DNA from: an uncultured Candidatus Saccharibacteria bacterium
GTDB taxonomy: Bacteria > Patescibacteriota > Minisyncoccia > Phycocordibacterales > UBA918
Length of the DNA stretch: 35,850 bases
Assembly (NCBI GenBank): GCA_964425475.1
Contig: CAYRMF010000001.1
Location: forward strand, 1 to 35,850
Direction of reading: 5' to 3'
Part shown: piece after piece, positions 1 through 35,850 of the stretch
How the letters are laid out: every line of letters starts with the position of its first letter
Position numbering within the stretch: position 1 is the stretch's first letter
Translations under genes and position numbers: made by a program
Notes under the pieces: model-generated
What the model saw: the letters and a program-made list of their open reading frames with translations, nothing else
The model's database searches: none
Told to the model about the DNA's origin: nothing

Positions 1-26
1 TCATTGTTTGACAGGTACAATTTTTC

Positions 27-86
27 GTTTTCTCACAGGGTAACCCTGTGTATTATTTGTTTTCTCACAGGGTAGCCCTGTGTATT
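27..86. repeat. Two tandem 28-bp direct repeats, each a hairpin CACAGGG-N3-CCCTGTG
   Basis: GTTTTCTCACAGGGTAACCCTGTGTATT at 27..54 and GTTTTCTCACAGGGTAGCCCTGTGTATT at 59..86 are 27/28 identical, and the single difference lies in the loop. Each has a 7-bp stem. T-rich tracts follow each hairpin on the + strand, so they read as tandem intrinsic terminators for a convergent + strand gene left of the window. They also start 4 nt past the uvrC stop. Confidence 0.7.
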
Positions 87-89
87 TGT

Positions 90-1313
90 CTATGTTCTAT
101 TATCTATTTTTCTTTTTGAGCGGTGGAAGGTGATGGCAAAGCGGTGTGCTTCTGCATTTGCATGCAAAATTGGTTTTTCATGTTCCGTGATGAGGTTTTT
201 GGGACCGATACAGTATTTTGGCTTGTGGTATTCATTTTTTACCACACCAACGACAGGAATGACATACCCATGTTCTTGAAGTACACGCTCTGCCACATTG
301 CGCTGTGCGGTACTTCCATCTACAACAATCACATCCGGCATTGCCCACTCTGTGTGCACAATACGTCGGTTAAGTATCTCACGGAGTGCCTTTGGGTCAT
401 CAGCATCGGTACAGGTCTTCACAATAAATTTTCGATACTCATGTGGCACTGGCTCCCCTCCAACATTAACCACCATGACGCCCACCATATCCTTTCCACC
501 CATGTGTGCTACATCGTATGCTTCTATGCGCATGTTTCTATCATCCCGATACTCTCGCGCAACACGCCCGAGGAGCGCTACATCTTGAATGTGTCTGAGT
601 GCAAATATCTTTTTTTTGAGCACTTGAGCACGTTCAAAATCGAGTTTTTTTGCAGAGCTACTCATTTCTCTCTCTAAATCAGCAATGATGCGCTCCTTTT
701 TCCCTTCAAAAAAGAGACGGATGTGCTTGATGGTACGGGCGTACTCTTTTGCCGAGCACTCTCCCGGGTACAATCCTATCTGTCTGTTGAAATCAATCTT
801 CCCTTTCGCTGTTTTACTTTTTTGCATATCGGCAGGTGCGACGACGTCATAAAACTGAAAAAGCTTTCGTATGATTTTGAGTGCGTCTTTGAAGAGCAAC
901 CCGCTTGGGAACGGTCCATACACATGTGAGTATTCATACGATTTGAGATCTTTACCGCGCACAACGAGCACGCGTGGATACTCCTCCTTGGTGATAATCA
1001 CATGATTAAAACTTTTATCATCCTTCGAACGGGTATTGCAAAGTGGCTTATGGGTGCGAATGAGATTGGTTTCTATGAGCATCGCTTCGAGTACCGAGTC
1101 TGTCTGCATCCACTCAATATGCATAGCATCTGTCACCATTTTCTCAATGAGGAAACTCCGTTTCTCTACAATATCTGAGCCGAAGTAGCTTGCGAGTCGT
1201 TGTTTGAGAGAAGTTGCCTTACCGATATACAGTATCTCTCGCTTTTTTCCCAAAAAGAAATAGACTCCCGGTGTGTCGGGTACGGTTTTCCAGACGATAT
1301 CTTTCCTAATCAC
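90..1313 (-). CDS. uvrC: Excinuclease ABC subunit C (UvrC), short form lacking the C-terminal (HhH)2 domain
   Basis: 407-aa ORF with a GTG start. GIY-YIG motif: GVYFF..ILYIGKATSLKQRLASYF. UVR-like helix: FERAQVLKKKIFALRHIQ. RNase H-like endonuclease motifs: IEAYDVAHMGG, PDVIVVDGSTAQ, EAHRFAITFHR. The ORF stops about 10 aa after the HRFAI motif, where canonical UvrC continues into a helix-hairpin-helix pair. Confidence 0.85.
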   Translation of the reverse strand: MIRKDIVWKTVPDTPGVYFFLGKKREILYIGKATSLKQRLASYFGSDIVEKRSFLIEKMVTDAMHIEWMQTDSVLEAMLIETNLIRTHKPLCNTRSKDDKSFNHVIITKEEYPRVLVVRGKDLKSYEYSHVYGPFPSGLLFKDALKIIRKLFQFYDVVAPADMQKSKTAKGKIDFNRQIGLYPGECSAKEYARTIKHIRLFFEGKKERIIADLEREMSSSAKKLDFERAQVLKKKIFALRHIQDVALLGRVAREYRDDRNMRIEAYDVAHMGGKDMVGVMVVNVGGEPVPHEYRKFIVKTCTDADDPKALREILNRRIVHTEWAMPDVIVVDGSTAQRNVAERVLQEHGYVIPVVGVVKNEYHKPKYCIGPKNLITEHEKPILHANAEAHRFAITFHRSKRKIDNRT

Positions 1314-1364
1314 AAATTGTATGGTATATTATTTTTCGTTTTTAGTACACCATGAGGAGGCCCA

Positions 1365-1592
1365 ATGAAGTACGAAGACCTTAATCCGGAACAAGTAGCC
1401 ATAATCAAGAGAATAATTCAAGAGCTGGATGAATTGGGAAATGTTTCGGATATAGTCATGTCAGCGATGTTGTGTCGTATTGCTCAAACTATGTTCGGTT
1501 CAAATGCACCTCGAAGTTTCATCGACGAGGAATGGAAAGAAGTGTACATAATCTATGACGCTGCCAAAGCGGAAATGGGGAACGGGGCGTGA
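1365..1592 (+). CDS. Hypothetical small acidic helical protein (75 aa)
   Basis: The ATG is preceded by GAGGAGG (1354..1360). A -10-like TATATT lies at 1325..1330. The stop codon lies inside the loop of an intrinsic terminator. No family recognised. Confidence 0.6.
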   Translation: MKYEDLNPEQVAIIKRIIQELDELGNVSDIVMSAMLCRIAQTMFGSNAPRSFIDEEWKEVYIIYDAAKAEMGNGA

Positions 1593-1605
1593 GTCCCGTT
1601 TTTTT
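1581..1605 (+). terminator. Intrinsic terminator of the 75-aa gene
   Basis: The AACGGG (1581..1586) / CCCGTT (1595..1600) stem has an 8-nt loop and is followed by a T7 run. Confidence 0.65.
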
Positions 1606-1635
1606 ATGTTGTCAACTACTATCATAAAATTTGTA

Positions 1636-1644
1636 TGCTATACT
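1636..1644 (+). promoter_or_regulatory. Extended -10 promoter TGcTATACT for the 114-aa gene
   Basis: The TGnTATACT motif lies about 55 nt upstream of the GAGGAG Shine-Dalgarno. The same TGnTAnAnT architecture recurs upstream of several other genes in this window. Confidence 0.45.
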
Positions 1645-1698
1645 CTTTTTTTAGAATAGTTGTCTTTTCCAATTTCAATAACGTGAGGAGTGAAAATC

Positions 1699-2043
1699 GT
1701 GAGCACTGACAAATTTACCCCGCCCCGTGACGGAAGCGTTGACGTCCCATTTTCGAAACTACCTGGCATCCTGAATCGGTTCAGGAACAGAGAAATTTCG
1801 TTCTTCGACAGCGGTTTTCAGAATGTGGCTACTCTGGTCGGTATCGCAATGAGTGGTGACACCATTGAGATTGAGGTTACAAACTGGCGGAGAAGAAAGC
1901 GCTTCACCGATGATCAAATGCTTCTCTTTAAGGATCGTGACATCCTCTGTGTGGCATCTACTCTTGTGGTACGCATATCGGAGACCAACCCGGGCAAGTT
2001 CTACATCGCTTTAAGAAACGCAAATCACATCACGTTTGGGTGA
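1699..2043 (+). CDS. Hypothetical protein (114 aa from GTG 1699; the ORF track starts at GTG 1690)
   Basis: GAGGAG at 1685..1690 is 8 nt upstream of GTG 1699 but overlaps GTG 1690, so 1699 is the better start. A strong terminator follows the gene. No family recognised. Confidence 0.55.
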   Translation: MSTDKFTPPRDGSVDVPFSKLPGILNRFRNREISFFDSGFQNVATLVGIAMSGDTIEIEVTNWRRRKRFTDDQMLLFKDRDILCVASTLVVRISETNPGKFYIALRNANHITFG

Positions 2044-2064
2044 TTTCCACTCCCAGTCGATTCA

Positions 2065-2094
2065 GAGCACGCACTATGCGTGCTCGTTTTATTT
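2065..2094 (+). terminator. Intrinsic terminator between the convergent 114-aa gene and uvrA
   Basis: 9-bp stem GAGCACGCA / TGCGTGCTC with loop CTA, followed by GTTTTATTT on the + strand. It sits immediately after the uvrA stop on the other strand, where it has no U-tail. Confidence 0.75.
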
Positions 2095-4729
2095 AGAGTA
2101 TCTTCTTCAAATACTGACCAGTATATGATTTCACATTCTTTGCAATCTCTTCCGGTGTCCCCTTCGCGACGAGCTGTCCACCACCCTCACCACCCTCTGG
2201 GCCGATGTCGAGCACGTAGTCAGCACACTTGATGAGGTCGAGGTTGTGCTCGATAACCATGACCGTATTGCCACGTTCAACCAATTCTTGAAGTATCTCA
2301 ACCAATTTTTTTACGTCTTCGTAGTGGAGACCGATAGTCGGCTCGTCGAGGAGATAAATGGTCTTCATGGTATGAGGCCTATAGAGCTCTGATGCTATCT
2401 TTACACGTTGTGCTTCCCCACCAGAGAGCGTTGTTGCACTCTGTCCGAGCTCGAGGTACCCAAGGCCCACATCGAGGAGTGATTTGAGACGTTCATGAAT
2501 AGCAGGAATATCAATGAAAAAAGTATCAGCTTCCTCGACGGTCATGTGAAGCACTTCGTCAATATTCTTGCCTTTGAAGTACACCTCGAGTGTCTCTTTC
2601 GTAAAGCGCTTACCATCGCACACATCACAGGTGACATACACCGTCGGCAAGAAGTGCATCTCTACCGCTATCTCACCATTCCCCTGACACGCTTCACACC
2701 GACCACCTTTCACATTGAATGAAAAGCGACCGCACTTCCATCCGCGTGCACGTGCCTCACCGGTTGCTGCAAAGAGGTCCCGGATGTGCGTAAATGCACC
2801 GGTATAGGTAGCTGGATTTGAGCGTGGGGTACGACCGATGGGAGACTGGTCTATAAGCACCGTACGTCCGAGGTACTCCGTACCACTCACACTTGTTGCA
2901 TTGTACGTATGTGGTGTACGAAATTTTTTTTCAAGACGAGAGCGTAGGTTGCGATGTACAATCTCATACATAAAGGTCGATTTTCCACTCCCTGAGACAC
3001 CGGTAATCGCGATGAGTCGCCCGAGTGGTATGTCGACATTCATATTCTTGATATTGAATGCTTTTCCTCCACGTATTTTGATTGATCCTTTCTCACCCTC
3101 TCTCCGCTTCTCTGGAACAGGAATGACTTTATCGCGACGAAGATAATCGAGTGTTATTGAGTGTGACTCATTCTTTTTTAACGCGAGTAATTTAGGCAGA
3201 TAGTCAGATACAACTACTTCCCCACCATGAATACCTGCACCCGGCCCGATGTCAACGAGATAGTCTGATGCAAAGATGGTGTCTTCATCGTGCTCGACGA
3301 CAATGATCGTGTTGCCAAGGTCGCGCAGGTGTGTGAGCGTTTGGATGAGTTTTGCATTGTCCCGCTGGTGGAGCCCGATGGTGGGCTCATCGAGCACGTA
3401 CATAGCGCCCACGAGGCCAGAACCGAGCTGTGACGCGAGACGGATGCGCTGTGCTTCACCACCCGAAAGTGTATTCGCACGGCGATTGAGTGTGAGATAC
3501 TCAATCCCCACATTGATCATAAAGTCCAAACGTTCAATAATTTCACGAAGTGCCGGCCATGCAATATCTTGATCTTTTTTTGAAAGTTTCAGATTTGCAA
3601 CAAACTGTGCTGCTTCGCCAATCGTCATATTGGTAAAATCAACAATATTTTTTCCCAGATTTCCCTTTCCGTCGCCCCCGATGTACACGCGCATTGCCTC
3701 ACGACGCAAACGTGCACCGTGACAGGCGGTACACTCATCGGTATTGAATATACCAACCATGCCGAGCCCATTACACTCCGGACACGCTCCGTATGGTGAA
3801 TTGAATGAGAAAAGACGTGGCTCAACTTCAGGAAATGAAGAACCATCAATGGGGCAGATAAATTTCGCTGAGAGAATACGCTCTTCTCCATTTGGTGTCC
3901 GCATTTTTACAAGACCATTTGATTCTCGGAGCGCAAGCTCCACAGCTTCCGAAAGGCGCTCTCGGGAGTTTTTGGGTGAGTGCGTAAATTCACTCACGTA
4001 TATTTCGTCAATGAGCACATCGATGTCGTGACGTTTATTTTTGGTGAGTACTATCTTTTCGCGGAGCTGTTTCACTTCTCCATCGATACGGACTGTTTCA
4101 TACCCTTTTCCCAAGAGATCATAGAGCATTTGATAGTATTCTCCTTTTCGGCCCACAATCACGGGAGAAAATATGGACACGCGTGCTGAACTCACTTCCA
4201 CGCCAAGCACATTTTTTGTCGTGTCATCTTTGAGATGTTTGATTTCTCGATCCTCAATTGATTTCAGAATAATTCCCAATATCTCATCCTGTGAGAGTTT
4301 TTGGATTTGTACATCAGTGTCGAGGCAATAGGGCTGACCTATGCGCGCATAGAGAATACGGAGGTAATCATAAATCTCAGTAATGGTAGCGACTGTTGAA
4401 CGTGGGTTTCGAGAAGCAGATTTTTGATCGATTGAGATTGCAGGTGAGAGTCCTGAAATCTCATCGACATCGGGTTTCTGCATTTGTTTGAGAAATTGGC
4501 GTGCATACGAAGAGAGGGATTCGACATACCGTCGTTGCCCTTCCGCAAAAATGGTATCGAACGCGAGTGATGACTTTCCACTTCCCGAAAGTCCTGTGAA
4601 GACCACCATTTTGTTACGCGGAATGGTGAGGTCAATATTTTTGAGATTGTGCGTGCGCGCACCCCGAATGACAATCTTTGGATCGTTCGGTTCTTCCCAT
4701 GCTGTTTTTGTTGGTTTTTTTATTGCCAT
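2093..4729 (-). CDS. uvrA: Excinuclease ABC subunit A (UvrA)
   Basis: 878 aa. Two ABC modules: Walker [15 protein letters not shown] and [10 protein letters not shown], and the LSGGEAQR signature twice. Zinc modules: [14 protein letters not shown] and [15 protein letters not shown]-terminal [16 protein letters not shown]. Confidence 0.95.
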
Positions 4730-4738
4730 ACGTTGAGG

Positions 4739-4758
4739 CCATATGGTGGTGCATATGG
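4739..4758 (-). promoter_or_regulatory. Palindrome CCATATG-N6-CATATGG in the uvrA leader
   Basis: 7-bp perfect inverted arms lie between the putative -10 (4771..4776) and the uvrA ATG (4729). It is either a leader hairpin or an operator. Confidence 0.35.
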
Positions 4759-4770
4759 GGTATGTGGAAG

Positions 4771-4778
4771 ATTATACA
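4771..4778 (-). promoter_or_regulatory. Putative uvrA promoter TGTATAAT
   Basis: The minus strand reads cc-TG-TATAAT-c. The site is 10 nt downstream of the kinase stop and about 42 nt upstream of the uvrA ATG. Confidence 0.45.
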
Positions 4779-4788
4779 GGAAAATACG

Positions 4789-6168
4789 CTATTTTGAAGC
4801 TGTAGAGAGTGGCGATGTCTTGAGGAACGTCGCCTTGCTGAATTTGAGTACAACGTGCGTCCCCACGCCTTTAATGGATTCCACTGCAATAGTGCCTCCC
4901 ATGAGCTCAATGAGTTGCTTTGTAATCCACATACCGAGCCCTGTTCCAATCGTATTATCGACCTCAACATCTGCGACTCGGAAAAATGGTGCAAAGAGGT
5001 TTTTTTGATTTTCAGCACTAATGCCTGTTCCGGTATCTTTCACCCGTATTTCTACCATATCAACTCTATCCTCAAACGAAAGTGTAATACTCCCCGCTTT
5101 GGTGTACTTGATTGAATTGCTGACCAAATTGGTGAGTGCCTGATGGAACCGTTTACTATCAATGTACAAGTTGAGTGCTTGCGTGGGCGTATCTTGTCTA
5201 AGTTGTATCCCTTTTTCTTGTGCACTCACCTGCATTGCCTCAAGGACAGAGGTGATTATGTTTTGGATATCGGTATCCGCAGGTGCAAAGCTAAGTTTAC
5301 CCGAGTGAATCCGTGCAACATCGAGCAAATCATTCACGATGAGCACCAAGCGATCCGACGCCTCCCCGATATGTTCTGTATACGTACGGATTTCGTGGGG
5401 TACATCAGTGCGCTCGAGAATCATACTCGCATACCCGCGCATTGCAGTGAGTGGTGCTCTGAGCTCATGTGCAATCATATTGGTGAACATGTCCTTTGCC
5501 TGATTACTTCGTTTCGTCTCTGCGTAGAGCGCAGCATAATCAATAAGTCGTACATGCCGAATGATGAGTGCAAACACCACGAGGAGTAGCCCCGTTAGCC
5601 AAAAATATGCCTCCATGATCCCTCGTGAAAACTGAGCGTCTGTCTGTGCAAGTGAAGAGCGCGTAAAAATATAATATGTCTCTCCTCCCGACACCTCTAC
5701 CAGACGATAACTATTCCAATACCGAATACCGTCTACAGCATCTGGAATAATAAATGAGGAGTGGGGGTCAACATTTGCTGTACGATACATGTCAGGACTC
5801 TCAATGAAAGAACCGATATCATTGACTCTGAGTGACGCGACAACCCTCAGGTATGGTCCGTCTTCGATCACCACCTTGAAGTCGACTATATCGCTGTTCA
5901 ATTGCGCGATACGCGTAAGCTCATTCTGTATAGACACATCACCTTCACTGGTGGTTCGAATGATTGTTGAGAAGACATCTTGGAGGAGACCAATTCTATC
6001 CTTTTGAAGACGGTCCTGATTATTTCGCGCTATGTCTAGAAATTTTTGACCACTCACAAAAAAAGCTGTCGGTATGACGACGAGGAGGAGCAGTGTGGTG
6101 AGTATTTGTGGGTTATGTCTGACATACTCGTATCCCCGTCGCATCAAAATAACGGTCCTTTGTATCAT
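4789..6168 (-). CDS. Sensor histidine kinase (two TM segments, extracytoplasmic sensor, HisKA + HATPase_c)
   Basis: H-box HELRAPLTAMRGY, N-box LVSNSIKYT, G1 DTGTGI, G2 GTGLGM. TM segments at about aa 20-40 and 190-210. The start overlaps the upstream stop as ATGA (6165..6168). No response regulator lies in the window. Confidence 0.9.
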   Translation of the reverse strand: MIQRTVILMRRGYEYVRHNPQILTTLLLLVVIPTAFFVSGQKFLDIARNNQDRLQKDRIGLLQDVFSTIIRTTSEGDVSIQNELTRIAQLNSDIVDFKVVIEDGPYLRVVASLRVNDIGSFIESPDMYRTANVDPHSSFIIPDAVDGIRYWNSYRLVEVSGGETYYIFTRSSLAQTDAQFSRGIMEAYFWLTGLLLVVFALIIRHVRLIDYAALYAETKRSNQAKDMFTNMIAHELRAPLTAMRGYASMILERTDVPHEIRTYTEHIGEASDRLVLIVNDLLDVARIHSGKLSFAPADTDIQNIITSVLEAMQVSAQEKGIQLRQDTPTQALNLYIDSKRFHQALTNLVSNSIKYTKAGSITLSFEDRVDMVEIRVKDTGTGISAENQKNLFAPFFRVADVEVDNTIGTGLGMWITKQLIELMGGTIAVESIKGVGTHVVLKFSKATFLKTSPLSTASK

Positions 6169-8915
6169 ACTGGTTGAGGAAGCATGTCTGTGCGCGCAGG
6201 TACTTTTTGTGCGTGCATACCGAGAAGGAGGAGTACCAATCCAAACAGTACAATGAGCAGAGATGCAACGAGGAGGAATATACGCGTATCAAAGAACTGT
6301 GGTTTGCTCTGTTCTGACAGGGCAGCTGCACCAGCTGCATCGACTGCCGTATAAGCTTCTGCGGTCTTTGCAAAGGTAAACGGATTGCTTTTTGCAACGA
6401 TCGTTCCCGTGTTGTCGGTGAGACCCACGTACACCTCGTGTGATCCGTTTTCGAGTTCTTTGTCGAGAATGTAACTCCAACTGCCATCAGCGCCTGCCTT
6501 TACAGTCACAATAACCGGAGAACTAAAGAAGTAAAGTGTTACAAAACTATTGGGGAGTGCCGTCCCCGAAATGAATGCTCGAAGTGGCTCATCGAGTGAA
6601 TCACGTGAGAGTGACATAAAAGTTTGAATAGAAAGTATATCCTCACGGACAACTCCTGTTTCCTTAGGTGACTCATATACCACAAGTGCTTCACGTGTCA
6701 CATCGAGGGGATTGTAGCCCTTTTCAATTTCGGTACCATCGATAACACCATCACCATCGGTGTCTGCTGCAAACAAGTTTGTCTTATAGAGATGTACCTC
6801 GTCATAATCAGAAATACCGTCTTTGTCTGTATCGGTAAATACAACATCTCCAATACGTTTCTTTAAGATATCTTCATTATTGAGTATCACTTCAGTAAGT
6901 CCAAACGTGATTTGTGAAAGATGGGTATTAATCTGATCTATGAGCTCTTTTGTTTCAATGTGATTCGGAAGATTTGTTATAACTTCTTGCATCAGATTCT
7001 CAATTTTTGTACGAACAGCAAGAACATTTTTCTCATCGTCAATTCGGCGCGCTCTCGCAAGTTCTTCGAGGAGTACACCGAGCTGATCACGATACGTTTG
7101 TACTACATCTTCAACGGTTTTTCTGAGGGTACTGTCATCACTCGCAATTCGTTCAGCAAACGTATTCGTCGATTCAATATAGACAACATTCGATTCATCA
7201 ATCTCTCTCTTGGCTTCTGCTTCGTCTACATCTTCGGTCACCATAGTGAGCGAATCGGAAATAGTGGTGAGTGTCTCAATAGCTTTTTCTTCTTCCTCGG
7301 TGTATGCACTCATCACAGGATTATCAATGGTGATATACGTGCGTGTGCCTTCGGTAAAGCCATACACCGTCTTTACCCGCGCGTAGACTGTGTACGCTCC
7401 ATTCGGCGTCTGTGTCGTATCCCATGTATATGTCCACGCAGTATCACTCTTTTTTGATGCAATACCGAGAAAACGAGGGGTGAGAGTCTTGTATGGTACC
7501 GCGTACAGTTCTACCCACAGTACTGGAGATGTTTCGATGGTGAGGTGTGCAAATCCAGAAAGTTCTTCCCCCTCGTGCACATCGAGTGCGATGGTCGGTT
7601 GGATTGGTGTACCATTCTCGATATCTGTCGTTCCAGTCGATGTATTTGTTGGAACGGTATTCGTCATTTGATTTTCAATGACTGCACGTACTTTGTCAGA
7701 TTCTGCAGTATATCCATCATACGTCACGTATGCATAAAATGAGTAGGTACCATTTGGAACCATTTTTGAATTCCAGGTTGTTATCCATTCGCCATCTTTC
7801 AGATTACTAGTGCCAATGGAGTAGAGTGTTCCTGTTTTCACGTTTGTGGCGCGGACACCAACCTTTTGTGCACCCTCTGTAGTTGTCGTAAATGTAATTG
7901 TACTTGAAGCACTTGCGGTATCGATATCAAAATCAATATCAGGGTGCGTATCGATTGTCGTCTCCGTACTGGTATCTTGTATTCCTGTTTGGGTACTCGT
8001 GCTTTGTGTGGTACTTGATACCGTTCCTGAAGTTGTATTCGCTGATGTGCCCGATACGTTTTTAATCTCATATACCGTTGAGTCAGCTGATTCATAGTCG
8101 CCGTATTGATTTTTGATAAGAACACGGAGACGGTACTCACCATTCTCATACGCTGTTGTGTGCCATGTGTATGTCCAGGTCATATCATCAATCTTCGTCG
8201 CCATACCGAGCGTCATGAGTTGATTCGTTGTACGGTTATCGAGCACAAGCTTAACGCTTGTTGCACCGGGTACTATGATAGTGACAGGTACTGAACCAAA
8301 GAGTGGGGATTCCGCACCCACACTCACCTGTGCCTCAGGAGTTGTATACACTGAGGAACCTGATGTCCCGCTTGTATTACTTGCTCCACCTGATGTTGTC
8401 GTGTTGGTGATGCCATCGGTCACAGAAGCGGGTGTTGCGACAAAATTGAGTGCGGGAAGATTGAGGAGCGCAAGTATGCTACCCGATGCAACAAAAAATA
8501 TTCCTACCACTCGTGCCACAAGCACAAGTGCGCTCATAGAGGGCACCATTGGAAAACGAAATGGCGAAAGGATAGCCGGTTTTGGGAGTACCGTATTTGA
8601 GGGAAGCATCGCACTTTCTTTTTTTGCACGTTTCTTCACGGTAACGACTGGTGTAGGAGCAACCGATACTTTGGTGTTTGCGGTATTGTTTGTTATTTTG
8701 ATGCGTGTGTTGCGCGGCTCTGGAGCTTTTTTGAGTGAGACGGTAACACGCTTCATCGGTTCTCGTTTCTCTTCAGATTTGAAGGTTTTTTGTTTCACTG
8801 GTGCTTTCACAGCGATGGGGACTTTTAGAGCTTTACTATTCGTGCGTACAGACGAAATAGCCACATTTTGTGTGGTCGCTGTGGCAGTTTTACTCTTTTG
8901 TGCCAATCCTCCCAT
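6165..8915 (-). CDS. Large surface protein (916 aa): Lys-rich cytoplasmic N-tail, TM, Ig-like repeats, coiled coil, TSP3/dockerin-like EF-hand pair, C-terminal TM
   Basis: The N-terminal ~125 aa are rich in K/T/P. TM1 is LVLVARVVGIFFVASGSILALL. Four related beta modules each end in a motif such as MTWTYTWHTTAYENGEYRL, GEWITTWNSKMVPNGTYSF, TAWTYTWDTTQTPNGAYTV and DGSWSYILDKELENGSHEV. Ca-loop pair: DTDKDGISDYDE..DTDGDGVIDGTE. C-terminal TM: IFLLVASLLIVLFGLVLLLLG. Confidence 0.75.
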   Translation of the reverse strand: MGGLAQKSKTATATTQNVAISSVRTNSKALKVPIAVKAPVKQKTFKSEEKREPMKRVTVSLKKAPEPRNTRIKITNNTANTKVSVAPTPVVTVKKRAKKESAMLPSNTVLPKPAILSPFRFPMVPSMSALVLVARVVGIFFVASGSILALLNLPALNFVATPASVTDGITNTTTSGGASNTSGTSGSSVYTTPEAQVSVGAESPLFGSVPVTIIVPGATSVKLVLDNRTTNQLMTLGMATKIDDMTWTYTWHTTAYENGEYRLRVLIKNQYGDYESADSTVYEIKNVSGTSANTTSGTVSSTTQSTSTQTGIQDTSTETTIDTHPDIDFDIDTASASSTITFTTTTEGAQKVGVRATNVKTGTLYSIGTSNLKDGEWITTWNSKMVPNGTYSFYAYVTYDGYTAESDKVRAVIENQMTNTVPTNTSTGTTDIENGTPIQPTIALDVHEGEELSGFAHLTIETSPVLWVELYAVPYKTLTPRFLGIASKKSDTAWTYTWDTTQTPNGAYTVYARVKTVYGFTEGTRTYITIDNPVMSAYTEEEEKAIETLTTISDSLTMVTEDVDEAEAKREIDESNVVYIESTNTFAERIASDDSTLRKTVEDVVQTYRDQLGVLLEELARARRIDDEKNVLAVRTKIENLMQEVITNLPNHIETKELIDQINTHLSQITFGLTEVILNNEDILKKRIGDVVFTDTDKDGISDYDEVHLYKTNLFAADTDGDGVIDGTEIEKGYNPLDVTREALVVYESPKETGVVREDILSIQTFMSLSRDSLDEPLRAFISGTALPNSFVTLYFFSSPVIVTVKAGADGSWSYILDKELENGSHEVYVGLTDNTGTIVAKSNPFTFAKTAEAYTAVDAAGAAALSEQSKPQFFDTRIFLLVASLLIVLFGLVLLLLGMHAQKVPARTDMLPQPV

Positions 8916-8967
8916 TACCTGTGTAGTATAACGCGTTCAACGCAATTACACAGTAGCGCTATCAACA

Positions 8968-10995
8968 CTATTTCTTCTTTTTGAGTGTCTCGAGGGCTCG
9001 AATCTCATCGCGTATGAGGGCTGCTGTTTCAAAATCAAGAATTTTGACTGCTTCTTCCATTTGTGCACGCTTTTCTTTGAGCGTACCTTTGGGATTATGT
9101 TTAAACCGTTCAGCATCAATGACGAACATCGTGTGTACCGCGCGGTCGTGATCGCTCCGCATTTCAGCGGTAATGTCTTTGATCTCTTTTATTATGGTTG
9201 CTGGGGTAATACCATGTGCTTTGTTGTATGCAAGCTGAAGCGTGCGTCTGCGATTGGTCTCGTTGATCGCATACGTGAGTGCGGGGGTCATCACATCTGC
9301 ATACAGGAGCACTTTTCCATTCACATTGCGCGCTGCACGACCTATGGTTTGGACGAGTGATGTTTCTGAGCGTAGAAAACCCGACTTATCGGCATCGAGG
9401 ATAGCGACGAGTTCCACCTCAGGAAGATCGAGACCCTCACGGAGGAGGTTGACCCCCACGAGACAGTCGAATTCTCCTCTACGGAATGCGGTGAGTATTT
9501 CAATTCGTTCAATGGTCTTGATATCACTGTGAAGATATTTTGATTTTACACCCCGCTCGGTGAGAAATTCTGACAAATCTTCAGCCATTTGCTTTGTAAG
9601 TGTCGTGGTGAGTACACGTGCACCACTCTGAATTGTTTTGACGGCCTCCTCGATAAAATGCTTTATCTGCCCAGCGTATACGCCTTTTTGTGTTACTGGA
9701 AATGTTTCAATAATAGGATCGACAAGCCCCGTCGGGCGAATGACTTGCTCCACAATTTGTCCAGCTGGTTTAACACCGTGCTCACGCTCGTACGCACCGG
9801 GAGTTGCAGAGGTATAGATGCACTGACCGACACTTGCATCAAATTCCGCAAAGTTAAGAGGACGGTTGTCTACGGCACTTGGAAGACGAAATCCATGATC
9901 GACGAGTGTTTTCTTGCGTGAACGGTCACCCGCAAACATCCCACCCAGTTGTGGGATAGTGACGTGTGACTCATCAATAATAGTGAGAAAATCAGGTGAA
10001 CCATCGTCTGTGTGCGGAAAGTAGGAGAGCAATGTATATGGTGCCTCCCCTGCCTTCCTCCCATCAAAATGACGTGAATAATTTTCAATGCCGTTGCAGT
10101 ATCCCATCTCACGTATGAGCGCGAGGTCGTGCTCGGTGCGCCGTTTGAGGCGTTGTGCCTCAAGTAATTTCTCTTCCTTCTTGAAAACGGCAAGTTGCTC
10201 TTTGAGCTCTTCTTGGATATCCGTAATCGCGCGCGCACGTTCAGTCTCTGGCGTGACAAAGTGTTTTGCGGGAAAGAGAAAAAAGACCGTGCACTCCTCG
10301 AGTATCGTTCGAGAAATTGCATCAATTTTATGAACAGTGCGTATGGTGTCATTTTCGTACCCGAGACGGTAGATGACGCGTTCGTTTATGGGCATGATTT
10401 CAATAGTGTTACCCACCGCGCGAAAATGACCTGGCGTGAGATCTGCTGGTGTACGTTCGAAATACATCGAGACAAGAAGCCGGAGCATCTCTGCACGTGG
10501 AAGTACCATGCCGACCTCGATCTTTCGATGTACCTTTTCATACTCAATCGGTGAACCGAGACCATAAATACACGACACTGAAGCGACAATGATGACATCC
10601 GGGCGAGTGAGGAGCGCCTGTGTGGAGGCGTGGCGCAATCGGTCTATTTCTTCATTTATCATCGCCTCCTTCTCAATGTACGTATCCGATGTCGGCATGT
10701 ACGCCTCGGGTTGATAGTAGTCATAGTACGATACGAAATAGTGGACAGCGTTGTTGGGGAAAAAATCACGGTACTCTTGCGCAAGCTGTGCGGCAAGTGT
10801 CTTGTTGTGCGCTATCACCAGTGTCGGCTTTTGCACCTGCGCAATCACGTTTGCTGCGGTGAATGTTTTCCCTGAACCGGTCACACCAAAGAGCGTCTGA
10901 TGGCGCATTCCAGCACGAAAACCCGTGACGAGTTTCTCTATTGCTTGTGGTTGGTCTCCCGCAGGGGTTTTGTCTGTCGCGAGTGTAAATTCCAT
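8968..10995 (-). CDS. uvrB: Excinuclease ABC subunit B (UvrB)
   Basis: GDQPQAIEKL, Walker A GVTGSGKTF, IIDESHVT, helicase C motifs, and a C-terminal UVR helix FETAALIRDEIRAL. The start is set at ATG 10995 (MEFTLATDKTPAGDQP). The 23-codon upstream extension in the ORF track runs through the terminator of the preceding gene. Confidence 0.93.
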   Translation of the reverse strand: MEFTLATDKTPAGDQPQAIEKLVTGFRAGMRHQTLFGVTGSGKTFTAANVIAQVQKPTLVIAHNKTLAAQLAQEYRDFFPNNAVHYFVSYYDYYQPEAYMPTSDTYIEKEAMINEEIDRLRHASTQALLTRPDVIIVASVSCIYGLGSPIEYEKVHRKIEVGMVLPRAEMLRLLVSMYFERTPADLTPGHFRAVGNTIEIMPINERVIYRLGYENDTIRTVHKIDAISRTILEECTVFFLFPAKHFVTPETERARAITDIQEELKEQLAVFKKEEKLLEAQRLKRRTEHDLALIREMGYCNGIENYSRHFDGRKAGEAPYTLLSYFPHTDDGSPDFLTIIDESHVTIPQLGGMFAGDRSRKKTLVDHGFRLPSAVDNRPLNFAEFDASVGQCIYTSATPGAYEREHGVKPAGQIVEQVIRPTGLVDPIIETFPVTQKGVYAGQIKHFIEEAVKTIQSGARVLTTTLTKQMAEDLSEFLTERGVKSKYLHSDIKTIERIEILTAFRRGEFDCLVGVNLLREGLDLPEVELVAILDADKSGFLRSETSLVQTIGRAARNVNGKVLLYADVMTPALTYAINETNRRRTLQLAYNKAHGITPATIIKEIKDITAEMRSDHDRAVHTMFVIDAERFKHNPKGTLKEKRAQMEEAVKILDFETAALIRDEIRALETLKKKK

Positions 10996-11003
10996 TGTTC
11001 TTG

Positions 11004-11011
11004 AGTATACA
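11004..11011 (-). promoter_or_regulatory. Putative uvrB promoter TGTATACT, near-leaderless
   Basis: The minus strand reads aa-TG-TATACT-caagaaca-ATG. Only 8 nt separate the -10 from the start codon. Confidence 0.4.
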
Positions 11012-11024
11012 TTCAGAATGCAGA

Positions 11025-11053
11025 TAAAAAAAGTCGGCTCGTGTGAGCCGACC
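11025..11053 (-). terminator. Intrinsic terminator after the HD-domain gene
   Basis: On the minus strand, GTCGGCTC-acac-GAGCCGAC is followed by T7. Confidence 0.85.
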
Positions 11054-11067
11054 TCCTCGTGCATGAC

Positions 11068-11706
11068 TTACCAAGATTCATCCTGTAAACGTTCCTTCGC
11101 TACAAGGAGTGCATCAGCTATTTTTTGGCTCAGCAGATCTGCCATTCTGTTCCATTCACCGCCGTATTTTTTGAGTTCCTTGATGAGCAGTGGTGTGTGA
11201 TACTCTTCGGTTTCTGTGATGATTTTTTCAATCTGCTCCCTCGTACAGCTACCGATGTCTCGAATATTATCGAGTCGGTCACAGAGCTTTGCCACAATGG
11301 CTCGTGGCCCACGATGCATGATTCTGTTCAGATATTCGACAACGGTTTCTTTCCCCTTTGCGAGCTTTGTGAGTGCAAAGTGGTCGAGCGCGCACCGTTT
11401 TCCGAAATTGAGCTTCATTCTATAGAACGAAAGCAGATATGAGTCTTCTCCTATGTCGTGAAGTAGAATATTGATCGCCACATCCATGTCCATACCACCC
11501 AGCTCATCGAGGTATATCCACGCCGCTCGTTTTGGGTGATCAAAGTAGCGCGTTACTCCATCTCTCCGAAACTGCTTAGCATGACCCGCTTTTGCTGCTT
11601 CGTATGAAAACTTCACTCGCTCGGTATCACGTGGATTTGACCTCATGTGTACTGTTGCAAAGAAAATCTCACGTCCGGGTGGACGCTGAATCGGTGCAAT
11701 GGCCAT
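11068..11706 (-). CDS. RelA/SpoT-type HD-domain protein, small alarmone hydrolase-like (212 aa)
   Basis: HAKQFRRDGVTRYFDHPKRAA..., the metal motif LLHDIGEDS, FG..ALDHFALTKL, and VAKLCDRLDNIRD all match the (p)ppGpp hydrolase HD domain. There is no synthetase domain. A strong SD AAGGAGG lies 6 nt before the ATG. Confidence 0.75.
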   Translation of the reverse strand: MAIAPIQRPPGREIFFATVHMRSNPRDTERVKFSYEAAKAGHAKQFRRDGVTRYFDHPKRAAWIYLDELGGMDMDVAINILLHDIGEDSYLLSFYRMKLNFGKRCALDHFALTKLAKGKETVVEYLNRIMHRGPRAIVAKLCDRLDNIRDIGSCTREQIEKIITETEEYHTPLLIKELKKYGGEWNRMADLLSQKIADALLVAKERLQDESW

Positions 11707-11817
11707 GACGACCTCCTTTTCAAGAACTACAAGGTTGAGAAATTATCTTTAAAACTAAGGGGTAACTAAAAATTGTCACATTTCTTGAGTTTTGGTAGAC
11801 ATTTTCAGACTGTTACT

Positions 11818-11826
11818 GTTATAGCA
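11818..11826 (-). promoter_or_regulatory. Extended -10 promoter TGcTATAAC for the HD-domain gene
   Basis: The motif lies about 110 nt upstream of the ATG, which implies a leader of about 100 nt. Confidence 0.4.
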
Positions 11827-11872
11827 CAATTTTATGGAAAAGAAATACATCAGAGCGCTCACATTAAACACA

Positions 11873-11899
11873 AAAATCCCTGCGGTGCGCAGGGATTTT
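11873..11899 (-). terminator. Intrinsic terminator after the 723-aa gene
   Basis: ATCCCTGCG-cac-CGCAGGGAT is flanked by A4 and T4 and followed by TTTTGTGTTT on the minus strand. Confidence 0.8.
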
Positions 11900-11919
11900 G
11901 TAGGAGATGTGTGGGTACA

Positions 11920-14091
11920 CTACGTCTCGTACCCTTTTGGTACAACCTCAATCGTCACAGAATCAGATTCAGATCCTGAAGGAGGGATTGGACAGGTAAG
12001 TTTGTAGGTTGTCCGTCCATTAATCGTGACGACAACTGAACCTGTGCTGAAATCTCCGATATTTGCAGTGATGAGATCGCCCGTACCGTTATTGAGTGTG
12101 CACGATGCTTCATTGCCGTTGTTGGTATCCCAGATGAGTGTAGTTGTTCCCCCATCGTTAACCAACTTACGTGTTGCATTTAACTCAGGGATGTAGGTGA
12201 CCGTCACATTGGCTGTTGCAACAAGCACAAAACTAGTGAACAGTGCATTTTTACACATGAGGTCGTAGCGTGTCGGTACATACAGTACTCCTGTTGGTTC
12301 TCCACCTGAAGTAGTGTTGGTGATGCCAGTCCATTTTGCAACTCCAGCTACTTGTACCTCGCAACTTGTAGCGTCGTTGGCTGACCAGGTAATCTTTGAA
12401 GAGCCACCTGAGTCGTATGGTCCAGCAGGTATTGCTGTTATTGTACCCGTCGGTGGTGGAACAACAGTGAGTGTCGCGATTGAGCAATTATCACTTTCAT
12501 TACCTTCATTATTTATTTGACCTCTTGAATCAACACAGTGTTGCACACGAAGTGTTCCAGATTGAGATAGCGTAAACCCTATTGAAGTGTCATCTTGGAA
12601 TCCACCTGGATTAATCGGTACTGTCTTTGTTAAATGAGAACCAATCATGAGTGATGGTGCACAGCCGGCACCCCAACAGTAGGTGAAGTTGTCACTGAAC
12701 TGTGTATTAACGGACGCAGAACCGCTATTAAGTACTCGACCACTGAATGTCACGATATCGCCTTTTTTTAAGGCACCATTTGCATTCGGAATCATGGCTG
12801 AAATAAGGTTTGGTAATGACGAACACGTTGCACCTGCATTTGGTGATCCTGCCCATGTGCCATTTGTACACACGTACGTAGCGCTACCAGTTGTAGGCGC
12901 AGTGCTGTCAGTGATAGAACCGTTTGCTCCACTATTCGTGAGAACGATAGTACCGGTACAGTTATCAGTACCAACAGACCAATTCATTACTCCAGCAGGA
13001 CAACTTGCCGCAATATTCACCGTCGCAGTTTTGATACCGCTCGAGGACCCCTTATACGAACACTCAAGGTTGTAGATTGAATTAATAATTGGTGAGACAT
13101 TGAGCTGATACGAACCAGCGGTAGGTGACTTATTCCCCGACCATGCTCCTGTAGCAATACACGAATCTGCACTTCCCGAAACTACCCACGAAAGTGTCGA
13201 TGTTCCACCAAGATTGATAGTAGTTGGGCTTGCTGAAAGCGTAAGTCCCGGTGCCGGTGCAGCGGTGACAGTCACGACGGCATTCTGGATACCACTCGAT
13301 GCACCACTGTTCCAACATTCAATGCTATAGGTCGCGGTTGACGGTCCAACCGTAACCACTTCTGTGTGAGGTCCTACTCCATATGCCTTCCATCCTGTCC
13401 ATGCTCCAGAGGCCCAACATGAGTCAGCAGTACCGGTAACCGTCCACGTGAGCGTCGATGTGGCTCCTGCATACACTGATGTTGGGTTTGCACCAAAGGT
13501 GAGCGTCGGCGGATTCCCCTTACATGCATTTCCTGTACCCGTCACGGTGCCACCACCATTACCACCAAAACTTATCCAGCCCACCACGTCAGAACCCCAC
13601 GCCCAACCACCCCATGCACAGCCAGAAACTGTAATTCCATAGTTTGAACCTGAAAGACTGACAAAACCATCCCACCCACCTGCATTTGAGGCATTTGCAC
13701 CCATAGGTGCAATCGCACGTGCCCACCCCGTTACGTTTCCTGTGACTTTGTCGAATGTGGGTGGACATGTCCCCGAAGGACATGAGGTGACGTCGCTCGC
13801 ATTGAAGCTTACCCACCCAATGTTTTCACTCCATGCGTATCCCGAGAGAGCACCCGTAGCAGAAACGGTCACTCCGTATGGAGATGTCGCGCAGGTACCG
13901 GTATCGGTACAGTTGAATGAAATCCAACCAATGTTTTCACTCCATGCGTACCCCGAGAGATTGTCTGTGGCACTTGCTTCAACTTGTGTTGGACTGAAAA
14001 AATGAAAATAAAAAAGACTTGTCAACACTATTGCGAAGAAAGCTAAAAAAACTAATACCGCGGGTACATAATTTTTTTGAGAATTTTCCAT
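11920..14091 (-). CDS. Secreted or anchored Cys-rich surface protein with GYAWSENIGW repeats and Ig-like repeats (723 aa)
   Basis: N-terminal signal anchor VPAVLVFLAFFAIVLTSLFYF. Repeats LSGYAWSENIGWISFN, LSGYAWSENIGWVSFN and GWAWGSDVVGWISFG. Tandem modules of the form ..STLTWTVTGTADSCWASGAWTGWK / ..STLSWVVSGSADSCIATGAWSGNK, followed by KITWSANDATSCEV and TLIWDTNNGNEASCTL. Confidence 0.7.
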   Translation of the reverse strand: MENSQKNYVPAVLVFLAFFAIVLTSLFYFHFFSPTQVEASATDNLSGYAWSENIGWISFNCTDTGTCATSPYGVTVSATGALSGYAWSENIGWVSFNASDVTSCPSGTCPPTFDKVTGNVTGWARAIAPMGANASNAGGWDGFVSLSGSNYGITVSGCAWGGWAWGSDVVGWISFGGNGGGTVTGTGNACKGNPPTLTFGANPTSVYAGATSTLTWTVTGTADSCWASGAWTGWKAYGVGPHTEVVTVGPSTATYSIECWNSGASSGIQNAVVTVTAAPAPGLTLSASPTTINLGGTSTLSWVVSGSADSCIATGAWSGNKSPTAGSYQLNVSPIINSIYNLECSYKGSSSGIKTATVNIAASCPAGVMNWSVGTDNCTGTIVLTNSGANGSITDSTAPTTGSATYVCTNGTWAGSPNAGATCSSLPNLISAMIPNANGALKKGDIVTFSGRVLNSGSASVNTQFSDNFTYCWGAGCAPSLMIGSHLTKTVPINPGGFQDDTSIGFTLSQSGTLRVQHCVDSRGQINNEGNESDNCSIATLTVVPPPTGTITAIPAGPYDSGGSSKITWSANDATSCEVQVAGVAKWTGITNTTSGGEPTGVLYVPTRYDLMCKNALFTSFVLVATANVTVTYIPELNATRKLVNDGGTTTLIWDTNNGNEASCTLNNGTGDLITANIGDFSTGSVVVTINGRTTYKLTCPIPPSGSESDSVTIEVVPKGYET

Positions 14092-14180
14092 AAAACTTAC
14101 TACCAGTTTACACTGAAAAATTTATATTTTATGAGAAGAATGTGTATAAGGAATGAAAAACAATACTTTTGGTACCAATG

Positions 14181-15386
14181 CTAAGGAGTACGTGTGGAAA
14201 GAATGCTCTCTCGTAATTTTTTTGTATAGTTCACGATGAAGTACAGATTGTGGAGTGAGGCCAGGTGAGGCCCCAGCATTTCGTGTGAGCGAAAGAGATG
14301 TGCAAGGTACGCCTTTGTATAGTGTGTGCAGACATAGCAATCACACCCGGGGTCTGGCTTGCCGAGGTCATGCTGACAGTCACTGTTTTTTAAGCTCACT
14401 TTCCGAATACCCTCGTGCGTGTGCGCGTAGATGCTTCCCGTACGGCCAATGCGCGTCGGCGCGACACAGTCGAAGGTATCACACCCCATGAGAACACCCT
14501 CAGTAATATCATCGGGCTCGCCAATACCGAGGAGGTGGCGTGGCTTGTCTTCGGGGAGAATGTCGTTCACCACAGCAAGCGCTTCACCGAGGTCTTCTTT
14601 GGAGAATGAGCCACCGATGCCGAAGCCGTCGAAGTCCATCGCAGAGAGGGTACGGGCGCTCTCCTCTCGTAAGTCAAGAAAGCGCCCGCCCTGCACCACT
14701 CCAAAAATTCCCTGTCTCTGCTGAGCATCATAGTTGCGCATGTGTGCGAGGAGTGACCGCTTCGCCCAGCGATGGGTGCGTTCCATTGCCTCTTGTTGAT
14801 ATTCTCGGGGCGCTGTGGGCGACGTGCACTCGTCAAACGCTACGATGATATCTGCACCAATACTGTGTTGAATTTCTATAGAGCGCTCGGCAGTAAAGCG
14901 GTGCAGAGAACCATCGATGTGCGAGGTGAACGTCACTCCGTCTTCATCAATCACACAGAGCTTCCCTTGGCTCATCGCGAGGTCTTTCGAATATACACTG
15001 AGCCCTTCTTCTATCTGCTCTGGTACATCCTCTTTAGAAAACTTTGTCACACCTTTTCCAAACGCCGCGCCGAGCGAAAACACCTGAAAACCACCCGAGT
15101 CGGTCATGGTCGGTGTCTGCCAATTGGCAAAGGTATTGAGTCCACCCGCTTTCTCAATGATATCTGTCCCTGGTTGCAAGTAGAGGTGGTACGTATTTGC
15201 CAGCGTTACCTGATTTCCCACGTACTGGTCGAGGTCTTCTGATTTAATGGACTTCACACTTCCCTTTGTGCCCACCACAACAAAAGCTGGCGTCTCAATA
15301 TCGCCATGGGGAGTATGAATAACGCCAGCCCGGGCACGAGTCCCGGGCTGACGCTTCACGATTTCAAAAGAAAGAGGATTTGCCAT
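14181..15386 (-). CDS. tgt: Queuine tRNA-ribosyltransferase
   Basis: TPAFVVVGT, DSGGFQVFSL, VAFDECT, GIGGSF, LLGIGEP, and the zinc site CDCYVC..H. Confidence 0.93.
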   Translation of the reverse strand: MANPLSFEIVKRQPGTRARAGVIHTPHGDIETPAFVVVGTKGSVKSIKSEDLDQYVGNQVTLANTYHLYLQPGTDIIEKAGGLNTFANWQTPTMTDSGGFQVFSLGAAFGKGVTKFSKEDVPEQIEEGLSVYSKDLAMSQGKLCVIDEDGVTFTSHIDGSLHRFTAERSIEIQHSIGADIIVAFDECTSPTAPREYQQEAMERTHRWAKRSLLAHMRNYDAQQRQGIFGVVQGGRFLDLREESARTLSAMDFDGFGIGGSFSKEDLGEALAVVNDILPEDKPRHLLGIGEPDDITEGVLMGCDTFDCVAPTRIGRTGSIYAHTHEGIRKVSLKNSDCQHDLGKPDPGCDCYVCTHYTKAYLAHLFRSHEMLGPHLASLHNLYFIVNYTKKLRESILSTRTP

Positions 15387-15404
15387 TACACTTTTTGCAT
15401 GTAA

Positions 15405-15427
15405 TGACGGACATCCGATGTCCGTCA
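15405..15427 (-). other. Intercistronic 10-bp-stem hairpin between the FKBP gene and tgt
   Basis: TGACGGACAT-ccg-ATGTCCGTCA. There is no U-tail in the transcribed orientation, so it is probably a processing or stability hairpin rather than a terminator. Confidence 0.5.
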
Positions 15428-15434
15428 GTACCTG

Positions 15435-15983
15435 TTACTTGATTTCGAGGAGTTCTACTGCAAAGACAAGTGTTGCATTTGGTGGAATGCTCCCAACCTG
15501 CATGTTGCCATACGCCATGCTACCCGGTATGACGAGAATGCGCTGGCCTCCCTTTTTCATGCCGATGAGACCCTTCTCCCACCCCTCAATCACCTTTCCG
15601 CCACCGACTTCAAACACGAATGGGGTGCCACGCTCGTATGAACTATCAAACTTGACCCCATCTTGTGTTGTTCCGATGTAGTGCACGGTCACCGTATCTC
15701 CCTCCTGTACCGCACGATCCCCCGTGCCCATGCGCACATCGTCAATCACAAGGTCAACAAGTTCGCCTTCTGGTGAATGAGCTTTCGTAAGTGCCTTTTC
15801 AAGATCGGGGGTTTTATCACCCTCACCGGACGTATCTACCGCAACGACACTCGCTGTTTGGTCAGCACCTATATTTTGTGCTACTAAAATATCAGTTTTG
15901 AAACGAATAATGCTGAGTGAAACTGCCATAATTGCTACACTCACAAAAATTCCTATTGCTTCTGCTTTATTGAATGGGTTCAT
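15435..15983 (-). CDS. Membrane-anchored FKBP-type peptidyl-prolyl cis-trans isomerase
   Basis: N-terminal TM followed by GDTVTVHYIGTTQDGVKFDSSYERGTPFVFEVGGGKVIEGWEKGLIGMKKGGQRILVIP..AYG. Confidence 0.9.
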   Translation of the reverse strand: MNPFNKAEAIGIFVSVAIMAVSLSIIRFKTDILVAQNIGADQTASVVAVDTSGEGDKTPDLEKALTKAHSPEGELVDLVIDDVRMGTGDRAVQEGDTVTVHYIGTTQDGVKFDSSYERGTPFVFEVGGGKVIEGWEKGLIGMKKGGQRILVIPGSMAYGNMQVGSIPPNATLVFAVELLEIK

Positions 15984-16043
15984 ACATTATAAATTACTGT
16001 TCATCCTATAATAACGATGTTCGGAAAATATGCAAATTCCATC

Positions 16044-17108
16044 TCAGTATGAACTACGGATAGTTCTGGTATCTGTCTGTACGTCAGTTGAGCTTGCAAT
16101 ACCACTGAAAAGTCGCTTGATAAAAGGCACTGCGTCGTACTCGAGCATAAGTACCGGTCGTGAGTGTGTTTCCTTGCTTGAAAAAGGAATCACTGTTGAA
16201 ACAATCGTATCGTCATCGATGGTCATACTGACACCATACATTTCCTGCACGTCATTGCTAAAAAACTGGTCAAATACAAAATTTCCGAGCGAGTAAAAAA
16301 TCGGTTTCCCATTGTACACTGCAATATCCTGTGCTACATGGGGATGATGTCCGACAACTACATCAACGCCGTTATCAATAAGTGTCTGTGCGAGGTGTTC
16401 CTGTGATGCATTATGTGTGAGCACGTACTCTTCGCCCCAGTGCACGTACGCTATCTGTATGTCACTCTCATGCACGAGTTCTGCAAGGATACTCTGTATA
16501 TCTGCATCAGTTGGGGAAACAAAAAGCGTATGGAGTGCAATCAAGCCGATACGTTTATTATCCACAACAATTACTTTTGTTGTGTATGGGCGATAATTAA
16601 GCGGTGAACCGACACACGTGATACTGTAGGCGGTGCAACGTGATCGCATGTAGACGAGCGCTGGTACACCATAATCGAGACTATGATTATTGGCATTCGA
16701 TAAAACATCAAATCCCACATCGCCGAGTTGCTTGAGATACTCATCTTTAACTGAAAAGCGAAATGTCATTGATGGTGCCTTTGTGTGCACTTCAGTTACG
16801 ACACCTTCAAAATTACCAATTGCAAGATCATGGCCAGAAATAAGATCTGCTGTAGGCACAAACGGATACAAAAAACCATCACGCTCGATACGTGCTTCAA
16901 CAGCTCTTCCGAGCATAATATCACCAACAAAAAATAAAGTTGTCGAAGATGCTGTCCTGCTCCGTAGCGCAGACACCAATTCTCCTAACAATTCACTCCG
17001 TAATCCTGGACGTTCGAACAATGAAAACTCCGTCGTACGAGGTACAAATACAAAAAGCAATGCTCCGAGAGCAAACCCAAGTATCGTTCCTGCAATAATG
17101 GGACGCAT
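16044..17108 (-). CDS. CapA/PGA_cap family metallophosphatase-like protein
   Basis: N-terminal TM. Motifs FVGDIMLGR, ANNHSLDYG, VHWGEEY, VVGHHPHV and YSLGNFVFDQ. Confidence 0.85.
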   Translation of the reverse strand: MRPIIAGTILGFALGALLFVFVPRTTEFSLFERPGLRSELLGELVSALRSRTASSTTLFFVGDIMLGRAVEARIERDGFLYPFVPTADLISGHDLAIGNFEGVVTEVHTKAPSMTFRFSVKDEYLKQLGDVGFDVLSNANNHSLDYGVPALVYMRSRCTAYSITCVGSPLNYRPYTTKVIVVDNKRIGLIALHTLFVSPTDADIQSILAELVHESDIQIAYVHWGEEYVLTHNASQEHLAQTLIDNGVDVVVGHHPHVAQDIAVYNGKPIFYSLGNFVFDQFFSNDVQEMYGVSMTIDDDTIVSTVIPFSSKETHSRPVLMLEYDAVPFIKRLFSGIASSTDVQTDTRTIRSSY

Positions 17109-17111
17109 AGA

Positions 17112-18152
17112 CTACATTTCTTCTGACTGCCGAACACGTGCGTAATAAATTTCAAGAAGAACAAGAAAAAGGCTCAGTATAACGGGGCCCAATATAAAGC
17201 CAATCGGACCAAAAACGGACACGCCACCGAGTACTGAGAGCAAAATAAGAAATGGATGTGCGTTGTGACCACGACTCATCACATAGGGACCGAGCACATT
17301 GTCGATAAGCCCAACAGCGAGCACGCCCCAGATAGCGAGGAGGAGTGCGGGCAGATGCGCTCCTGTGTAGAGAAGGTATATAACTCCGGGAACAAACACG
17401 ACACTCGTGCCCACTCCTGGGATGAGTGCTCCGACAGCGGCTACACACCCCCAAAGAATTGCCCTGTCAAAGCCAAATATTGTAAACCCGATTGCGGTGA
17501 GGATACCCTGAATCATGGCTATAAAAACAGTTCCGAGCGCGACTGCGCGTACAGCAACAGCAAGACGTGTGATTATTTGCGCGTCATAACGGTCGCGCAA
17601 CGGGCTCAGTTGCATAAGATACTTTGTAAAGAATTTGCCGTCGCGGAAAAAGTAGAACATTGCAATGAGTGCAATAAAAAACATGAAAATCGTCGATGCT
17701 GTTGCAGTGAAAAATCCTACAAAATGCGTCACCACAAAGTTTGCAGCTTGCTGAATGAGACCGGATACATCCAGTGTAAAATTTGGGATGATTTGCTGTA
17801 TAAATGTTTCCAACTGAATGACTGAATGTATGACTGAAATGTTTTCAGATGAATTGATGAGCGTATACACAGAAAGCGCTTCACGAAAAATGAGCGAGGA
17901 AACAATAGCAAGCGGTGTAACAATGACAATACAGGTGAATAAGAGTGACAAAAATGCAGAGAGCGTGGGACTGTGACCTGGTATTTTGTTCAATATAAAT
18001 TCGTGTACGGGATAACACACCGTCACCACGATAGCAGCGAGGGCGAGTGCTCCTACAAACGGTGCGAACAACTGCCATACCAAATATGCAGAACCACCGA
18101 GTATCATAAAGAAAAAGACGTGCTCAATAAGTTTTTGTGTGTTGATACTCAT
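17112..18152 (-). CDS. AI-2E family transporter (PerM/UPF0118-type permease)
   Basis: 346 aa with about 8 TM segments. The family-typical C-terminal half includes GALIPGVGTSVVFVPG and LLSVLGGVSVFGPIGFILGPV. It lies 3 nt from the CapA-like start. Confidence 0.75.
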   Translation of the reverse strand: MSINTQKLIEHVFFFMILGGSAYLVWQLFAPFVGALALAAIVVTVCYPVHEFILNKIPGHSPTLSAFLSLLFTCIVIVTPLAIVSSLIFREALSVYTLINSSENISVIHSVIQLETFIQQIIPNFTLDVSGLIQQAANFVVTHFVGFFTATASTIFMFFIALIAMFYFFRDGKFFTKYLMQLSPLRDRYDAQIITRLAVAVRAVALGTVFIAMIQGILTAIGFTIFGFDRAILWGCVAAVGALIPGVGTSVVFVPGVIYLLYTGAHLPALLLAIWGVLAVGLIDNVLGPYVMSRGHNAHPFLILLSVLGGVSVFGPIGFILGPVILSLFLVLLEIYYARVRQSEEM

Positions 18153-18165
18153 ATCGTATTTGCCT

Positions 18166-18174
18166 ATTGTACCA
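18166..18174 (-). promoter_or_regulatory. Extended -10 promoter TGgTACAAT for the permease/CapA unit
   Basis: The minus strand reads ac-TGgTACAAT-aggcaaatacgat-ATG. Confidence 0.45.
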
Positions 18175-18190
18175 GTAATTTGAAATGAAT

Positions 18191-18214
18191 AAAGCCAGAC
18201 GTGTGTCTGGCTTT
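18191..18214 (-). terminator. Intrinsic terminator of the mini transcription unit
   Basis: AAAGCCAGAC-acac-GTCTGGCTTT is followed by ATTCATTT on the minus strand. It begins 4 nt after the stop of the 49-codon ORF. Confidence 0.75.
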
Positions 18215-18218
18215 AGTA

Positions 18219-18368
18219 TCAGTACGCAAATCGTACTTCGGATGCGGTGGCTGCAGTTTCAAGGAGATGAAACGATGCGCTCAAAGCCGAATCAGCGGAA
18301 GTAAACGTCTGCGAAAAGAGAGATGAGAGGTACCAAAATACCATAATCATCCCAAGAGCTCTAAACAT
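18219..18368 (-). CDS. Candidate small secreted or membrane peptide (49 aa), or the body of a non-coding RNA
   Basis: My own translation is MFRALGMIMVFWYLSSLFSQTFTSADSALSASFHLLETAATASEVRFAY. It falls below the ORF-track cut-off and has a hydrophobic N-terminus. It is bracketed by a consensus promoter and a terminator, but has no Shine-Dalgarno. Confidence 0.3.
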   Translation of the reverse strand: MFRALGMIMVFWYLSSLFSQTFTSADSALSASFHLLETAATASEVRFAY

Positions 18369-18450
18369 GTGATAAAAATTGCGACATTAACTGTATGCGA
18401 CGACATACAGCCCAAATACTTTTGGTGGTCGCAAGAGCCATCACACGGCT

Positions 18451-18459
18451 TCTGTTTAG
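18451..18459 (-). promoter_or_regulatory. Consensus extended -10 promoter TGaTATAAT
   Basis: The minus strand reads aaaaca-TGaTATAAT-actaaac, 31 nt downstream of the thioredoxin-like stop. Confidence 0.55.
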
Positions 18460-18489
18460 TATTATATCATGTTTTAAAGATTTGTCCAG

Positions 18490-19047
18490 CTACTTCAAAA
18501 ATGGCTCAAGTGAGGTTCGGATTTCGTTTTCCTGTAGTACCCCGCGCACATGGAGCACAATCGCACCATCTGCGTCATACAGTATTGTCTCGGGCATAGC
18601 ATAACCCGAAACAGCTTTGTAGAATGTATCGCCAGGATCTACAAGAAACAGAGCATCGCGTCCAATACCATACGTTGCTATGTATGCTTTAATGACTTCC
18701 CTGTCCTCCATGCGATTGATTGCAAGGACGGTAAGTGCTTCACCGTACTCTCTTTGGAGCGTATTCATAAACACAAGTTCGTCTTTAGAGAATGGCATCC
18801 ATGTTGCCCACGAGTTGATGAGGAGGGGCTTCCCCTTAAAATCCTCCAGGGTGACCGTGTTTCCCTCTAAATCTGTATACGCGAGCATCGGGTCTGGTTC
18901 AATCGCTTTCAAATCACCGTGAAGGCCTGAAAAGGGGCTCATGGGTGCAAAGCGCAGGAAAACACCAACCGCCATACATGCAATAACTATGAAAAGTATT
19001 GCGAGTGTTTTTGTATGTTCGCGCGCAATTGCGAGTACCTTTTGCAT
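18490..19047 (-). CDS. Membrane-anchored TlpA/ResA-like thioredoxin-fold protein without the CxxC active site
   Basis: N-terminal TM, then the redoxin layout ..FKGKPLLINSWATW-MPFS-KDELVFMNTL. Canonical family members have WATWCxxC at this position. The only Cys in the protein lies in the TM helix. Confidence 0.7.
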   Translation of the reverse strand: MQKVLAIAREHTKTLAILFIVIACMAVGVFLRFAPMSPFSGLHGDLKAIEPDPMLAYTDLEGNTVTLEDFKGKPLLINSWATWMPFSKDELVFMNTLQREYGEALTVLAINRMEDREVIKAYIATYGIGRDALFLVDPGDTFYKAVSGYAMPETILYDADGAIVLHVRGVLQENEIRTSLEPFLK

Positions 19048-19050
19048 AAT

Positions 19051-19530
19051 TTATCCTTTGATAAATAGTTCAAATGATTCGGGTGTTTCACCTTCCGCTG
19101 CTGGAATAAGATTGAGCTCAACGGCACGACCCTCGAGCGTTGCTTTAATAACTGCATTTTCACTTGCATCAAAGCTCACCATGAATCGTTGTGGTGTGGT
19201 TGTTTGTTCACACGTATCAGCATGATTGACGACATCAAAATCAATGTAGACTGTTTCTGGCATGGACTCTTGTATGCGTGTTGACCAATTGAGCAAATCG
19301 CATGGGGTCGGCATGAGTATTTCACCCGCTACTGTGTGAGTCGGTGGAATAAAGAAATGCTTCGCATCGATGCGTGTAATACTCGCATATGGACCGTCGA
19401 CAGCGAGTGGTTCCGGTTCCGTCGTGGGTGCTTCTGCTATTTCTGCTTTCTTGAGGTACGCAAATCCAAACATCCCGACAACAATGAGTGCAAGGATGCC
19501 AAATGCGACGAACATGTGTTTGTGTTCCAT
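19051..19530 (-). CDS. Hypothetical membrane-anchored protein (159 aa, two extracytoplasmic Cys)
   Basis: N-terminal TM FVAFGILALIVVGMFGFAYL. No family recognised. The stop is 3 nt from the start of the thioredoxin-like gene. Confidence 0.6.
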   Translation of the reverse strand: MEHKHMFVAFGILALIVVGMFGFAYLKKAEIAEAPTTEPEPLAVDGPYASITRIDAKHFFIPPTHTVAGEILMPTPCDLLNWSTRIQESMPETVYIDFDVVNHADTCEQTTTPQRFMVSFDASENAVIKATLEGRAVELNLIPAAEGETPESFELFIKG

Positions 19531-19562
19531 AGGAGTTGATGCTTAAAAATGATAATACGGTA

Positions 19563-19571
19563 AGTATATCA
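19563..19571 (-). promoter_or_regulatory. Extended -10 promoter TGaTATACT for the 159-aa/thioredoxin-like pair
   Basis: The minus strand reads cg-TGaTATACT-taccg, about 30 nt upstream of ATG 19530. Confidence 0.45.
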
Positions 19572-19578
19572 CGAATGA

Positions 19579-20889
19579 CTATTCTACAAGAGTATCGAGA
19601 TCCGTATCATTGAGTACCGTTGAGGCATTATCCTTCCCTTCAATAGTGACCTCGTATGCTCTATTCTCAGTTGCATTCTGAATATACAACGATATAGCAA
19701 CAAACATCAGGATAAGTGAAGCGAGCGAGATGAAGAACCATTTATACTGTGTTACAAAATACCAAGCAGTTGCAAGTGTACTCTGGGACCTTTCTCCTGA
19801 AGTGAGCTGACTACGGAGATCAAGAACCCCTTTCTGAAGTGGTGCGGTTGCACGCGCATACGTGCGTTGCATTCTGAGTGGCTTGGCGTCATTTGTCTGC
19901 TCTTCTTCACGAGTAGCTCCACGTACCTCTACTCCAGCAAGTTCGAGCATGCGACGCACATATGCACGCACCATAAAGACAATAAGCCCAACAAAAACTG
20001 CGATGCTGAGTATTGTAATGAGCGTCCACTTCACCGGAATAACCCAAAAGTACGTTACGGCGTTTGTATCCGAGGAATTTTTCATATTACGCTCATCCCC
20101 GTAGGCGAGTGTCGCGACCGCTTTGTATCTACCAATGTCGGTGAAGCGGAAATCACTCTTCCATGAAAAAGAAAAGTCACGAATTGTCCCGGGGAGCACG
20201 TTGCCGAAGTGTGTTTGATAGTTTACCGGAATATTTCCACGCTCGGTGCCCCACATGTTTGTGATGACAATGTTCCCACGAGGAATGAGGTGCACATTCC
20301 CCTTATTTTCAAAACGAAGTGAAAACGATGCATCAGGCGTATCGAGGAATGAATCATTGACGCGAAACTCGCGAATTGTTCCCACTTCATGTACATCACC
20401 CTCAACGCGCAAAAACAAGAGTGACGTAACTGCTTGTGAAGTACGTACCGCGATTTCATTCGTTTCTTTTGGTGGTTCTGTAGAGATGAGGACCGCAGCA
20501 TAGTGTCCACCCGGTGAAGCATTTTGTGGTATTTCAGCAAAAAATTGAATGTCCTGTGTTTGCTCGGGTGGAATGGTAAAGGGGCCCTGTGGCATCTGTA
20601 TCCACTCACCAAATGTTGTGTTCTCTCCACCACTTTCAGCAAGCGTAAGAAATTTCCCCCTACCCTCCTCTCCAACAGCTTGAAAGTTGACCACCTCGGC
20701 GTACACAGTGAGTGGGTACGGGTTTCCATTGACCACCTTAATGCTACTCTGCCAAATATCACCAGGCATGACTGAAAGCTGAAAAAGTGGTGGTGTGACA
20801 CTGAGTACCTGCTTCTCGTCCGCATGCGCATATCCAGTGATGAAAAGCGCGTACGTAAAGACTGCAACAAAGAATATACTGTATTTCAT
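19579..20889 (-). CDS. DUF916/DUF3324-like cell-surface protein, paralogue 2 (436 aa; signal peptide, two beta domains, two TM segments)
   Basis: Signal peptide MKYSIFFVAVFTYALFITGYAHA. LSVTPPLFQLSVMPGDIWQSSIKVVNGNPYPLTVYAEV. W-I-x..PPEQTQDIQFFAEIPQNASPGGHYAAVLIS. Second domain ..FENKGNVHLIPRGNIVITN..GRYKAVATLAYG. ATGA overlap with the upstream gene. Confidence 0.6.
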   Translation of the reverse strand: MKYSIFFVAVFTYALFITGYAHADEKQVLSVTPPLFQLSVMPGDIWQSSIKVVNGNPYPLTVYAEVVNFQAVGEEGRGKFLTLAESGGENTTFGEWIQMPQGPFTIPPEQTQDIQFFAEIPQNASPGGHYAAVLISTEPPKETNEIAVRTSQAVTSLLFLRVEGDVHEVGTIREFRVNDSFLDTPDASFSLRFENKGNVHLIPRGNIVITNMWGTERGNIPVNYQTHFGNVLPGTIRDFSFSWKSDFRFTDIGRYKAVATLAYGDERNMKNSSDTNAVTYFWVIPVKWTLITILSIAVFVGLIVFMVRAYVRRMLELAGVEVRGATREEEQTNDAKPLRMQRTYARATAPLQKGVLDLRSQLTSGERSQSTLATAWYFVTQYKWFFISLASLILMFVAISLYIQNATENRAYEVTIEGKDNASTVLNDTDLDTLVE

Positions 20890-21920
20890 GATGGTTTGGT
20901 GAGATGAAGATCGTGACCTTTTGATGTACTGTGTCCATCACGTACGTGCACCGTGAGATGTTCGTGGTCATCATCCTGCATATCATCATCGAAGTAGCGA
21001 CGGTGGACATACCATGCACAGAGAGAAACAAAAATCACAAAACACGAAAGCATTATGATGAGCATGCGGAGCGGAAATATGTAAAAGAAACTGGTGTCTT
21101 GGAGCGAGGCACGTTGTGTCGAACCATACTCAACGGTGAGAAATGCTTTATATTTGCCAAATTTTCCTTCCGCAGGTATAGAGGCCGTGAAAGTGTGCTC
21201 TGCTTTGGGTTGAATACTTACGTTTTCAGTATTGACAGGAAGTGCTCCGACTTCCTTCCCCGTACTATCATAGAGAATAATCTCACCTGTTGGTGTCATA
21301 ACCTCATCACCCGGATTAGTAAACGTAAATGCTGCCGCTTGGTTGTCGCTACTCGTCACAAATCTCTCAACGATGAATTTTGAGAGCTTGAGAAATTCTC
21401 TGTTCTCTTCAGCAATCGTGATGGTAATGACCGTTCCGGGTGCTTGTCCATTTGCAACCTGCCGTTCTGCTTCATCGCGATTGCCACCATAACCAAAACC
21501 GATGAATGCGTGATAGGTGTTGGGTACTGGGGAGGGGTTCATGCGTATGGTAAGCGGAATCGTTTTCGACGTACCCGGTTGCAAATCAATTCCGAGACGA
21601 CTTATTTCAATCCATGAAGTCACCGACTTCGTACGGTCGCTCTCGACCGCTTGCTTGAATGCTTCGATGGTCCCTCCCTCTTTGAGGGATATTTCATTGA
21701 CACTTGGATACACCGTTACGGGGGTTTCGCCCGTGTTTGTGATTGTTATGTCTTTTGTAATGATGTCACGAGCGACTGCCTTGGTATCGATAACCATAGG
21801 CGAAACGGTATATGATATTGCAAAAACAAACCCCTTTGGATAAAAAAGGGAAACGCAGAGAAATGCAAACACTAAAAATTTAAAAGATTGGAACTGAAAC
21901 ATAGCGAATACGTGCTTCAT
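20886..21920 (-). CDS. DUF916/DUF3324-like cell-surface protein, paralogue 1 (about 344 aa; signal peptide, two beta domains, TM, acidic/His tail)
   Basis: The start is set at ATG 21920 (MKHVFAMFQFQSFKFLVFAFLCVSLFYPKGFVFA). Alternatives are 21932 and 21902, and all of them overlap the 3' end of the giant gene. YTVSPMVIDTKAVARDIITKDITITNTGETPVTVYPSV. SWIEISRLGIDLQPGTSKTIPLTI. Second domain FTFTNPGDEVMTPTGEIILYD..GKYKAFLTVEYG. Confidence 0.6.
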   Translation of the reverse strand: MKHVFAMFQFQSFKFLVFAFLCVSLFYPKGFVFAISYTVSPMVIDTKAVARDIITKDITITNTGETPVTVYPSVNEISLKEGGTIEAFKQAVESDRTKSVTSWIEISRLGIDLQPGTSKTIPLTIRMNPSPVPNTYHAFIGFGYGGNRDEAERQVANGQAPGTVITITIAEENREFLKLSKFIVERFVTSSDNQAAAFTFTNPGDEVMTPTGEIILYDSTGKEVGALPVNTENVSIQPKAEHTFTASIPAEGKFGKYKAFLTVEYGSTQRASLQDTSFFYIFPLRMLIIMLSCFVIFVSLCAWYVHRRYFDDDMQDDDHEHLTVHVRDGHSTSKGHDLHLTKPS

Positions 21921-24900
21921 ATAAGCCGGCATCTTGTAATGAACGAATAAACAACCGGTACACGATATCGGTCGTATCACTGACCGTAGGTTGTGAACTA
22001 TATGATACCTCATCTAGGGTCGATGTGCTCACACGCGCGTACGTGTCGATGGCAGAAAAACGTGTTGAGTCACCATTCAGCGTATCATCTCCAGTATGGT
22101 ATCCAAAACAGCTTTGTGCACCCACATCGCACCCGGAAGCCCAAGAAATGGGGGATGCATTCGTTCCTGTTACTGGTTTCATGTACGCACCATTGGTGCT
22201 CATCAAATCTCCATCCATGACCATAAATAGCTGATACCCCTGTGTGCCGTTTGTATCAATCGTAAGACGGTGTCCACCCTCACGCATCTGGTCGGCCACG
22301 AGCGTACCGAATGGAAGTGACGTTGGCGTGGTGTTGATATCGAGCGTTACACCCTCGATGACGGTCGATGAAGCGATGCCCGCCATGGTGAAGTTGAGGT
22401 GGGCACCCTCCGTCACCAATGATGGGTATGATTCGCTTGTATTTGTTGGTACGGGAATATTTTGCACAATATCAAACAATCTAAAGTAGTAGACGCGGTT
22501 GACGCGCGGGCCTGCTGACTGAATGGTAAACTCGTACTCAGCTGAGACGGTGTTATTGTGTCGATATCCCGTGAGTGCGCTCGGCGATTCGTTGTGTGTT
22601 CCACAGCCACTTCCCACACCAGCGACACACGATTCGGCATCAGAGAGTGTCACGGTAGAAATTTTTTCGTTATCGACTCCCCCACCATTTGCGTAGCACC
22701 ACGTTGAGGTGGCAAGGCACGTGCTCGTTGCGGTGACATCGAAAGCTTGTGTGAACGCTGGTGACTCTGAGTACTGCAGTTTGAATCGGACATCATCTCG
22801 TGACATGTTTTCGGTTTCTTTCACGGTCACGCGGAGTTTGAGCGCTTGGGTGTTTGCAATATCAACCGGTGCAACATTCTCAACGGCGAGCGTCGTCGTG
22901 GGAGTTTCGTCAATCTCATTATCATACCAACGCCAATTTTGTGTCTTTGGTGTAAAACTTGAGGTGCGTAACTGCGGATACTGTGCGTAGGTATCGAGTG
23001 GTGTATTGTCTGCCTCAACCATTCTGAAGCAGTAGAATGTTTCTCCCATGGCACCGTTCTGCTCGACAATCCAATCGTACTCAATATCGTCATCAACCGA
23101 GACCGCACTCTCATTCGCCTCGGTGTCATTCTGCTCCTCGAGCGTACCTAAGATATCAGACACAGAGAGTTTGAGTTCAGAGAGCGTCGTGCCGTCTGTC
23201 GTCGCTGTTGCGTTATAGCCACGCCAAATGGAACTCGATGCACTATTTCCCACCATCCGCCAGTCAGTTTCGGGAATAGCACTACACGAACTCACCATCG
23301 GACCATATTGGAGACGGAACGCTCTGACTCCCGCGGGGAAGGTTGCATTTTTTGCTTGAATCGACATGCGCATACGAATTCGCTCATTGCCGCCGAGTGG
23401 TTCATCTGCACCGGTGAGCACCGAATTTTCGCCTAGGTCTACTCCCCCCACGGGCCACGGGTCAGTGGGGGTGAGCTCATTATTATCGACATAGAATCGA
23501 TAGTAATTCTGTGTGAGTGCAAGACCAGCCGTTGGCCACTCCACAATTTCAGTCCTGAAGGTGAAGGTCGAACCAATATTACTTCTCCATATCTCATACG
23601 CGGTCGATGAGGCAATTGTGATGCCGGCGAGCGCTCGGGGAAATGTGGTATCAGCAACGGATGACCGTGCATTCGTAAAGATAGATGCGTTCGTGAGGTC
23701 ACTGAGCGTTTTTCCAACAGGAATGCTCAGCGTGAGTGGTGCTGTACCACCACTGAGCCACCCGCTTGATTTTGTCACCACCATAGCACCGTCTGTGGTC
23801 TGTGTGTTTTCAATAATCCACGCAACGGAGGTTTGACCGGATGGTGTTGTCGCACCCGTTTCAAGGTAGTAGGAAACGTACCCAATACTGGAAAGCCACA
23901 CCTCAGCTCCAAATTCATCGGTACCGTTGAGACCGGTAGTATTTCTTTTCTGGGTGTGTATGAACGTACGCGTGAGACTGCTCAGTGCAGAAATCGCTTC
24001 AGTCTCAGTAACTCCCGCAGTCGTATAGGTGTGCTGACTTCGTTGAATATTCCAGTTTGAGCCCGTAAACTCAACGACTGCATAGCTCACTTGGACTGCG
24101 TCCGAACCCGAAACACCTCTCCGAAAAATTGGTGCATTGAGAGATGCGTGCCACTCAGATGTTGAGAGGCCGGATTCATAATTTGTTGATGCTGTATCGG
24201 GATTCTGTTGTCCCGTGATGAATACCACCACTTTTGCATCATCGACAACATTCGAACGTACTGTACCTGTTGCACTCGTTGATCCGGTCCCATATCGGTG
24301 GAAGGTTTGTCCGCGGACAATCATTTCATTATCTCCTCCTGGGATGCCAATGTACTCTACAATCTCCCAACTCACTCGGGTCGTGCTCGAGATACCCGTA
24401 CGGGCAATGGTGACCGAGGTCATGATGTTGGAAGGATTTACGATATACGCAGTTGTGTTCGTAGCATTTTGAGCGAGGACGTTGCCTGTGTTATGCCCTG
24501 CTCCCGTATGTCCTATGTTCGTGATACGGATAAATGCACTCGTCGATGCAGAGGGGGTAATGTAGTCGACACCGGCAACAAGTGTCGTTGAGGTACTACT
24601 CGTCGCTATCGTCCTTGTGCCACGCTGTATCTCAAAATCTCTCTCCGGAGAAGTTGTGAGCTCGGGGTACTTGCTATACACATCGAGAGGAACGCCAGCT
24701 CCCGAGAGACGGAAACAGTATGTGGTGTTGTACCCGGCGCTCGTCGTCTGCTTGAGAGAAAATTCTGTTTCAATAAACTGCGTTGTGGTAAGTGCTGTAG
24801 ACGCAACCTGTGAAGAGGTGTCCTTTACTGCGCTGTTTGGGGTAAGGAATGTTGTGTTCTCATCGGTGACACCTCCGGCATTCACCGCGATATTGGTGGT

Positions 24901-27900
24901 GTCGCCTCCTTCCGTGAGATTGGTGGAGTTATACATGTCGAACGCACCGCCAACAGCCCCCACATCAGTCCACACATTTACCGCACTACAGGAAGAAATT
25001 TTGGTGCCGTACTCAAGTCGATATTCCGTTGCTTCTGCTGTAGTAGTGGTTGCCTCGTTGGACACCTGCATACGAAGTCTGAGTGGTGTTGCTTGAGAGA
25101 TGTTTGCAACCGCGGTGTCTTCCACTCCTCCTGTCGTTGAACTTGCGGTTGTCTCACTCCCGTTGTCGCTCCGCCAGTGATAGTGTGTCTGCGTATGTAC
25201 CGCGCCGATGAGTGCTGTCGACCCATTCATGTTACGCGCTATCTCCGGGCTCACACTTCCCCCACCTGAGATGAGTACATCCGCAGGGGGATTTGTAATT
25301 GCTATATCAATAGTTTCTCCATTCTGCGCACTCTGTGTTGTGTCGAGCACCGTATAGAGGCACATGGTTGCGGTCGTGGTGATGGTCACGGAGCCGGTGA
25401 ATGTCGATGTACCGTTCGCACTCGAAAACCCGTCGGTATCGGTGCTTCCAAACTGCGTGGCACCACCAACATACGATTCACTGCCACAATCGTACGGCGC
25501 TGAGGTGTCGAGATCGTAGTAGAGTTCGATGTTTTCAATATCACTCTGCCCATCAACGGTTCCCTGTTCAGAAATGGTAATACTTGTGACGTCGTGGCTC
25601 GTGCTGTTGTTGGTGATTACAAACGCACTTCCCACATAAAAATTCGTCGCAGGTAGGGTTGTGGTCGCCTGCTGTGAGGTCGTTGCGATATTCACCGCGA
25701 CATCCGCATTGATGTTTGCGCGCGGATAGTTCGTATAGGTGTGAAGTGGAGTACCCTCATCGGTAACACGAAAACAGTAGCTACTTCCATCTATCGCCGA
25801 TGAGGAAGCAACAATCGAGTATTCGAGTTCAACAAACTGTGAAGCGGTGAGTACGATATCATCTGTCTGTGATGAGGTATCGTTAATACCCCCATTTGGG
25901 GTGAGGAATGTGCTGTTCTCATCGGTGACTCCACCCACTCCAATAGCAATATTGGTCGTATTGCCCCCATCGAGCAAATTGGCAGAATCGTACATATCGA
26001 AGTGTCCACCGGCACTGCCGACATCTGTCCATCCACTCGCATCACCGCAGGCGCCAGAGTATTCCGCGTACTCTATGCGGTACTTCGTTGCGGGAGTGAC
26101 ACTACTTCCCTCGTTTGAGACCTCCATGCGAATGCGAGCGGGGGTCCCTTTGGGGAGGGCGAGGAGTGGTGTATCCTCAGCACCATTCGTTGTCGAGGTT
26201 GCTCCCGATTCGGTACCGCTGTCATCTCGCCAGTGATAGTGGGCAAGTGTCGGCATGTCATTGTATACGGATGTCGTGCCGGGAAGCGCCTGCACGGTGT
26301 TCGGGCTCGCAGTACTCCCAGCCACCACAACATCACTCGTTGGGTTCGTAACCTCGATATCAATTGTTGCATTACCTGGAGCACTATCTTGTACATCGAG
26401 TACCACGTAGAGACAGTATGCAGTGGTGGGACTAATCGTGAGCGTGGTACCACTAAACGAGGACACGCCATCTGCACCGGAAAATCCATCCGTATCGACC
26501 GAACCGAATTGCGCTTCACTCCCATCGTATGACTCACTCGCACAGTCGTACGGTGTAGCACTGTCTGCTTCGTAACGGAGTGTTGTATTTTTGAGGTGTG
26601 AAGAAGCATCAATAGTGCCCTTTTCAGTGAGCGTCACCCCCGTAACCGAAAACGTGTTCGTGTCTGAGGTATTGTAGAGCGTAATTGCTCCACCGATGTA
26701 CACGCCCGTAGTACCAGCGGACACTGAAGCGATTTGCGAACCGGTCGTCGGCTGTGCGGAGCTCGGCAAATCCACCATGGTTGCTCCATAGATATCGTCA
26801 TCGGTGTTATCAAACCAGCTCACATACATACGGTCAGCGCTCGACATCGGAAGATCAATGCCGTAGATATCGTCCGGATTTACCGTGTTCACCGGCCCCT
26901 GCTCATAGCCCCACGAATTCATCCCGTCTCGTGATCGCTTCCAAAGTACATTTGCCGTGAGAGCACTGTTTGCAATTCCTTGACCACTATATGCTACATA
27001 CACATCATCATTCGTAGAATCAAGTGCTACTGCGACGTTGGTGAGTCCCATGTTTGTGGTTGTAGCAGGATATGCCTTTGATATCCACGAGCCTCCGGTG
27101 TAGAGCGCTGTACGGATTTGGTCATCGGTACCCAACGTTGCATTGCGCGCAATGTAGGCGAGGTAGAGGTTCCCCGTAGAAGAACTGACAGCGACATCCA
27201 TACCCATGTCGTATGTTGCATTTTCAGGGGCTACAGCATCAATGGTAGTCCATGCAGCAGACCAGATAGTGTTATTCCATATTTTGTACCGAAGTACATC
27301 AGCTGAAATATCGCGGTTGATAACCATAATACTTCCGCCAGAGAGTGGCATGAGCATATTTTGGTCACTTGCTGCAGCATCGAGCGGATTTGCTCCTGTC
27401 TCCGACCAGTTACCCGCCACATTACACGAAATAGTACACTCGACTATATACGAATCAGGCCCGGTGGTACCGTCGTTCGATACCGCGTAGAGTGTGCCGT
27501 CAGTCCCACGCGTCACGGAGACAAAGTTTTCTGCTTCCGTGAGAGACCCTCCCTGACCGGCAGTCATGTTTGTCGGTGTACCTCCCGAGAGGAGTGTATC
27601 ATCGCTCGTATTGAGACGGTTGTACCAGAGGTCATCGGCACTCGCATCGGCGGTCACGATGTGGATACTCGAACTTGCTGATGCAATACCCGGTGTCCAC
27701 TTGTCGTACCACACGGTCACCTGGTGACAGTCTGTCTGTGAGTCAACGGTGGTTGTCGCACTCCATGTGCTACCACCATCAGTCGTCTTCCTGTACACAC
27801 AGTATCCTCCCACATCTCGGAAGAATTTATATCCCACCTGATCGCTCGTGAAGACACTCTGTGAACCCGACTGAAGGTGCGAGGTACCTGCGGCCGAGGT

Positions 27901-29265
27901 TGTCGGGTCAATGGTTGATTGCGTGTATGCATCACTGCTGTTTATCTCATCGAATGCACTCGTCGTGACACGAACACCGTCTGAAATATCGAGTAACGTA
28001 TCTCCATAGATATCATCGTCGGTATTATCAAACCATGATACATAGAGTCGCGTGTCGCTCATAATATTCATATCTATGCCATAGATATCATCCGCTGATG
28101 TATTGATTGGCCCATACTCGTAGCTCCACGTACTCATACCGTCTGTTGATTTTCGCCAGTACACATTTCCTGATGCAAGAGTCGCGAGTGCCGTACGCGC
28201 ACTGTAGGCAACGTAGATGTCGTCACTCGAGGTATCGAGACCTATGGCGACGTTCGTGAGACCTTTCTCACTATAGCGCACCACCTGTTTCTTCACGGTC
28301 CACGAACCACCGGAGTATACAGCCGTGCGGATTTGGTCGTCCAAGCCGAGTGCGGTACTGCTCGCGATGTACGCGAGGTAAATGTCTCCGGTCGTCGGGT
28401 GCACGGTCATAGCCATACCAACGTCATAGGTAGTGTTGTCCGGCGCGTACGTGTCAAAAGTTGTGGTCGCAACATCCCATGCACCCGTGCCGTTATTCCA
28501 CACTTTACTCCCGATGTCTTCAAGCCCAATGTCACGATGAATAGCGATGATGTTTCCGTTTGGGAGTGGTGCAAGTATGGCGTAATTGTTGGTTAGTCCA
28601 AAAGGGTTTGTTCCTGCCTCTGACCAGTTTCCCGCAGTGTTGCAGTTTGTTGAACACCGCACCACATATGAATCAGAGGCATCAATACTCGCTACATATA
28701 TTGTTCCATTGGTGGCCTTCGTTATGGACACTTGGTTGGCACCCGTTGTGAGTGTCCCACCCTGCGCCGTTGCAACACTCACCGGCGTGTATCCGAGAAG
28801 AAGCGTGTCGTCATTGGTATCGAGGCGGTTGTACCACGCATCATCGGGGTTGGCGTCAATTGTTGCGATGTGTATCTTCGTGCCAGTGTCCCCTGGTGTC
28901 CACCTGTCATACCAGACCGATATTGCGAGACAGTCTACCTGCGCATCGACGGTTGTTGTAGAGCTCCACGTTGTTCCCCCATCGGAAGTTTTGCGGTACA
29001 CGCAGTAACCGGGTGCATCAACAAAAAATTTGTATCCGACTTGGTCGCTCACAAAGACTGTTTGTGCACCCGACTGAAGGTGGTACGTGGGGGTAATGAG
29101 CGCATTAGAATCAATCGCAGACTGTGCAGCTTCTGCAGTGGGAATCTCATCGTATCCGAAGCGAATAAGTCCATCACCAAAACTTCCGACAAGAATCGTA
29201 ATGATAAGGTACAGTGAAAAATACACCCTCCCCTTCCTGAGTTTTCCGAATAACCCTCCTTTCAT
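21880..29265 (-). CDS. Giant secreted or anchored surface protein (2461 aa): 2 Asp-box propeller-like modules, repeated Ig-like and jelly-roll-like modules, WxL-like C-terminal domain
   Basis: An uninterrupted 7.4-kb ORF. N-terminal signal anchor VYFSLYLIITILVGSF. Asp-box motifs TSDGGTTW, STDGMSTW, TTDGGSTW and SRDGMNSW. The internal duplications are listed as separate features. Its own promoter lies at 29351..29359. Confidence 0.85.
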   Translation of the reverse strand: MKGGLFGKLRKGRVYFSLYLIITILVGSFGDGLIRFGYDEIPTAEAAQSAIDSNALITPTYHLQSGAQTVFVSDQVGYKFFVDAPGYCVYRKTSDGGTTWSSTTTVDAQVDCLAISVWYDRWTPGDTGTKIHIATIDANPDDAWYNRLDTNDDTLLLGYTPVSVATAQGGTLTTGANQVSITKATNGTIYVASIDASDSYVVRCSTNCNTAGNWSEAGTNPFGLTNNYAILAPLPNGNIIAIHRDIGLEDIGSKVWNNGTGAWDVATTTFDTYAPDNTTYDVGMAMTVHPTTGDIYLAYIASSTALGLDDQIRTAVYSGGSWTVKKQVVRYSEKGLTNVAIGLDTSSDDIYVAYSARTALATLASGNVYWRKSTDGMSTWSYEYGPINTSADDIYGIDMNIMSDTRLYVSWFDNTDDDIYGDTLLDISDGVRVTTSAFDEINSSDAYTQSTIDPTTSAAGTSHLQSGSQSVFTSDQVGYKFFRDVGGYCVYRKTTDGGSTWSATTTVDSQTDCHQVTVWYDKWTPGIASASSSIHIVTADASADDLWYNRLNTSDDTLLSGGTPTNMTAGQGGSLTEAENFVSVTRGTDGTLYAVSNDGTTGPDSYIVECTISCNVAGNWSETGANPLDAAASDQNMLMPLSGGSIMVINRDISADVLRYKIWNNTIWSAAWTTIDAVAPENATYDMGMDVAVSSSTGNLYLAYIARNATLGTDDQIRTALYTGGSWISKAYPATTTNMGLTNVAVALDSTNDDVYVAYSGQGIANSALTANVLWKRSRDGMNSWGYEQGPVNTVNPDDIYGIDLPMSSADRMYVSWFDNTDDDIYGATMVDLPSSAQPTTGSQIASVSAGTTGVYIGGAITLYNTSDTNTFSVTGVTLTEKGTIDASSHLKNTTLRYEADSATPYDCASESYDGSEAQFGSVDTDGFSGADGVSSFSGTTLTISPTTAYCLYVVLDVQDSAPGNATIDIEVTNPTSDVVVAGSTASPNTVQALPGTTSVYNDMPTLAHYHWRDDSGTESGATSTTNGAEDTPLLALPKGTPARIRMEVSNEGSSVTPATKYRIEYAEYSGACGDASGWTDVGSAGGHFDMYDSANLLDGGNTTNIAIGVGGVTDENSTFLTPNGGINDTSSQTDDIVLTASQFVELEYSIVASSSAIDGSSYCFRVTDEGTPLHTYTNYPRANINADVAVNIATTSQQATTTLPATNFYVGSAFVITNNSTSHDVTSITISEQGTVDGQSDIENIELYYDLDTSAPYDCGSESYVGGATQFGSTDTDGFSSANGTSTFTGSVTITTTATMCLYTVLDTTQSAQNGETIDIAITNPPADVLISGGGSVSPEIARNMNGSTALIGAVHTQTHYHWRSDNGSETTASSTTGGVEDTAVANISQATPLRLRMQVSNEATTTTAEATEYRLEYGTKISSCSAVNVWTDVGAVGGAFDMYNSTNLTEGGDTTNIAVNAGGVTDENTTFLTPNSAVKDTSSQVASTALTTTQFIETEFSLKQTTSAGYNTTYCFRLSGAGVPLDVYSKYPELTTSPERDFEIQRGTRTIATSSTSTTLVAGVDYITPSASTSAFIRITNIGHTGAGHNTGNVLAQNATNTTAYIVNPSNIMTSVTIARTGISSTTRVSWEIVEYIGIPGGDNEMIVRGQTFHRYGTGSTSATGTVRSNVVDDAKVVVFITGQQNPDTASTNYESGLSTSEWHASLNAPIFRRGVSGSDAVQVSYAVVEFTGSNWNIQRSQHTYTTAGVTETEAISALSSLTRTFIHTQKRNTTGLNGTDEFGAEVWLSSIGYVSYYLETGATTPSGQTSVAWIIENTQTTDGAMVVTKSSGWLSGGTAPLTLSIPVGKTLSDLTNASIFTNARSSVADTTFPRALAGITIASSTAYEIWRSNIGSTFTFRTEIVEWPTAGLALTQNYYRFYVDNNELTPTDPWPVGGVDLGENSVLTGADEPLGGNERIRMRMSIQAKNATFPAGVRAFRLQYGPMVSSCSAIPETDWRMVGNSASSSIWRGYNATATTDGTTLSELKLSVSDILGTLEEQNDTEANESAVSVDDDIEYDWIVEQNGAMGETFYCFRMVEADNTPLDTYAQYPQLRTSSFTPKTQNWRWYDNEIDETPTTTLAVENVAPVDIANTQALKLRVTVKETENMSRDDVRFKLQYSESPAFTQAFDVTATSTCLATSTWCYANGGGVDNEKISTVTLSDAESCVAGVGSGCGTHNESPSALTGYRHNNTVSAEYEFTIQSAGPRVNRVYYFRLFDIVQNIPVPTNTSESYPSLVTEGAHLNFTMAGIASSTVIEGVTLDINTTPTSLPFGTLVADQMREGGHRLTIDTNGTQGYQLFMVMDGDLMSTNGAYMKPVTGTNASPISWASGCDVGAQSCFGYHTGDDTLNGDSTRFSAIDTYARVSTSTLDEVSYSSQPTVSDTTDIVYRLFIRSLQDAGLYEARIRYVSVPIF
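22411..23508 (-). repeat. Two further copies of the part-2 (jelly-roll-like) submodule (aa ~1920-2102 and ~2110-2285)
   Basis: YYRFYVDNNE..RIRMRMSIQ..FRLQYG..SSCS..DWRMVG..FYCFRMVEADNTPLDTYAQYPQLRT and NWRWYDNEID..LKLRVTVKE..FKLQYSES..YYFRLFDIVQNIPVP..SYPSLVT share the same motif order as the HYHWR modules. Confidence 0.65.
24652..26733 (-). repeat. Tandem duplication of a ~340-aa two-part module (aa ~845-1185 and ~1196-1538)
   Basis: Part 1 carries ..PYDC.SESY.G...QFGS.DTDGFS.. and ..ATIDI.[VI]TNP..DV. Part 2 runs from HYHWR.D to ..YR[IL]EY...C...W[TD]VG..GG.FDMY.S.NL..GG.TTNIA...GGVTDEN[ST]TFLTPN.. and ends ..YCFR[VL]...G.PL..Y..YP. Confidence 0.8.
26767..29112 (-). repeat. Tandem duplication of a ~380-aa Asp-box (BNR) propeller-like module inside the giant ORF (aa ~52-428 and ~452-833)
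   Basis: The two copies align end to end by eye, from HLQSG[AS]Q[TS]VF.SDQVGYKFF to YVSWFDNTDDDIYG. In the best stretch (HLQSG...WTPG) I count 48 of 64 identical residues. Confidence 0.8.
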
Positions 29266-29350
29266 TTCCTCTTCATTATGGACTACTTAGACATCCAAAA
29301 CAATCGCATCCCTGTGTGAAAACGCTTTATAAAATCTATAAAAATTTTAA

Positions 29351-29359
29351 AATATAACA
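29351..29359 (-). promoter_or_regulatory. Extended -10 promoter TGtTATATT for the giant gene
   Basis: The minus strand reads ga-TGtTATATT-ttaaaa inside an AT-rich block, about 85 nt upstream of ATG 29265 and directly downstream of the twin hairpins. Confidence 0.45.
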
Positions 29360-29382
29360 TCTCCACATCAATCAACTAAACT

Positions 29383-29447
29383 AAATGAGCGACATCGTAA
29401 GTCGCTCATTTTTGAGTGTTATGAGCGACTTACGATGTCGCTCATTT
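29383..29447. repeat. Perfect 27-nt inverted repeat (29383..29409 / 29421..29447) whose arms are each a 9-bp-stem hairpin
   Basis: The left arm is AAATGAGCGACATCGTAAGTCGCTCAT. The right arm ATGAGCGACTTACGATGTCGCTCATTT is its exact reverse complement. The spacer is 11 nt. The stem ATGAGCGAC/GTCGCTCAT is identical in both arms, and the 7-nt loop is inverted. Confidence 0.9.
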
Positions 29448-29474
29448 TGCGGTGATGGTGGACTGAAATAGGTT

Positions 29475-31211
29475 TTACATGCGCGATTCTTCCTCAAGCA
29501 CATCTTCAAGTGGCACATATGGCTCAACTACCAAGTCCTCGATGTGTGCGGTGTCGGTAGATGTCGCGGTATTCTCAAATGATGGCACGAGCACATCAAC
29601 AGTTCCCGCGGGTGTACTTGTCGCTTCAGTCACGACAGGTTCCTCGCTTGGCGTCTCGAAGGATGGAATAACGATGTCGCCATCGTCGATACCATTGTCA
29701 GTTGTCGTTCCCACATCGTCATTTTCATCTGAATCGACTTTCTGTTTTGGTTGCGTTGTTGGTGACACGAGTGCGCGCTCTTCACCTGTTTGATCAGGGT
29801 CGGGAATCTCTTCGGGAACCGGGGTTGGCTTCGATGCGAGATCGACGATCTCACCGCTCTTGAGGTCGTATCCGCGCGTTTCGATATCGCCGGTCTCCAT
29901 TTTTGCATCATACACGAGCACAAAGCGCGGATTCTCAATTGAGCCACCTCCTGAATCGGAAACAGTATCGATGAGTCCAGTGCGAAGGTCATACACCTTC
30001 ACACGCCACACATCTCCTTCGAAGGATTGCCACACGACATGCGTTCCGTTCACGCTCGGTGCAATATCGTGAGTGGTATTATCGGTGAGCATGGTCACTT
30101 TCTCGTCTTCCAACATAAATATCTCCCAGTCACTTCCCACCCACCCCTGCCACACGACCGTGTCGCCAAAGACGCTCGGTTGCATGTTGTTGAAACTATC
30201 GTACGTCAGCTGTTTCTCACTCTCCTCATCAAAGTCGTACTGGATAATTTGGAAACGTCCGTCTATGAGACGGTGCCACACTGCAGTGTTGGAAACCTCA
30301 TCGAAGTACGGAGCGTCGTCATCAGCTTGATTATTTGTGAGTGGTGTCAACTCGCTATTCTTTTCAAGATATATTTCCTTGTCACCTTCTGCGTCGAGTG
30401 CTGAAAAGATTCTATCGGCGTTGAGCACCTGTGGTGCCTCGGTGGGGGTAGCGCAATAGAATGTGCCGTCGCCCACGGTGGTACACTCGTTTTTAGAGAA
30501 TGAAAATCTATTTTCATCGTTCGTGACAACGCTCACCACATTCTGAGAGGTGGTGAGGGGTGTGGCTGTCGCCTCTTCGGTGACACCATCAGGAAGAGTC
30601 ACTTCTGCTTCCACCTCATTCACCACTTCAGGGTCGACCGGGTCATCAGTCACAATCGCACTCCCCTCTGTCGTTGTTGCATCCGTCAAAGGAGCAGTAG
30701 GTGTATCACCACTTTCATCAATCGGTGTGTCGGCAGTGCCAGATGCCAAATCTTCTGCGATTACAGTATCAGCTATGGTATCGAAGGATGTTTCTAACGG
30801 TGTCGCCTCGGGCTCATCCACAGCTTGGAGTGGAATGTCTGAGGGTGCAGAATTGTTGACAGGCGCAGGTTCGATTGCAGGCGGTTGTGCATCTGGAGTG
30901 GTAATGTCTATGGTCGAATCGCTCTCAGGATTTTCAGGAAGAGCCGTATTGGGTTCAGTGCCATTCGTGGATTCAGGTGTGCTTTCTGTGGAAATTTCAT
31001 CGGCAAAAACGGGAGCAAGTGGCATACACACAAGCACAAAAAGCAAACACAACGAAAGAGCGCCGTAGACACGATACATCAAACCCCGCATGGACGTTCG
31101 CGAGTTTCCATTTATAGAATGCTGTTTCTTCATACCGTTTGCACAGATACGACAATATTCGGCTTTTGAGCCGTGTCGTACGTGAAGGCACGCATTGTCC
31201 ACATGACACAT
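29475..31211 (-). CDS. Membrane protein (578 aa): Cys/His-rich N-terminus, TM, acidic Thr/Pro/Glu linker, beta-propeller-like repeats, acidic tail
   Basis: The start is set at ATG 31211 because AAGAGGTG lies 6 nt upstream. The ORF track begins at TTG 31262, and ATG 31091 is also possible. N-terminus MCHVDNACLHVRHGSKAEYCRICANG. TM GALSLCLLFVLVCMPLAPVF. Repeats of the type P.V.G..VVWQ....W.I..YD. Confidence 0.65.
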   Translation of the reverse strand: MCHVDNACLHVRHGSKAEYCRICANGMKKQHSINGNSRTSMRGLMYRVYGALSLCLLFVLVCMPLAPVFADEISTESTPESTNGTEPNTALPENPESDSTIDITTPDAQPPAIEPAPVNNSAPSDIPLQAVDEPEATPLETSFDTIADTVIAEDLASGTADTPIDESGDTPTAPLTDATTTEGSAIVTDDPVDPEVVNEVEAEVTLPDGVTEEATATPLTTSQNVVSVVTNDENRFSFSKNECTTVGDGTFYCATPTEAPQVLNADRIFSALDAEGDKEIYLEKNSELTPLTNNQADDDAPYFDEVSNTAVWHRLIDGRFQIIQYDFDEESEKQLTYDSFNNMQPSVFGDTVVWQGWVGSDWEIFMLEDEKVTMLTDNTTHDIAPSVNGTHVVWQSFEGDVWRVKVYDLRTGLIDTVSDSGGGSIENPRFVLVYDAKMETGDIETRGYDLKSGEIVDLASKPTPVPEEIPDPDQTGEERALVSPTTQPKQKVDSDENDDVGTTTDNGIDDGDIVIPSFETPSEEPVVTEATSTPAGTVDVLVPSFENTATSTDTAHIEDLVVEPYVPLEDVLEEESRM

Positions 31212-31274
31212 TACGCACCTCTTAGCTAATGATAGCAAGGAGTGACAAGTATCCCTACACAATTATCAACAGTG

Positions 31275-32021
31275 CTACTTGCGGAAAGAGTCAGCGAGTA
31301 GAATTGAAAAGTCTTTAAACGTCATACGACCATCCCCATCAAAATCAAACAGTGCATTTCTCGTAAACCACGCTGACATAAATACACTGATGTCGGAAAG
31401 ATCGACATCCCCATCTCCATCAGTATCCGTCACAATAGAGACCGTCGCTTCGCCCGAGATAACCCCATCATCACCCAAAACAGCTATCACTGTCTGATTA
31501 TCAGCGAGCGATGGCGTAACACTCACTTCAGTACCTTTTCCATCTCCAGCAACAAGTGATGAGCCACTGACAAAAATACGTGCAGTACCGGCTTCTATTG
31601 CCCTCACTTTAATACGCGCGATGGTATGCTCGCCTATGAAACCTTTTCGAAATGTTCCACCACGAAGGTATATCTTCCCCGCTTTTGCAGAGGGTTCTTC
31701 AGTCCATAGAGTAATCACTGAGGTGCCGGTATCAATACCGAGCACTTGTATGGTGTCTTCAGGGTACCCAATCACCAAGTCAACGGCATTGATTGACACA
31801 TGCGCAGTGACATCGACATGTATATAAAACTCTTGATCTTGAGTCACCGTCTGTGCACTTGTACTTATGGTTACATAGGATGCATTTTCCCCAATAATCG
31901 ATGCAAGACCAGCTAAAAGTGCAGCAACAATAACAGCAGGAAACGCGTACTTGACTGTCGTGTACTGTGTTTCACTGTGTGAAGGAAAAAGTGCTTTCCA
32001 AAGTATTTTAAACATACTCAC
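31275..32021 (-). CDS. Membrane-anchored cohesin-like protein with C-terminal dockerin-like EF-hand pair (248 aa)
   Basis: TM FPAVIVAALLAGLASII. Cohesin-like module ..EFYIHVDVTAHVSINAVDLVIGYPEDTIQVLGIDTGTSVITLWTEEPS..GKIYLRGG..IARIKVRAIEAGTARIF. C-terminus DTDGDGDVDLSDISVFMSAWF..FDFDGDGRMTFKDFSILL. The start is GTG 32021, which overlaps the upstream stop as GTGA, or ATG 32015. Confidence 0.65.
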   Translation of the reverse strand: MSMFKILWKALFPSHSETQYTTVKYAFPAVIVAALLAGLASIIGENASYVTISTSAQTVTQDQEFYIHVDVTAHVSINAVDLVIGYPEDTIQVLGIDTGTSVITLWTEEPSAKAGKIYLRGGTFRKGFIGEHTIARIKVRAIEAGTARIFVSGSSLVAGDGKGTEVSVTPSLADNQTVIAVLGDDGVISGEATVSIVTDTDGDGDVDLSDISVFMSAWFTRNALFDFDGDGRMTFKDFSILLADSFRK

Positions 32022-32677
32022 TGAACTAATTGCGAGCGCAACTCATCAATACGCTGATTGTGCACCACAAGCAATTCATTGATTTCTTGTGCCTGTTGCA
32101 CCAGTTGCGTGACATGCTCACTTTGAGATGATTCACCGGTAATGAGTGAAGCAATAATTTCGTCCTGAATACGTGCTTGATCACCAAGTCCGGTACTCCG
32201 TCCCTTTTCAAGTTCAATAAGTGTATTCCACTCGGTGCGCTGGAATGAGTCAAAGTCTTCTCCACTGAGGAGAGCAAGTGTGTCAAGAAGTGTATTGTAG
32301 TGGACAATTTCACGCTCAAGTTTTGCAACCATGAGTGCTTTACGTTCTGCATAAAACATACCGCAACTCTCGGAAAGTGTCTGCACTGCGATGAGCTCTC
32401 GCATTGAAAGAGCTCCGAGATTGCCGAGGAGATTCTCATACTCATCACGACGTGGACAATCACGAACAATGCTCTGAATAATACTATCGGCACCATTACT
32501 GTCAGTTATCTCGGCCAATTGTGCCAAGTAGGATCTTTCTTCTTCAAGTTGCGTACGAAGAAGTGTTTCAAGTGCTCGCTGATTGTGGTGGACGTACCAC
32601 GTACCAATCACAAAAACAAGCGCGACGGAGAAGAGGACAAATGCGATGTAGAGGTGTTTTTCAAGTGAGTTTTTCAT
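32018..32677 (-). CDS. Membrane-anchored coiled-coil protein (219 aa), unknown function
   Basis: N-terminal TM LYIAFVLFSVALVFVIGTWYV, then a helical, heptad-like sequence rich in E/L/Q/R. It is tightly packed between cohesin-like genes. Confidence 0.6.
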   Translation of the reverse strand: MKNSLEKHLYIAFVLFSVALVFVIGTWYVHHNQRALETLLRTQLEEERSYLAQLAEITDSNGADSIIQSIVRDCPRRDEYENLLGNLGALSMRELIAVQTLSESCGMFYAERKALMVAKLEREIVHYNTLLDTLALLSGEDFDSFQRTEWNTLIELEKGRSTGLGDQARIQDEIIASLITGESSQSEHVTQLVQQAQEINELLVVHNQRIDELRSQLVQ

Positions 32678-32683
32678 ACAGTA

Positions 32684-34414
32684 TTATGAAACAACGCGTT
32701 CAATGTCTTCAATCTCCTTCCGAATCTTTCCCTGTGCCGACTTCAGATCATTTTCTATACGCTCAATGAGCACAAGTTCTGCTTTTGTGAGCTTACCCTT
32801 GCGTGATTCCTTGAGCTCACCAACATTCACATCAAGATTTTTAATAATCTCCGCAAATTCACGTGAGAGTCGGTCTTCGGCTTCAAATGTTTCTTTGCGA
32901 ACAGTGCGCTTCCAGCGCGCGAGACGGTGCCAGAGGTACCACGTGCCAAAGATGAGTACAATGAGGAGTGACACAATAGGGACAACTACCGAGAGAAAAT
33001 TGATGACGACCGTGCCCGCAGCAACGTACCCAGGAACTTCGGCAATTATTTTAATTGTGTCTGACTTTTCACTGACACTTCCGAATGCATCTCGTGCAAC
33101 GGCAGAAATAGTATACACACCCGTGTCGAAGGGAGTATCAGGAATGAAGGTGAACTCACCCTCTGCGTTACTCTGTACCACATAAGGATTACCTGTCCCC
33201 TCCTCCGCGACACTGAGGATAGTATTATCACTCGCGCGCACCACTTCAATTGTTACTGTTGCATTCGGACGTGTTTTCCCTTTAATGGCAGGAATAACTT
33301 CTGTGTTGATGCGTGTCGGATACTCAGTGAAGATAGGTTTCTCGAATGCATCAATGGTGAGCGAATAGCTCGCAACTGCTGTGTTACCCGCACTATCAAA
33401 CGCCTCAACTGAGATAGTGTGATAGCCCGGCAAGAGTGATTCGAGTGTGTACTGTTGTTTTTGTTCGGTATCAGTGAAGACGATCGGTTCCTTACCATCA
33501 ATTTGAATTTTATACTCGATAATTGGTGATGTGTCATCGAATGCAAATATGAGTACCTTTGCAGGATTCGTTGCGTCAAGGGGTTTTTCGGTGATAGTGA
33601 AGTTTTTTGGACCCTCCGTATCAACGGCGAGTTTGTACTCAGCAATCCGTCCCCATCCATCAGCATTTTTGAATTGCAAGTGGAAGTATGAAATTCCTTC
33701 GGGCAAATCCTCAAGTGTCTTCTTCGTAAGTGCTTCTTCATACACTTTTGTCGGTACGGTGCCACTTGTCCGATCGAGGAGCATTCGTACGGCAGTTACG
33801 CCTGCAGGCACTGTCCAACTCAGTGTTGCGTTTTTCTGCTTGTACCATGCAGTTTGATCAGGGTGTGTACTCGATGTTATTTTTGGTGCTTGCGGAGTGT
33901 TTGCAGGCGGTATGTACTCAGGTGCTGGAGTCTCCCCTTTCGCAGCAATCGTGAAGGAGCCACTGCCCATAGAGGTGAGCACATTGGTGCCCATACCGTC
34001 AGCAGCGAGCACGGAACCGCTTGAAAAAGTGACTTTTGGTGTCCCCGCTCCAAGCGGTCTGAAGGTTATGGAAACAATCGTTCCAGCTCCACCCTTATAC
34101 CCCGTGGGTGAACCACCACCGAATGAAACCGTCCCTGCGCTGTTTGAAAAAGTTGGCTCTTCTGTCCAAAGATTAAAAATGGAGCTTGCGCGTGTGACAC
34201 TGACCACCTGAAGTTCGCGCGTATTGAACGTAAGTTTGCCATCCGCCGCATTCACTGATTTCCCTTCGGTATTGAGCACAACCGATACACTGAACGGTGT
34301 TCCTGCTGTATACACTCCGGTGCTTGGACTTACCTTGAGCGTCGCAGCATCAGCACTATGCGCAACGAAAAAAAGAAACAGTCCGATTACCCACAATGTT
34401 TTGTTACTATTCAT
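32684..34414 (-). CDS. Cohesin-like surface protein with Ig-like repeats, C-terminal TM and cytoplasmic coiled-coil tail (576 aa)
   Basis: The start is set at ATG 34414 (MNSNKTLWVIGLFLFFVAHSADA / ATLKVSP). The longer ORF-track version overlaps the upstream gene. Cohesin-like ATLKVSPSTGVYTAGTPFSVSVVLNTEGKSVNAADGKLTFNTRELQVVSV..IFNLWTEEPTFSNSAGTVSFGGG..VTFSSGSVLAADGMGTNVLT. Also THPDQTAWY..GISYFHLQFKNADGW. TM VVPIVSLLIVLIFGTWYLW. Confidence 0.7.
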   Translation of the reverse strand: MNSNKTLWVIGLFLFFVAHSADAATLKVSPSTGVYTAGTPFSVSVVLNTEGKSVNAADGKLTFNTRELQVVSVTRASSIFNLWTEEPTFSNSAGTVSFGGGSPTGYKGGAGTIVSITFRPLGAGTPKVTFSSGSVLAADGMGTNVLTSMGSGSFTIAAKGETPAPEYIPPANTPQAPKITSSTHPDQTAWYKQKNATLSWTVPAGVTAVRMLLDRTSGTVPTKVYEEALTKKTLEDLPEGISYFHLQFKNADGWGRIAEYKLAVDTEGPKNFTITEKPLDATNPAKVLIFAFDDTSPIIEYKIQIDGKEPIVFTDTEQKQQYTLESLLPGYHTISVEAFDSAGNTAVASYSLTIDAFEKPIFTEYPTRINTEVIPAIKGKTRPNATVTIEVVRASDNTILSVAEEGTGNPYVVQSNAEGEFTFIPDTPFDTGVYTISAVARDAFGSVSEKSDTIKIIAEVPGYVAAGTVVINFLSVVVPIVSLLIVLIFGTWYLWHRLARWKRTVRKETFEAEDRLSREFAEIIKNLDVNVGELKESRKGKLTKAELVLIERIENDLKSAQGKIRKEIEDIERVVS

Positions 34415-34418
34415 ATAT

Positions 34419-35435
34419 TTATTGTTCTTTTGAATTTTCGTTTCCTTCCAATCGTTTCTTTCGTTTCCAAAGTACAAAGAACACCAGTACCACGATACAT
34501 AGCAATACCCCACCGAGCACACTGATCAGTATCAGCATATCGGATGAGATGCTTCTGAGTGCGGTATCGGGAACCAAAGTCACAATACGAACATTTCCAG
34601 CTTTATCGAGTGCTTTTACACGGATGGTGCTGTTCAGTGTTTGGTCTTTGAGTACGTATGGACTTTCTGTCTGTACCCATGGAGCATCGGCACGTCCCCA
34701 CTTAAATGCATTAAATTCAGAAAATGGTTCCTCCATAACCTCATAGTGATCGATACCGGACTGTTTATCACTTGCGTTAAATACGATGAAATACTCACCA
34801 CTGAATGCATAATCGTCCTTCGTAAGCGTGATAGCAAAATCAGAGGGAAGCTCTGTATCACTTTGTACACTCTCACGCCATGCATCTTGTATGCTCTGGC
34901 CTACAGTATCATCGAGCGTGATGATTGCATCCCGGAGTGTTAACGGTGCTGGTGTACCGTAGCCATCATGGAGCAGTACCTGTGAAACTTCATCAAGCCA
35001 TACATGTGGGGTCTTGTTTGTATTTGCACCTCCAATACTTAACCCCGGTGACTTAAACACAATTTGCAAAATAACATTCGTGAGTGATGGATCACCTGCG
35101 ATACGTCCACAGTATCCGCCAGGAACACCGCCAGCAAAATGTATTGTTCGGTTTACTTCATCAATAGTCGGGTCTTCTACCCAGATATTGAGAATAGAAT
35201 TACCTCGTGAAATATCAACCGCAATAATGCTCTCATCATAGTGAATGAGCGCATCGAAAGTATTCACACATTCTCCCTCATCAGTATCAATACGCAAATC
35301 AACCACAACACTATCTCCGTGATGAATATTTACTGCACTGGGATCAAAATACAGTGTTGCCGCATGAGTGTCTGGTACACCAAAAGAGAATGCGCATACA
35401 GAGAAAAAACAAAACGCAAGAAATGTACGTATCAT
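34419..35435 (-). CDS. Cohesin-like surface protein with C-terminal TM anchor (338 aa)
   Basis: Signal peptide MIRTFLAFCFFSVCAFSFGVPDTHA / ATLYFDP. Cohesin-like ..GDSVVVDLRIDTDEGECVNTFDALIHYDESIIAVDISRGNSILNIWVEDPTIDEVNRTIHFAGGVPGG. C-terminal TM LILISVLGGVLLCIVVLVFFVLW followed by a basic tail. Confidence 0.7.
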   Translation of the reverse strand: MIRTFLAFCFFSVCAFSFGVPDTHAATLYFDPSAVNIHHGDSVVVDLRIDTDEGECVNTFDALIHYDESIIAVDISRGNSILNIWVEDPTIDEVNRTIHFAGGVPGGYCGRIAGDPSLTNVILQIVFKSPGLSIGGANTNKTPHVWLDEVSQVLLHDGYGTPAPLTLRDAIITLDDTVGQSIQDAWRESVQSDTELPSDFAITLTKDDYAFSGEYFIVFNASDKQSGIDHYEVMEEPFSEFNAFKWGRADAPWVQTESPYVLKDQTLNSTIRVKALDKAGNVRIVTLVPDTALRSISSDMLILISVLGGVLLCIVVLVFFVLWKRKKRLEGNENSKEQ

Positions 35436-35447
35436 AGGTATTGCTCT

Positions 35448-35456
35448 AGTATAACA
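35448..35456 (-). promoter_or_regulatory. Extended -10 promoter TGtTATACT for the cohesin operon (very short leader)
   Basis: The minus strand reads tt-TGtTATACT-agagcaatacct-ATG. Only 12 nt separate the -10 from the start codon, and there is no SD. Confidence 0.45.
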
Positions 35457-35560
35457 AACGAAATCAGCGTAAAAGCTATCTGTACACAGAGGTGGAAGTA
35501 TTCATTGTGGCGTTCCATATCTCAGTACTATCGGAGGTACTCTGAACGTAAGACAAATGA

Positions 35561-35591
35561 AATCCCTTACAGGGACTGTTCAGGTTGTATG
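35561..35591 (+). repeat. Copy 1 of a 31-nt repeat AATCCCTTACAGGGACTGTTCAGGTTGTATG
   Basis: Read directly. It contains overlapping small palindromes TCCCT-tac-AGGGA and ACAG-gga-CTGT, and it ends in ATG. Confidence 0.9.
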
Positions 35592-35652
35592 CTAGTTTCT
35601 TCCTTTGGTCGAAACTATCGACAACCTCGATTAAAGTGGTCTATACCACTTT

Positions 35653-35683
35653 AATCCCTTACAGGGACTGTTCAGGCTGTATG
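35653..35683 (+). repeat. Copy 2 of the 31-nt repeat (30/31 identical to copy 1)
   Basis: AATCCCTTACAGGGACTGTTCAGGCTGTATG, 92 bp after copy 1. Confidence 0.9.
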
Positions 35684-35821
35684 ATAGTTTATTTCGTTTT
35701 ACTCATAAACTATCGACTGACAATCGAGTGAACAAAATAAATAAACACTTTTATTTATTTTTGAGCGAGTGCTGTCAGGAAGCTTTGCTTACAGCCTCTT
35801 TTTCATGTGCCCCGCACATGA

Positions 35822-35850
35822 AATCCCTTACAGGGACTGTCCAGATTGTA
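35822..35850 (+). repeat. Copy 3 of the repeat, truncated by the window end (27/29 identical to copy 1)
   Basis: AATCCCTTACAGGGACTGTCCAGATTGTA, 169 bp after copy 2. It is preceded by a 9-bp-stem hairpin TTCATGTGC-ccc-GCACATGAA. Confidence 0.85.

What the first reader, a model, noticed from the sequence alone, without database searches (positions are those of the whole stretch)
19579..35456. 16-kb single-strand cell-surface locus combining cohesin/dockerin modules, a 2461-aa propeller giant and WxL-locus-like membrane anchors
Eight consecutive minus-strand genes are packed with overlaps or gaps of 63 nt or less, apart from one 209-bp intergenic region that carries twin hairpins and a promoter.

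In transcription order the genes are:
1. 338 aa: signal peptide, cohesin-like module, TM.
2. 576 aa: signal peptide, cohesin-like module, Ig-like repeats, TM, coiled-coil tail.
3. 219 aa: TM plus coiled coil.
4. 248 aa: TM, cohesin-like module, dockerin-like EF-hand pair.
5. 578 aa: Cys/His-rich N-terminus, TM, acidic linker, propeller-like repeats.
6. The 2461-aa giant protein.
7..8. Two paralogous DUF916/DUF3324-like membrane proteins.

Every product is predicted to be secreted or membrane-anchored, and none is an enzyme I recognise. Cohesin-dockerin pairing is the assembly principle of cellulosomes. WxL/DUF916 loci are a Firmicute cell-wall display system. As far as I know, a locus uniting both with a giant Asp-box propeller protein is not a described system. 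In a small-genome CPR-like organism it is a strong candidate for a modular host-attachment or surface-scaffold apparatus.
Basis: partly seen in the sequence, partly recalled or inferred. Interest (0 to 1): 0.85.

Follow-up and report, generated by a model that had tools for sequence, protein, structure and literature searches.

The report
CPR surface-display locus with WxLIP-like anchors
A gene cluster conserved across a large group of ultra-small uncultured bacteria (Paceibacteria) encodes a 2461-residue surface giant next to two membrane proteins that are distant relatives of the anchors of the WxL display system of lactic acid bacteria and enterococci, plus cohesin/dockerin membrane proteins; this looks like an undescribed way for these bacteria to hold large proteins on their surface.

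Summary
The eight minus-strand genes, their tight packing and the 209-bp spacer with twin hairpins are real.

**Supported**
- P2 passes Pfam's Cohesin cut-off, and P1 and P4 carry homologous modules.
- All 28 P4 orthologues match Dockerin_1.
- P7 and P8 are paralogues. Their family profile matches genuine Firmicute WxLIP (DUF916-DUF3324-TM) proteins: hhalign 96.8%, E 2.4e-10, both Ig domains. The P8 model hits solved E. faecium WxLIP structures.

**New**
- The giant ends in an unannotated ~180-aa beta-sandwich ("C-dom"; model pLDDT 95.6).
- C-dom defines about 3,160 protein clusters. In all 150 listed hits it is the last domain.
- A C-dom gene lies next to a WxLIP-like gene in 77 of 81 loci.
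- C-dom is not detectably a WxL domain.

**Conservation**
- The order P4-P5-giant-P7-P8 recurs in about 60 Paceibacteria species.

**Corrections**
- P5's "Cys/His-rich N-terminus" is untranslated leader.
- The Asp-box propeller call is weak.
- The 3' boundary is arbitrary.

**Reading**
- This is most likely a sortase-free, non-covalent display system analogous to WxL clusters, with a new partner domain and an adjacent cohesin-dockerin scaffold.
- No binding or biological role has been shown.
- I found no description in the searchable literature.

The parts
34419..35435 (-). P1, 338 aa: signal peptide, cohesin-like module, Ig-like region, C-terminal TM
   Evidence: ORF. The N-module is homologous to the P2 cohesin module (BLASTP E 6e-14). 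Pfam Cohesin is only E 0.16 on its own. Hydrophobic segments at residues 2-20 and 295-313.
32684..34414 (-). P2, 576 aa: signal peptide, cohesin module, Big_13 Ig-like repeats, TM, cytoplasmic coiled-coil tail
   Evidence: Pfam Cohesin 27.4 bits, above the 24.1 cut-off. Big_13 E 2.7e-11. Residues 391-449 match PDB 2yn3. TM at 460-478.
32018..32677 (-). P3, 219 aa: N-terminal TM plus helical region; poorly conserved
   Evidence: ORF. No family match. Orthologues found in only some loci, at 25-49% identity.
31275..32021 (-). P4, 248 aa: N-terminal TM, cohesin-like module, C-terminal dockerin (residues 198-246 = 31284-31430)
   Evidence: All 28 orthologues match Pfam Dockerin_1 (best E 2e-7) and 9 of 28 match Cohesin. 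The cohesin module is homologous to P2 (E 3e-13). The tail has an invariant duplicated DxDGDG...DFNxDG motif. Solved dockerins are hit weakly (2y3n E 0.0096).
29475..31133 (-). P5, about 552 aa (revised start): signal peptide, acidic linker, beta-propeller repeats
   Evidence: TIGR04275 beta-propeller repeat E 2.3e-13. The upstream Cys/His-rich stretch is not conserved and is interrupted by a stop codon in three of the five relatives checked. P5 lies directly upstream of the giant in about 50 loci.
29266..29474 (-). 209-bp spacer: twin hairpins (about 29421-29448 and 29383-29413), then a promoter-like site (29371-29344) and a Shine-Dalgarno sequence before the giant
   Evidence: Sequence read. 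It contains the best terminator-like hairpin of the region (11-bp stem) and the match TTGATG-16-TAAAAT. These are consensus matches only.
22420..29265 (-). P6 giant, residues 1-2282: N-terminal hydrophobic signal or anchor; two 51%-identical ~400-aa propeller units (27946-29118 and 26731-27903); two ~350-aa duplicated units (25696-26718 and 24646-25653); a unique region; repeated W..YxFR beta domains
   Evidence: Self-comparison. BNR_2 only E 2e-4, below the cut-off. One strict Asp-box per propeller. Otherwise no Pfam, NCBIfam or PDB sequence match. Orthologues of 1800-2490 aa occupy the same position in about 60 species.
21883..22419 (-). C-dom: the last ~180 aa of the giant; a novel, obligately C-terminal beta-sandwich and the proposed handle for the P7/P8 anchors
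   Evidence: AF2 pLDDT 95.6. No Pfam or PDB sequence match in 40 members. The family has 3161 clusters at E<=1e-3, and in all 150 listed hits the matched stretch ends at or within 3 residues of the C-terminus of proteins 216-3762 aa long. Foldseek best hits are the TasA fibre and chaperone-usher pilins, weakly (TM 0.35-0.45). Not detectably WxL.
20886..21920 (-). P7, 344 aa: signal peptide, two Ig-like domains, C-terminal TM; WxLIP-like paralogue 1
   Evidence: Paralogue of P8 (E 7e-17). WxLIP_PGBD 21.5 bits, below the cut-off. Family profile against real WxLIP: hhalign 96.8%, E 2.4e-10.
19579..20889 (-). P8, 436 aa: signal peptide, two Ig-like domains, TM, conserved cytoplasmic loop, second TM, short outside tail; WxLIP-like paralogue 2 and the most conserved protein of the locus
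   Evidence: More than 1537 homologues at 50-65% identity, with invariant motifs. 20 of 27 members match WxLIP_PGBD weakly. Model pLDDT 76. Foldseek hits 9i1y and 9i25_C (E. faecium WxLIP, E 4e-9 and 9e-9) and the chaperone-usher chaperones CfaA, Caf1M and CsuC. Some orthologues carry a C-terminal LytR_C domain.
19051..19530 (-). 159-aa membrane protein directly after P8; possible accessory, unproven
   Evidence: Follows P8 in 59 loci, including the giant-less L027. Absent from the loci with extra C-dom/WxLIP units. Only a faint MliC match, E 0.09.

Best explanation
The locus is a cell-envelope display apparatus made of two transcription units.

**Unit 2 (giant P6, P7, P8) is the core.**
- The giant is exported by Sec.
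- It has no sortase motif and no C-terminal membrane helix.
- It is held on the cell because its last ~180 residues (C-dom, a compact beta-sandwich) bind the two-Ig-domain ectodomains of the membrane-anchored paralogues P7 and P8.
- P7 and P8 are remote homologues of Firmicute WxLIP (DUF916-DUF3324-TM). By analogy, binding would be by beta-strand augmentation: a loop of the first Ig domain completes a sheet of the partner.
- The propellers and beta domains of the giant are thereby displayed outward.

**Unit 1 (P1-P5)** supplies three membrane-anchored cohesin-module proteins, one of which (P4) also carries a dockerin. They could link to each other in a Ca2+-dependent manner into a membrane-proximal scaffold. 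A propeller protein (P5) travels with the giant.

**Shown versus inferred.**
- Shown: the domain identities, the homology of P7/P8 to WxLIP, the obligate C-terminal position of C-dom, its genomic coupling to WxLIP-like genes, and the conservation across Paceibacteria.
- Inferred: the physical C-dom/WxLIP-like contact, cohesin-dockerin pairing, any coupling of the two units, and the biological role. The role could be host contact or a structural envelope layer; the evidence does not separate these.
For: 1. **P7/P8 are WxLIP homologues.**
- hhalign of the family profile against six genuine WxLIP proteins gives 96.6-96.8% probability and E 2.4e-10 to 6e-10 over about 235 columns spanning both Ig domains. 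Controls against other beta-rich profiles give P 0.03-0.13.
- WxLIP_PGBD is the top Pfam family: 20 of 27 and 15 of 26 members, best E 5e-7.
- The P8 model hits solved EfmWxLIP1 entries (9i1y, and 9i25 "bound to long WxL"). The identity of those entries was confirmed with a real WxLIP at E 5e-37.

2. **C-dom behaves as an anchoring handle.**
- In all 150 listed hits it is the last domain, on proteins of 216-3762 aa; the family has 3161 clusters in all.
- The N-terminal cargo is diverse: BNR-like, Kelch, LVIVD and Y_Y_Y domains.
- There is no TM helix or LPXTG motif.

3. **Genomic coupling in independent contexts.**
- A C-dom gene lies within 1.5 kb of a WxLIP-like gene in 77 of 81 loci. The exceptions are contig ends and L027.
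- Extra small C-dom genes come with an extra WxLIP-like gene: the gene orders CWWCW and CWWCCW (C = C-dom gene, W = WxLIP-like gene), and loci L086 and L087.

4. **Parallel with Firmicute WxL clusters.** Those have a small plus a large protein sharing a C-terminal domain, next to a WxLIP gene. AF2 there predicts that a WxLIP loop completes the WxL sandwich (PMC10599100, PMC9772566).

5. **Cohesin and dockerin.**

6. **Link between the units.** In L027 the P1-P4 genes sit between a small C-dom gene and P7/P8, with no giant.

7. **Conservation.** The order P4-P5-giant-P7-P8 is kept in about 60 species down to about 40% identity, including a closed 0.99-Mb Nomurabacteria genome.
Against:
- C-dom shows no significant similarity to WxL domains, so the analogy rests on the anchor protein and on the architecture only.
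- The C-dom model is complete and confident as a monomer, so a missing-strand groove is not evident.
- Stoichiometry is inverted relative to Firmicutes: two WxLIP-like genes per C-dom protein here, against one WxLIP per two or more WxL proteins there.
- P8 has features WxLIP lacks: a second TM helix, a conserved cytoplasmic loop and very high ectodomain conservation. These hint at an additional, possibly signalling or enzymatic, role.
- The giant has an N-terminal hydrophobic segment that may itself anchor it.
- Synteny extends to housekeeping genes, and a terminator/promoter pair separates units 1 and 2, so their functional coupling is weakly supported.
- A distance-matrix co-evolution test was underpowered: 18 loci, partial r 0.36 for C-dom and P8.
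Confidence: 0.55

Rival explanations
1. It is a true, highly diverged WxL cluster. C-dom is a WxL domain that has drifted beyond detection and binds peptidoglycan, with P7/P8 stabilising it on the wall as proposed for Firmicutes.
For: - P7/P8 are homologous to WxLIP.
- C-dom has the same size (~180 aa) and the same obligate C-terminal position, with small and large forms.
- The best, though non-significant, hhalign local matches fall motif on motif: GYxV against GWxL, and the last strand Y...IxYxxVP against Y...LxWxLxDxP.
- Some P8 orthologues carry LytR_C, a domain of cell-envelope-associated LytR-type proteins.
Against: - Pfam's WxL model matches none of 40 members at E<=5.
- hhalign gives P no better than 0.04, while the small-versus-large WxL control gives 97.9%.
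- A local WxL HMM gives only out-of-register weak hits.
- There is no Trp-x-Leu pair.
- There is no LPXTG protein or sortase in the cluster (compare).
Confidence: 0.2
2. It is a donor-strand fibre system. C-dom proteins polymerise like TasA or chaperone-usher pilins. P7/P8 act as membrane-tethered chaperones or assembly platforms rather than as static anchors.
For: - Foldseek's best hits for C-dom are the TasA fibre (8aur) and FimA, FimG and PapA pilins.
- P8's hits include the chaperones CfaA, Caf1M and CsuC (TM 0.45-0.56 normalised to the target).
- Small ~370-aa C-dom proteins are abundant.
Against: - TM-scores are low (0.35-0.45) with rmsd of 6-14 A.
- There is no usher, SipW-type peptidase or sortase.
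- A 2461-aa protein is an unlikely fibre subunit.
- This window has only one C-dom protein.
- The C-dom model folds confidently without a donated strand.
Confidence: 0.12
3. There is no single 16-kb system. Only giant-P7-P8 is a functional module. The cohesin/dockerin genes P1-P5 are independent envelope proteins that sit nearby because gene order is generally frozen in these small genomes.
For: - Synteny also covers redoxin, AI-2E permease, CapA, FKBP, TGT, HD and UvrB.
- A hairpin plus promoter separates P5 from the giant.
- Small C-dom/WxLIP-like clusters (L072, L074, L082, L084, L086, L087) have no cohesin genes next to them.
- In L061 and L085 the P1/P2-like genes lie about 10 kb away on the other side.
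Against: - In L027, P1-P4 lie between a C-dom gene and P7/P8.
- P4 and P5 immediately precede the giant in about 50 loci.
- All the products share the same cellular compartment.
Confidence: 0.3

Closest known systems
WxL / Csc surface-protein clusters of Lactobacillales and Bacillales (small WxL + large WxL + WxLIP = DUF916-DUF3324-TM)
   Same: - The membrane protein has a signal peptide, two Ig-like domains and a C-terminal TM, and is demonstrably homologous (hhalign 96.8%; Foldseek to 9i1y and 9i25).
- The partner proteins carry a shared ~180-aa domain that is always C-terminal, in small and large forms, with variable N-terminal cargo.
- Partner and anchor genes are adjacent.
- Attachment is non-covalent, with no TM on the cargo.
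   Different: - The partner domain is not recognisably WxL and has no Trp-x-Leu motifs.
- There are two WxLIP-like paralogues per cargo rather than one per two or more WxL proteins.
- There is no LPXTG protein or sortase.
- P8 has an extra TM helix, a cytoplasmic loop and sometimes LytR_C.
- The cargo is a 2461-aa giant that is conserved rather than variable.
- The host lineage is CPR, whereas WxL is reported almost only in Bacilli (PMC9772566).
Cohesin-dockerin assemblies (cellulosomes and non-cellulosomal cohesin/dockerin proteins)
   Same: A Pfam-level cohesin module (P2) with two homologous modules (P1, P4), and a duplicated Ca2+-loop dockerin at the C-terminus of P4.
   Different: - No enzyme or carbohydrate-binding module carries a dockerin.
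- All the cohesin bearers are membrane-anchored by a TM helix rather than by SLH or sortase.
- Cohesin and dockerin sit in the same 248-aa protein.
- Binding is untested.
- The organism has no evident polysaccharide-degrading context in this window.
Chaperone-usher pili and TasA-type donor-strand fibres
   Same: A two-Ig-domain protein resembling PapD-class chaperones, and a beta-sandwich partner whose nearest solved folds are pilins and TasA. Strand complementation is the plausible binding mode.
   Different: - No usher.
- The chaperone-like proteins are membrane-anchored.
- Similarity scores are low.
- The partner is the terminal domain of a giant, not a pilin.

Membership tests
WxLIP (DUF916/PGBD - DUF3324/HBD - TM helix) | N-terminal DUF916 (WxLIP_PGBD, PF06030) domain | tested here: met
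   For P7 (21 bits) and most members the match is below Pfam's cut-off (27.3). It is still the top family in 20 of 27 and 15 of 26 members (best E 5e-7), and one relative (P0350) scores 28.3 bits, above the cut-off. hhalign against real WxLIP gives 96.8%.
WxLIP (DUF916/PGBD - DUF3324/HBD - TM helix) | Second Ig-like domain (DUF3324, WxLIP_HBD) forming one unit with the first | tested here: inconclusive
   Pfam's WxLIP_HBD never matches. However, the hhalign alignment runs through WxLIP residues 18-279, which covers both domains, and the P8 model has two beta domains.
WxLIP (DUF916/PGBD - DUF3324/HBD - TM helix) | Signal peptide and a single C-terminal TM helix, about 340-365 aa | tested here: met
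   P7 has 344 aa with a signal peptide and a TM at residues 308-326 of the 375-aa ORF numbering. P8 deviates: 436 aa with two TM helices.
WxL gene cluster (Hassan & Williamson definition: at least one WxLIP plus at least two WxL proteins within four genes) | At least two proteins with a WxL domain (PF13731; dual Trp-x-Leu motifs) | tested here: not met
   No Pfam WxL match in the giant or in 40 C-dom relatives. hhalign against 18 real WxL domains gives P>=0.04, while the positive control gives 97.9%. The window has only one C-dom protein.
WxL gene cluster | Partner domain always C-terminal, in small and large forms, encoded next to the WxLIP gene | tested here: met
   This holds for C-dom, not for WxL.
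WxL gene cluster | Peptidoglycan binding by the partner domain, and physical WxLIP-partner contact | not testable with these tools
   This needs binding assays or multimer prediction. The only support is the title of PDB entry 9i25, which reports WxLIP bound to a long WxL in E. faecium.
Cohesin (PF00963) | Profile match above the curated cut-off | tested here: met
   P2 scores 27.4 bits against 24.1. P1 and P4 qualify only through homology to P2 (E 6e-14 and 3e-13) and through weak hits in 9 of 28 P4 orthologues.
Dockerin type I (PF00404) | Duplicated Ca2+-binding loop-helix segment of about 22 residues at a protein terminus | tested here: met
   The window's P4 scores 19.5 bits, below the 22.9 cut-off, but all 28 orthologues match (best E 2e-7). 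The invariant pattern is D..DGDG.V...D...F...W and DFN.DG.M.F.DF. EF-hand models score similarly, so the fold class is certain and dockerin function is not.
Cohesin-dockerin system | Specific cohesin-dockerin binding | not testable with these tools
   No multimer prediction or experiment was available.
BNR/Asp-box sialidase-like propeller | Repeated S-x-D-x-G-x-T-W motifs and a BNR profile match | tested here: inconclusive
   BNR_2 gives E 2.4e-4 (21 bits against a 31.4 cut-off). One strict and one degenerate Asp-box per ~400-aa unit. No structure was predicted for this part.
TasA / chaperone-usher pilin fold | Structural match with TM>0.5 and an incomplete Ig fold completed by a donor strand | tested here: not met
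   The best TM-score normalised to the query is 0.43 (up to 0.51 normalised to a short target), at E 1e-3 with rmsd 6-14 A. The model is confident as a monomer.

The most novel reading that the evidence does not exclude
C-dom plus WxLIP-like membrane proteins form an ancient, CPR-wide, sortase-independent system for hanging secreted proteins on the cell. It would be evolutionarily related to the Firmicute WxL system but use a different, so far unannotated, handle domain. Thousands of cargo proteins, from 350-aa singletons to 3700-aa giants, would be displayed this way. In Paceibacteria one such cargo, a ~2000-2500-aa propeller giant with two dedicated anchors and an adjacent cohesin-dockerin scaffold, would be a core envelope organelle: the host-contact structure or the surface lattice of these ultra-small cells.
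Probability: 0.4. Interest if true: 0.78.

Novelty: new variant of a known kind. Interest (0 to 1): 0.62.

Why it matters
**The gap it addresses.** Paceibacteria (Parcubacteria) are among the most abundant and least understood bacteria. They are thought to live attached to other cells, yet apart from type IV pili almost nothing is known about how their surface is built.

**What this locus offers.**
- It gives a concrete, testable candidate: a surface apparatus that takes up about 1.6% of a ~1-Mb genome and is kept across the class.
- It extends the WxLIP anchor family well outside the Bacilli.
- It defines a large unannotated domain family (about 3,160 clusters) whose position and gene neighbourhood predict its job. 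That would let thousands of "hypothetical" CPR proteins be read as surface-displayed cargo.
- It provides a second, independent case for asking how WxLIP-type proteins hold their partners.

Tried and rejected
1. **SipW/TasA-type operon.** This idea came from a Peptidase_S24 hit upstream of P7/P8 in L004/L005. Rejected: that ORF is an S24 (LexA/UmuD-like, by my reading) N-terminus fused to the last ~380 aa of a giant orthologue, so it is a truncation or chimera.

2. **Single-sequence search with C-dom**. It returned only 8 fragments. The profile search and the exhaustive search were needed.

3. **C-dom as a WxL domain.** Tested four ways: Pfam, a PDB profile, a local WxL HMM with filters off, and hhalign in three modes against small, large and pooled WxL alignments. 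All were non-significant.

4. **Finding the WxL chain of 9i25 by sequence,** to judge its absence from the Foldseek top 50. No hit, so that absence is uninformative.

5. **P8-only profile against WxLIP**. Weak, because the P8 alignment is too narrow. The broader family profile was decisive.

6. **Mirror-tree co-evolution** of C-dom, P7 and P8 against the neighbours. Only 18 shared loci and modest partial correlations, so not used as evidence.

7. **The P0350 "fusion" of a WxLIP-like part with C-dom**. It keeps an internal signal peptide, so it may be a read-through of two genes. It is treated as weak evidence only.

8. **tRNA and Rfam scans of the window**. Nothing found.

9. **Literature searches** for WxL, DUF916, cohesin, dockerin or TasA together with CPR terms. 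No description of this locus was found.

Full report
**1. The observation**

The window consists entirely of minus-strand genes. Spacing is 4 nt, 6 nt, a 4-nt overlap, 63 nt, 209 nt, an overlap, and a 4-nt overlap.

The 209-bp spacer (29266-29474) holds two hairpins with the same 9-11-bp stem. Their loops are reverse complements of each other. The second hairpin is the strongest terminator-like site in the region. It is followed by TTGATG-16-TAAAAT and a GAGG ribosome-binding site before the giant's ATG. P1-P5 and P6-P8 are therefore probably separate transcription units.

Every product has an N-terminal and/or C-terminal hydrophobic segment.

Three corrections apply:
- P5's "Cys/His-rich N-terminus" is not conserved and is broken by a stop codon in three of the five relatives checked. 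The conserved start is MKKQH at 31133 (552 aa), which makes the P4-P5 gap about 141 nt.
- P7 was called at 344 aa in a public assembly.
- Packing stays tight downstream of P8: 48 nt to a 159-aa membrane protein, then 3 nt to a redoxin. The 3' limit is arbitrary.

**2. Organism**

Exact or near-exact copies occur only on short metagenome contigs and in one species-level MAG (L006, 97% identity). Named relatives are Kaiserbacteria, Nomurabacteria, Jorgensenbacteria, Paceibacterota and Minisyncoccia. These belong to the Parcubacteria group of Patescibacteria. The CPR guess was right.

**3. Unit 1: cohesin and dockerin**

- P2 matches Pfam Cohesin above the curated cut-off (27.4 against 24.1 bits) and Big_13.
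- The N-modules of P1 and P4 are homologous to it (E 6e-14 and 3e-13).
- The window's P4 is just below the Dockerin_1 cut-off. All 28 orthologues collected from related loci match it (best E 2e-7), and the tail is nearly invariant: TDxDGDGxVxLxDISxFMxAW...YDFNxDGxMTFxDFSIILAxSF. Solved dockerins and EF-hand proteins are both hit weakly.
- P5 carries TIGR04275-type propeller repeats.
- P3 has no match.
- The Ca-binding pair in the 916-aa protein is a bacterial TSP3 repeat, not a dockerin.

**4. Unit 2: the anchors**

P7 and P8 are paralogues (E 7e-17 over 279 residues).

P8 belongs to a family of more than 1,500 database clusters. Members are 50-65% identical and share invariant ectodomain motifs: VTPPLFQ, PGGHY, RFENKGNVHLQPRG and NMWGTERGxIP. 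Some members carry a C-terminal LytR_C domain.

On their own, most members match Pfam WxLIP_PGBD (DUF916) only below threshold: 20 of 27 and 15 of 26.

To test homology properly I fetched six genuine WxL clusters from Enterococcus, Melissococcus and Listeria replicons. The profile of the CPR family aligns to real WxLIP proteins with 96.6-96.8% probability and E 2.4e-10 to 6e-10, over about 235 columns that span both Ig domains. Controls against other beta-rich profiles give P 0.03-0.13.

The AlphaFold model of P8 (pLDDT 76) has two beta domains, then a TM helix, a disordered loop, helices and a second TM helix. Foldseek places the solved E. faecium WxLIP entries 9i1y and 9i25 ("bound to long WxL") among its top hits, together with the chaperone-usher chaperones CfaA, Caf1M and CsuC. 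The identity of those PDB entries was checked with a real WxLIP (E 5e-37).

P7 and P8 are therefore remote WxLIP homologues. DUF3324 is not detected by Pfam but is covered by the profile alignment.

**5. Unit 2: the giant and its C-terminal domain**

The giant's architecture:
- an N-terminal hydrophobic segment;
- two 51%-identical ~400-aa units with weak BNR_2 similarity and one strict Asp-box each;
- two ~350-aa duplicated units;
- a unique region;
- four beta domains ending in a YxFR motif;
- a final ~180-aa domain, here called C-dom.

Almost none of this is covered by Pfam, NCBIfam or PDB sequences.

C-dom has a conserved signature: C.GYH..D..L...RF..D.YA...E..YS..P...DIVYR..V...Q.AG.Y...I.YIAVPVF-COOH. 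Its model is very confident (pLDDT 95.6).

An exhaustive profile search finds 3,161 representative clusters (615 at E<=1e-30). In all 150 listed hits the match runs to the end, or within 3 residues of the end, of proteins 216 to 3,762 aa long. Many of these are ~370-aa "small" forms. Large forms carry varied cargo, including Kelch, LVIVD and Y_Y_Y domains.

With local HMMs, a C-dom gene lies within 1.5 kb of a WxLIP-like gene in 77 of 81 non-redundant loci. The exceptions are three contig ends and L027. Writing C for a C-dom gene and W for a WxLIP-like gene, the gene-order patterns are CWW (66 loci), CWWCW (6), CCWW (3) and CWWCCW (2). Unrelated contexts repeat the pairing: W-C-W next to rpoBC in L086, and Kelch-C, W, C, C, W in a Dojkabacteria contig.

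This is the logic of Firmicute WxL clusters. There, a small and a large protein share an always-C-terminal domain next to a WxLIP gene, and AlphaFold predicts that a WxLIP loop completes the partner's beta-sandwich (PMC9772566, PMC10599100).

**6. Is C-dom a WxL domain?**

It could not be shown:
- Pfam's WxL model matches none of 40 members.
- hhalign against 13 small and 5 large genuine WxL domains gives P>=0.04, while the small-versus-large WxL control gives 97.9%.
- A local WxL HMM with filters off gives only weak, out-of-register hits.

The best non-significant local matches do fall motif on motif: GYxV against GWxL, and the last strand. Extreme divergence is therefore not excluded.

Foldseek's nearest solved folds are the TasA fibre and chaperone-usher pilins, at low TM-scores (0.35-0.45). 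I could not locate a WxL chain in the PDB copy by sequence, so its absence from the top 50 says nothing.

**7. Conservation**

Using the P8 profile, 80 loci from GTDB species representatives were fetched.

The order P4-P5-giant-P7-P8-159aa-redoxin-AI-2E-CapA holds in about 60 of them, down to about 40% identity. Giants there are 1,800-2,490 aa, often with one propeller instead of two. One of these loci is in a closed 0.99-Mb Nomurabacteria chromosome.

The giant is as conserved as its housekeeping neighbours. In L049, for example, the giant is 45-50% identical, against 46% for AI-2E and 36% for CapA. This argues against a fast-evolving adhesin and for a conserved ligand or a structural role.

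Because synteny also covers housekeeping genes, it cannot delimit the system. The independent evidence for coupling is the recurrent C-dom/WxLIP-like adjacency and, for unit 1, locus L027. There, P1-P4 lie between a small C-dom gene and P7/P8, and both the giant and P5 are absent.

**8. Interpretation**

The best-supported reading is a sortase-free, non-covalent display system:
- Two WxLIP-homologous membrane anchors hold the giant by its C-terminal handle.
- An adjacent cohesin-dockerin membrane scaffold sits beside them.

Physical contacts, the coupling of the two units and the biological role are all inferred.

Rival readings:
- a diverged true WxL cluster;
- a donor-strand fibre system;
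- two unrelated neighbouring modules.

**9. Novelty**

I found no paper linking WxL, DUF916, cohesin or dockerin to CPR. C-dom is absent from Pfam (2025 copy) and from NCBIfam (June 2026 release).

I class this as a new variant of a known kind. It is a WxLIP-type anchoring system with a new partner domain, in a new phylum-level lineage, combined with cohesin-dockerin modules.

Noticed in passing
window 35554-35850 (copies at 35554-35589, 35646-35681 and 35815-35850): There are three copies of a 36-46-nt direct repeat in the non-coding DNA upstream of P1. Each copy has a small hairpin (TCCCT-TAC-AGGGA). The repeat is found nowhere else in the window, with 0 matches expected by chance. All public contigs that carry P1 break about 150-250 nt upstream of it, which suggests a repeated element or a regulatory array. 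No tRNA or Rfam match.
   Followed up: partly
window 11920-14091: A 723-aa secreted protein with repeated SGYAWSENIGWISF motifs and no family match. It lies between the HD-domain gene and tgt. It was found at this position only in the same-species MAG (L006), and a relative lies on the opposite strand in L024. It is missing from the other related loci, so it looks like a lineage-specific insertion into an otherwise frozen gene order.
   Followed up: partly
L004 7499-8986 (the same ORF occurs in L005 and L013; GCA_021734905.1): A 495-aa ORF joins an S24 peptidase-type N-terminus (LexA/UmuD-like, by my reading) to the last ~380 residues of a giant orthologue, just upstream of P7/P8. It is either a natural truncation of the giant or an assembly chimera.
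   Followed up: partly
L025, L029, L030: Contigs carrying the full CPR-type cluster are deposited in MAGs labelled Azotimanducaceae, Acidimicrobiales and Patiriisocius. These are most likely binning errors. Many other MAGs carry a generic 'uncultured Candidatus Saccharibacteria' label although their relatives are Paceibacteria.
   Followed up: no
P0087, P0091, P0107, P0114, P0119; alignment columns 480-590 of A1: Some P8 orthologues carry an extra ~100-aa C-terminal LytR_C domain (PF13399) after the second TM helix. This places the P8 C-terminus outside the cell and hints at contact with the cell wall.
   Followed up: partly
window 6165-8915: A 916-aa protein (TM, Thr/Ser-rich repeats, coiled coil, TSP3-type Ca-binding repeats, Big_13, C-terminal TM). 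It is syntenic in many of the relatives, about 8-10 kb downstream of P8, and is another conserved surface protein of unknown role.
   Followed up: no
P0350 (666 aa): A single predicted protein contains a WxLIP-like part with its TM helix, then a signal-peptide-like segment, then a small C-dom protein. It is either a real fusion or a read-through of two adjacent genes. Its WxLIP_PGBD match is above Pfam's cut-off.
   Followed up: partly
window 1-35850 compared with L002-L005: The whole gene order from the giant through redoxin, AI-2E permease, CapA, FKBP, tgt and HD to uvrB and the 916-aa protein is kept between relatives whose P8 is only 56-63% identical. This is unusually rigid synteny for functionally unrelated genes.
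   Followed up: partly

Follow-up and report, generated by a model that had tools for sequence, protein, structure and literature searches.

The window (the whole stretch of DNA that was analyzed, 35,850 nucleotides) comes from a Patescibacteria cell (CPR, class Paceibacteria, Kaiserbacteria-like) and contains a gene for a giant protein, two smaller genes immediately downstream, here denoted P344 and P436, and then genes for a small protein, p159, and a thiol-disulfide oxidoreductase (Table 1). All the features that a sequence-only reading of this DNA had described were found where it had placed them, on the minus strand, and the C-terminal strings that it quoted, LNFTMAGIASSTVIEGVTLDINTTPTSLPFGTL, HRLTIDTNGTQGYQLFMVMDGDL and YRLFIRSL..GLYEARIRYVSVPIF, are present in the last 176 aa of the giant protein (21880-22410, minus strand).

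Table 1. Features of the locus and their positions in the window
Feature	Coordinates	Strand	Description
Giant secreted surface protein	21880..29265	-	2461 aa; from the ORF list and translation
Predicted minimal pilin core of the giant protein, aa 2099-2461	21883..22971	-	Beta-sandwich, conserved linker and C-terminal domain
Linker SYPSLVTEGA, aa 2279-2288	22402..22431	-	Joins the penultimate beta-sandwich to the C-terminal domain
C-terminal domain, aa 2314-2461	21883..22326	-	Matches the CPR Pam pilin C-terminal model NF058581, below its curated cut-off
P344	20886..21920	-	344 aa; ORF extends to 22013
P436	19579..20889	-	436 aa; paralogue of P344
p159	19051..19530	-	Small conserved protein; N-terminal TM segment and a Cys pair
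Membrane-anchored TlpA/ResA-type thiol-disulfide oxidoreductase	18490..19047	-	NCBIfam ResA/TlpA/DsbE, E 4e-17 to 8e-10

The giant protein begins with a signal-like segment, and segment BLAST detects two BNR/sialidase-like repeats of about 400 aa each (aa 38-435 and 438-841; Pfam gives a weak match to PF13088, BNR_2) and two repeats of about 330 aa (aa 853-1182 and 1207-1535), which are followed by more beta-sandwich modules and, at the C-terminus, the predicted pilin core. Orthologs of 1800-2500 aa occupy the same position in most of the related loci. In some relatives, the equivalent of the last 363 residues (aa 2099-2461) makes up a whole pilin-sized protein of 437-463 aa encoded at the same position in the locus: five such small class-1 proteins (L082, L084, L092, L093 and L094) show 45-48% identity to this region, in alignments that cover them from residue ~75-110 to the end. 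The penultimate beta-sandwich domain is as conserved as the C-terminal one, and the linker between the two is highly conserved across 79 class-1 sequences, with its P, S, T and A residues invariant in alignment A1. In the C-terminal domain itself, a pair of cysteines (CDVGAQSC) is invariant; its motifs are CFGYHT.DDTL and AG.YE..I.Y..VP.F.

The sequence-only reading took this domain for a WxL domain, an assignment that found no support in any of the tests run (Pfam, hhalign and Foldseek). The WxL profile PF13731 has no match at E ≤ 1 in the last 176 aa of the giant protein and none at E ≤ 10 in any of 55 related domains; hhalign comparison with 16 annotated WxL domains yields probabilities of 0.7-3.7% (E 0.01-0.09), with the reversed-sequence control (E 0.016) equal to the real query; and there is no WxL chain among the best 50 Foldseek matches (all E ≤ 0.1), 9i25 being in the library. 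The two W-x-L motifs are absent as well, the aligned positions reading G-Y-Q-L and R-Y-V-S and the family consensus at these positions being GYQ(V) and Y-I-x-V-P. All these results count against the interpretation of the locus as a true WxL/Csc-type cluster, in which a divergent WxL domain would bind peptidoglycan non-covalently and the paralogues, as CscA/WxLIP, would stabilize it on the wall. What speaks for such an interpretation in the domain itself is that, by eye, the elements FG, h-x-h-x-D/T-x-x-G-x-x-G-aromatic and a terminal Y-x-x-x-h-x-aromatic strand come in the same order (alignments A4 and A7), and that the sole local hhalign match aligns the two C-terminal strands in register.

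A further point against a WxL identity is that a CPR-specific pilin model does match the C-terminal domain. NF058581 (CPR_Pam_pilin_C) aligns with it over model positions 3-148 of 148 (E 5.3e-8, 33.1 bits) and was matched in 14 of 15 relatives (best E 3.3e-10), with all scores (16-35 bits) below the curated NCBI cut-off of 55 bits, so that, by this criterion, the domain is only a remote relative. In its predicted fold (AlphaFold2 model, pLDDT 87.3), the domain resembles donor-strand pilins, at weak Foldseek E-values (1e-3 to 0.1, TM about 0.3-0.5). The best single match is the TasA fiber of Bacillus subtilis (8aur; E 1.2e-3, TM ~0.3, 10% identity), and chaperone-usher pilus subunits, with weak matches at E 0.01-0.1, account for 26 of the best 50, the closest folds including FimA/FimG/FimF, the pilin domain of PapG, PapH and Caf1. 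TasA offers the parallel of a monoderm fiber built by donor-strand complementation but needs no two-domain membrane chaperone, and no sequence relation between TasA and the C-terminal domain was found.

As the sequence-only reading had proposed, the products of the two downstream genes are paralogues: BLASTP aligns P344 and P436 with 21% identity over 279 aa (E 5e-17), and hhalign comparison of their families gives a probability of 99.4% (E 1e-21). Both have an N-terminal signal-like helix. The AlphaFold2 model of P344 (mean pLDDT 87.8) bears out the suggested layout, with the signal helix at residues 2-25, beta-sandwiches at 37-169 and 178-281 and a C-terminal TM helix at 284-310. P436 has the same ectodomain and TM helix, beyond which it extends through a conserved cytoplasmic loop into another hydrophobic segment (near residue 385, as read from the sequence) and ends in a short tail with conserved motifs (alignment A6). 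P344 has 359 close homologs of 330-355 aa, and P436 has more than 1537 homologs at 50% identity or higher and 145 relatives among the GTDB species representatives.

The best PDB match for the P344 model in a Foldseek search is the WxLIP of E. faecium locus A in complex with the long WxL (9i25_C, E 8.8e-11); RbmA (2.6e-10), the CfaA chaperone (8e-9) and many unrelated tandem Ig-like proteins, such as transglutaminase beta-barrel domains, score nearly as well. At the profile level, hhalign relates the P344/P436 family to seven Firmicute WxLIP proteins with 97.4% probability (E 1.1e-11), the ectodomains to WxLIP with 92.7% (E 4e-7) and domain 1 to DUF916 with 95.4% (E 1.9e-8); the reversed control has E 0.36. 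The Pfam profile PF06030 matches P344 with E 2.5e-4 (21.5 bits, gathering score 27.3) and is the commonest Pfam match in the paralogue family (60 of 90 members, best E 2.4e-5), all of these matches being below the gathering score. P344 also has the WxLIP layout of a signal peptide, two Ig-like domains and a C-terminal TM helix within about 320-380 aa. These observations indicate that P344 and P436 are remote homologs of WxLIP (DUF916), with Pfam membership not indicated. For DUF3324, PF11797 has no match in the 90 family members and the hhalign comparison of domain 2 is not significant (E 0.016, probability 2.9%); a second beta-sandwich is present in P344 and is collinear with WxLIP in the full-length alignment. 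The proposal that the paralogues are DUF916 + DUF3324 partners can thus be retained for DUF916, at the level of remote homology, but not for DUF3324, which has no sequence match.

The WxL/WxLIP (Csc) clusters of Lactobacillales and Bacillales (PF13731, PF06030, PF11797; PDB 9i25, 9i1y; Hassan et al. 2023, PMC10599100) therefore have to be compared with the locus as a whole. Common to both are a docking domain at the C-terminus of a large surface protein, a partner with two Ig domains and a C-terminal TM helix, whose best structural and profile match is WxLIP and to which both P344 and P436 correspond in architecture and size, and a predicted binding mode in which a strand of the partner completes the beta-sandwich. 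In contrast, a WxL cluster has, by definition, two or more WxL proteins, whereas the window encodes one docking-domain protein, which neither Pfam nor hhalign nor Foldseek identifies as WxL; a pair of W-x-L motifs, a small WxL protein and a small LPXTG protein are all missing; DUF3324 is undetected by sequence in the helpers, of which there are two rather than one; and the host is a CPR bacterium, that is, a member of another phylum, not of the Lactobacillales or Bacillales. The WxL/Csc-like reading thus survives in part, with the paralogues as relatives of WxLIP and the C-terminal domain as something other than WxL, and we consider a true WxL/Csc cluster quite improbable.

The gene overlaps described in the sequence-only reading are confirmed. 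The TAA of the giant gene lies at 21882-21880, and the candidate ATG codons of P344 at 21932, 21920 and 21902 result in overlaps of 53, 41 and 23 nt, the start at 21920 (41 nt) being backed by a 99%-identical 344-aa database protein (P0144); the stop of P344 and the start of P436 share ATGA at 20889-20886, a 4-nt overlap. Such overlaps show an operon and permit translational coupling, and nothing beyond that; the fixed stoichiometry that had been read from them is speculation. The order C-terminal-domain protein, P344, P436 is found in about 80 of 88 related Paceibacteria loci, and given this conservation of the domain, both paralogues and their order, the feature is real beyond chance. The full order through p159 and the redoxin is kept in 59 loci. 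Twelve loci add one or two PamB-sized pilins of 385-420 aa, which carry the same C-terminal domain (hhalign 99.9%), together with a third paralogue, and so resemble the pam operon in their set of pilins and chaperones. In the window, an HMM search of six-frame ORFs found no second protein with a docking or pilin domain.

Of the neighbors, p159 lies directly downstream of P436 in most loci, has no Pfam or NCBIfam match and is unrelated by hhalign to CscD, WxL and the pilin domain. The position of the oxidoreductase gene is also conserved, with Pfam Redoxin detected in the orthologous loci, and it is plausible that this TlpA-like protein assists with the cysteine pairs conserved in the pilin core, a functional link that we infer. 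The gene order of the region is constant across Paceibacteria, down to an FKBP-type isomerase and the housekeeping genes (TGT, UvrB), so synteny outside the overlapping trio says little about function. This region-wide conservation, along with the many unrelated tandem-Ig proteins at similar Foldseek E-values, would fit the view that there is no functional unit at all and that P344 and P436 are generic tandem-Ig envelope membrane proteins that happen to lie beside the giant gene. Against it, nearly all loci preserve the overlaps (41 nt and ATGA) and have the genes directly side by side, the extra pilin genes come with an extra paralogue, and the profile homology is specifically to a family known to bind a docking domain; we regard this view as extremely improbable.

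The closest overall parallel is the Pam pilus system of CPR bacteria, which comprises the pilins PamA and PamB, the chaperones PamC and PamD and the anchor PamR; Pam pili have a rise of ~51 Å and a conserved linker that is the donated strand, PamC, PamD and PamR each consist of a signal peptide, two beta-sandwiches and a C-terminal TM helix, and the system is reported to be most prevalent in Saccharimonadia and Microgenomatia (Troman et al., bioRxiv 10.64898/2026.03.03.709456). As in Pam, the C-terminal domain of the giant protein matches the pilin C-domain model at full length; the predicted pilin core would follow the same plan, in which a conserved linker joins a beta-sandwich to a C-terminal Ig-like domain, with cysteine pairs; P344 and P436, encoded in the pilin operon, share the build of two beta-sandwich domains ahead of a C-terminal TM helix; the components belong to one operon of a monoderm CPR host, with no usher; and in related loci the pilins fall into two classes and the helper paralogues number three. 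On the model of the PamA/PamB linker, SYPSLVTEGA is a candidate donated strand, and P344 is a candidate membrane-anchored chaperone or anchor of the PamC/PamD/PamR architecture, the equation of P344 and P436 with these proteins being by architecture and context, not by sequence. Unlike Pam, the domain of the giant protein scores below the NCBI cut-off (33 vs 55 bits), the lineage is Paceibacteria, the giant pilin bears an N-terminal payload of ~2050 residues, the window has a single pilin-type gene and lacks any PamT-like or clearly PamR-like protein, and the ATP-synthase neighborhood is absent.

Chaperone-usher pili (Fim, Pap, CFA/I, Caf1) are similar in that the modeled C-terminal domain resembles donor-strand-accepting pilin domains, the P344 model matches CfaA and the giant protein, like the two-domain tip adhesins FimH and PapG, has a payload followed by a C-terminal pilin domain. 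They differ in being systems of Gram-negative bacteria, whereas here an outer membrane is absent and the helpers have membrane anchors. The neighboring proteins that were scanned include no usher, PapD_N/PapD_C (PF00345/PF02753) are absent among the 25 families listed for the 90 paralogue members, and hhalign against FimC gives E 0.22.

Building on the documented domain assignments, remote homologies, fold predictions and conserved order of overlapping genes, we propose, with a probability of about 0.65, that the locus encodes a Pam-like module for surface display, which is based on donor strands and includes a giant adhesin-pilin. The giant protein would be exported by Sec; its last 363 residues would form a complete pilin core ending in a pilin-type Ig-like domain with an open groove, and the ~2050 residues ahead of this core, made up of sialidase-like propellers and repeats of beta-sandwich modules, would be an adhesive or enzymatic payload. 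P344 and P436, presumably co-translated from the overlapping genes and kept in the cytoplasmic membrane by their C-terminal helices, either or both, would insert a beta-strand or hairpin of the DUF916-like first domain into the groove and thereby stabilize the pilin domain. The domain might then be passed to the donor strand of another subunit, with growth of a fiber, as proposed for PamC/PamD, or else be retained at the membrane, the role suggested for PamR and for WxLIP in its pairing with WxL. Strand complementation among these proteins is thus something we infer, as are polymerization as opposed to static anchoring and the division of labor between the paralogues.

With no second pilin in the window, fiber formation would require self-polymerization or a pilin encoded elsewhere. 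The same absence, shared with 59 similar loci, is compatible with static anchoring only, whereby the giant protein would never polymerize and a strand from P344, P436 or p159 would permanently complement the pilin-type domain, tethering a single adhesin to the cytoplasmic membrane. The membrane anchors of both paralogues and the precedent of the stable WxLIP-WxL complex (9i25; PMC10599100) agree with this alternative, and, at the ~51 Å rise of Pam pili, a filament whose subunits each carried a payload of 2050 residues would be crowded. However, the giant protein shows strong conservation of its linker, the segment that serves as donated strand in Pam pilins, the L071 and L072 operons encode homologous giants together with PamB-sized pilins, and the small class-1 orthologs resemble ordinary shaft pilins, so that we deem purely static anchoring unlikely.

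The locus ties together two surface-display systems, Pam and WxL/WxLIP, that have been described separately. A possible, still rather doubtful, extension is that Firmicute WxL/WxLIP clusters and CPR Pam pili are two branches of one ancient monoderm system of donor-strand complementation, with a membrane-anchored, DUF916-type two-domain chaperone/anchor as its hallmark, and that in Paceibacteria the pilin has turned into an adhesin-pilin of 2000-2500 residues, present in a bottle-brush fiber or displayed singly. If this is the case, the poorly understood WxL system would gain a mechanism, namely strand complementation and possibly exchange, and nearly every Paceibacteria genome would gain a defined host-contact organelle.

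The 2461-aa surface protein (hereafter, the giant) and its two downstream helpers, P344 and P436, lie in a region where all genes are on the minus strand. The giant ends at a TAA codon (21882-21880, read from the DNA), and the P344 frame contains three in-frame ATG codons (21932, 21920 and 21902); the start at 21920 is backed by a database protein of 344 aa with 99% identity and by 359 homologues of 330-355 aa, so that the giant and P344 genes overlap by 41 nt. P344 ends and P436 begins within a shared ATGA, and the two helpers are paralogues (BLASTP E 5e-17). In the AlphaFold2 model of P344 (pLDDT 87.8), a signal-like helix at the N-terminus precedes two beta-sandwich domains, and a membrane helix lies at the C-terminus; the ectodomains span aa 36-283 in P344 and aa 25-285 in P436. 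The C-terminal sequence, paralogous pair, overlaps and ATGA junction described in the sequence-only reading are all confirmed by the DNA, BLASTP and AlphaFold2. P436 additionally contains a cytoplasmic loop that is conserved and a further hydrophobic segment; in some homologues of ~545 aa (P0110, P0114, P0130, P0137 and P0142), this segment is followed by a LytR_C domain (PF13399), which hints that the P436 tail may touch the cell envelope.

Genes of the module and its surroundings (window positions)
Feature	Position	Strand	Remarks
723-aa secreted protein	11920-14091	-	
p159	19051-19530	-	Small, strongly conserved; N-terminal TM segment, Cys pair
P436, 436 aa	19579..20889	-	
P344, 344 aa	20886..21920	-	Open frame up to 22013
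Giant ORF, 2461 aa	21880..29265	-	Ends in the residues quoted in the sequence-only reading
~540-595-aa protein	29475-31262	-	Directly upstream of the giant gene
Upstream surface protein genes	31275-35435	-	
Protein with dockerin/EF-hand-like C-terminus	31275-32021	-	
Cohesin domain + Big_13 protein	32684-34522	-	PF00963, E 4e-6

The C-terminal domain of the giant (aa 2314-2461) had been taken for a WxL domain. No Pfam family, WxL (PF13731) included, matched it at E<=1, and PF13731 matched 0 of 55 related C-terminal domains at E<=10. As a reference set, we used seven genuine WxL clusters carried on Enterococcus, Lactococcus and Lactiplantibacillus plasmids, with 16 aligned WxL domains (A4), and compared them by hhalign, in local and global modes and with reversed-profile controls, with the pilin-domain alignments (A3, trimmed A3, class 1 or giant-type proteins, class 2 or PamB-sized pilins, both merged, and A7). 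The probability was at most 4% (E 0.01-0.09), only the last strand was aligned, and a reversed WxL profile did equally well (E 0.016). WxL membership of this domain is rejected by both Pfam (1 + 55 sequences) and hhalign; the WxL-like order of motifs is visible by eye but lacks statistical support. Given that the docking domain fails these tests, it is unlikely that the locus is a true WxL cluster.

The domain is matched across the whole model by NCBIfam NF058581 ('CPR_Pam_pilin_C, Pam pilus system pilin subunit'; E 5.3e-8), with a score of 33 bits that lies below the curated cut-off of 55; 14 of 15 relatives match this model as well. When the final 200 residues of the giant, as modelled by AlphaFold2 (pLDDT 87.3), served as the query, Foldseek returned weak matches, the best one to the TasA fibre (E 1.2e-3), and 26 of the best 50 were Fim, Pap, Caf or CFA pilus subunits (E 0.01-0.1); none of these 50 was a WxL chain, with the WxLIP-WxL complex 9i25 present in the library. 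The modelled fold resembles donor-strand-assembled subunits. Searches of PDB sequences with each of the three proteins and with profiles retrieved nothing for the pilin domain from a set without PamA/PamB entries.

In five related loci, the first gene encodes only 437-463 aa, with 45-48% identity to aa 2099-2461 of the giant (the pilin core), in alignments that start at about residue 75-110 of the small protein and run to its end. On this alignment, the giant appears to be a complete small pilin with ~2050 extra residues placed behind its signal peptide. Conservation of the penultimate beta-sandwich and of the linker SYPSLVTEGA equals that of the C-terminal domain, and the Pam linker is reported to be conserved in the same way (10.64898/2026.03.03.709456). 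The extension includes two ~400-aa sialidase/BNR-like repeats, two ~330-aa repeats and further copies of a module similar to the pilin N-domain. In three loci (L007, 7496-8983; L008; L023), one of them in a Paceibacterota MAG and the others in two further assemblies, a gene of only 496 aa precedes the P344-like gene. It joins the N-terminus of a cytoplasmic UmuD/LexA-type S24 peptidase (NCBIfam E 2.5e-26) abruptly to the giant's final ~380 residues, the helper genes being intact, and has the look of what a deletion or recombination event left of the giant gene. In L001 (8657-11144), a metagenome contig, the module genes are interrupted by small genes of selfish appearance, for a 23S rRNA-intervening-sequence protein, a PDDEXK_3 nuclease and, upstream, an NYN domain protein, and the giant gene is apparently split (1920 aa + 246 aa).

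The helpers had been proposed to be DUF916/DUF3324 partners of WxL proteins. By fold, the PDB entry that best matches the P344 model is 9i25_C, 'WxLIP from Enterococcus faecium locus A bound to long WxL' (E 8.8e-11); next come RbmA (2.6e-10), another WxLIP structure and the fimbrial chaperone CfaA (8e-9). Since many other tandem-Ig proteins score close to WxLIP, the fold by itself is a poor discriminator, and sequence profiles discriminate better. The helper family profile has EfmWxLIP1 as its top two, weak matches among PDB sequences (E 0.3), and PF06030 (DUF916, WxLIP_PGBD) is the Pfam family matched by most helper members (60 of 90; best E 2.4e-5, every match under the gathering score). In a representative library, the joint helper profile retrieves 11,295 clusters at 50% identity, of which the 150 strongest were listed. 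By hhalign, the helpers match seven Firmicute WxLIP proteins with 97.4% probability (E 1.1e-11), and with 92.7% (E 4e-7, 212 columns) after removal of signal peptides and membrane helices, compared with E 0.04-0.4 for cross-domain and reversed controls. Domain 1 matches DUF916 (95.4%, E 1.9e-8), whereas the similarity of domain 2 to DUF3324 is not significant (E 0.016), so only the DUF916 half of the proposal stands, as remote homology. PapD/FimC kinship by sequence is not supported (FimC E 0.22 in hhalign; no PapD family among the Pfam matches listed for the 90 members). Taken together, the profile, Pfam and hhalign results indicate that P344 and P436 are remote homologues of WxLIP, at least in domain 1. 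In WxL systems, a WxLIP strand is predicted to enter a gap in the WxL beta-sandwich (PMC10599100), which would be mechanistically the same idea as donor-strand complementation by a chaperone.

The module is near-universal in the Paceibacteria lineage. The P436 family has >1537 close homologues, with relatives in 145 GTDB species representatives labelled Kaiserbacteria, Paceibacteria, Nomurabacteria, Jorgensenbacteria, Parcubacteria and others; in the nearest one (CAZNWG010000002.1), the DNA is 93.8% identical to the window. Among the related loci, which were gathered with the P436 family alignment alone, many GTDB representatives with a Paceibacteria-type locus (L016-L095) are called 'uncultured Candidatus Saccharibacteria bacterium' (binchicken TPA assemblies), and a few contigs are labelled Acidimicrobiales, Patiriisocius or Azotimanducaceae, which are probably generic or wrong labels or mis-binned contigs.

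In a survey of 88 related loci and the window, the order pilin-domain protein (usually 1800-2500 aa), P344-like, P436-like, p159 and TlpA-like redoxin was found in 59 loci, the weight of which is limited by the conservation of synteny in this lineage even for unrelated genes; mere coincidence of neighbourhood is very unlikely. In twelve loci (including L071, 11771-14330; L072, 11820-14379; L001, L002, L081, L082, L084, L089, L093, L094 and L095), p159 is replaced by one or two PamB-sized pilin-like genes (385-420 aa) and a third helper paralogue, all of which are missing from the window. Each of these pilin-like proteins has a signal peptide, an N-domain and a C-terminal domain of the kind seen in class 1 (hhalign 99.9%); their mature N-terminus (AA.LT..SDTLSDSD) is conserved, and their linker reads VVVTASVNTTFTF. 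The p159 protein itself (consensus ITRIDAKHF...MPTPCDLL...CAQV.T.QRF...ELNLIPA..GETP.DFELFIKG), encoded between P436 and the redoxin, matched no family, and its comparison with the small LPXTG (CscD-like) protein of WxL clusters, the WxL domain and the pilin domain revealed no relation.

Two Pam filaments have been solved from the CPR bacterium Ca. Mycosynbacter amalyticus, in which each subunit's groove is occupied by the linker of its neighbour; the pam operon also encodes PamC (WP_260763277.1) and PamD (WP_260763284.1), two-domain proteins that resemble FimC/PapD, end in a membrane helix and have been put forward as membrane-anchored chaperones, and PamR (WP_260763282.1), an RbmA-like protein with two domains and a membrane helix, proposed to be an anchor (2026 preprint, 10.64898/2026.03.03.709456). 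The pilin and helper inventory of the twelve loci parallels this operon. We consider it probable (roughly 0.65) that the module is a Pam-like donor-strand module. The giant adhesin-pilin would be exported, its C-terminal groove would first be occupied by a strand of a membrane-anchored helper, and the giant would then be handed over to the linker of another subunit, forming a fibre, or retained at the membrane by an anchor; either P344 or P436 could be the chaperone or the anchor. Because HMMs of both pilin classes detected no second pilin gene in the window, static anchoring of the giant is a serious, if rather improbable, rival to this donor-strand scheme.

Several other genes of the window encode surface proteins. 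The protein directly upstream of the giant, which holds the same position in 54 related loci, combines an acidic, Thr/Pro/Glu-rich N-terminal half with TolB-like beta-propeller repeats (TIGR04275, E 2e-13). The cohesin and dockerin-like proteins further upstream, with relatives in about 40 related loci, suggest that this CPR genome encodes a surface assembly of the cohesin-dockerin type. The 723-aa secreted protein, without Pfam or NCBIfam matches, begins with tandem repeats LSGYAWSENIGW(I/V)SF followed by Cys-containing Ig-like modules.

The module would work like both Pam and WxL/WxLIP, but it falls short of each family in at least one test: the NF058581 match is sub-threshold and PamA-D were compared by description, WxL membership fails at the docking domain of the giant, and the likeness to WxLIP is remote homology confined to domain 1. 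It is best placed with the Pam kind, from which it differs in its CPR class, giant payload and WxLIP-related helpers; Pam is reported to be most prevalent in Saccharimonadia and Microgenomatia, and its description mentions neither WxL nor DUF916 (10.64898/2026.03.03.709456). The Pam system would be extended to another CPR class and a new subunit architecture. We found no description of the kinship between these helpers and Firmicute WxLIP in the searchable literature; this homology joins two bodies of literature with no citations between them and suggests a mechanism, open to testing, for WxL proteins, which serve enterococci, listeriae and lactobacilli as factors of virulence and colonisation. 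Few uncultured bacteria are as abundant as Paceibacteria (Parcubacteria), and we know of no described means by which they attach to hosts; with a pilin-type foot that bears a giant, variable protein with propellers, the module is a prime candidate for their host-contact apparatus.

Follow-up and report, generated by a model that had tools for sequence, protein, structure and literature searches.

We found that the minus strand of the window, by which we mean the whole 35,850-nucleotide stretch of DNA that was analyzed, carries at 21880..29265 an ATG-started ORF of 2461 codons without interruption (2461 aa plus stop codon). Its product is a member of a conserved, uncharacterized family of giant proteins on the cell surface of ultra-small Patescibacteria, the design of which is a variable head upon a fixed stalk. 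The gene is one of ten in an envelope cluster reminiscent of the WxL/DUF916 complexes at the surface of Gram-positive bacteria. On balance, we favor a reading in which the giant protein serves as large subunit in a cell-envelope complex conserved in Paceibacteria-class Patescibacteria, an extracellular head-and-stalk adhesin-like fiber; from all the evidence we infer that a wall- or membrane-anchored fiber of this kind is its most likely function.

When the protein was compared with itself by BLAST, the layout of the original prediction was reproduced almost residue for residue, and the motifs named there were all located (all features given below lie on the minus strand). Two propeller-like modules, A1 (aa 48-435, 27961..29124) and A2 (aa 449-841, 26743..27921), are 54% identical (E 8e-137), and YVSWFDNTDDDIYG was found at aa 408 and 814. 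B1 and B2 (aa 853-1182 versus 1207-1535; 47% identity, E 2e-96) each join an Ig-like domain to a module that we call H. The Ig-like domain of B1 (aa 845-1003, 26257..26733) was matched by the module HMM at E 5e-58, and that of B2 (aa 1197-1355, 25201..25677), also matched by HMM, is modeled as a beta-sandwich (AlphaFold model mf989eece7d60). H copies 1 (aa 1004-1186, 25708..26256) and 2 (aa 1356-1540, 24646..25200) are followed by the U region (aa 1541-1915, 23521..24645), modeled as all-beta with about 26 strands and with no internal repeat detectable, hhalign of its two halves being not significant. H copies 3 (C1, aa 1916-2102, 22960..23520; model m2e7e52e4c8c6) and 4 (C2, aa 2103-2287, 22405..22959) lead to the C-terminal Ct domain (aa 2288-2461, 21883..22404), for which a beta-sandwich is likewise predicted. 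The C-terminal halves of B1 and B2 (1017-1182, 1358-1536) matched aa 1918-2099 at 26-28% identity (E 1e-9 to 2e-13) and aa 2110-2285 at 23% (E 2e-4), and these repeat E-values are far beyond chance. All four H copies were recovered by self-BLAST and the module HMM, copies 2 to 4 also by AlphaFold; HYHWR lies at aa 1009 and 1361, YYRFY at 1921, YCFR or YYFR at 1163, 1516, 2078 and 2259, and YP.L.T-type ends at 1180, 1533, 2096 and 2280.

The family occurs in Paceibacteria/Kaiserbacteria-type Patescibacteria. Homologues of the giant protein number at least 361, and relatives were detected in 137 species genomes. All of the 120 homologues listed cover the full length and keep the same order of modules, which also holds in about 70 species loci, and conservation is even, at 48-58% in each module. 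This bears out the claim that the duplications were kept under selection and are not an artefact. Throughout the family the stalk Ig-H-Ig-H-U-H-H-Ct is invariant and carries every head type: most often a single propeller (43 ORFs), two propellers in 10 ORFs, heads of unrelated kind that measure 210-530 aa or about 1250 aa, and heads resembling U, the N-terminal half of U reappearing as the head in some paralogues. Assembly from internal duplications was confirmed both by self-BLAST and by module comparison in homologues. Their proposed antiquity holds, with the refinement that B1/B2 and C1/C2 are the only duplications ancestral to the family. By comparison of orthologues, A1 is an extra, lineage-specific copy, with propeller duplication confined to two clades and independent in each (at least two origins).

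The original prediction had placed the H module in no named family, and our searches agree. The module had no match in Pfam or NCBIfam even at E<=1, sequence and profile searches of the PDB were both empty, and none of 35 other H-carrying proteins had a Pfam family covering it. H is a widespread repeat, not one peculiar to the giant protein, and was matched in about 4,400 representative protein clusters, including Chloroflexota, at 2-23 copies per protein. FG-GAP propellers are present in some of these other H-module proteins.

The two AlphaFold models of stalk parts (pLDDT 91.3 for m2e7e52e4c8c6 and 89.8 for mf989eece7d60) predict all-beta folds, and Foldseek retrieved only generic Ig-like arrays for both. 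The best matches were integrin alpha legs, antigen I/II C123, PrgB Ig-like domains and the PitA pilus adhesin, together with alpha-2-macroglobulin/complement macroglobulin domains and the WxLIP structure 9i1y; since TM-scores were low (0.1-0.25, at 6-11% identity, for the integrin and adhesin matches), the similarity is one of fold class only. Integrin alpha and the Gram-positive adhesin stalks share with the giant protein a layout in which a propeller head precedes "leg" domains, beta-sandwiches arranged in tandem. However, the propeller is BNR here and FG-GAP in integrin, anchoring to membrane or wall differs in kind, and nothing points to common descent.

An extracellular location is indicated by the single hydrophobic segment (aa 16-34 by hydropathy), by 24 Cys, most of them in conserved within-domain pairs, and by a composition rich in Ser+Thr (24%) and poor in Lys (1.5%). 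The N-terminal leader (aa 1-46, 29128..29265), examined by sequence, hydropathy and the consensus of 16 orthologues, runs from a basic stretch through the hydrophobic segment to a conserved AEA↓AQ, a possible signal-peptidase site. Of the predicted signal anchor, then, the hydrophobic segment was found, and the anchor reading has to be qualified, as the conserved AEA↓A after it may mark a cleaved leader. Were the leader to stay uncleaved, the orientation would be the opposite one, with the propellers adjoining the membrane.

In most of 79 loci the gene order CT385-U5-U4-U3-U2-U1-GIANT-D1-D2-D3 is kept. D1 (20886..21920), its start overlapping the giant ORF at the latter's 3' end, lies directly downstream in nearly all sufficiently flanked loci; it carries two Ig-like domains as well as a signal peptide and, C-terminally, a TM helix. 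D2 (19579..20889) is a paralogue with two TM helices (hhalign Prob 99.9%). Both are DUF916-related (WxLIP-like) membrane proteins: Pfam WxLIP_PGBD matched 22 of 29 D2 and 10 of 30 D1 orthologues, the D2 HMM matched Deinococcus, Embleya and Streptomyces proteins (4e-18, 4e-13 and 6e-10) and the D1 HMM a Paenibacillus DUF916 protein (4.5e-7). By tblastn, D1 and D2 matched annotated DUF916 proteins, the strongest match (Embleya, E 1e-9) falling in an unannotated stretch. D1 and D2 profiles did not retrieve WxLIP 9i1y among PDB sequences. A C-terminal LytR_C domain (Pfam) was found in 22 of 29 D2 orthologues and is absent from D2 of the window clade. D3 (19051..19530), small and N-terminally anchored, is a conserved cluster member in 48 loci.

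On the other side of the giant gene, U1 (29475..31262; true start probably an internal Met near 31133) is secreted and contains a linker that is acidic and of low complexity, together with a propeller-like repeat region; it had no match in Pfam or PHROG. U2 (31275..32021) has an N-terminal TM helix, a cohesin-like domain and a dockerin/EF-hand-like C-terminus (dockerin at 19.5 bits, under the 22.9 cut-off), with orthologues at other loci. U3 (32018..32677) has an N-terminal TM helix and, by eye, a putative coiled coil. U4 (32684..34414) has a signal peptide, a cohesin (Pfam Cohesin 27.3 bits, cut-off 24.1), Big_13 (3e-11) and a C-terminal TM helix, and U5 (34419..35435), homologous to U4/U2-type proteins across loci, combines a signal peptide, a cohesin-like domain and, at the C-terminus, a TM helix.

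The Ct beta-sandwich is common to the giant protein and CT385, a small 385-aa cluster protein with an additional N-terminal domain: the Ct HMM matched 49 CT385 ORFs (E 1e-21 to 1e-28), hhalign gave Prob 99.8% (E 1.6e-27), and both proteins have the same TM...AEAA leader. We propose that Ct is an anchoring or assembly domain. It is not detectably a WxL domain, as Pfam gave no PF13731 match and hhalign against two WxL profiles gave P 0.01-0.2, aligning the last beta-strand alone, where a WxL-versus-WxL control gave Prob 91.6%.

Csc/WxL surface complexes of Firmicutes comprise a small and a large WxL protein, the large one with N-terminal binding domains, and a DUF916 anchor (PMC10599100, PMC9772566), and in Lactobacillales/Bacillales clusters WxLIP is built as DUF916-DUF3324-TM (PMC10599100, PMC9772566, PMC1534035). 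The Patescibacteria cluster likewise encodes DUF916-superfamily membrane-anchored proteins beside the large protein, small and very large secreted proteins with a common C-terminal beta-sandwich of about 175 aa, and a large protein that is a linear, mostly Ig-like string with N-terminal binding modules; a Paenibacillus WxL locus even holds a large WxL protein with a propeller (RCC1) head. The last beta-strand motifs are also similar (G.Y.A.LTY.A.P.F versus GTY...FTYT.TSGI). In contrast to Csc/WxL, Ct lacks W-x-L motifs and a significant profile-profile match, D1/D2 have no DUF3324 (HBD) match, two DUF916 paralogues are present, one usually LytR_C-fused, no LPXTG partner was seen, cohesin/dockerin-like proteins are added, the hosts belong to the phylum Patescibacteria, and the giant large subunit is 2-4 times longer.

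Under the head-and-stalk reading, a Sec-type leader would export the giant protein, possibly with cleavage at AEA↓A, and the Ig-H-Ig-H-U-H-H beta-sandwich series, with conserved paired cysteines in each domain that could form disulfides, would hold out the head. Ct, cell-proximal with the head distal, would keep the fiber at the surface by docking onto membrane-anchored D1/D2 and/or peptidoglycan, CT385 would mirror the small member of a "small + large WxL + WxLIP" set, and the likely role would be attachment to a host cell or other surface. Giant secreted repeat-rich proteins have been proposed for host contact in ultra-small host-dependent episymbionts or predators such as Vampirococcus lugosii. 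They have no detected domains in common with the present family, which differs in its fixed architecture, strict synteny, DUF916 partners and lack of recognizable enzymatic domains.

An alternative is an envelope lattice, in which the giant protein, the cohesin/dockerin-like proteins and the DUF916 partners would form the regular surface layer that ultra-small CPR cells display, structural and not adhesive. The usually single core copy per genome among housekeeping-syntenic neighbors (redoxin, AI-2E, PGA_cap, FKBP, TGT, UvrB), the even conservation along 2,000+ residues, the Ser/Thr-rich, Lys-poor make-up and a preprint predicting S-layer proteins in Patescibacteria all agree with it. We nevertheless consider it unlikely: Pfam and NCBIfam searches of the giant ORF gave neither SLH nor CWB2 nor any further known anchor of S-layers, swappable heads and extra, differently headed paralogues suit ligand recognition better than lattice packing, and in fold the protein comes closest to adhesin stalks rather than S-layer proteins.

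Somewhat less probable still is that the giant protein is the tip adhesin of a polymeric fiber, likened to FimH/FimA or TasA-type fibers, with CT385 as the major subunit polymerizing by strand complementation of its Ct, the giant protein joining through that domain too, and D1/D2 as the assembly platform. The shared Ct, the unusual leader common to both proteins and the predicted completion of the WxL beta-sandwich by a DUF916-donated strand (PMC10599100) would fit. However, CT385 carries its extra domain, and the ten cluster genes, several of them without a family, showed neither an usher nor a sortase nor a dedicated peptidase in a Pfam search of the window genes or in the Pfam marks precomputed for two other loci.

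Returning to the head of the proposed adhesin-like fiber, the predicted Asp-box propeller-like character of both modules held, with two Asp-box-like motifs in each (aa 93 and 373; 494 and 778), as in sialidase-like six-bladed BNR propellers. BNR_2 (PF13088) matched 13 of 25 orthologous modules but in the window fell short of the gathering threshold (19.3 bits, cut-off 31.4); the resemblance is one of sequence. The similarity to BNR_2 and the sole PDB match of the propeller profile, a weak one to sialidase-1 (8du5, E 0.61), would suit a surface-displayed glycoside hydrolase with two catalytic propellers and the remainder as a tether. Sialidases require a Tyr/Glu pair besides the Arg triad. With sub-threshold scores, no invariant Glu inside the propeller among 16 orthologues and replacement by unrelated heads in many family members, we regard such an enzyme as quite improbable; the propellers, which lack a conserved catalytic Glu, are probably non-catalytic and ligand- or glycan-binding.

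The predicted giant ORF is real, intact in the window and with full-length orthologues on independent contigs (95%, 83%, 79% and lower identity). Assembly collapse or expansion is no concern because its internal DNA repeats reach at most 72% identity. An assembly artefact or prophage structural gene, which the length, the repeats and a PHROG virion match of a separate, unrelated ORF (11920-14091) might suggest, is effectively refuted by more than 100 independent assemblies that agree in length and architecture, by the low repeat identity, by the giant ORF and its neighbors having no PHROG match and by the flanking cellular housekeeping genes. Between U1 and the giant gene, a consensus scan placed a terminator-like hairpin (29383-29411) and then a promoter-like site (29344-29371; together 29344..29411), which weakly suggests that GIANT-D1-D2(-D3) may be transcribed as a separate unit.

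The giant ORF runs unbroken from an ATG through 2461 codons on the minus strand (21880-29265). When segments of its product were compared with the whole protein, the module map of the original prediction was reproduced, and the motifs named in it were found where they had been placed. The two propellers, A1 (aa 48-435) and A2 (aa 449-841), are 54% identical (E 8e-137), while B1 (aa 853-1182) and B2 (aa 1207-1535), each an Ig-like domain followed by the HYHWR/YCFR module that we call H, are 47% identical (E 2e-96). The C-terminal halves of B1 and B2 are matched twice more, by aa 1918-2099 (C1; 26-28% identity, E 1e-9 to 2e-13) and by aa 2110-2285 (C2; 23% identity, E 2e-4). The motif YVSWFDNTDDDIYG occurs at aa 408 and 814, HYHWR at aa 1009 and 1361, and YCFR/YYFR at aa 1163, 1516, 2078 and 2259. 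A region U (aa 1541-1915) precedes C1, the protein ends in a C-terminal domain, Ct (aa 2288-2461), and its sole hydrophobic segment lies at aa 16-34. The giant protein had no NCBIfam match and, as a whole, no sequence match in the PDB.

At least 361 homologues were found in a large protein collection, and the best 120 are all full length. The homologues listed fall into two size classes, 2030-2080 aa (the majority) and 2441-2477 aa, and where a source is named they are hypothetical proteins of Minisyncoccia, Kaiserbacteria or "Patescibacteria group". In all mapped homologues the order is the same: leader, one or two A modules, B1, B2, U, C1, C2 and Ct. Scanning a single genome for each GTDB species, we confirmed relatives in 137 stretches and obtained 76 loci, every one of them from MAGs of Paceibacteria, Kaiserbacteria, Nomurabacteria or Parcubacteria; the closest, L004, is 95% identical. 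Mean pairwise identity is 48-58% in each module and even along the protein, the 24 Cys residues are mostly conserved pairs inside domains, and the composition is rich in Ser+Thr (24%) and poor in Lys (1.5%), all of which one would expect of a protein that is extracellular and under purifying selection. The B1/B2 and C1/C2 duplications are present in every family member, which implies that both are older than the family. Among the matches listed, two propellers were found in only 23 of the 119 proteins with a full propeller match. In a neighbour-joining tree, A1 and A2 of the clade of P0071, P0075, P0080-82 and P0085 cluster together, apart from A1 and A2 of the window's clade, indicating that the propeller was duplicated at least twice. 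The ancient duplication that had been proposed for all repeats therefore stands for B and C and fails for A.

AlphaFold2 models made with family alignments cover aa 1191-2461 and are all-beta, with pLDDT values of 89.8 (aa 1191-1915) and 91.3 (aa 1916-2461). Foldseek searches of the PDB with these models returned tandem beta-sandwich arrays: integrin alpha legs, antigen I/II C123, the Ig-like domains of PrgB, PitA, alpha-2-macroglobulin, complement MG domains and the WxLIP structure 9i1y, with E-values down to 4e-9, TM-scores of only 0.1-0.25 and 6-11% identity. Given all-beta models and generic array matches, aa 845 to the C-terminus are a series of about nine beta-sandwich domains. No PDB sequence matched the profiles of B2+U and C1+C2+Ct, and the stalk as modelled is without a specific solved relative. 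The two halves of U gave no significant hhalign match to each other, nor were the Ig, H, U, Ct and propeller modules significantly related among themselves; the only significant pairs were Ct with CT385, the small protein at the far end of the cluster, and D1 with D2, the membrane proteins encoded downstream.

From an alignment of 42 H modules, we define H as a domain of ~180 residues with the motifs Q..YHWR.D.G.E, RLR..VSN, F.LQY, W.DVG and YCFR...G..L..Y..YP and one Cys pair. The H profile, searched against 1.84 billion representative proteins, found 4,392 H-bearing proteins at E≤1e-3, 2,361 at E≤1e-10 and 554 at E≤1e-30. These proteins span 342-7,591 aa and carry 2-23 H copies apiece; examples are P0121, a Chloroflexota hypothetical protein of 2536 aa with 13 copies, P0123 (6179 aa, 23 copies), and P0225 and P0238, both >7,000 aa. 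H arrays also occur in giant proteins that belong neither to this family nor to Patescibacteria. None of the 35 H-bearing proteins scanned has a Pfam family over the module, in agreement with the original prediction that it belongs to no named family, and the domains occasionally found beside it are FG-GAP, Laminin_G_3, DUF2341, F5/8-type C and N_methyl. H is a widespread unannotated stalk domain that is not peculiar to the giant ORF.

Module HMMs run over every ORF of 79 loci revealed that the heads vary while the stalk is kept. One propeller precedes IG-H-IG-H-U-H-H-CT in 43 ORFs and two in 10; the same stalk follows a U-like head in four ORFs and a ~1,250-aa head in three. A further 10 ORFs have IG-H-IG-H-U-H-H-CT, most with unrelated heads of ~210-530 aa and one cut at a contig end. 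Pfam searches of the paralogues' alternative heads matched DUF7483 and DUF7361 in the ~1,250-aa heads and nothing else. Several genomes hold a second giant copy with another head (U-like, an unknown one of ~520 aa, or the ~1,250-aa one with DUF7483/DUF7361), in tandem (L023, L024 and L048) or at a distance (L030 and L058, ~190 kb apart on one contig); second-paralogue loci also include L072, L073 and L077. Paralogues with the ~1,250-aa head are 3,040-3,358 aa long, and the distant copies are without D1, D2 or CT385 neighbours of their own. If the C-terminus attaches or assembles the protein and the N-terminus sets its specificity, one would expect just such a constant C-terminal part behind exchangeable N-termini.

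D1 and D2 lie immediately downstream of the giant gene, the start of D1 overlapping the end of the giant ORF. Both have TM helices, and they are paralogous (hhalign Prob 99.9%). PF06030, the DUF916 family, matched 10 of 30 D1 orthologues and 22 of 29 D2 orthologues. When we searched plasmids by tblastn with the D2 ectodomain, we found proteins annotated "DUF916 domain-containing protein" in Streptomyces and Paenibacillus, and the best match (E 1e-9) fell in an unannotated stretch of Embleya. The D2 HMM matched Deinococcus (4e-18), Embleya (4e-13) and Streptomyces (6e-10), and the D1 HMM a Paenibacillus DUF916 protein (4.5e-7). By these matches, D1 and D2 belong to the DUF916 (WxLIP) superfamily. 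The solved WxLIP structure 9i1y was not matched by sequence from D1 or D2. Against PDB sequences, D2 found only LytR_C (2m5y), a domain that follows the second TM helix in 22 of 29 D2 orthologues (~545 aa); D2 of the window (19579-20889) is 436 aa long and without it. From length alone, we infer a second Ig-like domain in D1 and D2. Ct is also the C-terminal domain of CT385 (49 ORFs, HMM E 1e-21 to 1e-28; hhalign Prob 99.8%), a protein of 380-385 aa whose gene lies at L004:2291-3433; the equivalent site is just past the window end at 35850.

In the most likely model, which we hold with some confidence, the giant protein would be exported as a head-and-stalk fibre, Ct would keep it at the wall or membrane via D1/D2 and/or peptidoglycan, and the BNR propellers would sit at its distal end as binding modules. 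Membership of an S-layer or lattice is unlikely: no SLH, CWB2 or other S-layer wall anchor was matched in the giant protein among Pfam and NCBIfam families at E≤1. A somewhat slimmer chance goes to a fibre in which CT385 is the major subunit and the giant protein the tip. The two proteins share, besides Ct, an unusual leader (29128-29265, aa 1-46, in the giant; L004:2291-2420 in CT385), a hydrophobic helix followed after ~10-17 residues by AEAA(Q/N)V, with "...F.AEAA" in CT385. The AEAA leader is limited to these two Ct-bearing proteins, the other cluster proteins having ordinary signal peptides, and its motif might act as a donor strand or as a signal dedicated to processing or sorting.

The heads of the giant protein are putative BNR/Asp-box-like propellers. 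BNR_2 (PF13088) scores 19.3 bits in the window, below the Pfam cut-off of 31.4, and 31.3 bits in the orthologue P0004; 13 of 25 orthologous propeller modules match it at E≤0.01 (best 8.9e-7). Canonical Asp-boxes (S-x-D-x-G-x-T-W) are present as TSDGGTTW at aa 93 and TTDGGSTW at aa 494, and variants as STDGMSTW at aa 373 and SRDGMNSW at aa 778. The sole match of the propeller profile in the PDB was human sialidase-1, at E 0.61. That the giant protein is a surface glycosidase is improbable. Catalysis by exo-sialidases of the GH33 type uses an Arg triad, a Tyr/Glu nucleophile pair and an acid/base Asp. Aligning 16 orthologues, we found R550, R812 and several Tyr and Asp of the propeller to be invariant and no invariant Glu within it, making a sialidase-type active site unlikely as judged from this alignment.

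We give almost no credence to the giant ORF being an artefact or a prophage gene: DNA-level repeats within it reach only 71-72% identity, so that it did not arise by repeat collapse or expansion, which bears out the original prediction on this point, and an origin as a phage tail fibre or virion protein was ruled out by the lack of any PHROG match for the giant ORF or its neighbours, by BFVD matches of the stalk to generic Ig/Fn3 arrays only (TM ≤0.16), and by the cellular gene context.

The head-and-stalk fibre reading invites comparison with Csc/WxL surface clusters. In the WxL clusters of Lactobacillales and Bacillales, the WxL sandwich is predicted to be completed by a strand from a DUF916-DUF3324-TM protein (WxLIP) (PMC10599100, PMC9772566). 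Likewise, small and giant Paceibacteria proteins share a C-terminal beta-sandwich and adjoin DUF916-type membrane proteins. In contrast to Csc/WxL, Ct has neither a PF13731 match nor W-x-L motifs, and DUF3324 (PF11797, HBD) was not detected in D1 or D2, none of 59 orthologues of these two proteins matching it at E≤0.1. We rejected Ct as a WxL domain: hhalign of Ct/CT385 with WxL profiles built from Paenibacillus and from actinobacterial homologues gave P 0.01-0.2, and the last strand alone aligns (G.Y.A.LTY.A.P.F versus GTY...FTYT.TSGI or GTYSATLTVTAI), whereas the two WxL profiles, as a positive control, find each other with Prob 91.6%. With the PF13731, W-x-L, hhalign and DUF3324 tests all negative, we describe the Paceibacteria cluster as Csc/WxL-like in its working, with a different anchor domain, and not as a member of the WxL family. 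A classical locus of DUF916, small WxL and large WxL genes lies on a Paenibacillus urinalis plasmid (L080:6815-11648), where the large WxL protein has an RCC1 beta-propeller head, paralleling the propeller-headed giant protein. On a plasmid of Deinococcus sp. NW-56 (L083:6941-12514) and in Embleya (L082:5273-8897), DUF916-like genes matching D2 adjoin small and large unannotated proteins, the Embleya neighbour being a 788-aa protein with a WxL-like C-terminus. From these loci, DUF916-based clusters appear to reach far beyond Firmicutes, mostly unannotated there. Among the papers searched, none links DUF916 or WxL to Patescibacteria or describes the giant family.

Most loci with sufficient flanking sequence keep the gene order CT385-U5-U4-U3-U2-U1-GIANT-D1-D2-D3. 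U5, U4 and U2 have cohesin-like domains and membrane anchors; the cohesin of U4 passes its cut-off (27.3 versus 24.1 bits). The C-terminus of U2 consists of dockerin/EF-hand-like repeats, with duplicated D.DGDG motifs visible and a dockerin score of 19.5 bits, under the cut-off of 22.9. Further upstream, L004:598-1734 encodes a 378-aa protein that combines Ig-like domains with Cys-rich DUF4215-like repeats and ends in a duplicated motif resembling dockerin, and together with U2, U4 and U5 this protein suggests a cohesin-dockerin network inside the cluster; the giant protein itself has neither module. U3 has a membrane anchor and otherwise resembles a coiled coil by eye, and U1, which is secreted and acidic, has a repeat region resembling a propeller. 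U1 and the giant gene are 209 nt apart, and in this gap consensus matches alone mark a terminator-like hairpin with an 11-bp stem and then a promoter-like TTGATG-16-TAAAAT (29344-29411, minus strand), hinting that GIANT-D1-D2 may be a separate transcription unit.

Few bacteria of groundwater and wastewater are as abundant, and as poorly understood, as Paceibacteria (Parcubacteria), and next to nothing is known of how they contact hosts or surfaces. Because giant Ig-like surface proteins are common, the ORF by itself is not surprising. What is new is an envelope cluster that is both phylum-specific and strictly syntenic, the link of this cluster to DUF916, and two domain families without annotation, H (~4,400 clusters) and Ct, that suit database curation. 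The widely conserved cluster around a giant protein with swappable heads is a concrete candidate for an attachment or surface apparatus that metatranscriptomes, metaproteomes and, in the few available co-cultures, cryo-ET can track. A study of Paceibacterales co-cultures reports that surface proteins of unknown function with Ig-like or peptidoglycan-binding character rank among the genes expressed most highly, and proposes that they have a role in host adhesion (PMC10936435). Tentatively, we suggest that the ten-gene cluster might be an organelle for host attachment found throughout Paceibacteria, and that it might form a deep, so far unrecognised branch of DUF916-based (Csc/WxL-type) complexes, in which the new anchor Ct would replace WxL, a cohesin/dockerin-like scaffold would be added, a head-and-stalk protein of 2,000-3,400 aa with exchangeable heads would set host or ligand specificity, and H would be a new widespread bacterial beta-sandwich stalk family. 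The analysis extends DUF916-type complexes past Firmicutes to Patescibacteria and probably to the Deinococcus and Actinomycetota loci. We infer the function of the giant protein, and regard the result as useful rather than startling.

The window is cellular DNA with every gene on the same strand and no tRNA or Rfam element found. Its upstream genes include UvrC, UvrA, a histidine kinase, UvrB and TGT, then FKBP, PGA_cap, AI-2E and a redoxin; uvrA, uvrB and uvrC are interspersed among envelope genes. Between the histidine kinase and UvrB, 6165-8915 encodes a protein of 916 aa that contains Big_13 as well as a bacterial TSP3 repeat and is probably another surface protein. Between TGT and UvrB lie a 723-aa ORF and an HD-domain gene (11068-14091); the former has no Pfam match and matches the PHROG "virion structural protein" phrog_2155 (E 9e-7). 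In L001 and L002, UvrB directly follows TGT (in L001, an unannotated gene in TGT's place), so the 723-aa ORF and HD gene look like a lineage-specific insertion.

Follow-up and report, generated by a model that had tools for sequence, protein, structure and literature searches.

Probable non-cellulosomal, transmembrane-anchored cohesin-dockerin surface assembly encoded in a conserved 12-gene cluster of Patescibacteria

The window, i.e., the whole 35,850-nt stretch of DNA that was analyzed, carries three minus-strand genes, here labeled A, B and D, at the coordinates first described, and the product of each holds one genuine cohesin-fold module located outside the cytoplasmic membrane (Table 1). 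The three genes make up the core of a cell-envelope cluster of 12 genes, which is conserved across Patescibacteria (CPR; Paceibacteria-type genomes) and whose gene order W-Z-X-Y-A-B-C-D-E-F-G-H was colinear, at 38-97% identity, in every Patescibacteria locus with enough flanking sequence. Gene C was missing from the cluster in one lineage (L010/L011), and D was always co-encoded with A and B in the loci compared. The initial annotation had assigned the modules to the same operon, and for A-B-C-D a single operon is indeed plausible since the intergenic gaps are only 2-6 nt, a spacing that we read as translational coupling; further downstream, E lies about 140 nt from D, and a strong terminator-like hairpin parts E from F. 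The leader upstream of A contains a hairpin-containing repeat that was rejected as a known RNA or tRNA, given that it matched no Rfam family at gathering score and contained no tRNA; conservation of the repeat was not found in more distant loci. The anchoring of all three proteins in the membrane, as had been proposed, was borne out by TM helices detected by hydropathy in A, B and D. By the same measure, A and B begin with cleavable-looking signal peptides (..THA/ATL and ..ADA/ATL junctions, respectively), and the charges flanking the TM helix of D suggest an N-in, C-out orientation under the positive-inside rule. The D product had been given as 248 aa from GTG 32021; its most likely start is ATG 32015, yielding 246 aa as in all orthologs. 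For B, ATG 34414 is the most likely start, and this exact product of 576 aa is already on record; its cytoplasmic tail of ~85 aa is coiled-coil-like. The C product matched no known family. Identity of A to its orthologs was 42-71% across distinct relatives and reached 87% for the near-identical loci L012/L013, and the Cys pair C31/C84 of the A cohesin is invariant among these orthologs; an extracellular location agrees with the conservation of a Cys pair both in the A cohesin and in C. For D, searches gave 869 representatives at E<=1e-10 among 1.84 billion proteins and 514 homologs of conserved length.

Table 1. Genes, protein modules and other elements of the cluster portion lying in the window, listed in the direction of the minus strand.
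Feature	Position	Strand	Description or basis
Hairpin-containing repeat, 36-46 nt, 3 copies, leader upstream of A	35554..35850	.	contig end falls inside
Gene A, 338 aa	34419..35435	-	signal peptide, cohesin-like module, Ig-like middle, C-terminal TM helix, short basic tail
A cohesin-like module, aa 26-150	34986..35360	-	BLASTP to B module
A C-terminal TM helix	34470..34538	-	hydropathy 3.2 over 19 residues, then WKRKKR
Gene B, 576 aa from ATG 34414	32684..34414	-	signal peptide, cohesin, Ig-like/Big_13 stalk, TM helix, cytoplasmic tail
B cohesin module, aa 24-149	33968..34345	-	PF00963, profile positions 8-125 of 139
B TM helix	32945..33007	-	hydropathy 2.87
Gene C, 219 aa	32018..32677	-	N-terminal TM helix and helical domain with conserved Cys pair
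Gene D, 246 aa	31275..32015	-	conserved N-terminal cytoplasmic peptide, signal-anchor TM, cohesin, ~30-aa linker, dockerin
D signal-anchor TM helix	31890..31946	-	hydropathy
D cohesin module, aa 46-168	31512..31880	-	AlphaFold2 pLDDT 75-90; Foldseek matches
D dockerin-type module	31278..31430	-	two Ca loop + helix segments; Dockerin_1
Ca loop 1 of D, DTDGDGDVDLSD, then helix	31392..31427	-	sequence
Ca loop 2 of D, DFDGDGRMTFKD, then helix	31311..31346	-	sequence
Gene E, start uncertain (ORF to 31262)	29475..31133	-	signal/anchor, low-complexity acidic stretches, repeats of beta-propeller type
Terminator-like hairpin, 11-bp stem, between E and F	29383..29411	-	hairpin, strong
Gene F, 2461 aa, giant surface protein	21880..29265	-	duplicated N-terminal BNR-like region, repeats, C-terminal domain
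Gene G, start uncertain	20886..22013	-	signal peptide, two Ig-like domains, TM helix
Gene H	19579..20889	-	paralog of G: signal peptide, two Ig-like domains, TM helix

The remaining proteins of the cluster include a second dockerin protein, X, which was found upstream of A in 9 of the 10 distinct loci reaching that far (including the near-identical L012) and which in the source genome is encoded just past the window end. X is secreted; it combines repeats rich in Cys with Ig-like domains and ends in a canonical dockerin that passes the Pfam threshold. Gene E was syntenic in all loci, and its product matched NCBIfam beta_prop_Msarc (49.6 bits) and a TolB propeller family (25 bits), both under the cut-offs; the Pfam BNR_2 match of F (19.3 bits) was likewise under its cut-off. 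The C-terminal domain of F, ~180 aa, is common to the small protein Y of relatives, had no PDB sequence relative and carried no Pfam annotation among the 120 homologs listed, while Z is an Ig-like protein with a C-terminal TM anchor like G and H. In Gram-positive bacteria, WxL/Csc clusters combine DUF916/WxLIP membrane proteins with small and large WxL proteins and have no cohesin or dockerin. The cluster resembles them in architecture only, in that the Ig-like TM-anchored G, H and Z stand beside the small Y and the giant F with their shared C-terminal domain. G scored 21.1 bits with WxLIP_PGBD against a cut-off of 27.3 and H gave no match, and since F and Y had no WxL match even at E<=10, membership of F, Y, G and H in this system was rejected and the resemblance is kept as a lead. 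The lack of glycoside hydrolase cargo that had been remarked on held in family searches, both within the window and across all 12 genes of the cluster: no glycoside hydrolase or CBM family was matched in the 21 window ORFs scanned or in the upstream cluster genes of relatives, and the window ORFs scanned had no SLH or sortase-signal Pfam match either. Each of A, B and D carries one cohesin, and there is no tandem-cohesin scaffoldin.

The results showed that the three modules are paralogous and lie where they had been placed, with pairwise BLASTP E-values of 5e-16 (A-B), 2e-16 (B-D) and 7e-6 (A-D), and A-type aligned with D-type modules at 93% in hhalign (E=2.9e-7). Columns invariant across the three include N33, D36, W60, E62, P64 and G77-G78. 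Of the ordered motif set originally proposed to unite them, most is covered by these columns (the N-A-x-D, W-x-E-x-P and GG elements); the A-T-L mature N-terminus is confined to A and B; the D module begins right behind its TM anchor (SYVTIS) without an A-T-L start. Scored against Pfam Cohesin (PF00963, gathering score 24.1 bits), the B module passed with 27.3 bits, whereas A reached 12.6 bits and the window D gave no match; D orthologs matched at E<=0.01 in 11 of 46 cases, that of locus L005 with 19.7 bits. A profile built from the three modules matched only cohesins in the PDB (1g1k, E=0.002). The A-type profile by itself found no PDB cohesin, and when D, A, B and the N-terminal region of F were compared directly with PDB sequences, nothing useful came back other than Big_13-like matches for B. 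The fold comparison by structure model covers D: the top 39 Foldseek matches in the PDB were cohesins, with a non-cohesin, the CLIPPER adhesin domain (9ifr), at rank 30. The best match was 2vo8 (E=2.4e-8, target-normalised TM 0.83, rmsd 2.7 A), and 2vo8, 2jh2 and 2xdh were among the four best.

In addition to its cohesin, D has at its C-terminus a compact module of dockerin type with two Ca2+ loop-helix segments, which we take to be genuine; the claim that one protein carries both module types is thus supported. A dockerin segment was defined as a 12-residue Ca2+ loop (D/N at positions 1, 3 and 5; D at 12) with a helix behind it and no entering helix, and the C-terminus of D shows this arrangement twice. 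Among 35 sequences, down to 38% identity, the Ca ligands at positions 1, 6 and 12 of both loops and at position 5 of loop 2 were invariant, and position 5 of loop 1 was nearly so. The duplicated-segment layout had been called canonical; the two Ca-loop/helix segments are there, but the inter-loop linker is 4-7 residues below canonical dockerin length, the loops starting 27 residues apart, and the spacing is thereby not canonical. Correspondingly, 44 residues of D align to 51 Pfam profile positions, and alignment with the canonical X dockerin needs a 4-residue linker gap. With Pfam Dockerin_1 (PF00404, gathering score 22.9 bits) the window D fell just below the threshold at 19.5 bits, whereas the distant L005 ortholog exceeded it at 25.3 bits, and 44 of 46 D orthologs matched at E<=0.01 (best 1.9e-7); NCBIfam dockerin_GC gave the window D 20.9 bits against a cut-off of 29.

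These scores bear on a rival explanation, in which the cohesin-fold modules would be generic beta-sandwich surface modules with a non-dockerin target (for example peptidoglycan, a glycan, a ligand of the host or a further protein from the cluster), the C-terminus of D would be merely a Ca2+-stabilised or Ca2+-sensing EF-hand-like element, and the modules would co-occur without binding each other. In all 46 D orthologs, EF-hand_1 and EF-hand_6 reach scores as high as those of Dockerin_1, and the PDB sequences best matched by the profile of the D C-terminus belong to EF-hand Ca-binding proteins (2jnx, E=8e-9). However, the EF-hand HMM and PDB matches span one loop and its exiting helix only, whereas the PDB dockerins 2y3n_B, 4fl4_A and 1daq align full-length over both segments. 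In the model of the D dockerin alone, which is of modest confidence (pLDDT about 64-76, mean 66.9), DSSP assigned coil, a helix at 23-35, coil and a helix at 50-62, with coil/strand and no entering helix ahead of loop 1, i.e., two predicted helices where a canonical EF-hand pair has four. Eight of its nine Foldseek matches were dockerins, all of them weak matches (6kg9, 6kgf_B, 2y3n_B, 3ul4_B and others; TM 0.5-0.6, E 0.23-7.8), and none was an EF-hand protein. Moreover, the Pfam-passing X dockerin is encoded in the same conserved cluster and is homologous to the D module over both segments (hhalign 96.8%, E=2e-10). On the cohesin side, the rival gains from the sub-threshold Pfam scores of A and D, from the CLIPPER match, and from the absence of the shared motif S-[IV]-x-[NT]-[IL]-W-x-E-x-P plus GG from the cellulosomal cohesins aligned; the docking modules are nonetheless the most conserved parts of their proteins, and we consider this explanation possible but rather unlikely. 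That the resemblances are a chance or low-complexity artefact, with no real cohesin or dockerin modules present, could draw on the fact that the window's own A and D score below the Pfam thresholds, but it was ruled out to a degree that leaves it hardly any probability by pairwise E-values down to 2e-16, hundreds of length-conserved orthologs, cohesin and dockerin fold matches and strict synteny.

The dockerins are the most conserved parts of X and D: that of X is 86% conserved versus 62% elsewhere in the protein, and that of D 67% versus 48% for its own cohesin. The cohesins of A and B (60-64%) likewise exceed the remainder of their proteins (51-56%), and such concentration of conservation in the docking modules fits conserved protein-protein interfaces. 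Given that X is a second dockerin protein, the likely wiring comprises two dockerins and three cohesins. A different wiring would have D act mostly alone, its dockerin seated on its own cohesin, either in cis (closed, auto-inhibited) or in trans (head-to-tail homopolymers or a 2-D membrane lattice), leaving A and B to serve X or other dockerin proteins encoded in the genome. Self-recognition has a precedent in Amy4 of R. bromii (PMC4611034), the D linker (aa 165-197, ~30 residues) is long enough for either geometry, and the TM-cohesin-dockerin architecture of D, ~245 aa, is strongly length-conserved. The full-length AlphaFold model of D, however, did not place the dockerin confidently against the cohesin (pTM 0.53; dockerin pLDDT 40-60), and A and B are always co-encoded with D. 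Since the D cohesin is in addition the least conserved of the five docking modules, it is a poor fit to a strictly co-evolving self-pair, and we regard this wiring as quite improbable.

Together, the domain identities, topology signals, synteny and conservation favor, on balance, a non-cellulosomal, transmembrane-anchored cohesin-dockerin surface assembly encoded in the conserved 12-gene cluster, and it is from these data that we infer the mutual binding of the modules, their pairing and the biological role. Because the conserved cluster contains no detectable enzymes, the modules probably build a cell-surface complex and not a cellulosome. In such an assembly, Ca2+-dependent cohesin-dockerin pairing would join the subunits into a membrane-tethered platform, with D as an adaptor whose dockerin would plug into the cohesin of A, B or another D, and with X captured by the cohesins left free. 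The platform may organise or present the non-enzymatic surface proteins encoded alongside it, namely the giant F, E with its beta-propeller, and the two membrane proteins with Ig-like domains (G and H), for envelope architecture or host-cell attachment. A bolder and, in our judgment, unlikely version is a Patescibacteria-specific surface organelle, in which plug-and-socket modules of cellulosome type, set directly in the membrane, would assemble and retain a giant adhesin complex without enzymatic function (F, E, X and others), with D as polymerising adaptor, so that these ultra-small, host-dependent cells could attach to their hosts or build an envelope lattice; if it were true, the surfaces of CPR cells would have cohesin-dockerin chemistry as one of their core structural principles.

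Known systems share parts of this arrangement. The cohesin of R. bromii Amy4 recognises its own and other dockerins, allowing multimerisation, and Amy4 itself is a secreted GH13 amylase of 1356 aa that docks to a scaffoldin anchored by sortase (PMC4611034). It resembles D in carrying a cohesin and a dockerin on one polypeptide, with the same logic of chaining or self-polymerisation, but D is a 246-aa membrane protein without a catalytic module whose binding is only predicted. Cellulosomal scaffoldins (C. thermocellum CipA/OlpA-C/SdbA, A. cellulolyticus ScaA/ScaB, R. flavefaciens ScaA/ScaB/ScaE) have the same cohesin jelly-roll and Ca2+ double loop-helix dockerin folds, with 4dh2, 3ul4, 5n5p and 4fl4 among the matches, and some carry both modules, serving as anchor-cargo adaptors. 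In contrast, the cluster proteins have a single cohesin each in place of a tandem array, a TM helix as anchor instead of SLH or sortase attachment, no glycoside hydrolase, CBM or X-module partners, a shortened dockerin linker, and a family-specific W-x-E-x-P / GG signature in the A, B and D cohesins. A further group is made up of non-cellulosomal examples, such as the Archaeoglobus fulgidus cohesin (2xdh), the Clostridium perfringens GH33/GH84 cohesins (2vo8, 2jh2) and the ANME archaeal cohesin/dockerin proteins, which have been proposed to attach proteins to the cell surface (PMC9012536). Many non-cellulosomal cohesin-like modules are without a known dockerin partner (Peer et al. 2009, as cited in PMC10066038 and PMC9012536), which weighs against mutual binding here. 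What these non-cellulosomal systems share with the cluster is that cohesin and/or dockerin modules occur singly, on proteins that have nothing to do with cellulose breakdown and without a multi-cohesin scaffoldin, and that their proposed role is to join proteins with one another or with the cell surface. The present proteins differ in being anchored by TM helices, in combining three paralogous cohesin and two dockerin proteins in one 12-gene cluster, in having no detectable enzyme, toxin or solute-binding cargo, and in their host, Patescibacteria (CPR). We found no description in the literature of cohesin/dockerin systems in Parcubacteria or CPR. Southlakia epibionticum has an essential dockerin protein, SEML1_0315 (PMC10633639), which was rejected as an ortholog on account of its 927 aa and different gene context.

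A large part of bacterial diversity belongs to the Patescibacteria (CPR), most of which have not been cultivated. The recognisable parts of this unannotated, strictly conserved 12-gene surface cluster are the three cohesins and two dockerins only, and they yield a concrete wiring diagram for a surface complex in CPR, with six pairwise interactions that would be cheap to test. Cohesin-dockerin assembly would thereby extend to transmembrane-anchored, enzyme-free complexes and, if binding is specific and orthogonal, modules as compact as these, with 50 aa in the dockerin and 125 aa in each cohesin, could serve as new affinity pairs. Apart from D, the motif D-x-[DN]-x-[DN]-G occurs in the window only in a 916-aa protein (6165..8915), where it belongs to TSP3-type repeats and was set aside as a dockerin candidate.

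The cluster genes, designated A to H, follow one another on the minus strand with tight coupling at the upstream end, where the gaps A-B, B-C and C-D are only 2-6 nt, and with a gap of about 140 nt between D and E. Topology was assigned from hydropathy and flanking charges, and the signals point outward. By these signals A and B each carry a signal peptide whose AXA site immediately precedes the A-T-L motif, and a C-terminal TM helix followed by a basic tail, B having an extra cytoplasmic tail of about 85 aa in comparison to A. D begins with a conserved 22-aa peptide followed by a signal anchor, which places the rest of D outside the membrane.

Coordinates of the features discussed, in the window unless a locus of a related genome (L) is named
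Feature	Coordinates	Strand	Remarks
A	34419..35435	-	338 aa
Cohesin module of A	34986..35360	-	
B	32684..34414	-	576 aa, counted from the ATG that agrees with the recorded product
Cohesin module of B	33968..34345	-	
C	32018..32677	-	219 aa
D	31275..32015	-	246 aa, a length common to all orthologs
Cohesin module of D	31512..31880	-	
Ca loops of D	31392..31427 and 31311..31346	-	
E	29475..about 31133	-	Downstream of D
Hairpin	29383..29411		Terminator-like, 11-bp stem, between E and F
F	21880..29265	-	2461 aa, giant
N-terminal region of F	26686-29148	-	
C-terminal domain of F	21880-22434	-	About 185 aa
G and H	19579..22013	-	After F
Leader repeats	35554-35850		Upstream of A
916-aa protein	6165-8915	-	Between uvrB and the histidine kinase gene
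X	L012 3278-4414; L005 3662-4762		About 370 aa; position conserved, some 2 kb upstream of A
X, also present	L001, L004, L007, L009, L020, L022, L023		
Y	L012 4971-6113		380 aa
Z	L012 2352-3275		
Leader repeats	L012 6150-6460		
B-D spacing, C missing	L010 9940-10001; L011 3034-3095		Only 60 nt

The three modules of about 125 aa proposed as cohesin-like in the initial annotation were confirmed in A, B and D and are paralogous (BLASTP: A-B, 5e-16; B-D, 2e-16; A-D, 7e-6); invariant columns cover most, not all, of the motif set listed for them, including N-A-x-D, W-x-E-x-P and GG. A-type, B-type and D-type modules each form a separate orthologous group in every related genome and, thus, the triplication is old. 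In Pfam the B module passed the Cohesin gathering score of 24.1 with 27.3 bits, whereas A (12.6 bits) and D (no match) fell under it. A profile of the three modules retrieved only cohesins from the PDB (1g1k, E=0.002; 2vn5, 5lxv and 4dh2), the A-type profile alone found no cohesin there, and hhalign matched the A-type modules to the D family (93%, E=2.9e-7). In an AlphaFold2 model of D made from 46 orthologs the cohesin module had a pLDDT of 75-90, and a Foldseek search with this model returned cohesins at ranks 1-39 (top match 2vo8, E=2.4e-8, target TM 0.83), the top four including non-cellulosomal cohesins from C. perfringens and A. fulgidus. The cohesin call was thus borne out by the Pfam score of B, the PDB profile, Foldseek and hhalign, and we conclude that the modules of A, B and D all have a cohesin fold and form a divergent subfamily marked by a W-x-E-x-P / GG signature of its own. 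A Cys pair is invariant in the A-type modules (GEC...GYCGR), and a pair is conserved in protein C as well (DC...C[GA]xF); these pairs point to extracellular disulfides.

At the C-terminus of D, where both predicted Ca-loop segments were located, Pfam was ambiguous at the HMM level, giving 19.5 bits for Dockerin_1 (cut-off 22.9) and 22.2 bits for EF-hand_1; 44 of the 46 D orthologs matched the former and all 46 the latter. The main rival explanation builds on the EF-hand match and holds that the modules do not bind one another, being generic beta-sandwich modules accompanied by a Ca-binding EF-hand-like tail. The EF-hand matches, however, span one loop and its exiting helix, whereas PDB dockerins (2y3n_B, 4fl4_A, 1daq, 2mte and 5n5p_B) align over both segments. 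Across 35 sequences, with identity down to 38%, the residues at the Ca ligand positions do not change or hardly change. Modeling of the 63 C-terminal residues gave a loop-helix-loop-helix arrangement without an entering helix (pLDDT about 64-76), and eight of the nine Foldseek matches of this model were dockerins (weak E-values of 0.23-7.8, TM 0.5-0.6), with no EF-hand protein among the nine. One distant D ortholog scored above the Dockerin_1 cut-off (25.3 bits), and the D segment is homologous across both segments to another dockerin of the cluster that passes the Pfam cut-off (hhalign 96.8%, E=2e-10), relative to which its linker has a 4-residue deletion; the two Ca loops start 27 residues apart. 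Layout and homology thus decide for a dockerin and not an EF-hand. To the rival explanation, that the modules do not bind one another, we give a lower but appreciable probability. The layout had initially been called canonical: the duplicated loop-helix segments stand, but the linker is shortened, which makes the D C-terminus a compact variant of a dockerin. D of the window, like A, is sub-threshold in the Pfam models. Fold and homology nonetheless place the modules in the cohesin and dockerin families, and we regard this domain call as solid.

The D family is large: its close homologs number 514, at about 246 aa each, and a search of 1.84 billion representative proteins gave 869 matches at E<=1e-10; most of the 150 matches listed were about 220-260 aa and aligned across both modules, and no source gave a protein name for the family. 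Comparison of 24 fetched loci by tblastn showed strict synteny, with cluster proteins 38-97% identical to those of the window and the order W(617)-Z(307)-X(378)-Y(380)-A-B-C-D-E-F-G-H fixed wherever the contig reaches. The sole exception was the lineage of L010 and L011, which lacks C and so shows that the remaining genes can do without it; different genes lie upstream of Y in this lineage (D 73% identical), which is also without W, Z and X at that position. We attribute the absence of W to Y from the window solely to the end of its contig, which falls within a repeat array 415 nt upstream of A; the near-identical relative L012, with 89% DNA identity to the window over 4.7 kb, has W-Z-X-Y at the missing position and an N run in the same repeats.

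X, which lies outside the window for this same reason, carries a signal peptide, Cys-rich repeats (DUF4215) and Ig-like domains (Big_6), and ends in a canonical dockerin (25.7 bits; Pfam cut-off 22.9), both helices of which read DFSIL[LV]F, close to the second D helix, DFSILLA. Counting X, the cluster unit therefore has three cohesins, one each in A, B and D, and two dockerins, one in X and one in D. These docking modules are preferentially conserved, being the best-conserved parts of their own proteins by mean pairwise identity in nine genomes: 86% for the X dockerin (rest of X, 62%), 67% for the D dockerin (D cohesin, 48%), 60% for the A cohesin (rest of A, 56%) and 64% for the B cohesin (rest of B, 51%), the D cohesin being the least conserved among them.

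As for the other cluster members, E is a beta-propeller protein (NCBIfam matches sub-threshold), F has duplicated BNR-like regions, and Z, G and H are three Ig-like membrane proteins. The N-terminal region of F contains an internal duplication of ~400 aa (aa about 50-440 and 450-850) with a weak BNR_2 (sialidase-like propeller) match under the cut-off and no sequence relative in the PDB. G, H and Z are paralogous, each combining two Ig-like domains with a signal peptide and a TM helix. Identity between G and H is 25%, and G had a sub-threshold WxLIP_PGBD/DUF916 match (21.1 bits). F and Y share a C-terminal domain of ~180 aa that ends in Y-x-A-x-[LI]-x-Y-x-x-x-P-x-F and has 178 homologs (Paceibacterota, Kaiserbacteria), with no annotation among the matches listed. 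A resemblance of this domain to WxL domains was borne out by no tool, and membership in that family is not claimed. No glycoside hydrolase or CBM family was detected across the whole cluster, in agreement with the initial annotation, which had seen no glycoside hydrolase cargo.

From sequence and modeling, the best-supported reading is a putative non-cellulosomal cohesin-dockerin system that would assemble a membrane-tethered surface complex. The D dockerin would plug into the cohesin of A or B, or of another D, the remaining cohesins would capture X, and the complex would display F, E, G and H, with a role in organising the envelope or in attaching to a host. Parts of this docking logic are supported by precedents: in R. 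bromii Amy4 the cohesin recognises the dockerin carried by the same protein (PMC4611034), attachment of proteins to the cell surface has been proposed for non-cellulosomal cohesin/dockerin proteins of ANME (PMC9012536), and dockerin-rich giant ORFs of Omnitrophota have been put forward as adhesins (PMC10066038). Association of D with itself alone is not favored, and we regard it as quite improbable, because the full-length model places the dockerin on the cohesin without confidence and the D cohesin is the least conserved docking module. On its gene content the predicted surface complex is not a cellulosome: a multi-cohesin scaffoldin, enzymes and an SLH or sortase anchor were all looked for in the cluster, and none was found. 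In its predicted working it comes closest to the non-cellulosomal cohesin-dockerin systems, from which it differs in its transmembrane anchoring, its fixed set of cohesins and dockerins, and its placement within a CPR-specific 12-gene surface cluster. No description of a comparable system was found in the CPR/Parcubacteria literature; the essential dockerin protein described from Southlakia is not an ortholog, differing in both size and gene context. For an otherwise opaque CPR surface complex, the domain call provides a directly testable interaction map of six candidate pairs.

In the leader upstream of A, a repeat of 36-46 nt occurs three times, at spacings of 92 and 169 nt; its core is AATCCCTTACAGGGACTGT, with a TCCCT/AGGGA hairpin, and further palindromes lie nearby. 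The same repeats, broken by the N run, occur in L012; they were absent from more distant loci and had no Rfam match, and they may be a regulatory element or a repeat element that breaks assemblies. Genes of the window that lie outside the cluster include uvrA/B/C, tgt, FKBP and a histidine kinase, and they contribute to placing the sequence in Patescibacteria (CPR), among genomes of the Paceibacteria type. One of the window's proteins, of 916 aa, has Big_13 and thrombospondin-type-3-like Ca repeats (DTDKDGISDYDE, DTDGDGVIDGTE) and, by these repeats, is not a dockerin but a predicted further Ca-binding surface protein.

Follow-up and report, generated by a model that had tools for sequence, protein, structure and literature searches.

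Three irregularly spaced repeats upstream of a cohesin-type operon are units of a dispersed, apparently undescribed three-hairpin module of Patescibacteria

Three near-identical repeats, unevenly spaced, lie at the end of the stretch of 35,850 nucleotides analysed here (the window, G000:C1:1-35850), upstream of the first gene of a cohesin-type surface operon, the third of them running off the end of contig C1 at position 35850. The question they raise is what is being repeated: regulatory cassettes of that operon, a series of very small genes, or a sequence which also exists elsewhere and only happens to be found here. The window is contig C1 of a genome (G000, the source genome) of 904 kb, distributed over 78 contigs and 92.8% complete; UvrB, which is encoded in the window, indicates that the genome is bacterial.

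The 19-mer AATCCCTTACAGGGACTGT is found on the plus strand at 35561, 35653 and 35822, in agreement with the three copies and the irregular distances described in the original prediction, and the number of copies expected by chance, evaluated on dinucleotide shuffles, is 0.00. A repeat search of the window defined a 36-nt family with spacings of 92 and 169. Each of the three repeats heads one copy of a larger module, and these copies, one short, one long and one truncated, stand in tandem; the spacing is irregular because unit 1 is short (92 nt) and unit 2 is long (169 nt), the latter containing a 76-nt arm, which separates TCGA from the 3' strand of P2, a long-range helix. The features of the array are the following.

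34419..35435, minus strand: first gene of the cohesin-type surface operon, given as context; the array is upstream of the gene, which is co-directional with the reverse complement of the units.
35552..35562, plus strand: flank ACAAATGAAA, what remains of the 3' arm of a hairpin C (compare GCACATGAAA), at the proximal end of the array; the same flank is found at the end of the array on contig C35.
35563..35575, plus strand: unit 1, hairpin A, TCCCT-TAC-AGGGA, with CTTACAG invariant and a variable, covarying stem of 5 pairs, all with double changes in the family.
35576..35581, plus strand: unit 1, single-stranded junction CTGTTC, in nearly invariant columns.
35582..35627, plus strand: unit 1, helix P2, AGGTTGT (35582-35588) with ACAACCT (35621-35627), covarying in other copies.
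Inside this helix, plus strand: ATGC, hairpin B (TAGTTT 35593-35598 with AAACTA 35612-35617) and TCGA.
35631..35654, plus strand: unit 1, hairpin C, TTAAAGTGG-tctata-CCACTTTAA, which together with its flank is the reverse complement of an rplK gene end.
35655..35667, plus strand: unit 2, hairpin A, with the same sequence as in unit 1.
35674..35797, plus strand: unit 2 (long), helix P2, AGGCTGT (35674-35680) with ACAGCCT (35791-35797), a compensated T-to-C / A-to-G change.
Inside this helix, plus strand: ATGA, hairpin B (35685-35712), TCGA and the inserted arm.
35717..35789, plus strand: unit 2, inserted arm, with the helix CTGAC (35717-35721) / GTCAG (35774-35778).
35734-35761 and 35781-35789, plus strand: hairpins of the inserted arm, respectively AT-rich of 12 bp and AGC-TTT-GCT.
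35801..35823, plus strand: unit 2, hairpin C, TTTCATGTGC-ccc-GCACATGAAA, with the CCC loop typical of the family; also found at the orthologous site in the relatives G001, G014 and G016.
35824..35850, plus strand: unit 3, cut by the contig end, with hairpin A (35824-35836), CTGTCC and the P2 5' strand AGATTGT (35843-35849).

On this strand, used as reference throughout, the units share the layout hairpin A, CTGTTYAGGTTGT-ATGA, hairpin B, TCGA-ACAACCT, hairpin C, and the module is about 90-170 nt long, with three hairpins and the long-range helix P2. In hairpin A the invariant CTTACAG is contained within a variable stem of 3-4 bp, hairpin B varies in length, and hairpin C has a variable stem and a loop which is often CCC. 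P2 (AGGTTGT/ACAACCT), whose 5' strand directly follows the repeat, encloses hairpin B. CTTACAG, CTGTTYAGGTTGTATGA and TCGACAACCT are the invariant motifs of the units, and P2 is found in compensated versions: AGGTTCT/AGAACCT, AGATTGT/ACAATCT, GGGTTCT/AGAACCC and, in window unit 2, AGGCTGT/ACAGCCT. The inserted arm of unit 2 is present in four other long copies, on contigs C33, C50 and C62 and in the relative G020, and its CTGAC/GTCAG helix shows a C-G to U-A change. Two models of hairpin C, one in which its arms are terminal inverted repeats and one in which it is a snap-back with a GGG loop, were discarded, as each fits only some loci.

Several of these helices had been recognized from the window alone. 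The TAGTTT/AAACTA stem corresponds to hairpin B and covaries across the family; the terminal hairpins AAAGTGG..CCACTTT and TTCATGTGC-ccc-GCACATGAA are both hairpin C; the AT-only palindrome is likewise genuine, being conserved among copies of the long variant. Other pairings have to be redrawn. In place of the proposed TCGA..TCGA hairpin, the first TCGA is a conserved junction and the ACAACCT which follows it is the P2 3' strand, pairing with AGGTTGT, and in unit 2 the pairing is that of CTGAC with GTCAG. Similarly, the ACAGC assigned to a GCTGT..ACAGC hairpin followed by five T is part of the P2 strand ACAGCCT, whose partner is AGGCTGT.

A covariance model was built from 15 short copies. In a set of 45 distinct copies from 20 genomes, 96.6% of the stem cells are paired, against 72.9% in shuffles, the observed value being reached by none of 500 shuffles; double changes affect 24 of the 25 stem pairs, and pairing falls to 34-49% when the partners are slid. 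Across the family the core is conserved far better than the stems. Exceptions to Watson-Crick pairing were counted in two alignments, one with 21 G.T and 16 A.C (A2), the other with 41 and 42 (A3), for 62 G.T versus 58 A.C over about 2,500 paired cells. Under RNA-level selection G.U is normally tolerated far more than A.C; since the two are here equally rare, no RNA strand can be assigned, and the symmetry points to both DNA strands being constrained, or to the palindromes being corrected from a template. A kink-turn-like motif, GGTTG-TAT-GA / TC-GA-CAACC, fits the consensus on the reference strand only, and is broken in window unit 1 (ATGC). No Ribosomal_L7Ae homologue, which might bind such a kink-turn, was found in the source genome (92.8% complete). 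The cores of the hammerhead, twister, pistol and hatchet ribozymes were rejected, with no match by eye and a negative Rfam result.

A relaxed pattern detected about 20 further copies on 16 other contigs of the source genome, all with the common layout, and the covariance model brought the number in this genome to about 33 matches with E below 0.01, mostly solitary. The earlier description of a repeated, structured non-coding module, best conserved in its core, is thus borne out by the existence of further copies and by statistically strong covariation; a merely local array is not compatible with a family which is dispersed genome-wide, concentrates at tRNA genes and differs in its presence between near-identical genomes. 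Model matches were obtained in 20/20 genomes of the genus, 24/24 of the family and in 10/16 of the order's other families, the copy number per genome ranging from 1 to 43, and a class-wide even sample of 150 genomes contributed one additional family, with single copies. When a 17-mer was used to scan all species genomes, model-confirmed copies were restricted to MAGs of Kaiserbacteria, Paceibacterota and Patescibacteria (some labelled Saccharibacteria), the 17-mer matches in other phyla being chance matches. Comparison with Rfam 15 gave no match at gathering score in the window, where only chance-level matches appear at E up to 10, and only chance-level matches in 18 unit-bearing loci at E up to 0.1. 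A full-text literature search found no account of the module, and the family of three-hairpin insertion modules is apparently undescribed.

Direct repeats of about 31-36 nt at a contig end, with a small hairpin in the repeat, may recall a degenerate CRISPR-like array. This is hardly conceivable here, given that the spacings are 92 and 169 nt, that most copies are solitary, and that the would-be spacers are homologous structured parts, common to the units and to about 30 dispersed single copies; spacing and spacer homology led to a CRISPR array being ruled out.

A second explanation, put forward in the original prediction, is that the units are genes in tandem, for micropeptides or type I toxins, or else cassettes of promoter and operator, which would here serve the cohesin operon. 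The ATG is nearly invariant within GTATGA, the frame remains open over more than 20 codons in most units, and CTTACA-16-TATGAT resembles a promoter. Both of the tiny ORFs reported for the window do exist; the N-Y-R which they share merely translates the conserved nucleotides AACTATCGAC. In 77 units, the conserved TCGACAACC falls in frame 2, 1 or 0 relative to the ATG (40, 22 and 15 units, respectively), to yield YRQP, IDNL or STTS; 8 of the 77 meet an early stop, and the copy on contig C35 encodes M-T-K-stop. The promoter-like match scores 9/12 and is at chance level, with 1 found versus 1.3 expected in shuffles. Peptide genes and operon cassettes alike are therefore very improbable, the more so as the units are not bound to this operon.

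The last point emerged from the orthologous sites. An orthologue of the first gene of the cohesin operon is present in 19 of the 20 genus members. In G001, the closest relative (88% amino acid identity), at least three identical 92-nt units are found upstream of it, in an array which contains an assembly gap and reaches the terminator of the upstream gene. One unit is found in G014, and G016 has no more than a remnant of hairpin C, after which come other repeat families; in G004 and G008 the units are in the opposite orientation, and six other genomes have none. The array is not operon-specific, as both number and orientation of the units vary at orthologous sites, and cassettes controlling the operon do not fit relatives with 0, 1 or at least 3 units in either orientation. 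Window unit 3 (CTGTCCAGATTGTA) matches the G001 units, which are in tandem and carry AGATTGT/ACAATCT. Because of this likeness, the sequence beyond 35850 probably holds at least one more short unit before the terminator of the upstream gene is reached. The window array would be placed as a passenger between that terminator and the promoter of the cohesin operon, rather than as a dedicated regulator.

Filled and empty versions of the same site were found for two units. The unit at C21:13722-13816 of the source genome has no counterpart in G001, despite flanks of 97-99% identity: where G001 has GGC, the source genome has a block of 94 nt, extending from the base of hairpin A to ..TCTCAC. Neither a clear target-site duplication nor clear terminal inverted repeats were seen at this site, only a CTC(C)AC microhomology; the hairpin C arms could be read as terminal inverted repeats in arrays, but in solitary copies the complete hairpin lies to one side. 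G014 and G001 both lack the unit at C24:5166-5273, whose junction is located at a stop codon (..CTGGTGA|GAAAG). As a self-contained block of about 94 nt, the module can be there in one genome and missing from a near-identical one, and it multiplies head-to-tail.

Copies also carry fossils of earlier targets. Window unit 1 is identical, over 38 nt without mismatch, to the rplK end of the relative G020; on the minus strand the captured piece, GGGATTAAAGTGGTATAGACCACTTTAATCGAGGTTGT, contains the final six codons of the gene (those for G I K V V and the stop codon), an inverted copy and the start of P2. The rplK gene of the source genome, on contig C24, now ends differently, and a similar copy lies after it. 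As unit 1 holds a G020-like rplK end which differs from that of its own genome, it derives from a module once linked to rplK, and still carries a piece of that former target.

The location of the units was analysed in the complete genome G017, where 17 of 29 lie within 400 nt of one of the 39 tRNA genes, a zone corresponding to about 3% of the genome; in 16 of these 17 the reverse complement of the reference strand follows the direction of the tRNA. In the source genome 15 of 33 units are within 500 nt of a tRNA gene, and the reverse complement is co-directional with the flanking ORFs in 6 of 7 clear cases. On either side of the units lie copies of tRNA ends, direct as well as inverted, in two recurrent arrangements. 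In the downstream type the tRNA and a terminator come first; an inverted copy of the acceptor 3' strand then precedes hairpin C, and one of T-stem and T-loop precedes P2 with its hairpin B. Hairpin A is next, and the series closes with the tRNA end in direct copy, from the TC of the T-loop onwards. This order is seen, for example, at tRNA-Met (two modules, with a period of 155 nt), tRNA-Cys, tRNA-Lys, tRNA-Leu and tRNA-Ser. In the upstream type, positions 1-51 of a tRNA are followed by a unit placed exactly in the T-loop, by about 35 nt with a promoter-like box, and by an intact tRNA, as observed for tRNA-Gln in G017 and on contigs C62 and C37 of the source genome, the C37 unit being flanked by an exact 31-nt repeat of the 5' part of tRNA-Arg. 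The direct repeats measured in G017 are 17-20 nt for tRNA-Cys, 20 nt for tRNA-Met (twice), 22 nt for tRNA-Ser and positions 1-51 for tRNA-Gln. Unusual or split tRNAs were rejected as an explanation, since aragorn and the Rfam tRNA model find ordinary tRNAs (39 matches in G017) plus fragments adjacent to units. Small CCC-loop hairpins resembling hairpin C are also found alone within tRNA fragments, and many contigs of the source genome terminate in units or in tRNA genes.

Gene 3' ends are the other preferred location, and no site is shared as widely as that of rplK. A module starts within the last codons of this gene, always co-directionally, in about 20 of 30 relatives (16 identified by the model and 4 more by eye, with P2 variants such as ACCTTGC/ACAAGGT). 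The last 3-4 codons and the stop codon pair with a downstream inverted copy, which covaries with the codons. An intrinsic terminator follows the module in at least 6 loci, so that the module is there within the transcript; in module-free genomes the terminator comes directly after the stop codon. The module at this site is either old or repeatedly renewed. The module shows a preference for tRNA genes, with T-loop junctions and duplicated tRNA ends, and for gene 3' ends.

These data lend themselves to a rather different reading, in which the module is a multi-copy functional structured RNA, transcribed as the reverse complement in tRNA trailers or in the 3' UTR of genes such as rplK, its dispersal being secondary. 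It would be closed by a stem formed with the end of the upstream RNA, and might be an element protecting or processing 3' ends, or a platform for protein binding. The co-directionality with tRNAs in G017 and with flanking ORFs in G000, the codon-covarying inverted copy at rplK, the position upstream of a terminator, and a structure strongly conserved through differing stem sequences all speak in favour of this. On the other hand, G.U is as rare as A.C, presence, copy number and orientation vary at orthologous sites, many copies are downstream of terminators, and Rfam offers no match. A functional RNA is possible on this evidence, and distinctly less probable than a mobile DNA repeat.

The source genome was searched for an enzyme able to move the units. 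The search yielded one Xer-like tyrosine recombinase, and neither a serine recombinase nor a reverse transcriptase. There are two RAYT-like Y1 genes, one of which, on contig C10, has at its flanks not units but another palindrome, CACAGGGTWACCCTGTG, present in 13 copies. Over 40 relatives, Y1 genes do not track unit counts: G012 and G019, with 13 and 18 units, are without a Y1 match, and G034, G031 and G039 have Y1 genes and no units. RAYT/Y1 was consequently discarded as the mover. No ORF is bracketed by units, and no ORF for an autonomous partner was found inside the G017 arrays. Carriage by phages was rejected as well: among the 2.9 million viral contigs of IMG/VR, the 17-mer is matched in 3, by chance, none of them being confirmed by the model.

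Phage- or island-like elements could nevertheless have integrated repeatedly into tRNA genes and later lost their cargo by deletion, leaving the units as fossil attachment sites. Direct repeats of tRNA 3' ends, starting from the T-loop (17-22 nt), and of tRNA 5' parts (19-51 nt) do flank the units, as is classically the case for att sites. In no case, however, is cargo or an integrase attached to them, the recombinase repertoire is limited to the one described above, and viral contigs are practically devoid of the sequence. Sites other than tRNA genes also hold units, as clean 94-nt blocks, and a compensated three-hairpin structure is unexpected for dead attachment sites. An origin of this kind is improbable, if somewhat less so than peptide genes. 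Williams reportedly described, in 2002, a T-loop crossover class among the tRNA-gene attachment sites of integrative elements. The likeness lies in the tRNA 3'-end direct repeats from the T-loop, the displaced tRNA fragments and the tandem stacking at one tRNA gene; the units differ in that they are only 90-170 nt long, have neither integrase nor cargo, are accompanied by an inverted copy of the tRNA end too, and also occupy non-tRNA sites.

The explanation which we favour, with a probability of roughly 0.6, is that the array is made up of a protein-less mobile DNA repeat homing to T-loops and gene ends, the manner of whose spread we infer as follows. The module would spread as DNA, without a gene of its own, by means of short homologies between its ends and the ends of the target (TC.. 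of the T-loop, GTGA..). The agent could be a host enzyme or a further one, or template switching in replication. Stems would be kept fully complementary at the DNA level, either through recognition of a hairpin or cruciform or through templated correction of palindromes. Some observations do not sit easily with such a repeat. No moving enzyme was found in the source genome, the Y1 genes not tracking the units, and the one clean filled/empty site displays no clear target-site duplication or terminal inverted repeats. The rplK module, co-directional, placed before the terminator in at least 6 loci and covarying with the codons, has the appearance of an element which is transcribed and maintained; the bias in orientation with respect to genes and tRNAs would also suit an RNA role; and stems which have diverged between copies, yet remain paired, are unusual for a decaying selfish repeat. 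Going one step further, and only tentatively, the module may be a mobile element of a new type, devoid of proteins, or else the cis component of a recombination system which has gone unrecognised. It would home to tRNA T-loops and gene 3' ends, copy the target end both ways so as to form a closing stem, and spread in streamlined CPR genomes with no help from any known family of integrases, reverse transcriptases or transposases; the rplK copy may be its functional source gene.

Among known systems, REP/BIME sequences and their RAYT enzymes share with the units the condition of small extragenic hairpin repeats, in tens of copies, often in tandem and at gene 3' ends, with no gene of their own and a conserved fold. 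However, REP is one palindrome of 20-40 nt, whereas the units comprise three hairpins and a long-range helix over 92-170 nt and are without a GTAG or CGTC head, and the RAYT-like gene is flanked by CACAGGGTWACCCTGTG rather than by units. The attC sites of integrons have a variable length, of 57-141 nt, and their function requires a folded single strand. Structure conserved over sequence, variable stems and variable length are found in both; the units, in contrast, lack the GTTRRRY/RYYYAAC core sites, which ACAACCT and GTTGTAT do not fit, there is no IntI-type integrase (one Xer-like recombinase only), and no cassette ORFs lie between units. Other mobile hairpin repeats are the double-hairpin elements of fungal mitochondria and the Rickettsia palindromic elements. 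Repetitive hairpin-forming elements have also been described in sponge mitochondria (PMC2800124). Like the units, the hairpin repeats of organelles and reduced genomes are tiny and protein-less, and invade intergenic regions and gene ends, often by tRNA genes. Their sequences are unrelated to the module, which unlike them keeps a multi-helix architecture and invariant junctions across a bacterial family, and captures target ends.

For annotation, the module explains recurrent tiny ORFs, pseudo-tRNAs and "arrays", which should be annotated neither as peptide genes nor as CRISPR arrays. It reshapes tRNA loci, through duplicated and truncated parts of tRNA genes, and it breaks assemblies. Patescibacteria have some of the most streamlined genomes among bacteria, and this lineage retains about 20-40 copies of a precisely folded 90-170-nt module despite streamlining. 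If the module moves without a known enzyme, it would point to an unrecognised recombination route, based on gene ends and on the T-loops of tRNAs; should it prove to be a functional RNA, it would represent a large uncatalogued RNA family, carried on tRNA and ribosomal-protein transcripts.

A 17-nt palindrome, CACAGGGTWACCCTGTG, constitutes a second repeat family in the genome, unrelated to the three-hairpin units and totaling 13 copies.

Copies of the CACAGGGTWACCCTGTG palindrome, by location
window (contig C1), 34-50 and 66-82
contig C10, 11215 and 11907
contig C16, four copies
contig C58, two copies
contig C53, 34

The two copies on C10 bracket a gene (11263-11901) encoding a RAYT-like Y1 (HUH) protein of 212 aa, an arrangement which resembles that of REP/RAYT systems, where REPs likewise flank RAYT genes. 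Another RAYT-like Y1 gene, of at least 197 aa, lies at the end of contig C7 (C7:23820-24412) and is preceded by a hairpin, ACATGTTGGGTTTacgaAACCCAACATGT, differing from the CACAGGGTWACCCTGTG palindrome; no repeat family associated with this C7 gene was identified.

In several relatives, the region upstream of the orthologue of the cohesin gene is also filled by other dispersed repeats (loci L061 in G016, L065 in G006, L071 in G015 and L077 in G008), and such families are likewise present at L044 and L048 of the complete genome G017. One of them reads GGTGCCCGAAAAATAAGGAGCGAAGCGAC..TTTTTCGAGGCCG, a further example being CCGTGGCCAGAAATTA..AGCGAAGCGAC..AATTTCTGAG.

At the rplK locus of the genome under study (C24:1-1100, L187), rplA is absent directly after rplK (L11) and the neighboring gene is convergent. 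The present rplK product ends in ..GVKVI*, and a displaced, older-looking rplK end (GTGAAAGTGGTATAG..) is found downstream of the first module; it looks as if the last rplK codons had been replaced by the module.

Solitary hairpins, each roughly 21 nt long and capped by a CCC(C) loop, were also observed, frequently in the form ..AGTC-cccc-GACT...

Stand-alone CCC(C)-loop hairpins, by contig and position
C13, 263
C27, 14510
C45, 9
C62, 577
C41, 3068
C49, 314
C53, 4601

They sit within tRNA genes or tRNA fragments, and also elsewhere; at tRNAs, the insertion points are the D loop, the junction of T-stem and acceptor, or the position immediately 5' of the tRNA start. Such hairpins may represent a mini-element in their own right; alternatively, they may be the terminal hairpin C of the units in detachable form.

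The left end of the window contig also breaks off in repeated DNA, its bases 1-50 being identical to bases 1-50 of C53, palindrome copy included. Many other contigs (C6, C10, C21, C26, C27, C38, C45, C50, C62) start or terminate within tRNA genes or units, and the assembly contains only 22 tRNA genes plus one tmRNA. Its fragmentation was probably caused by the modules, together with duplicated tRNA parts.
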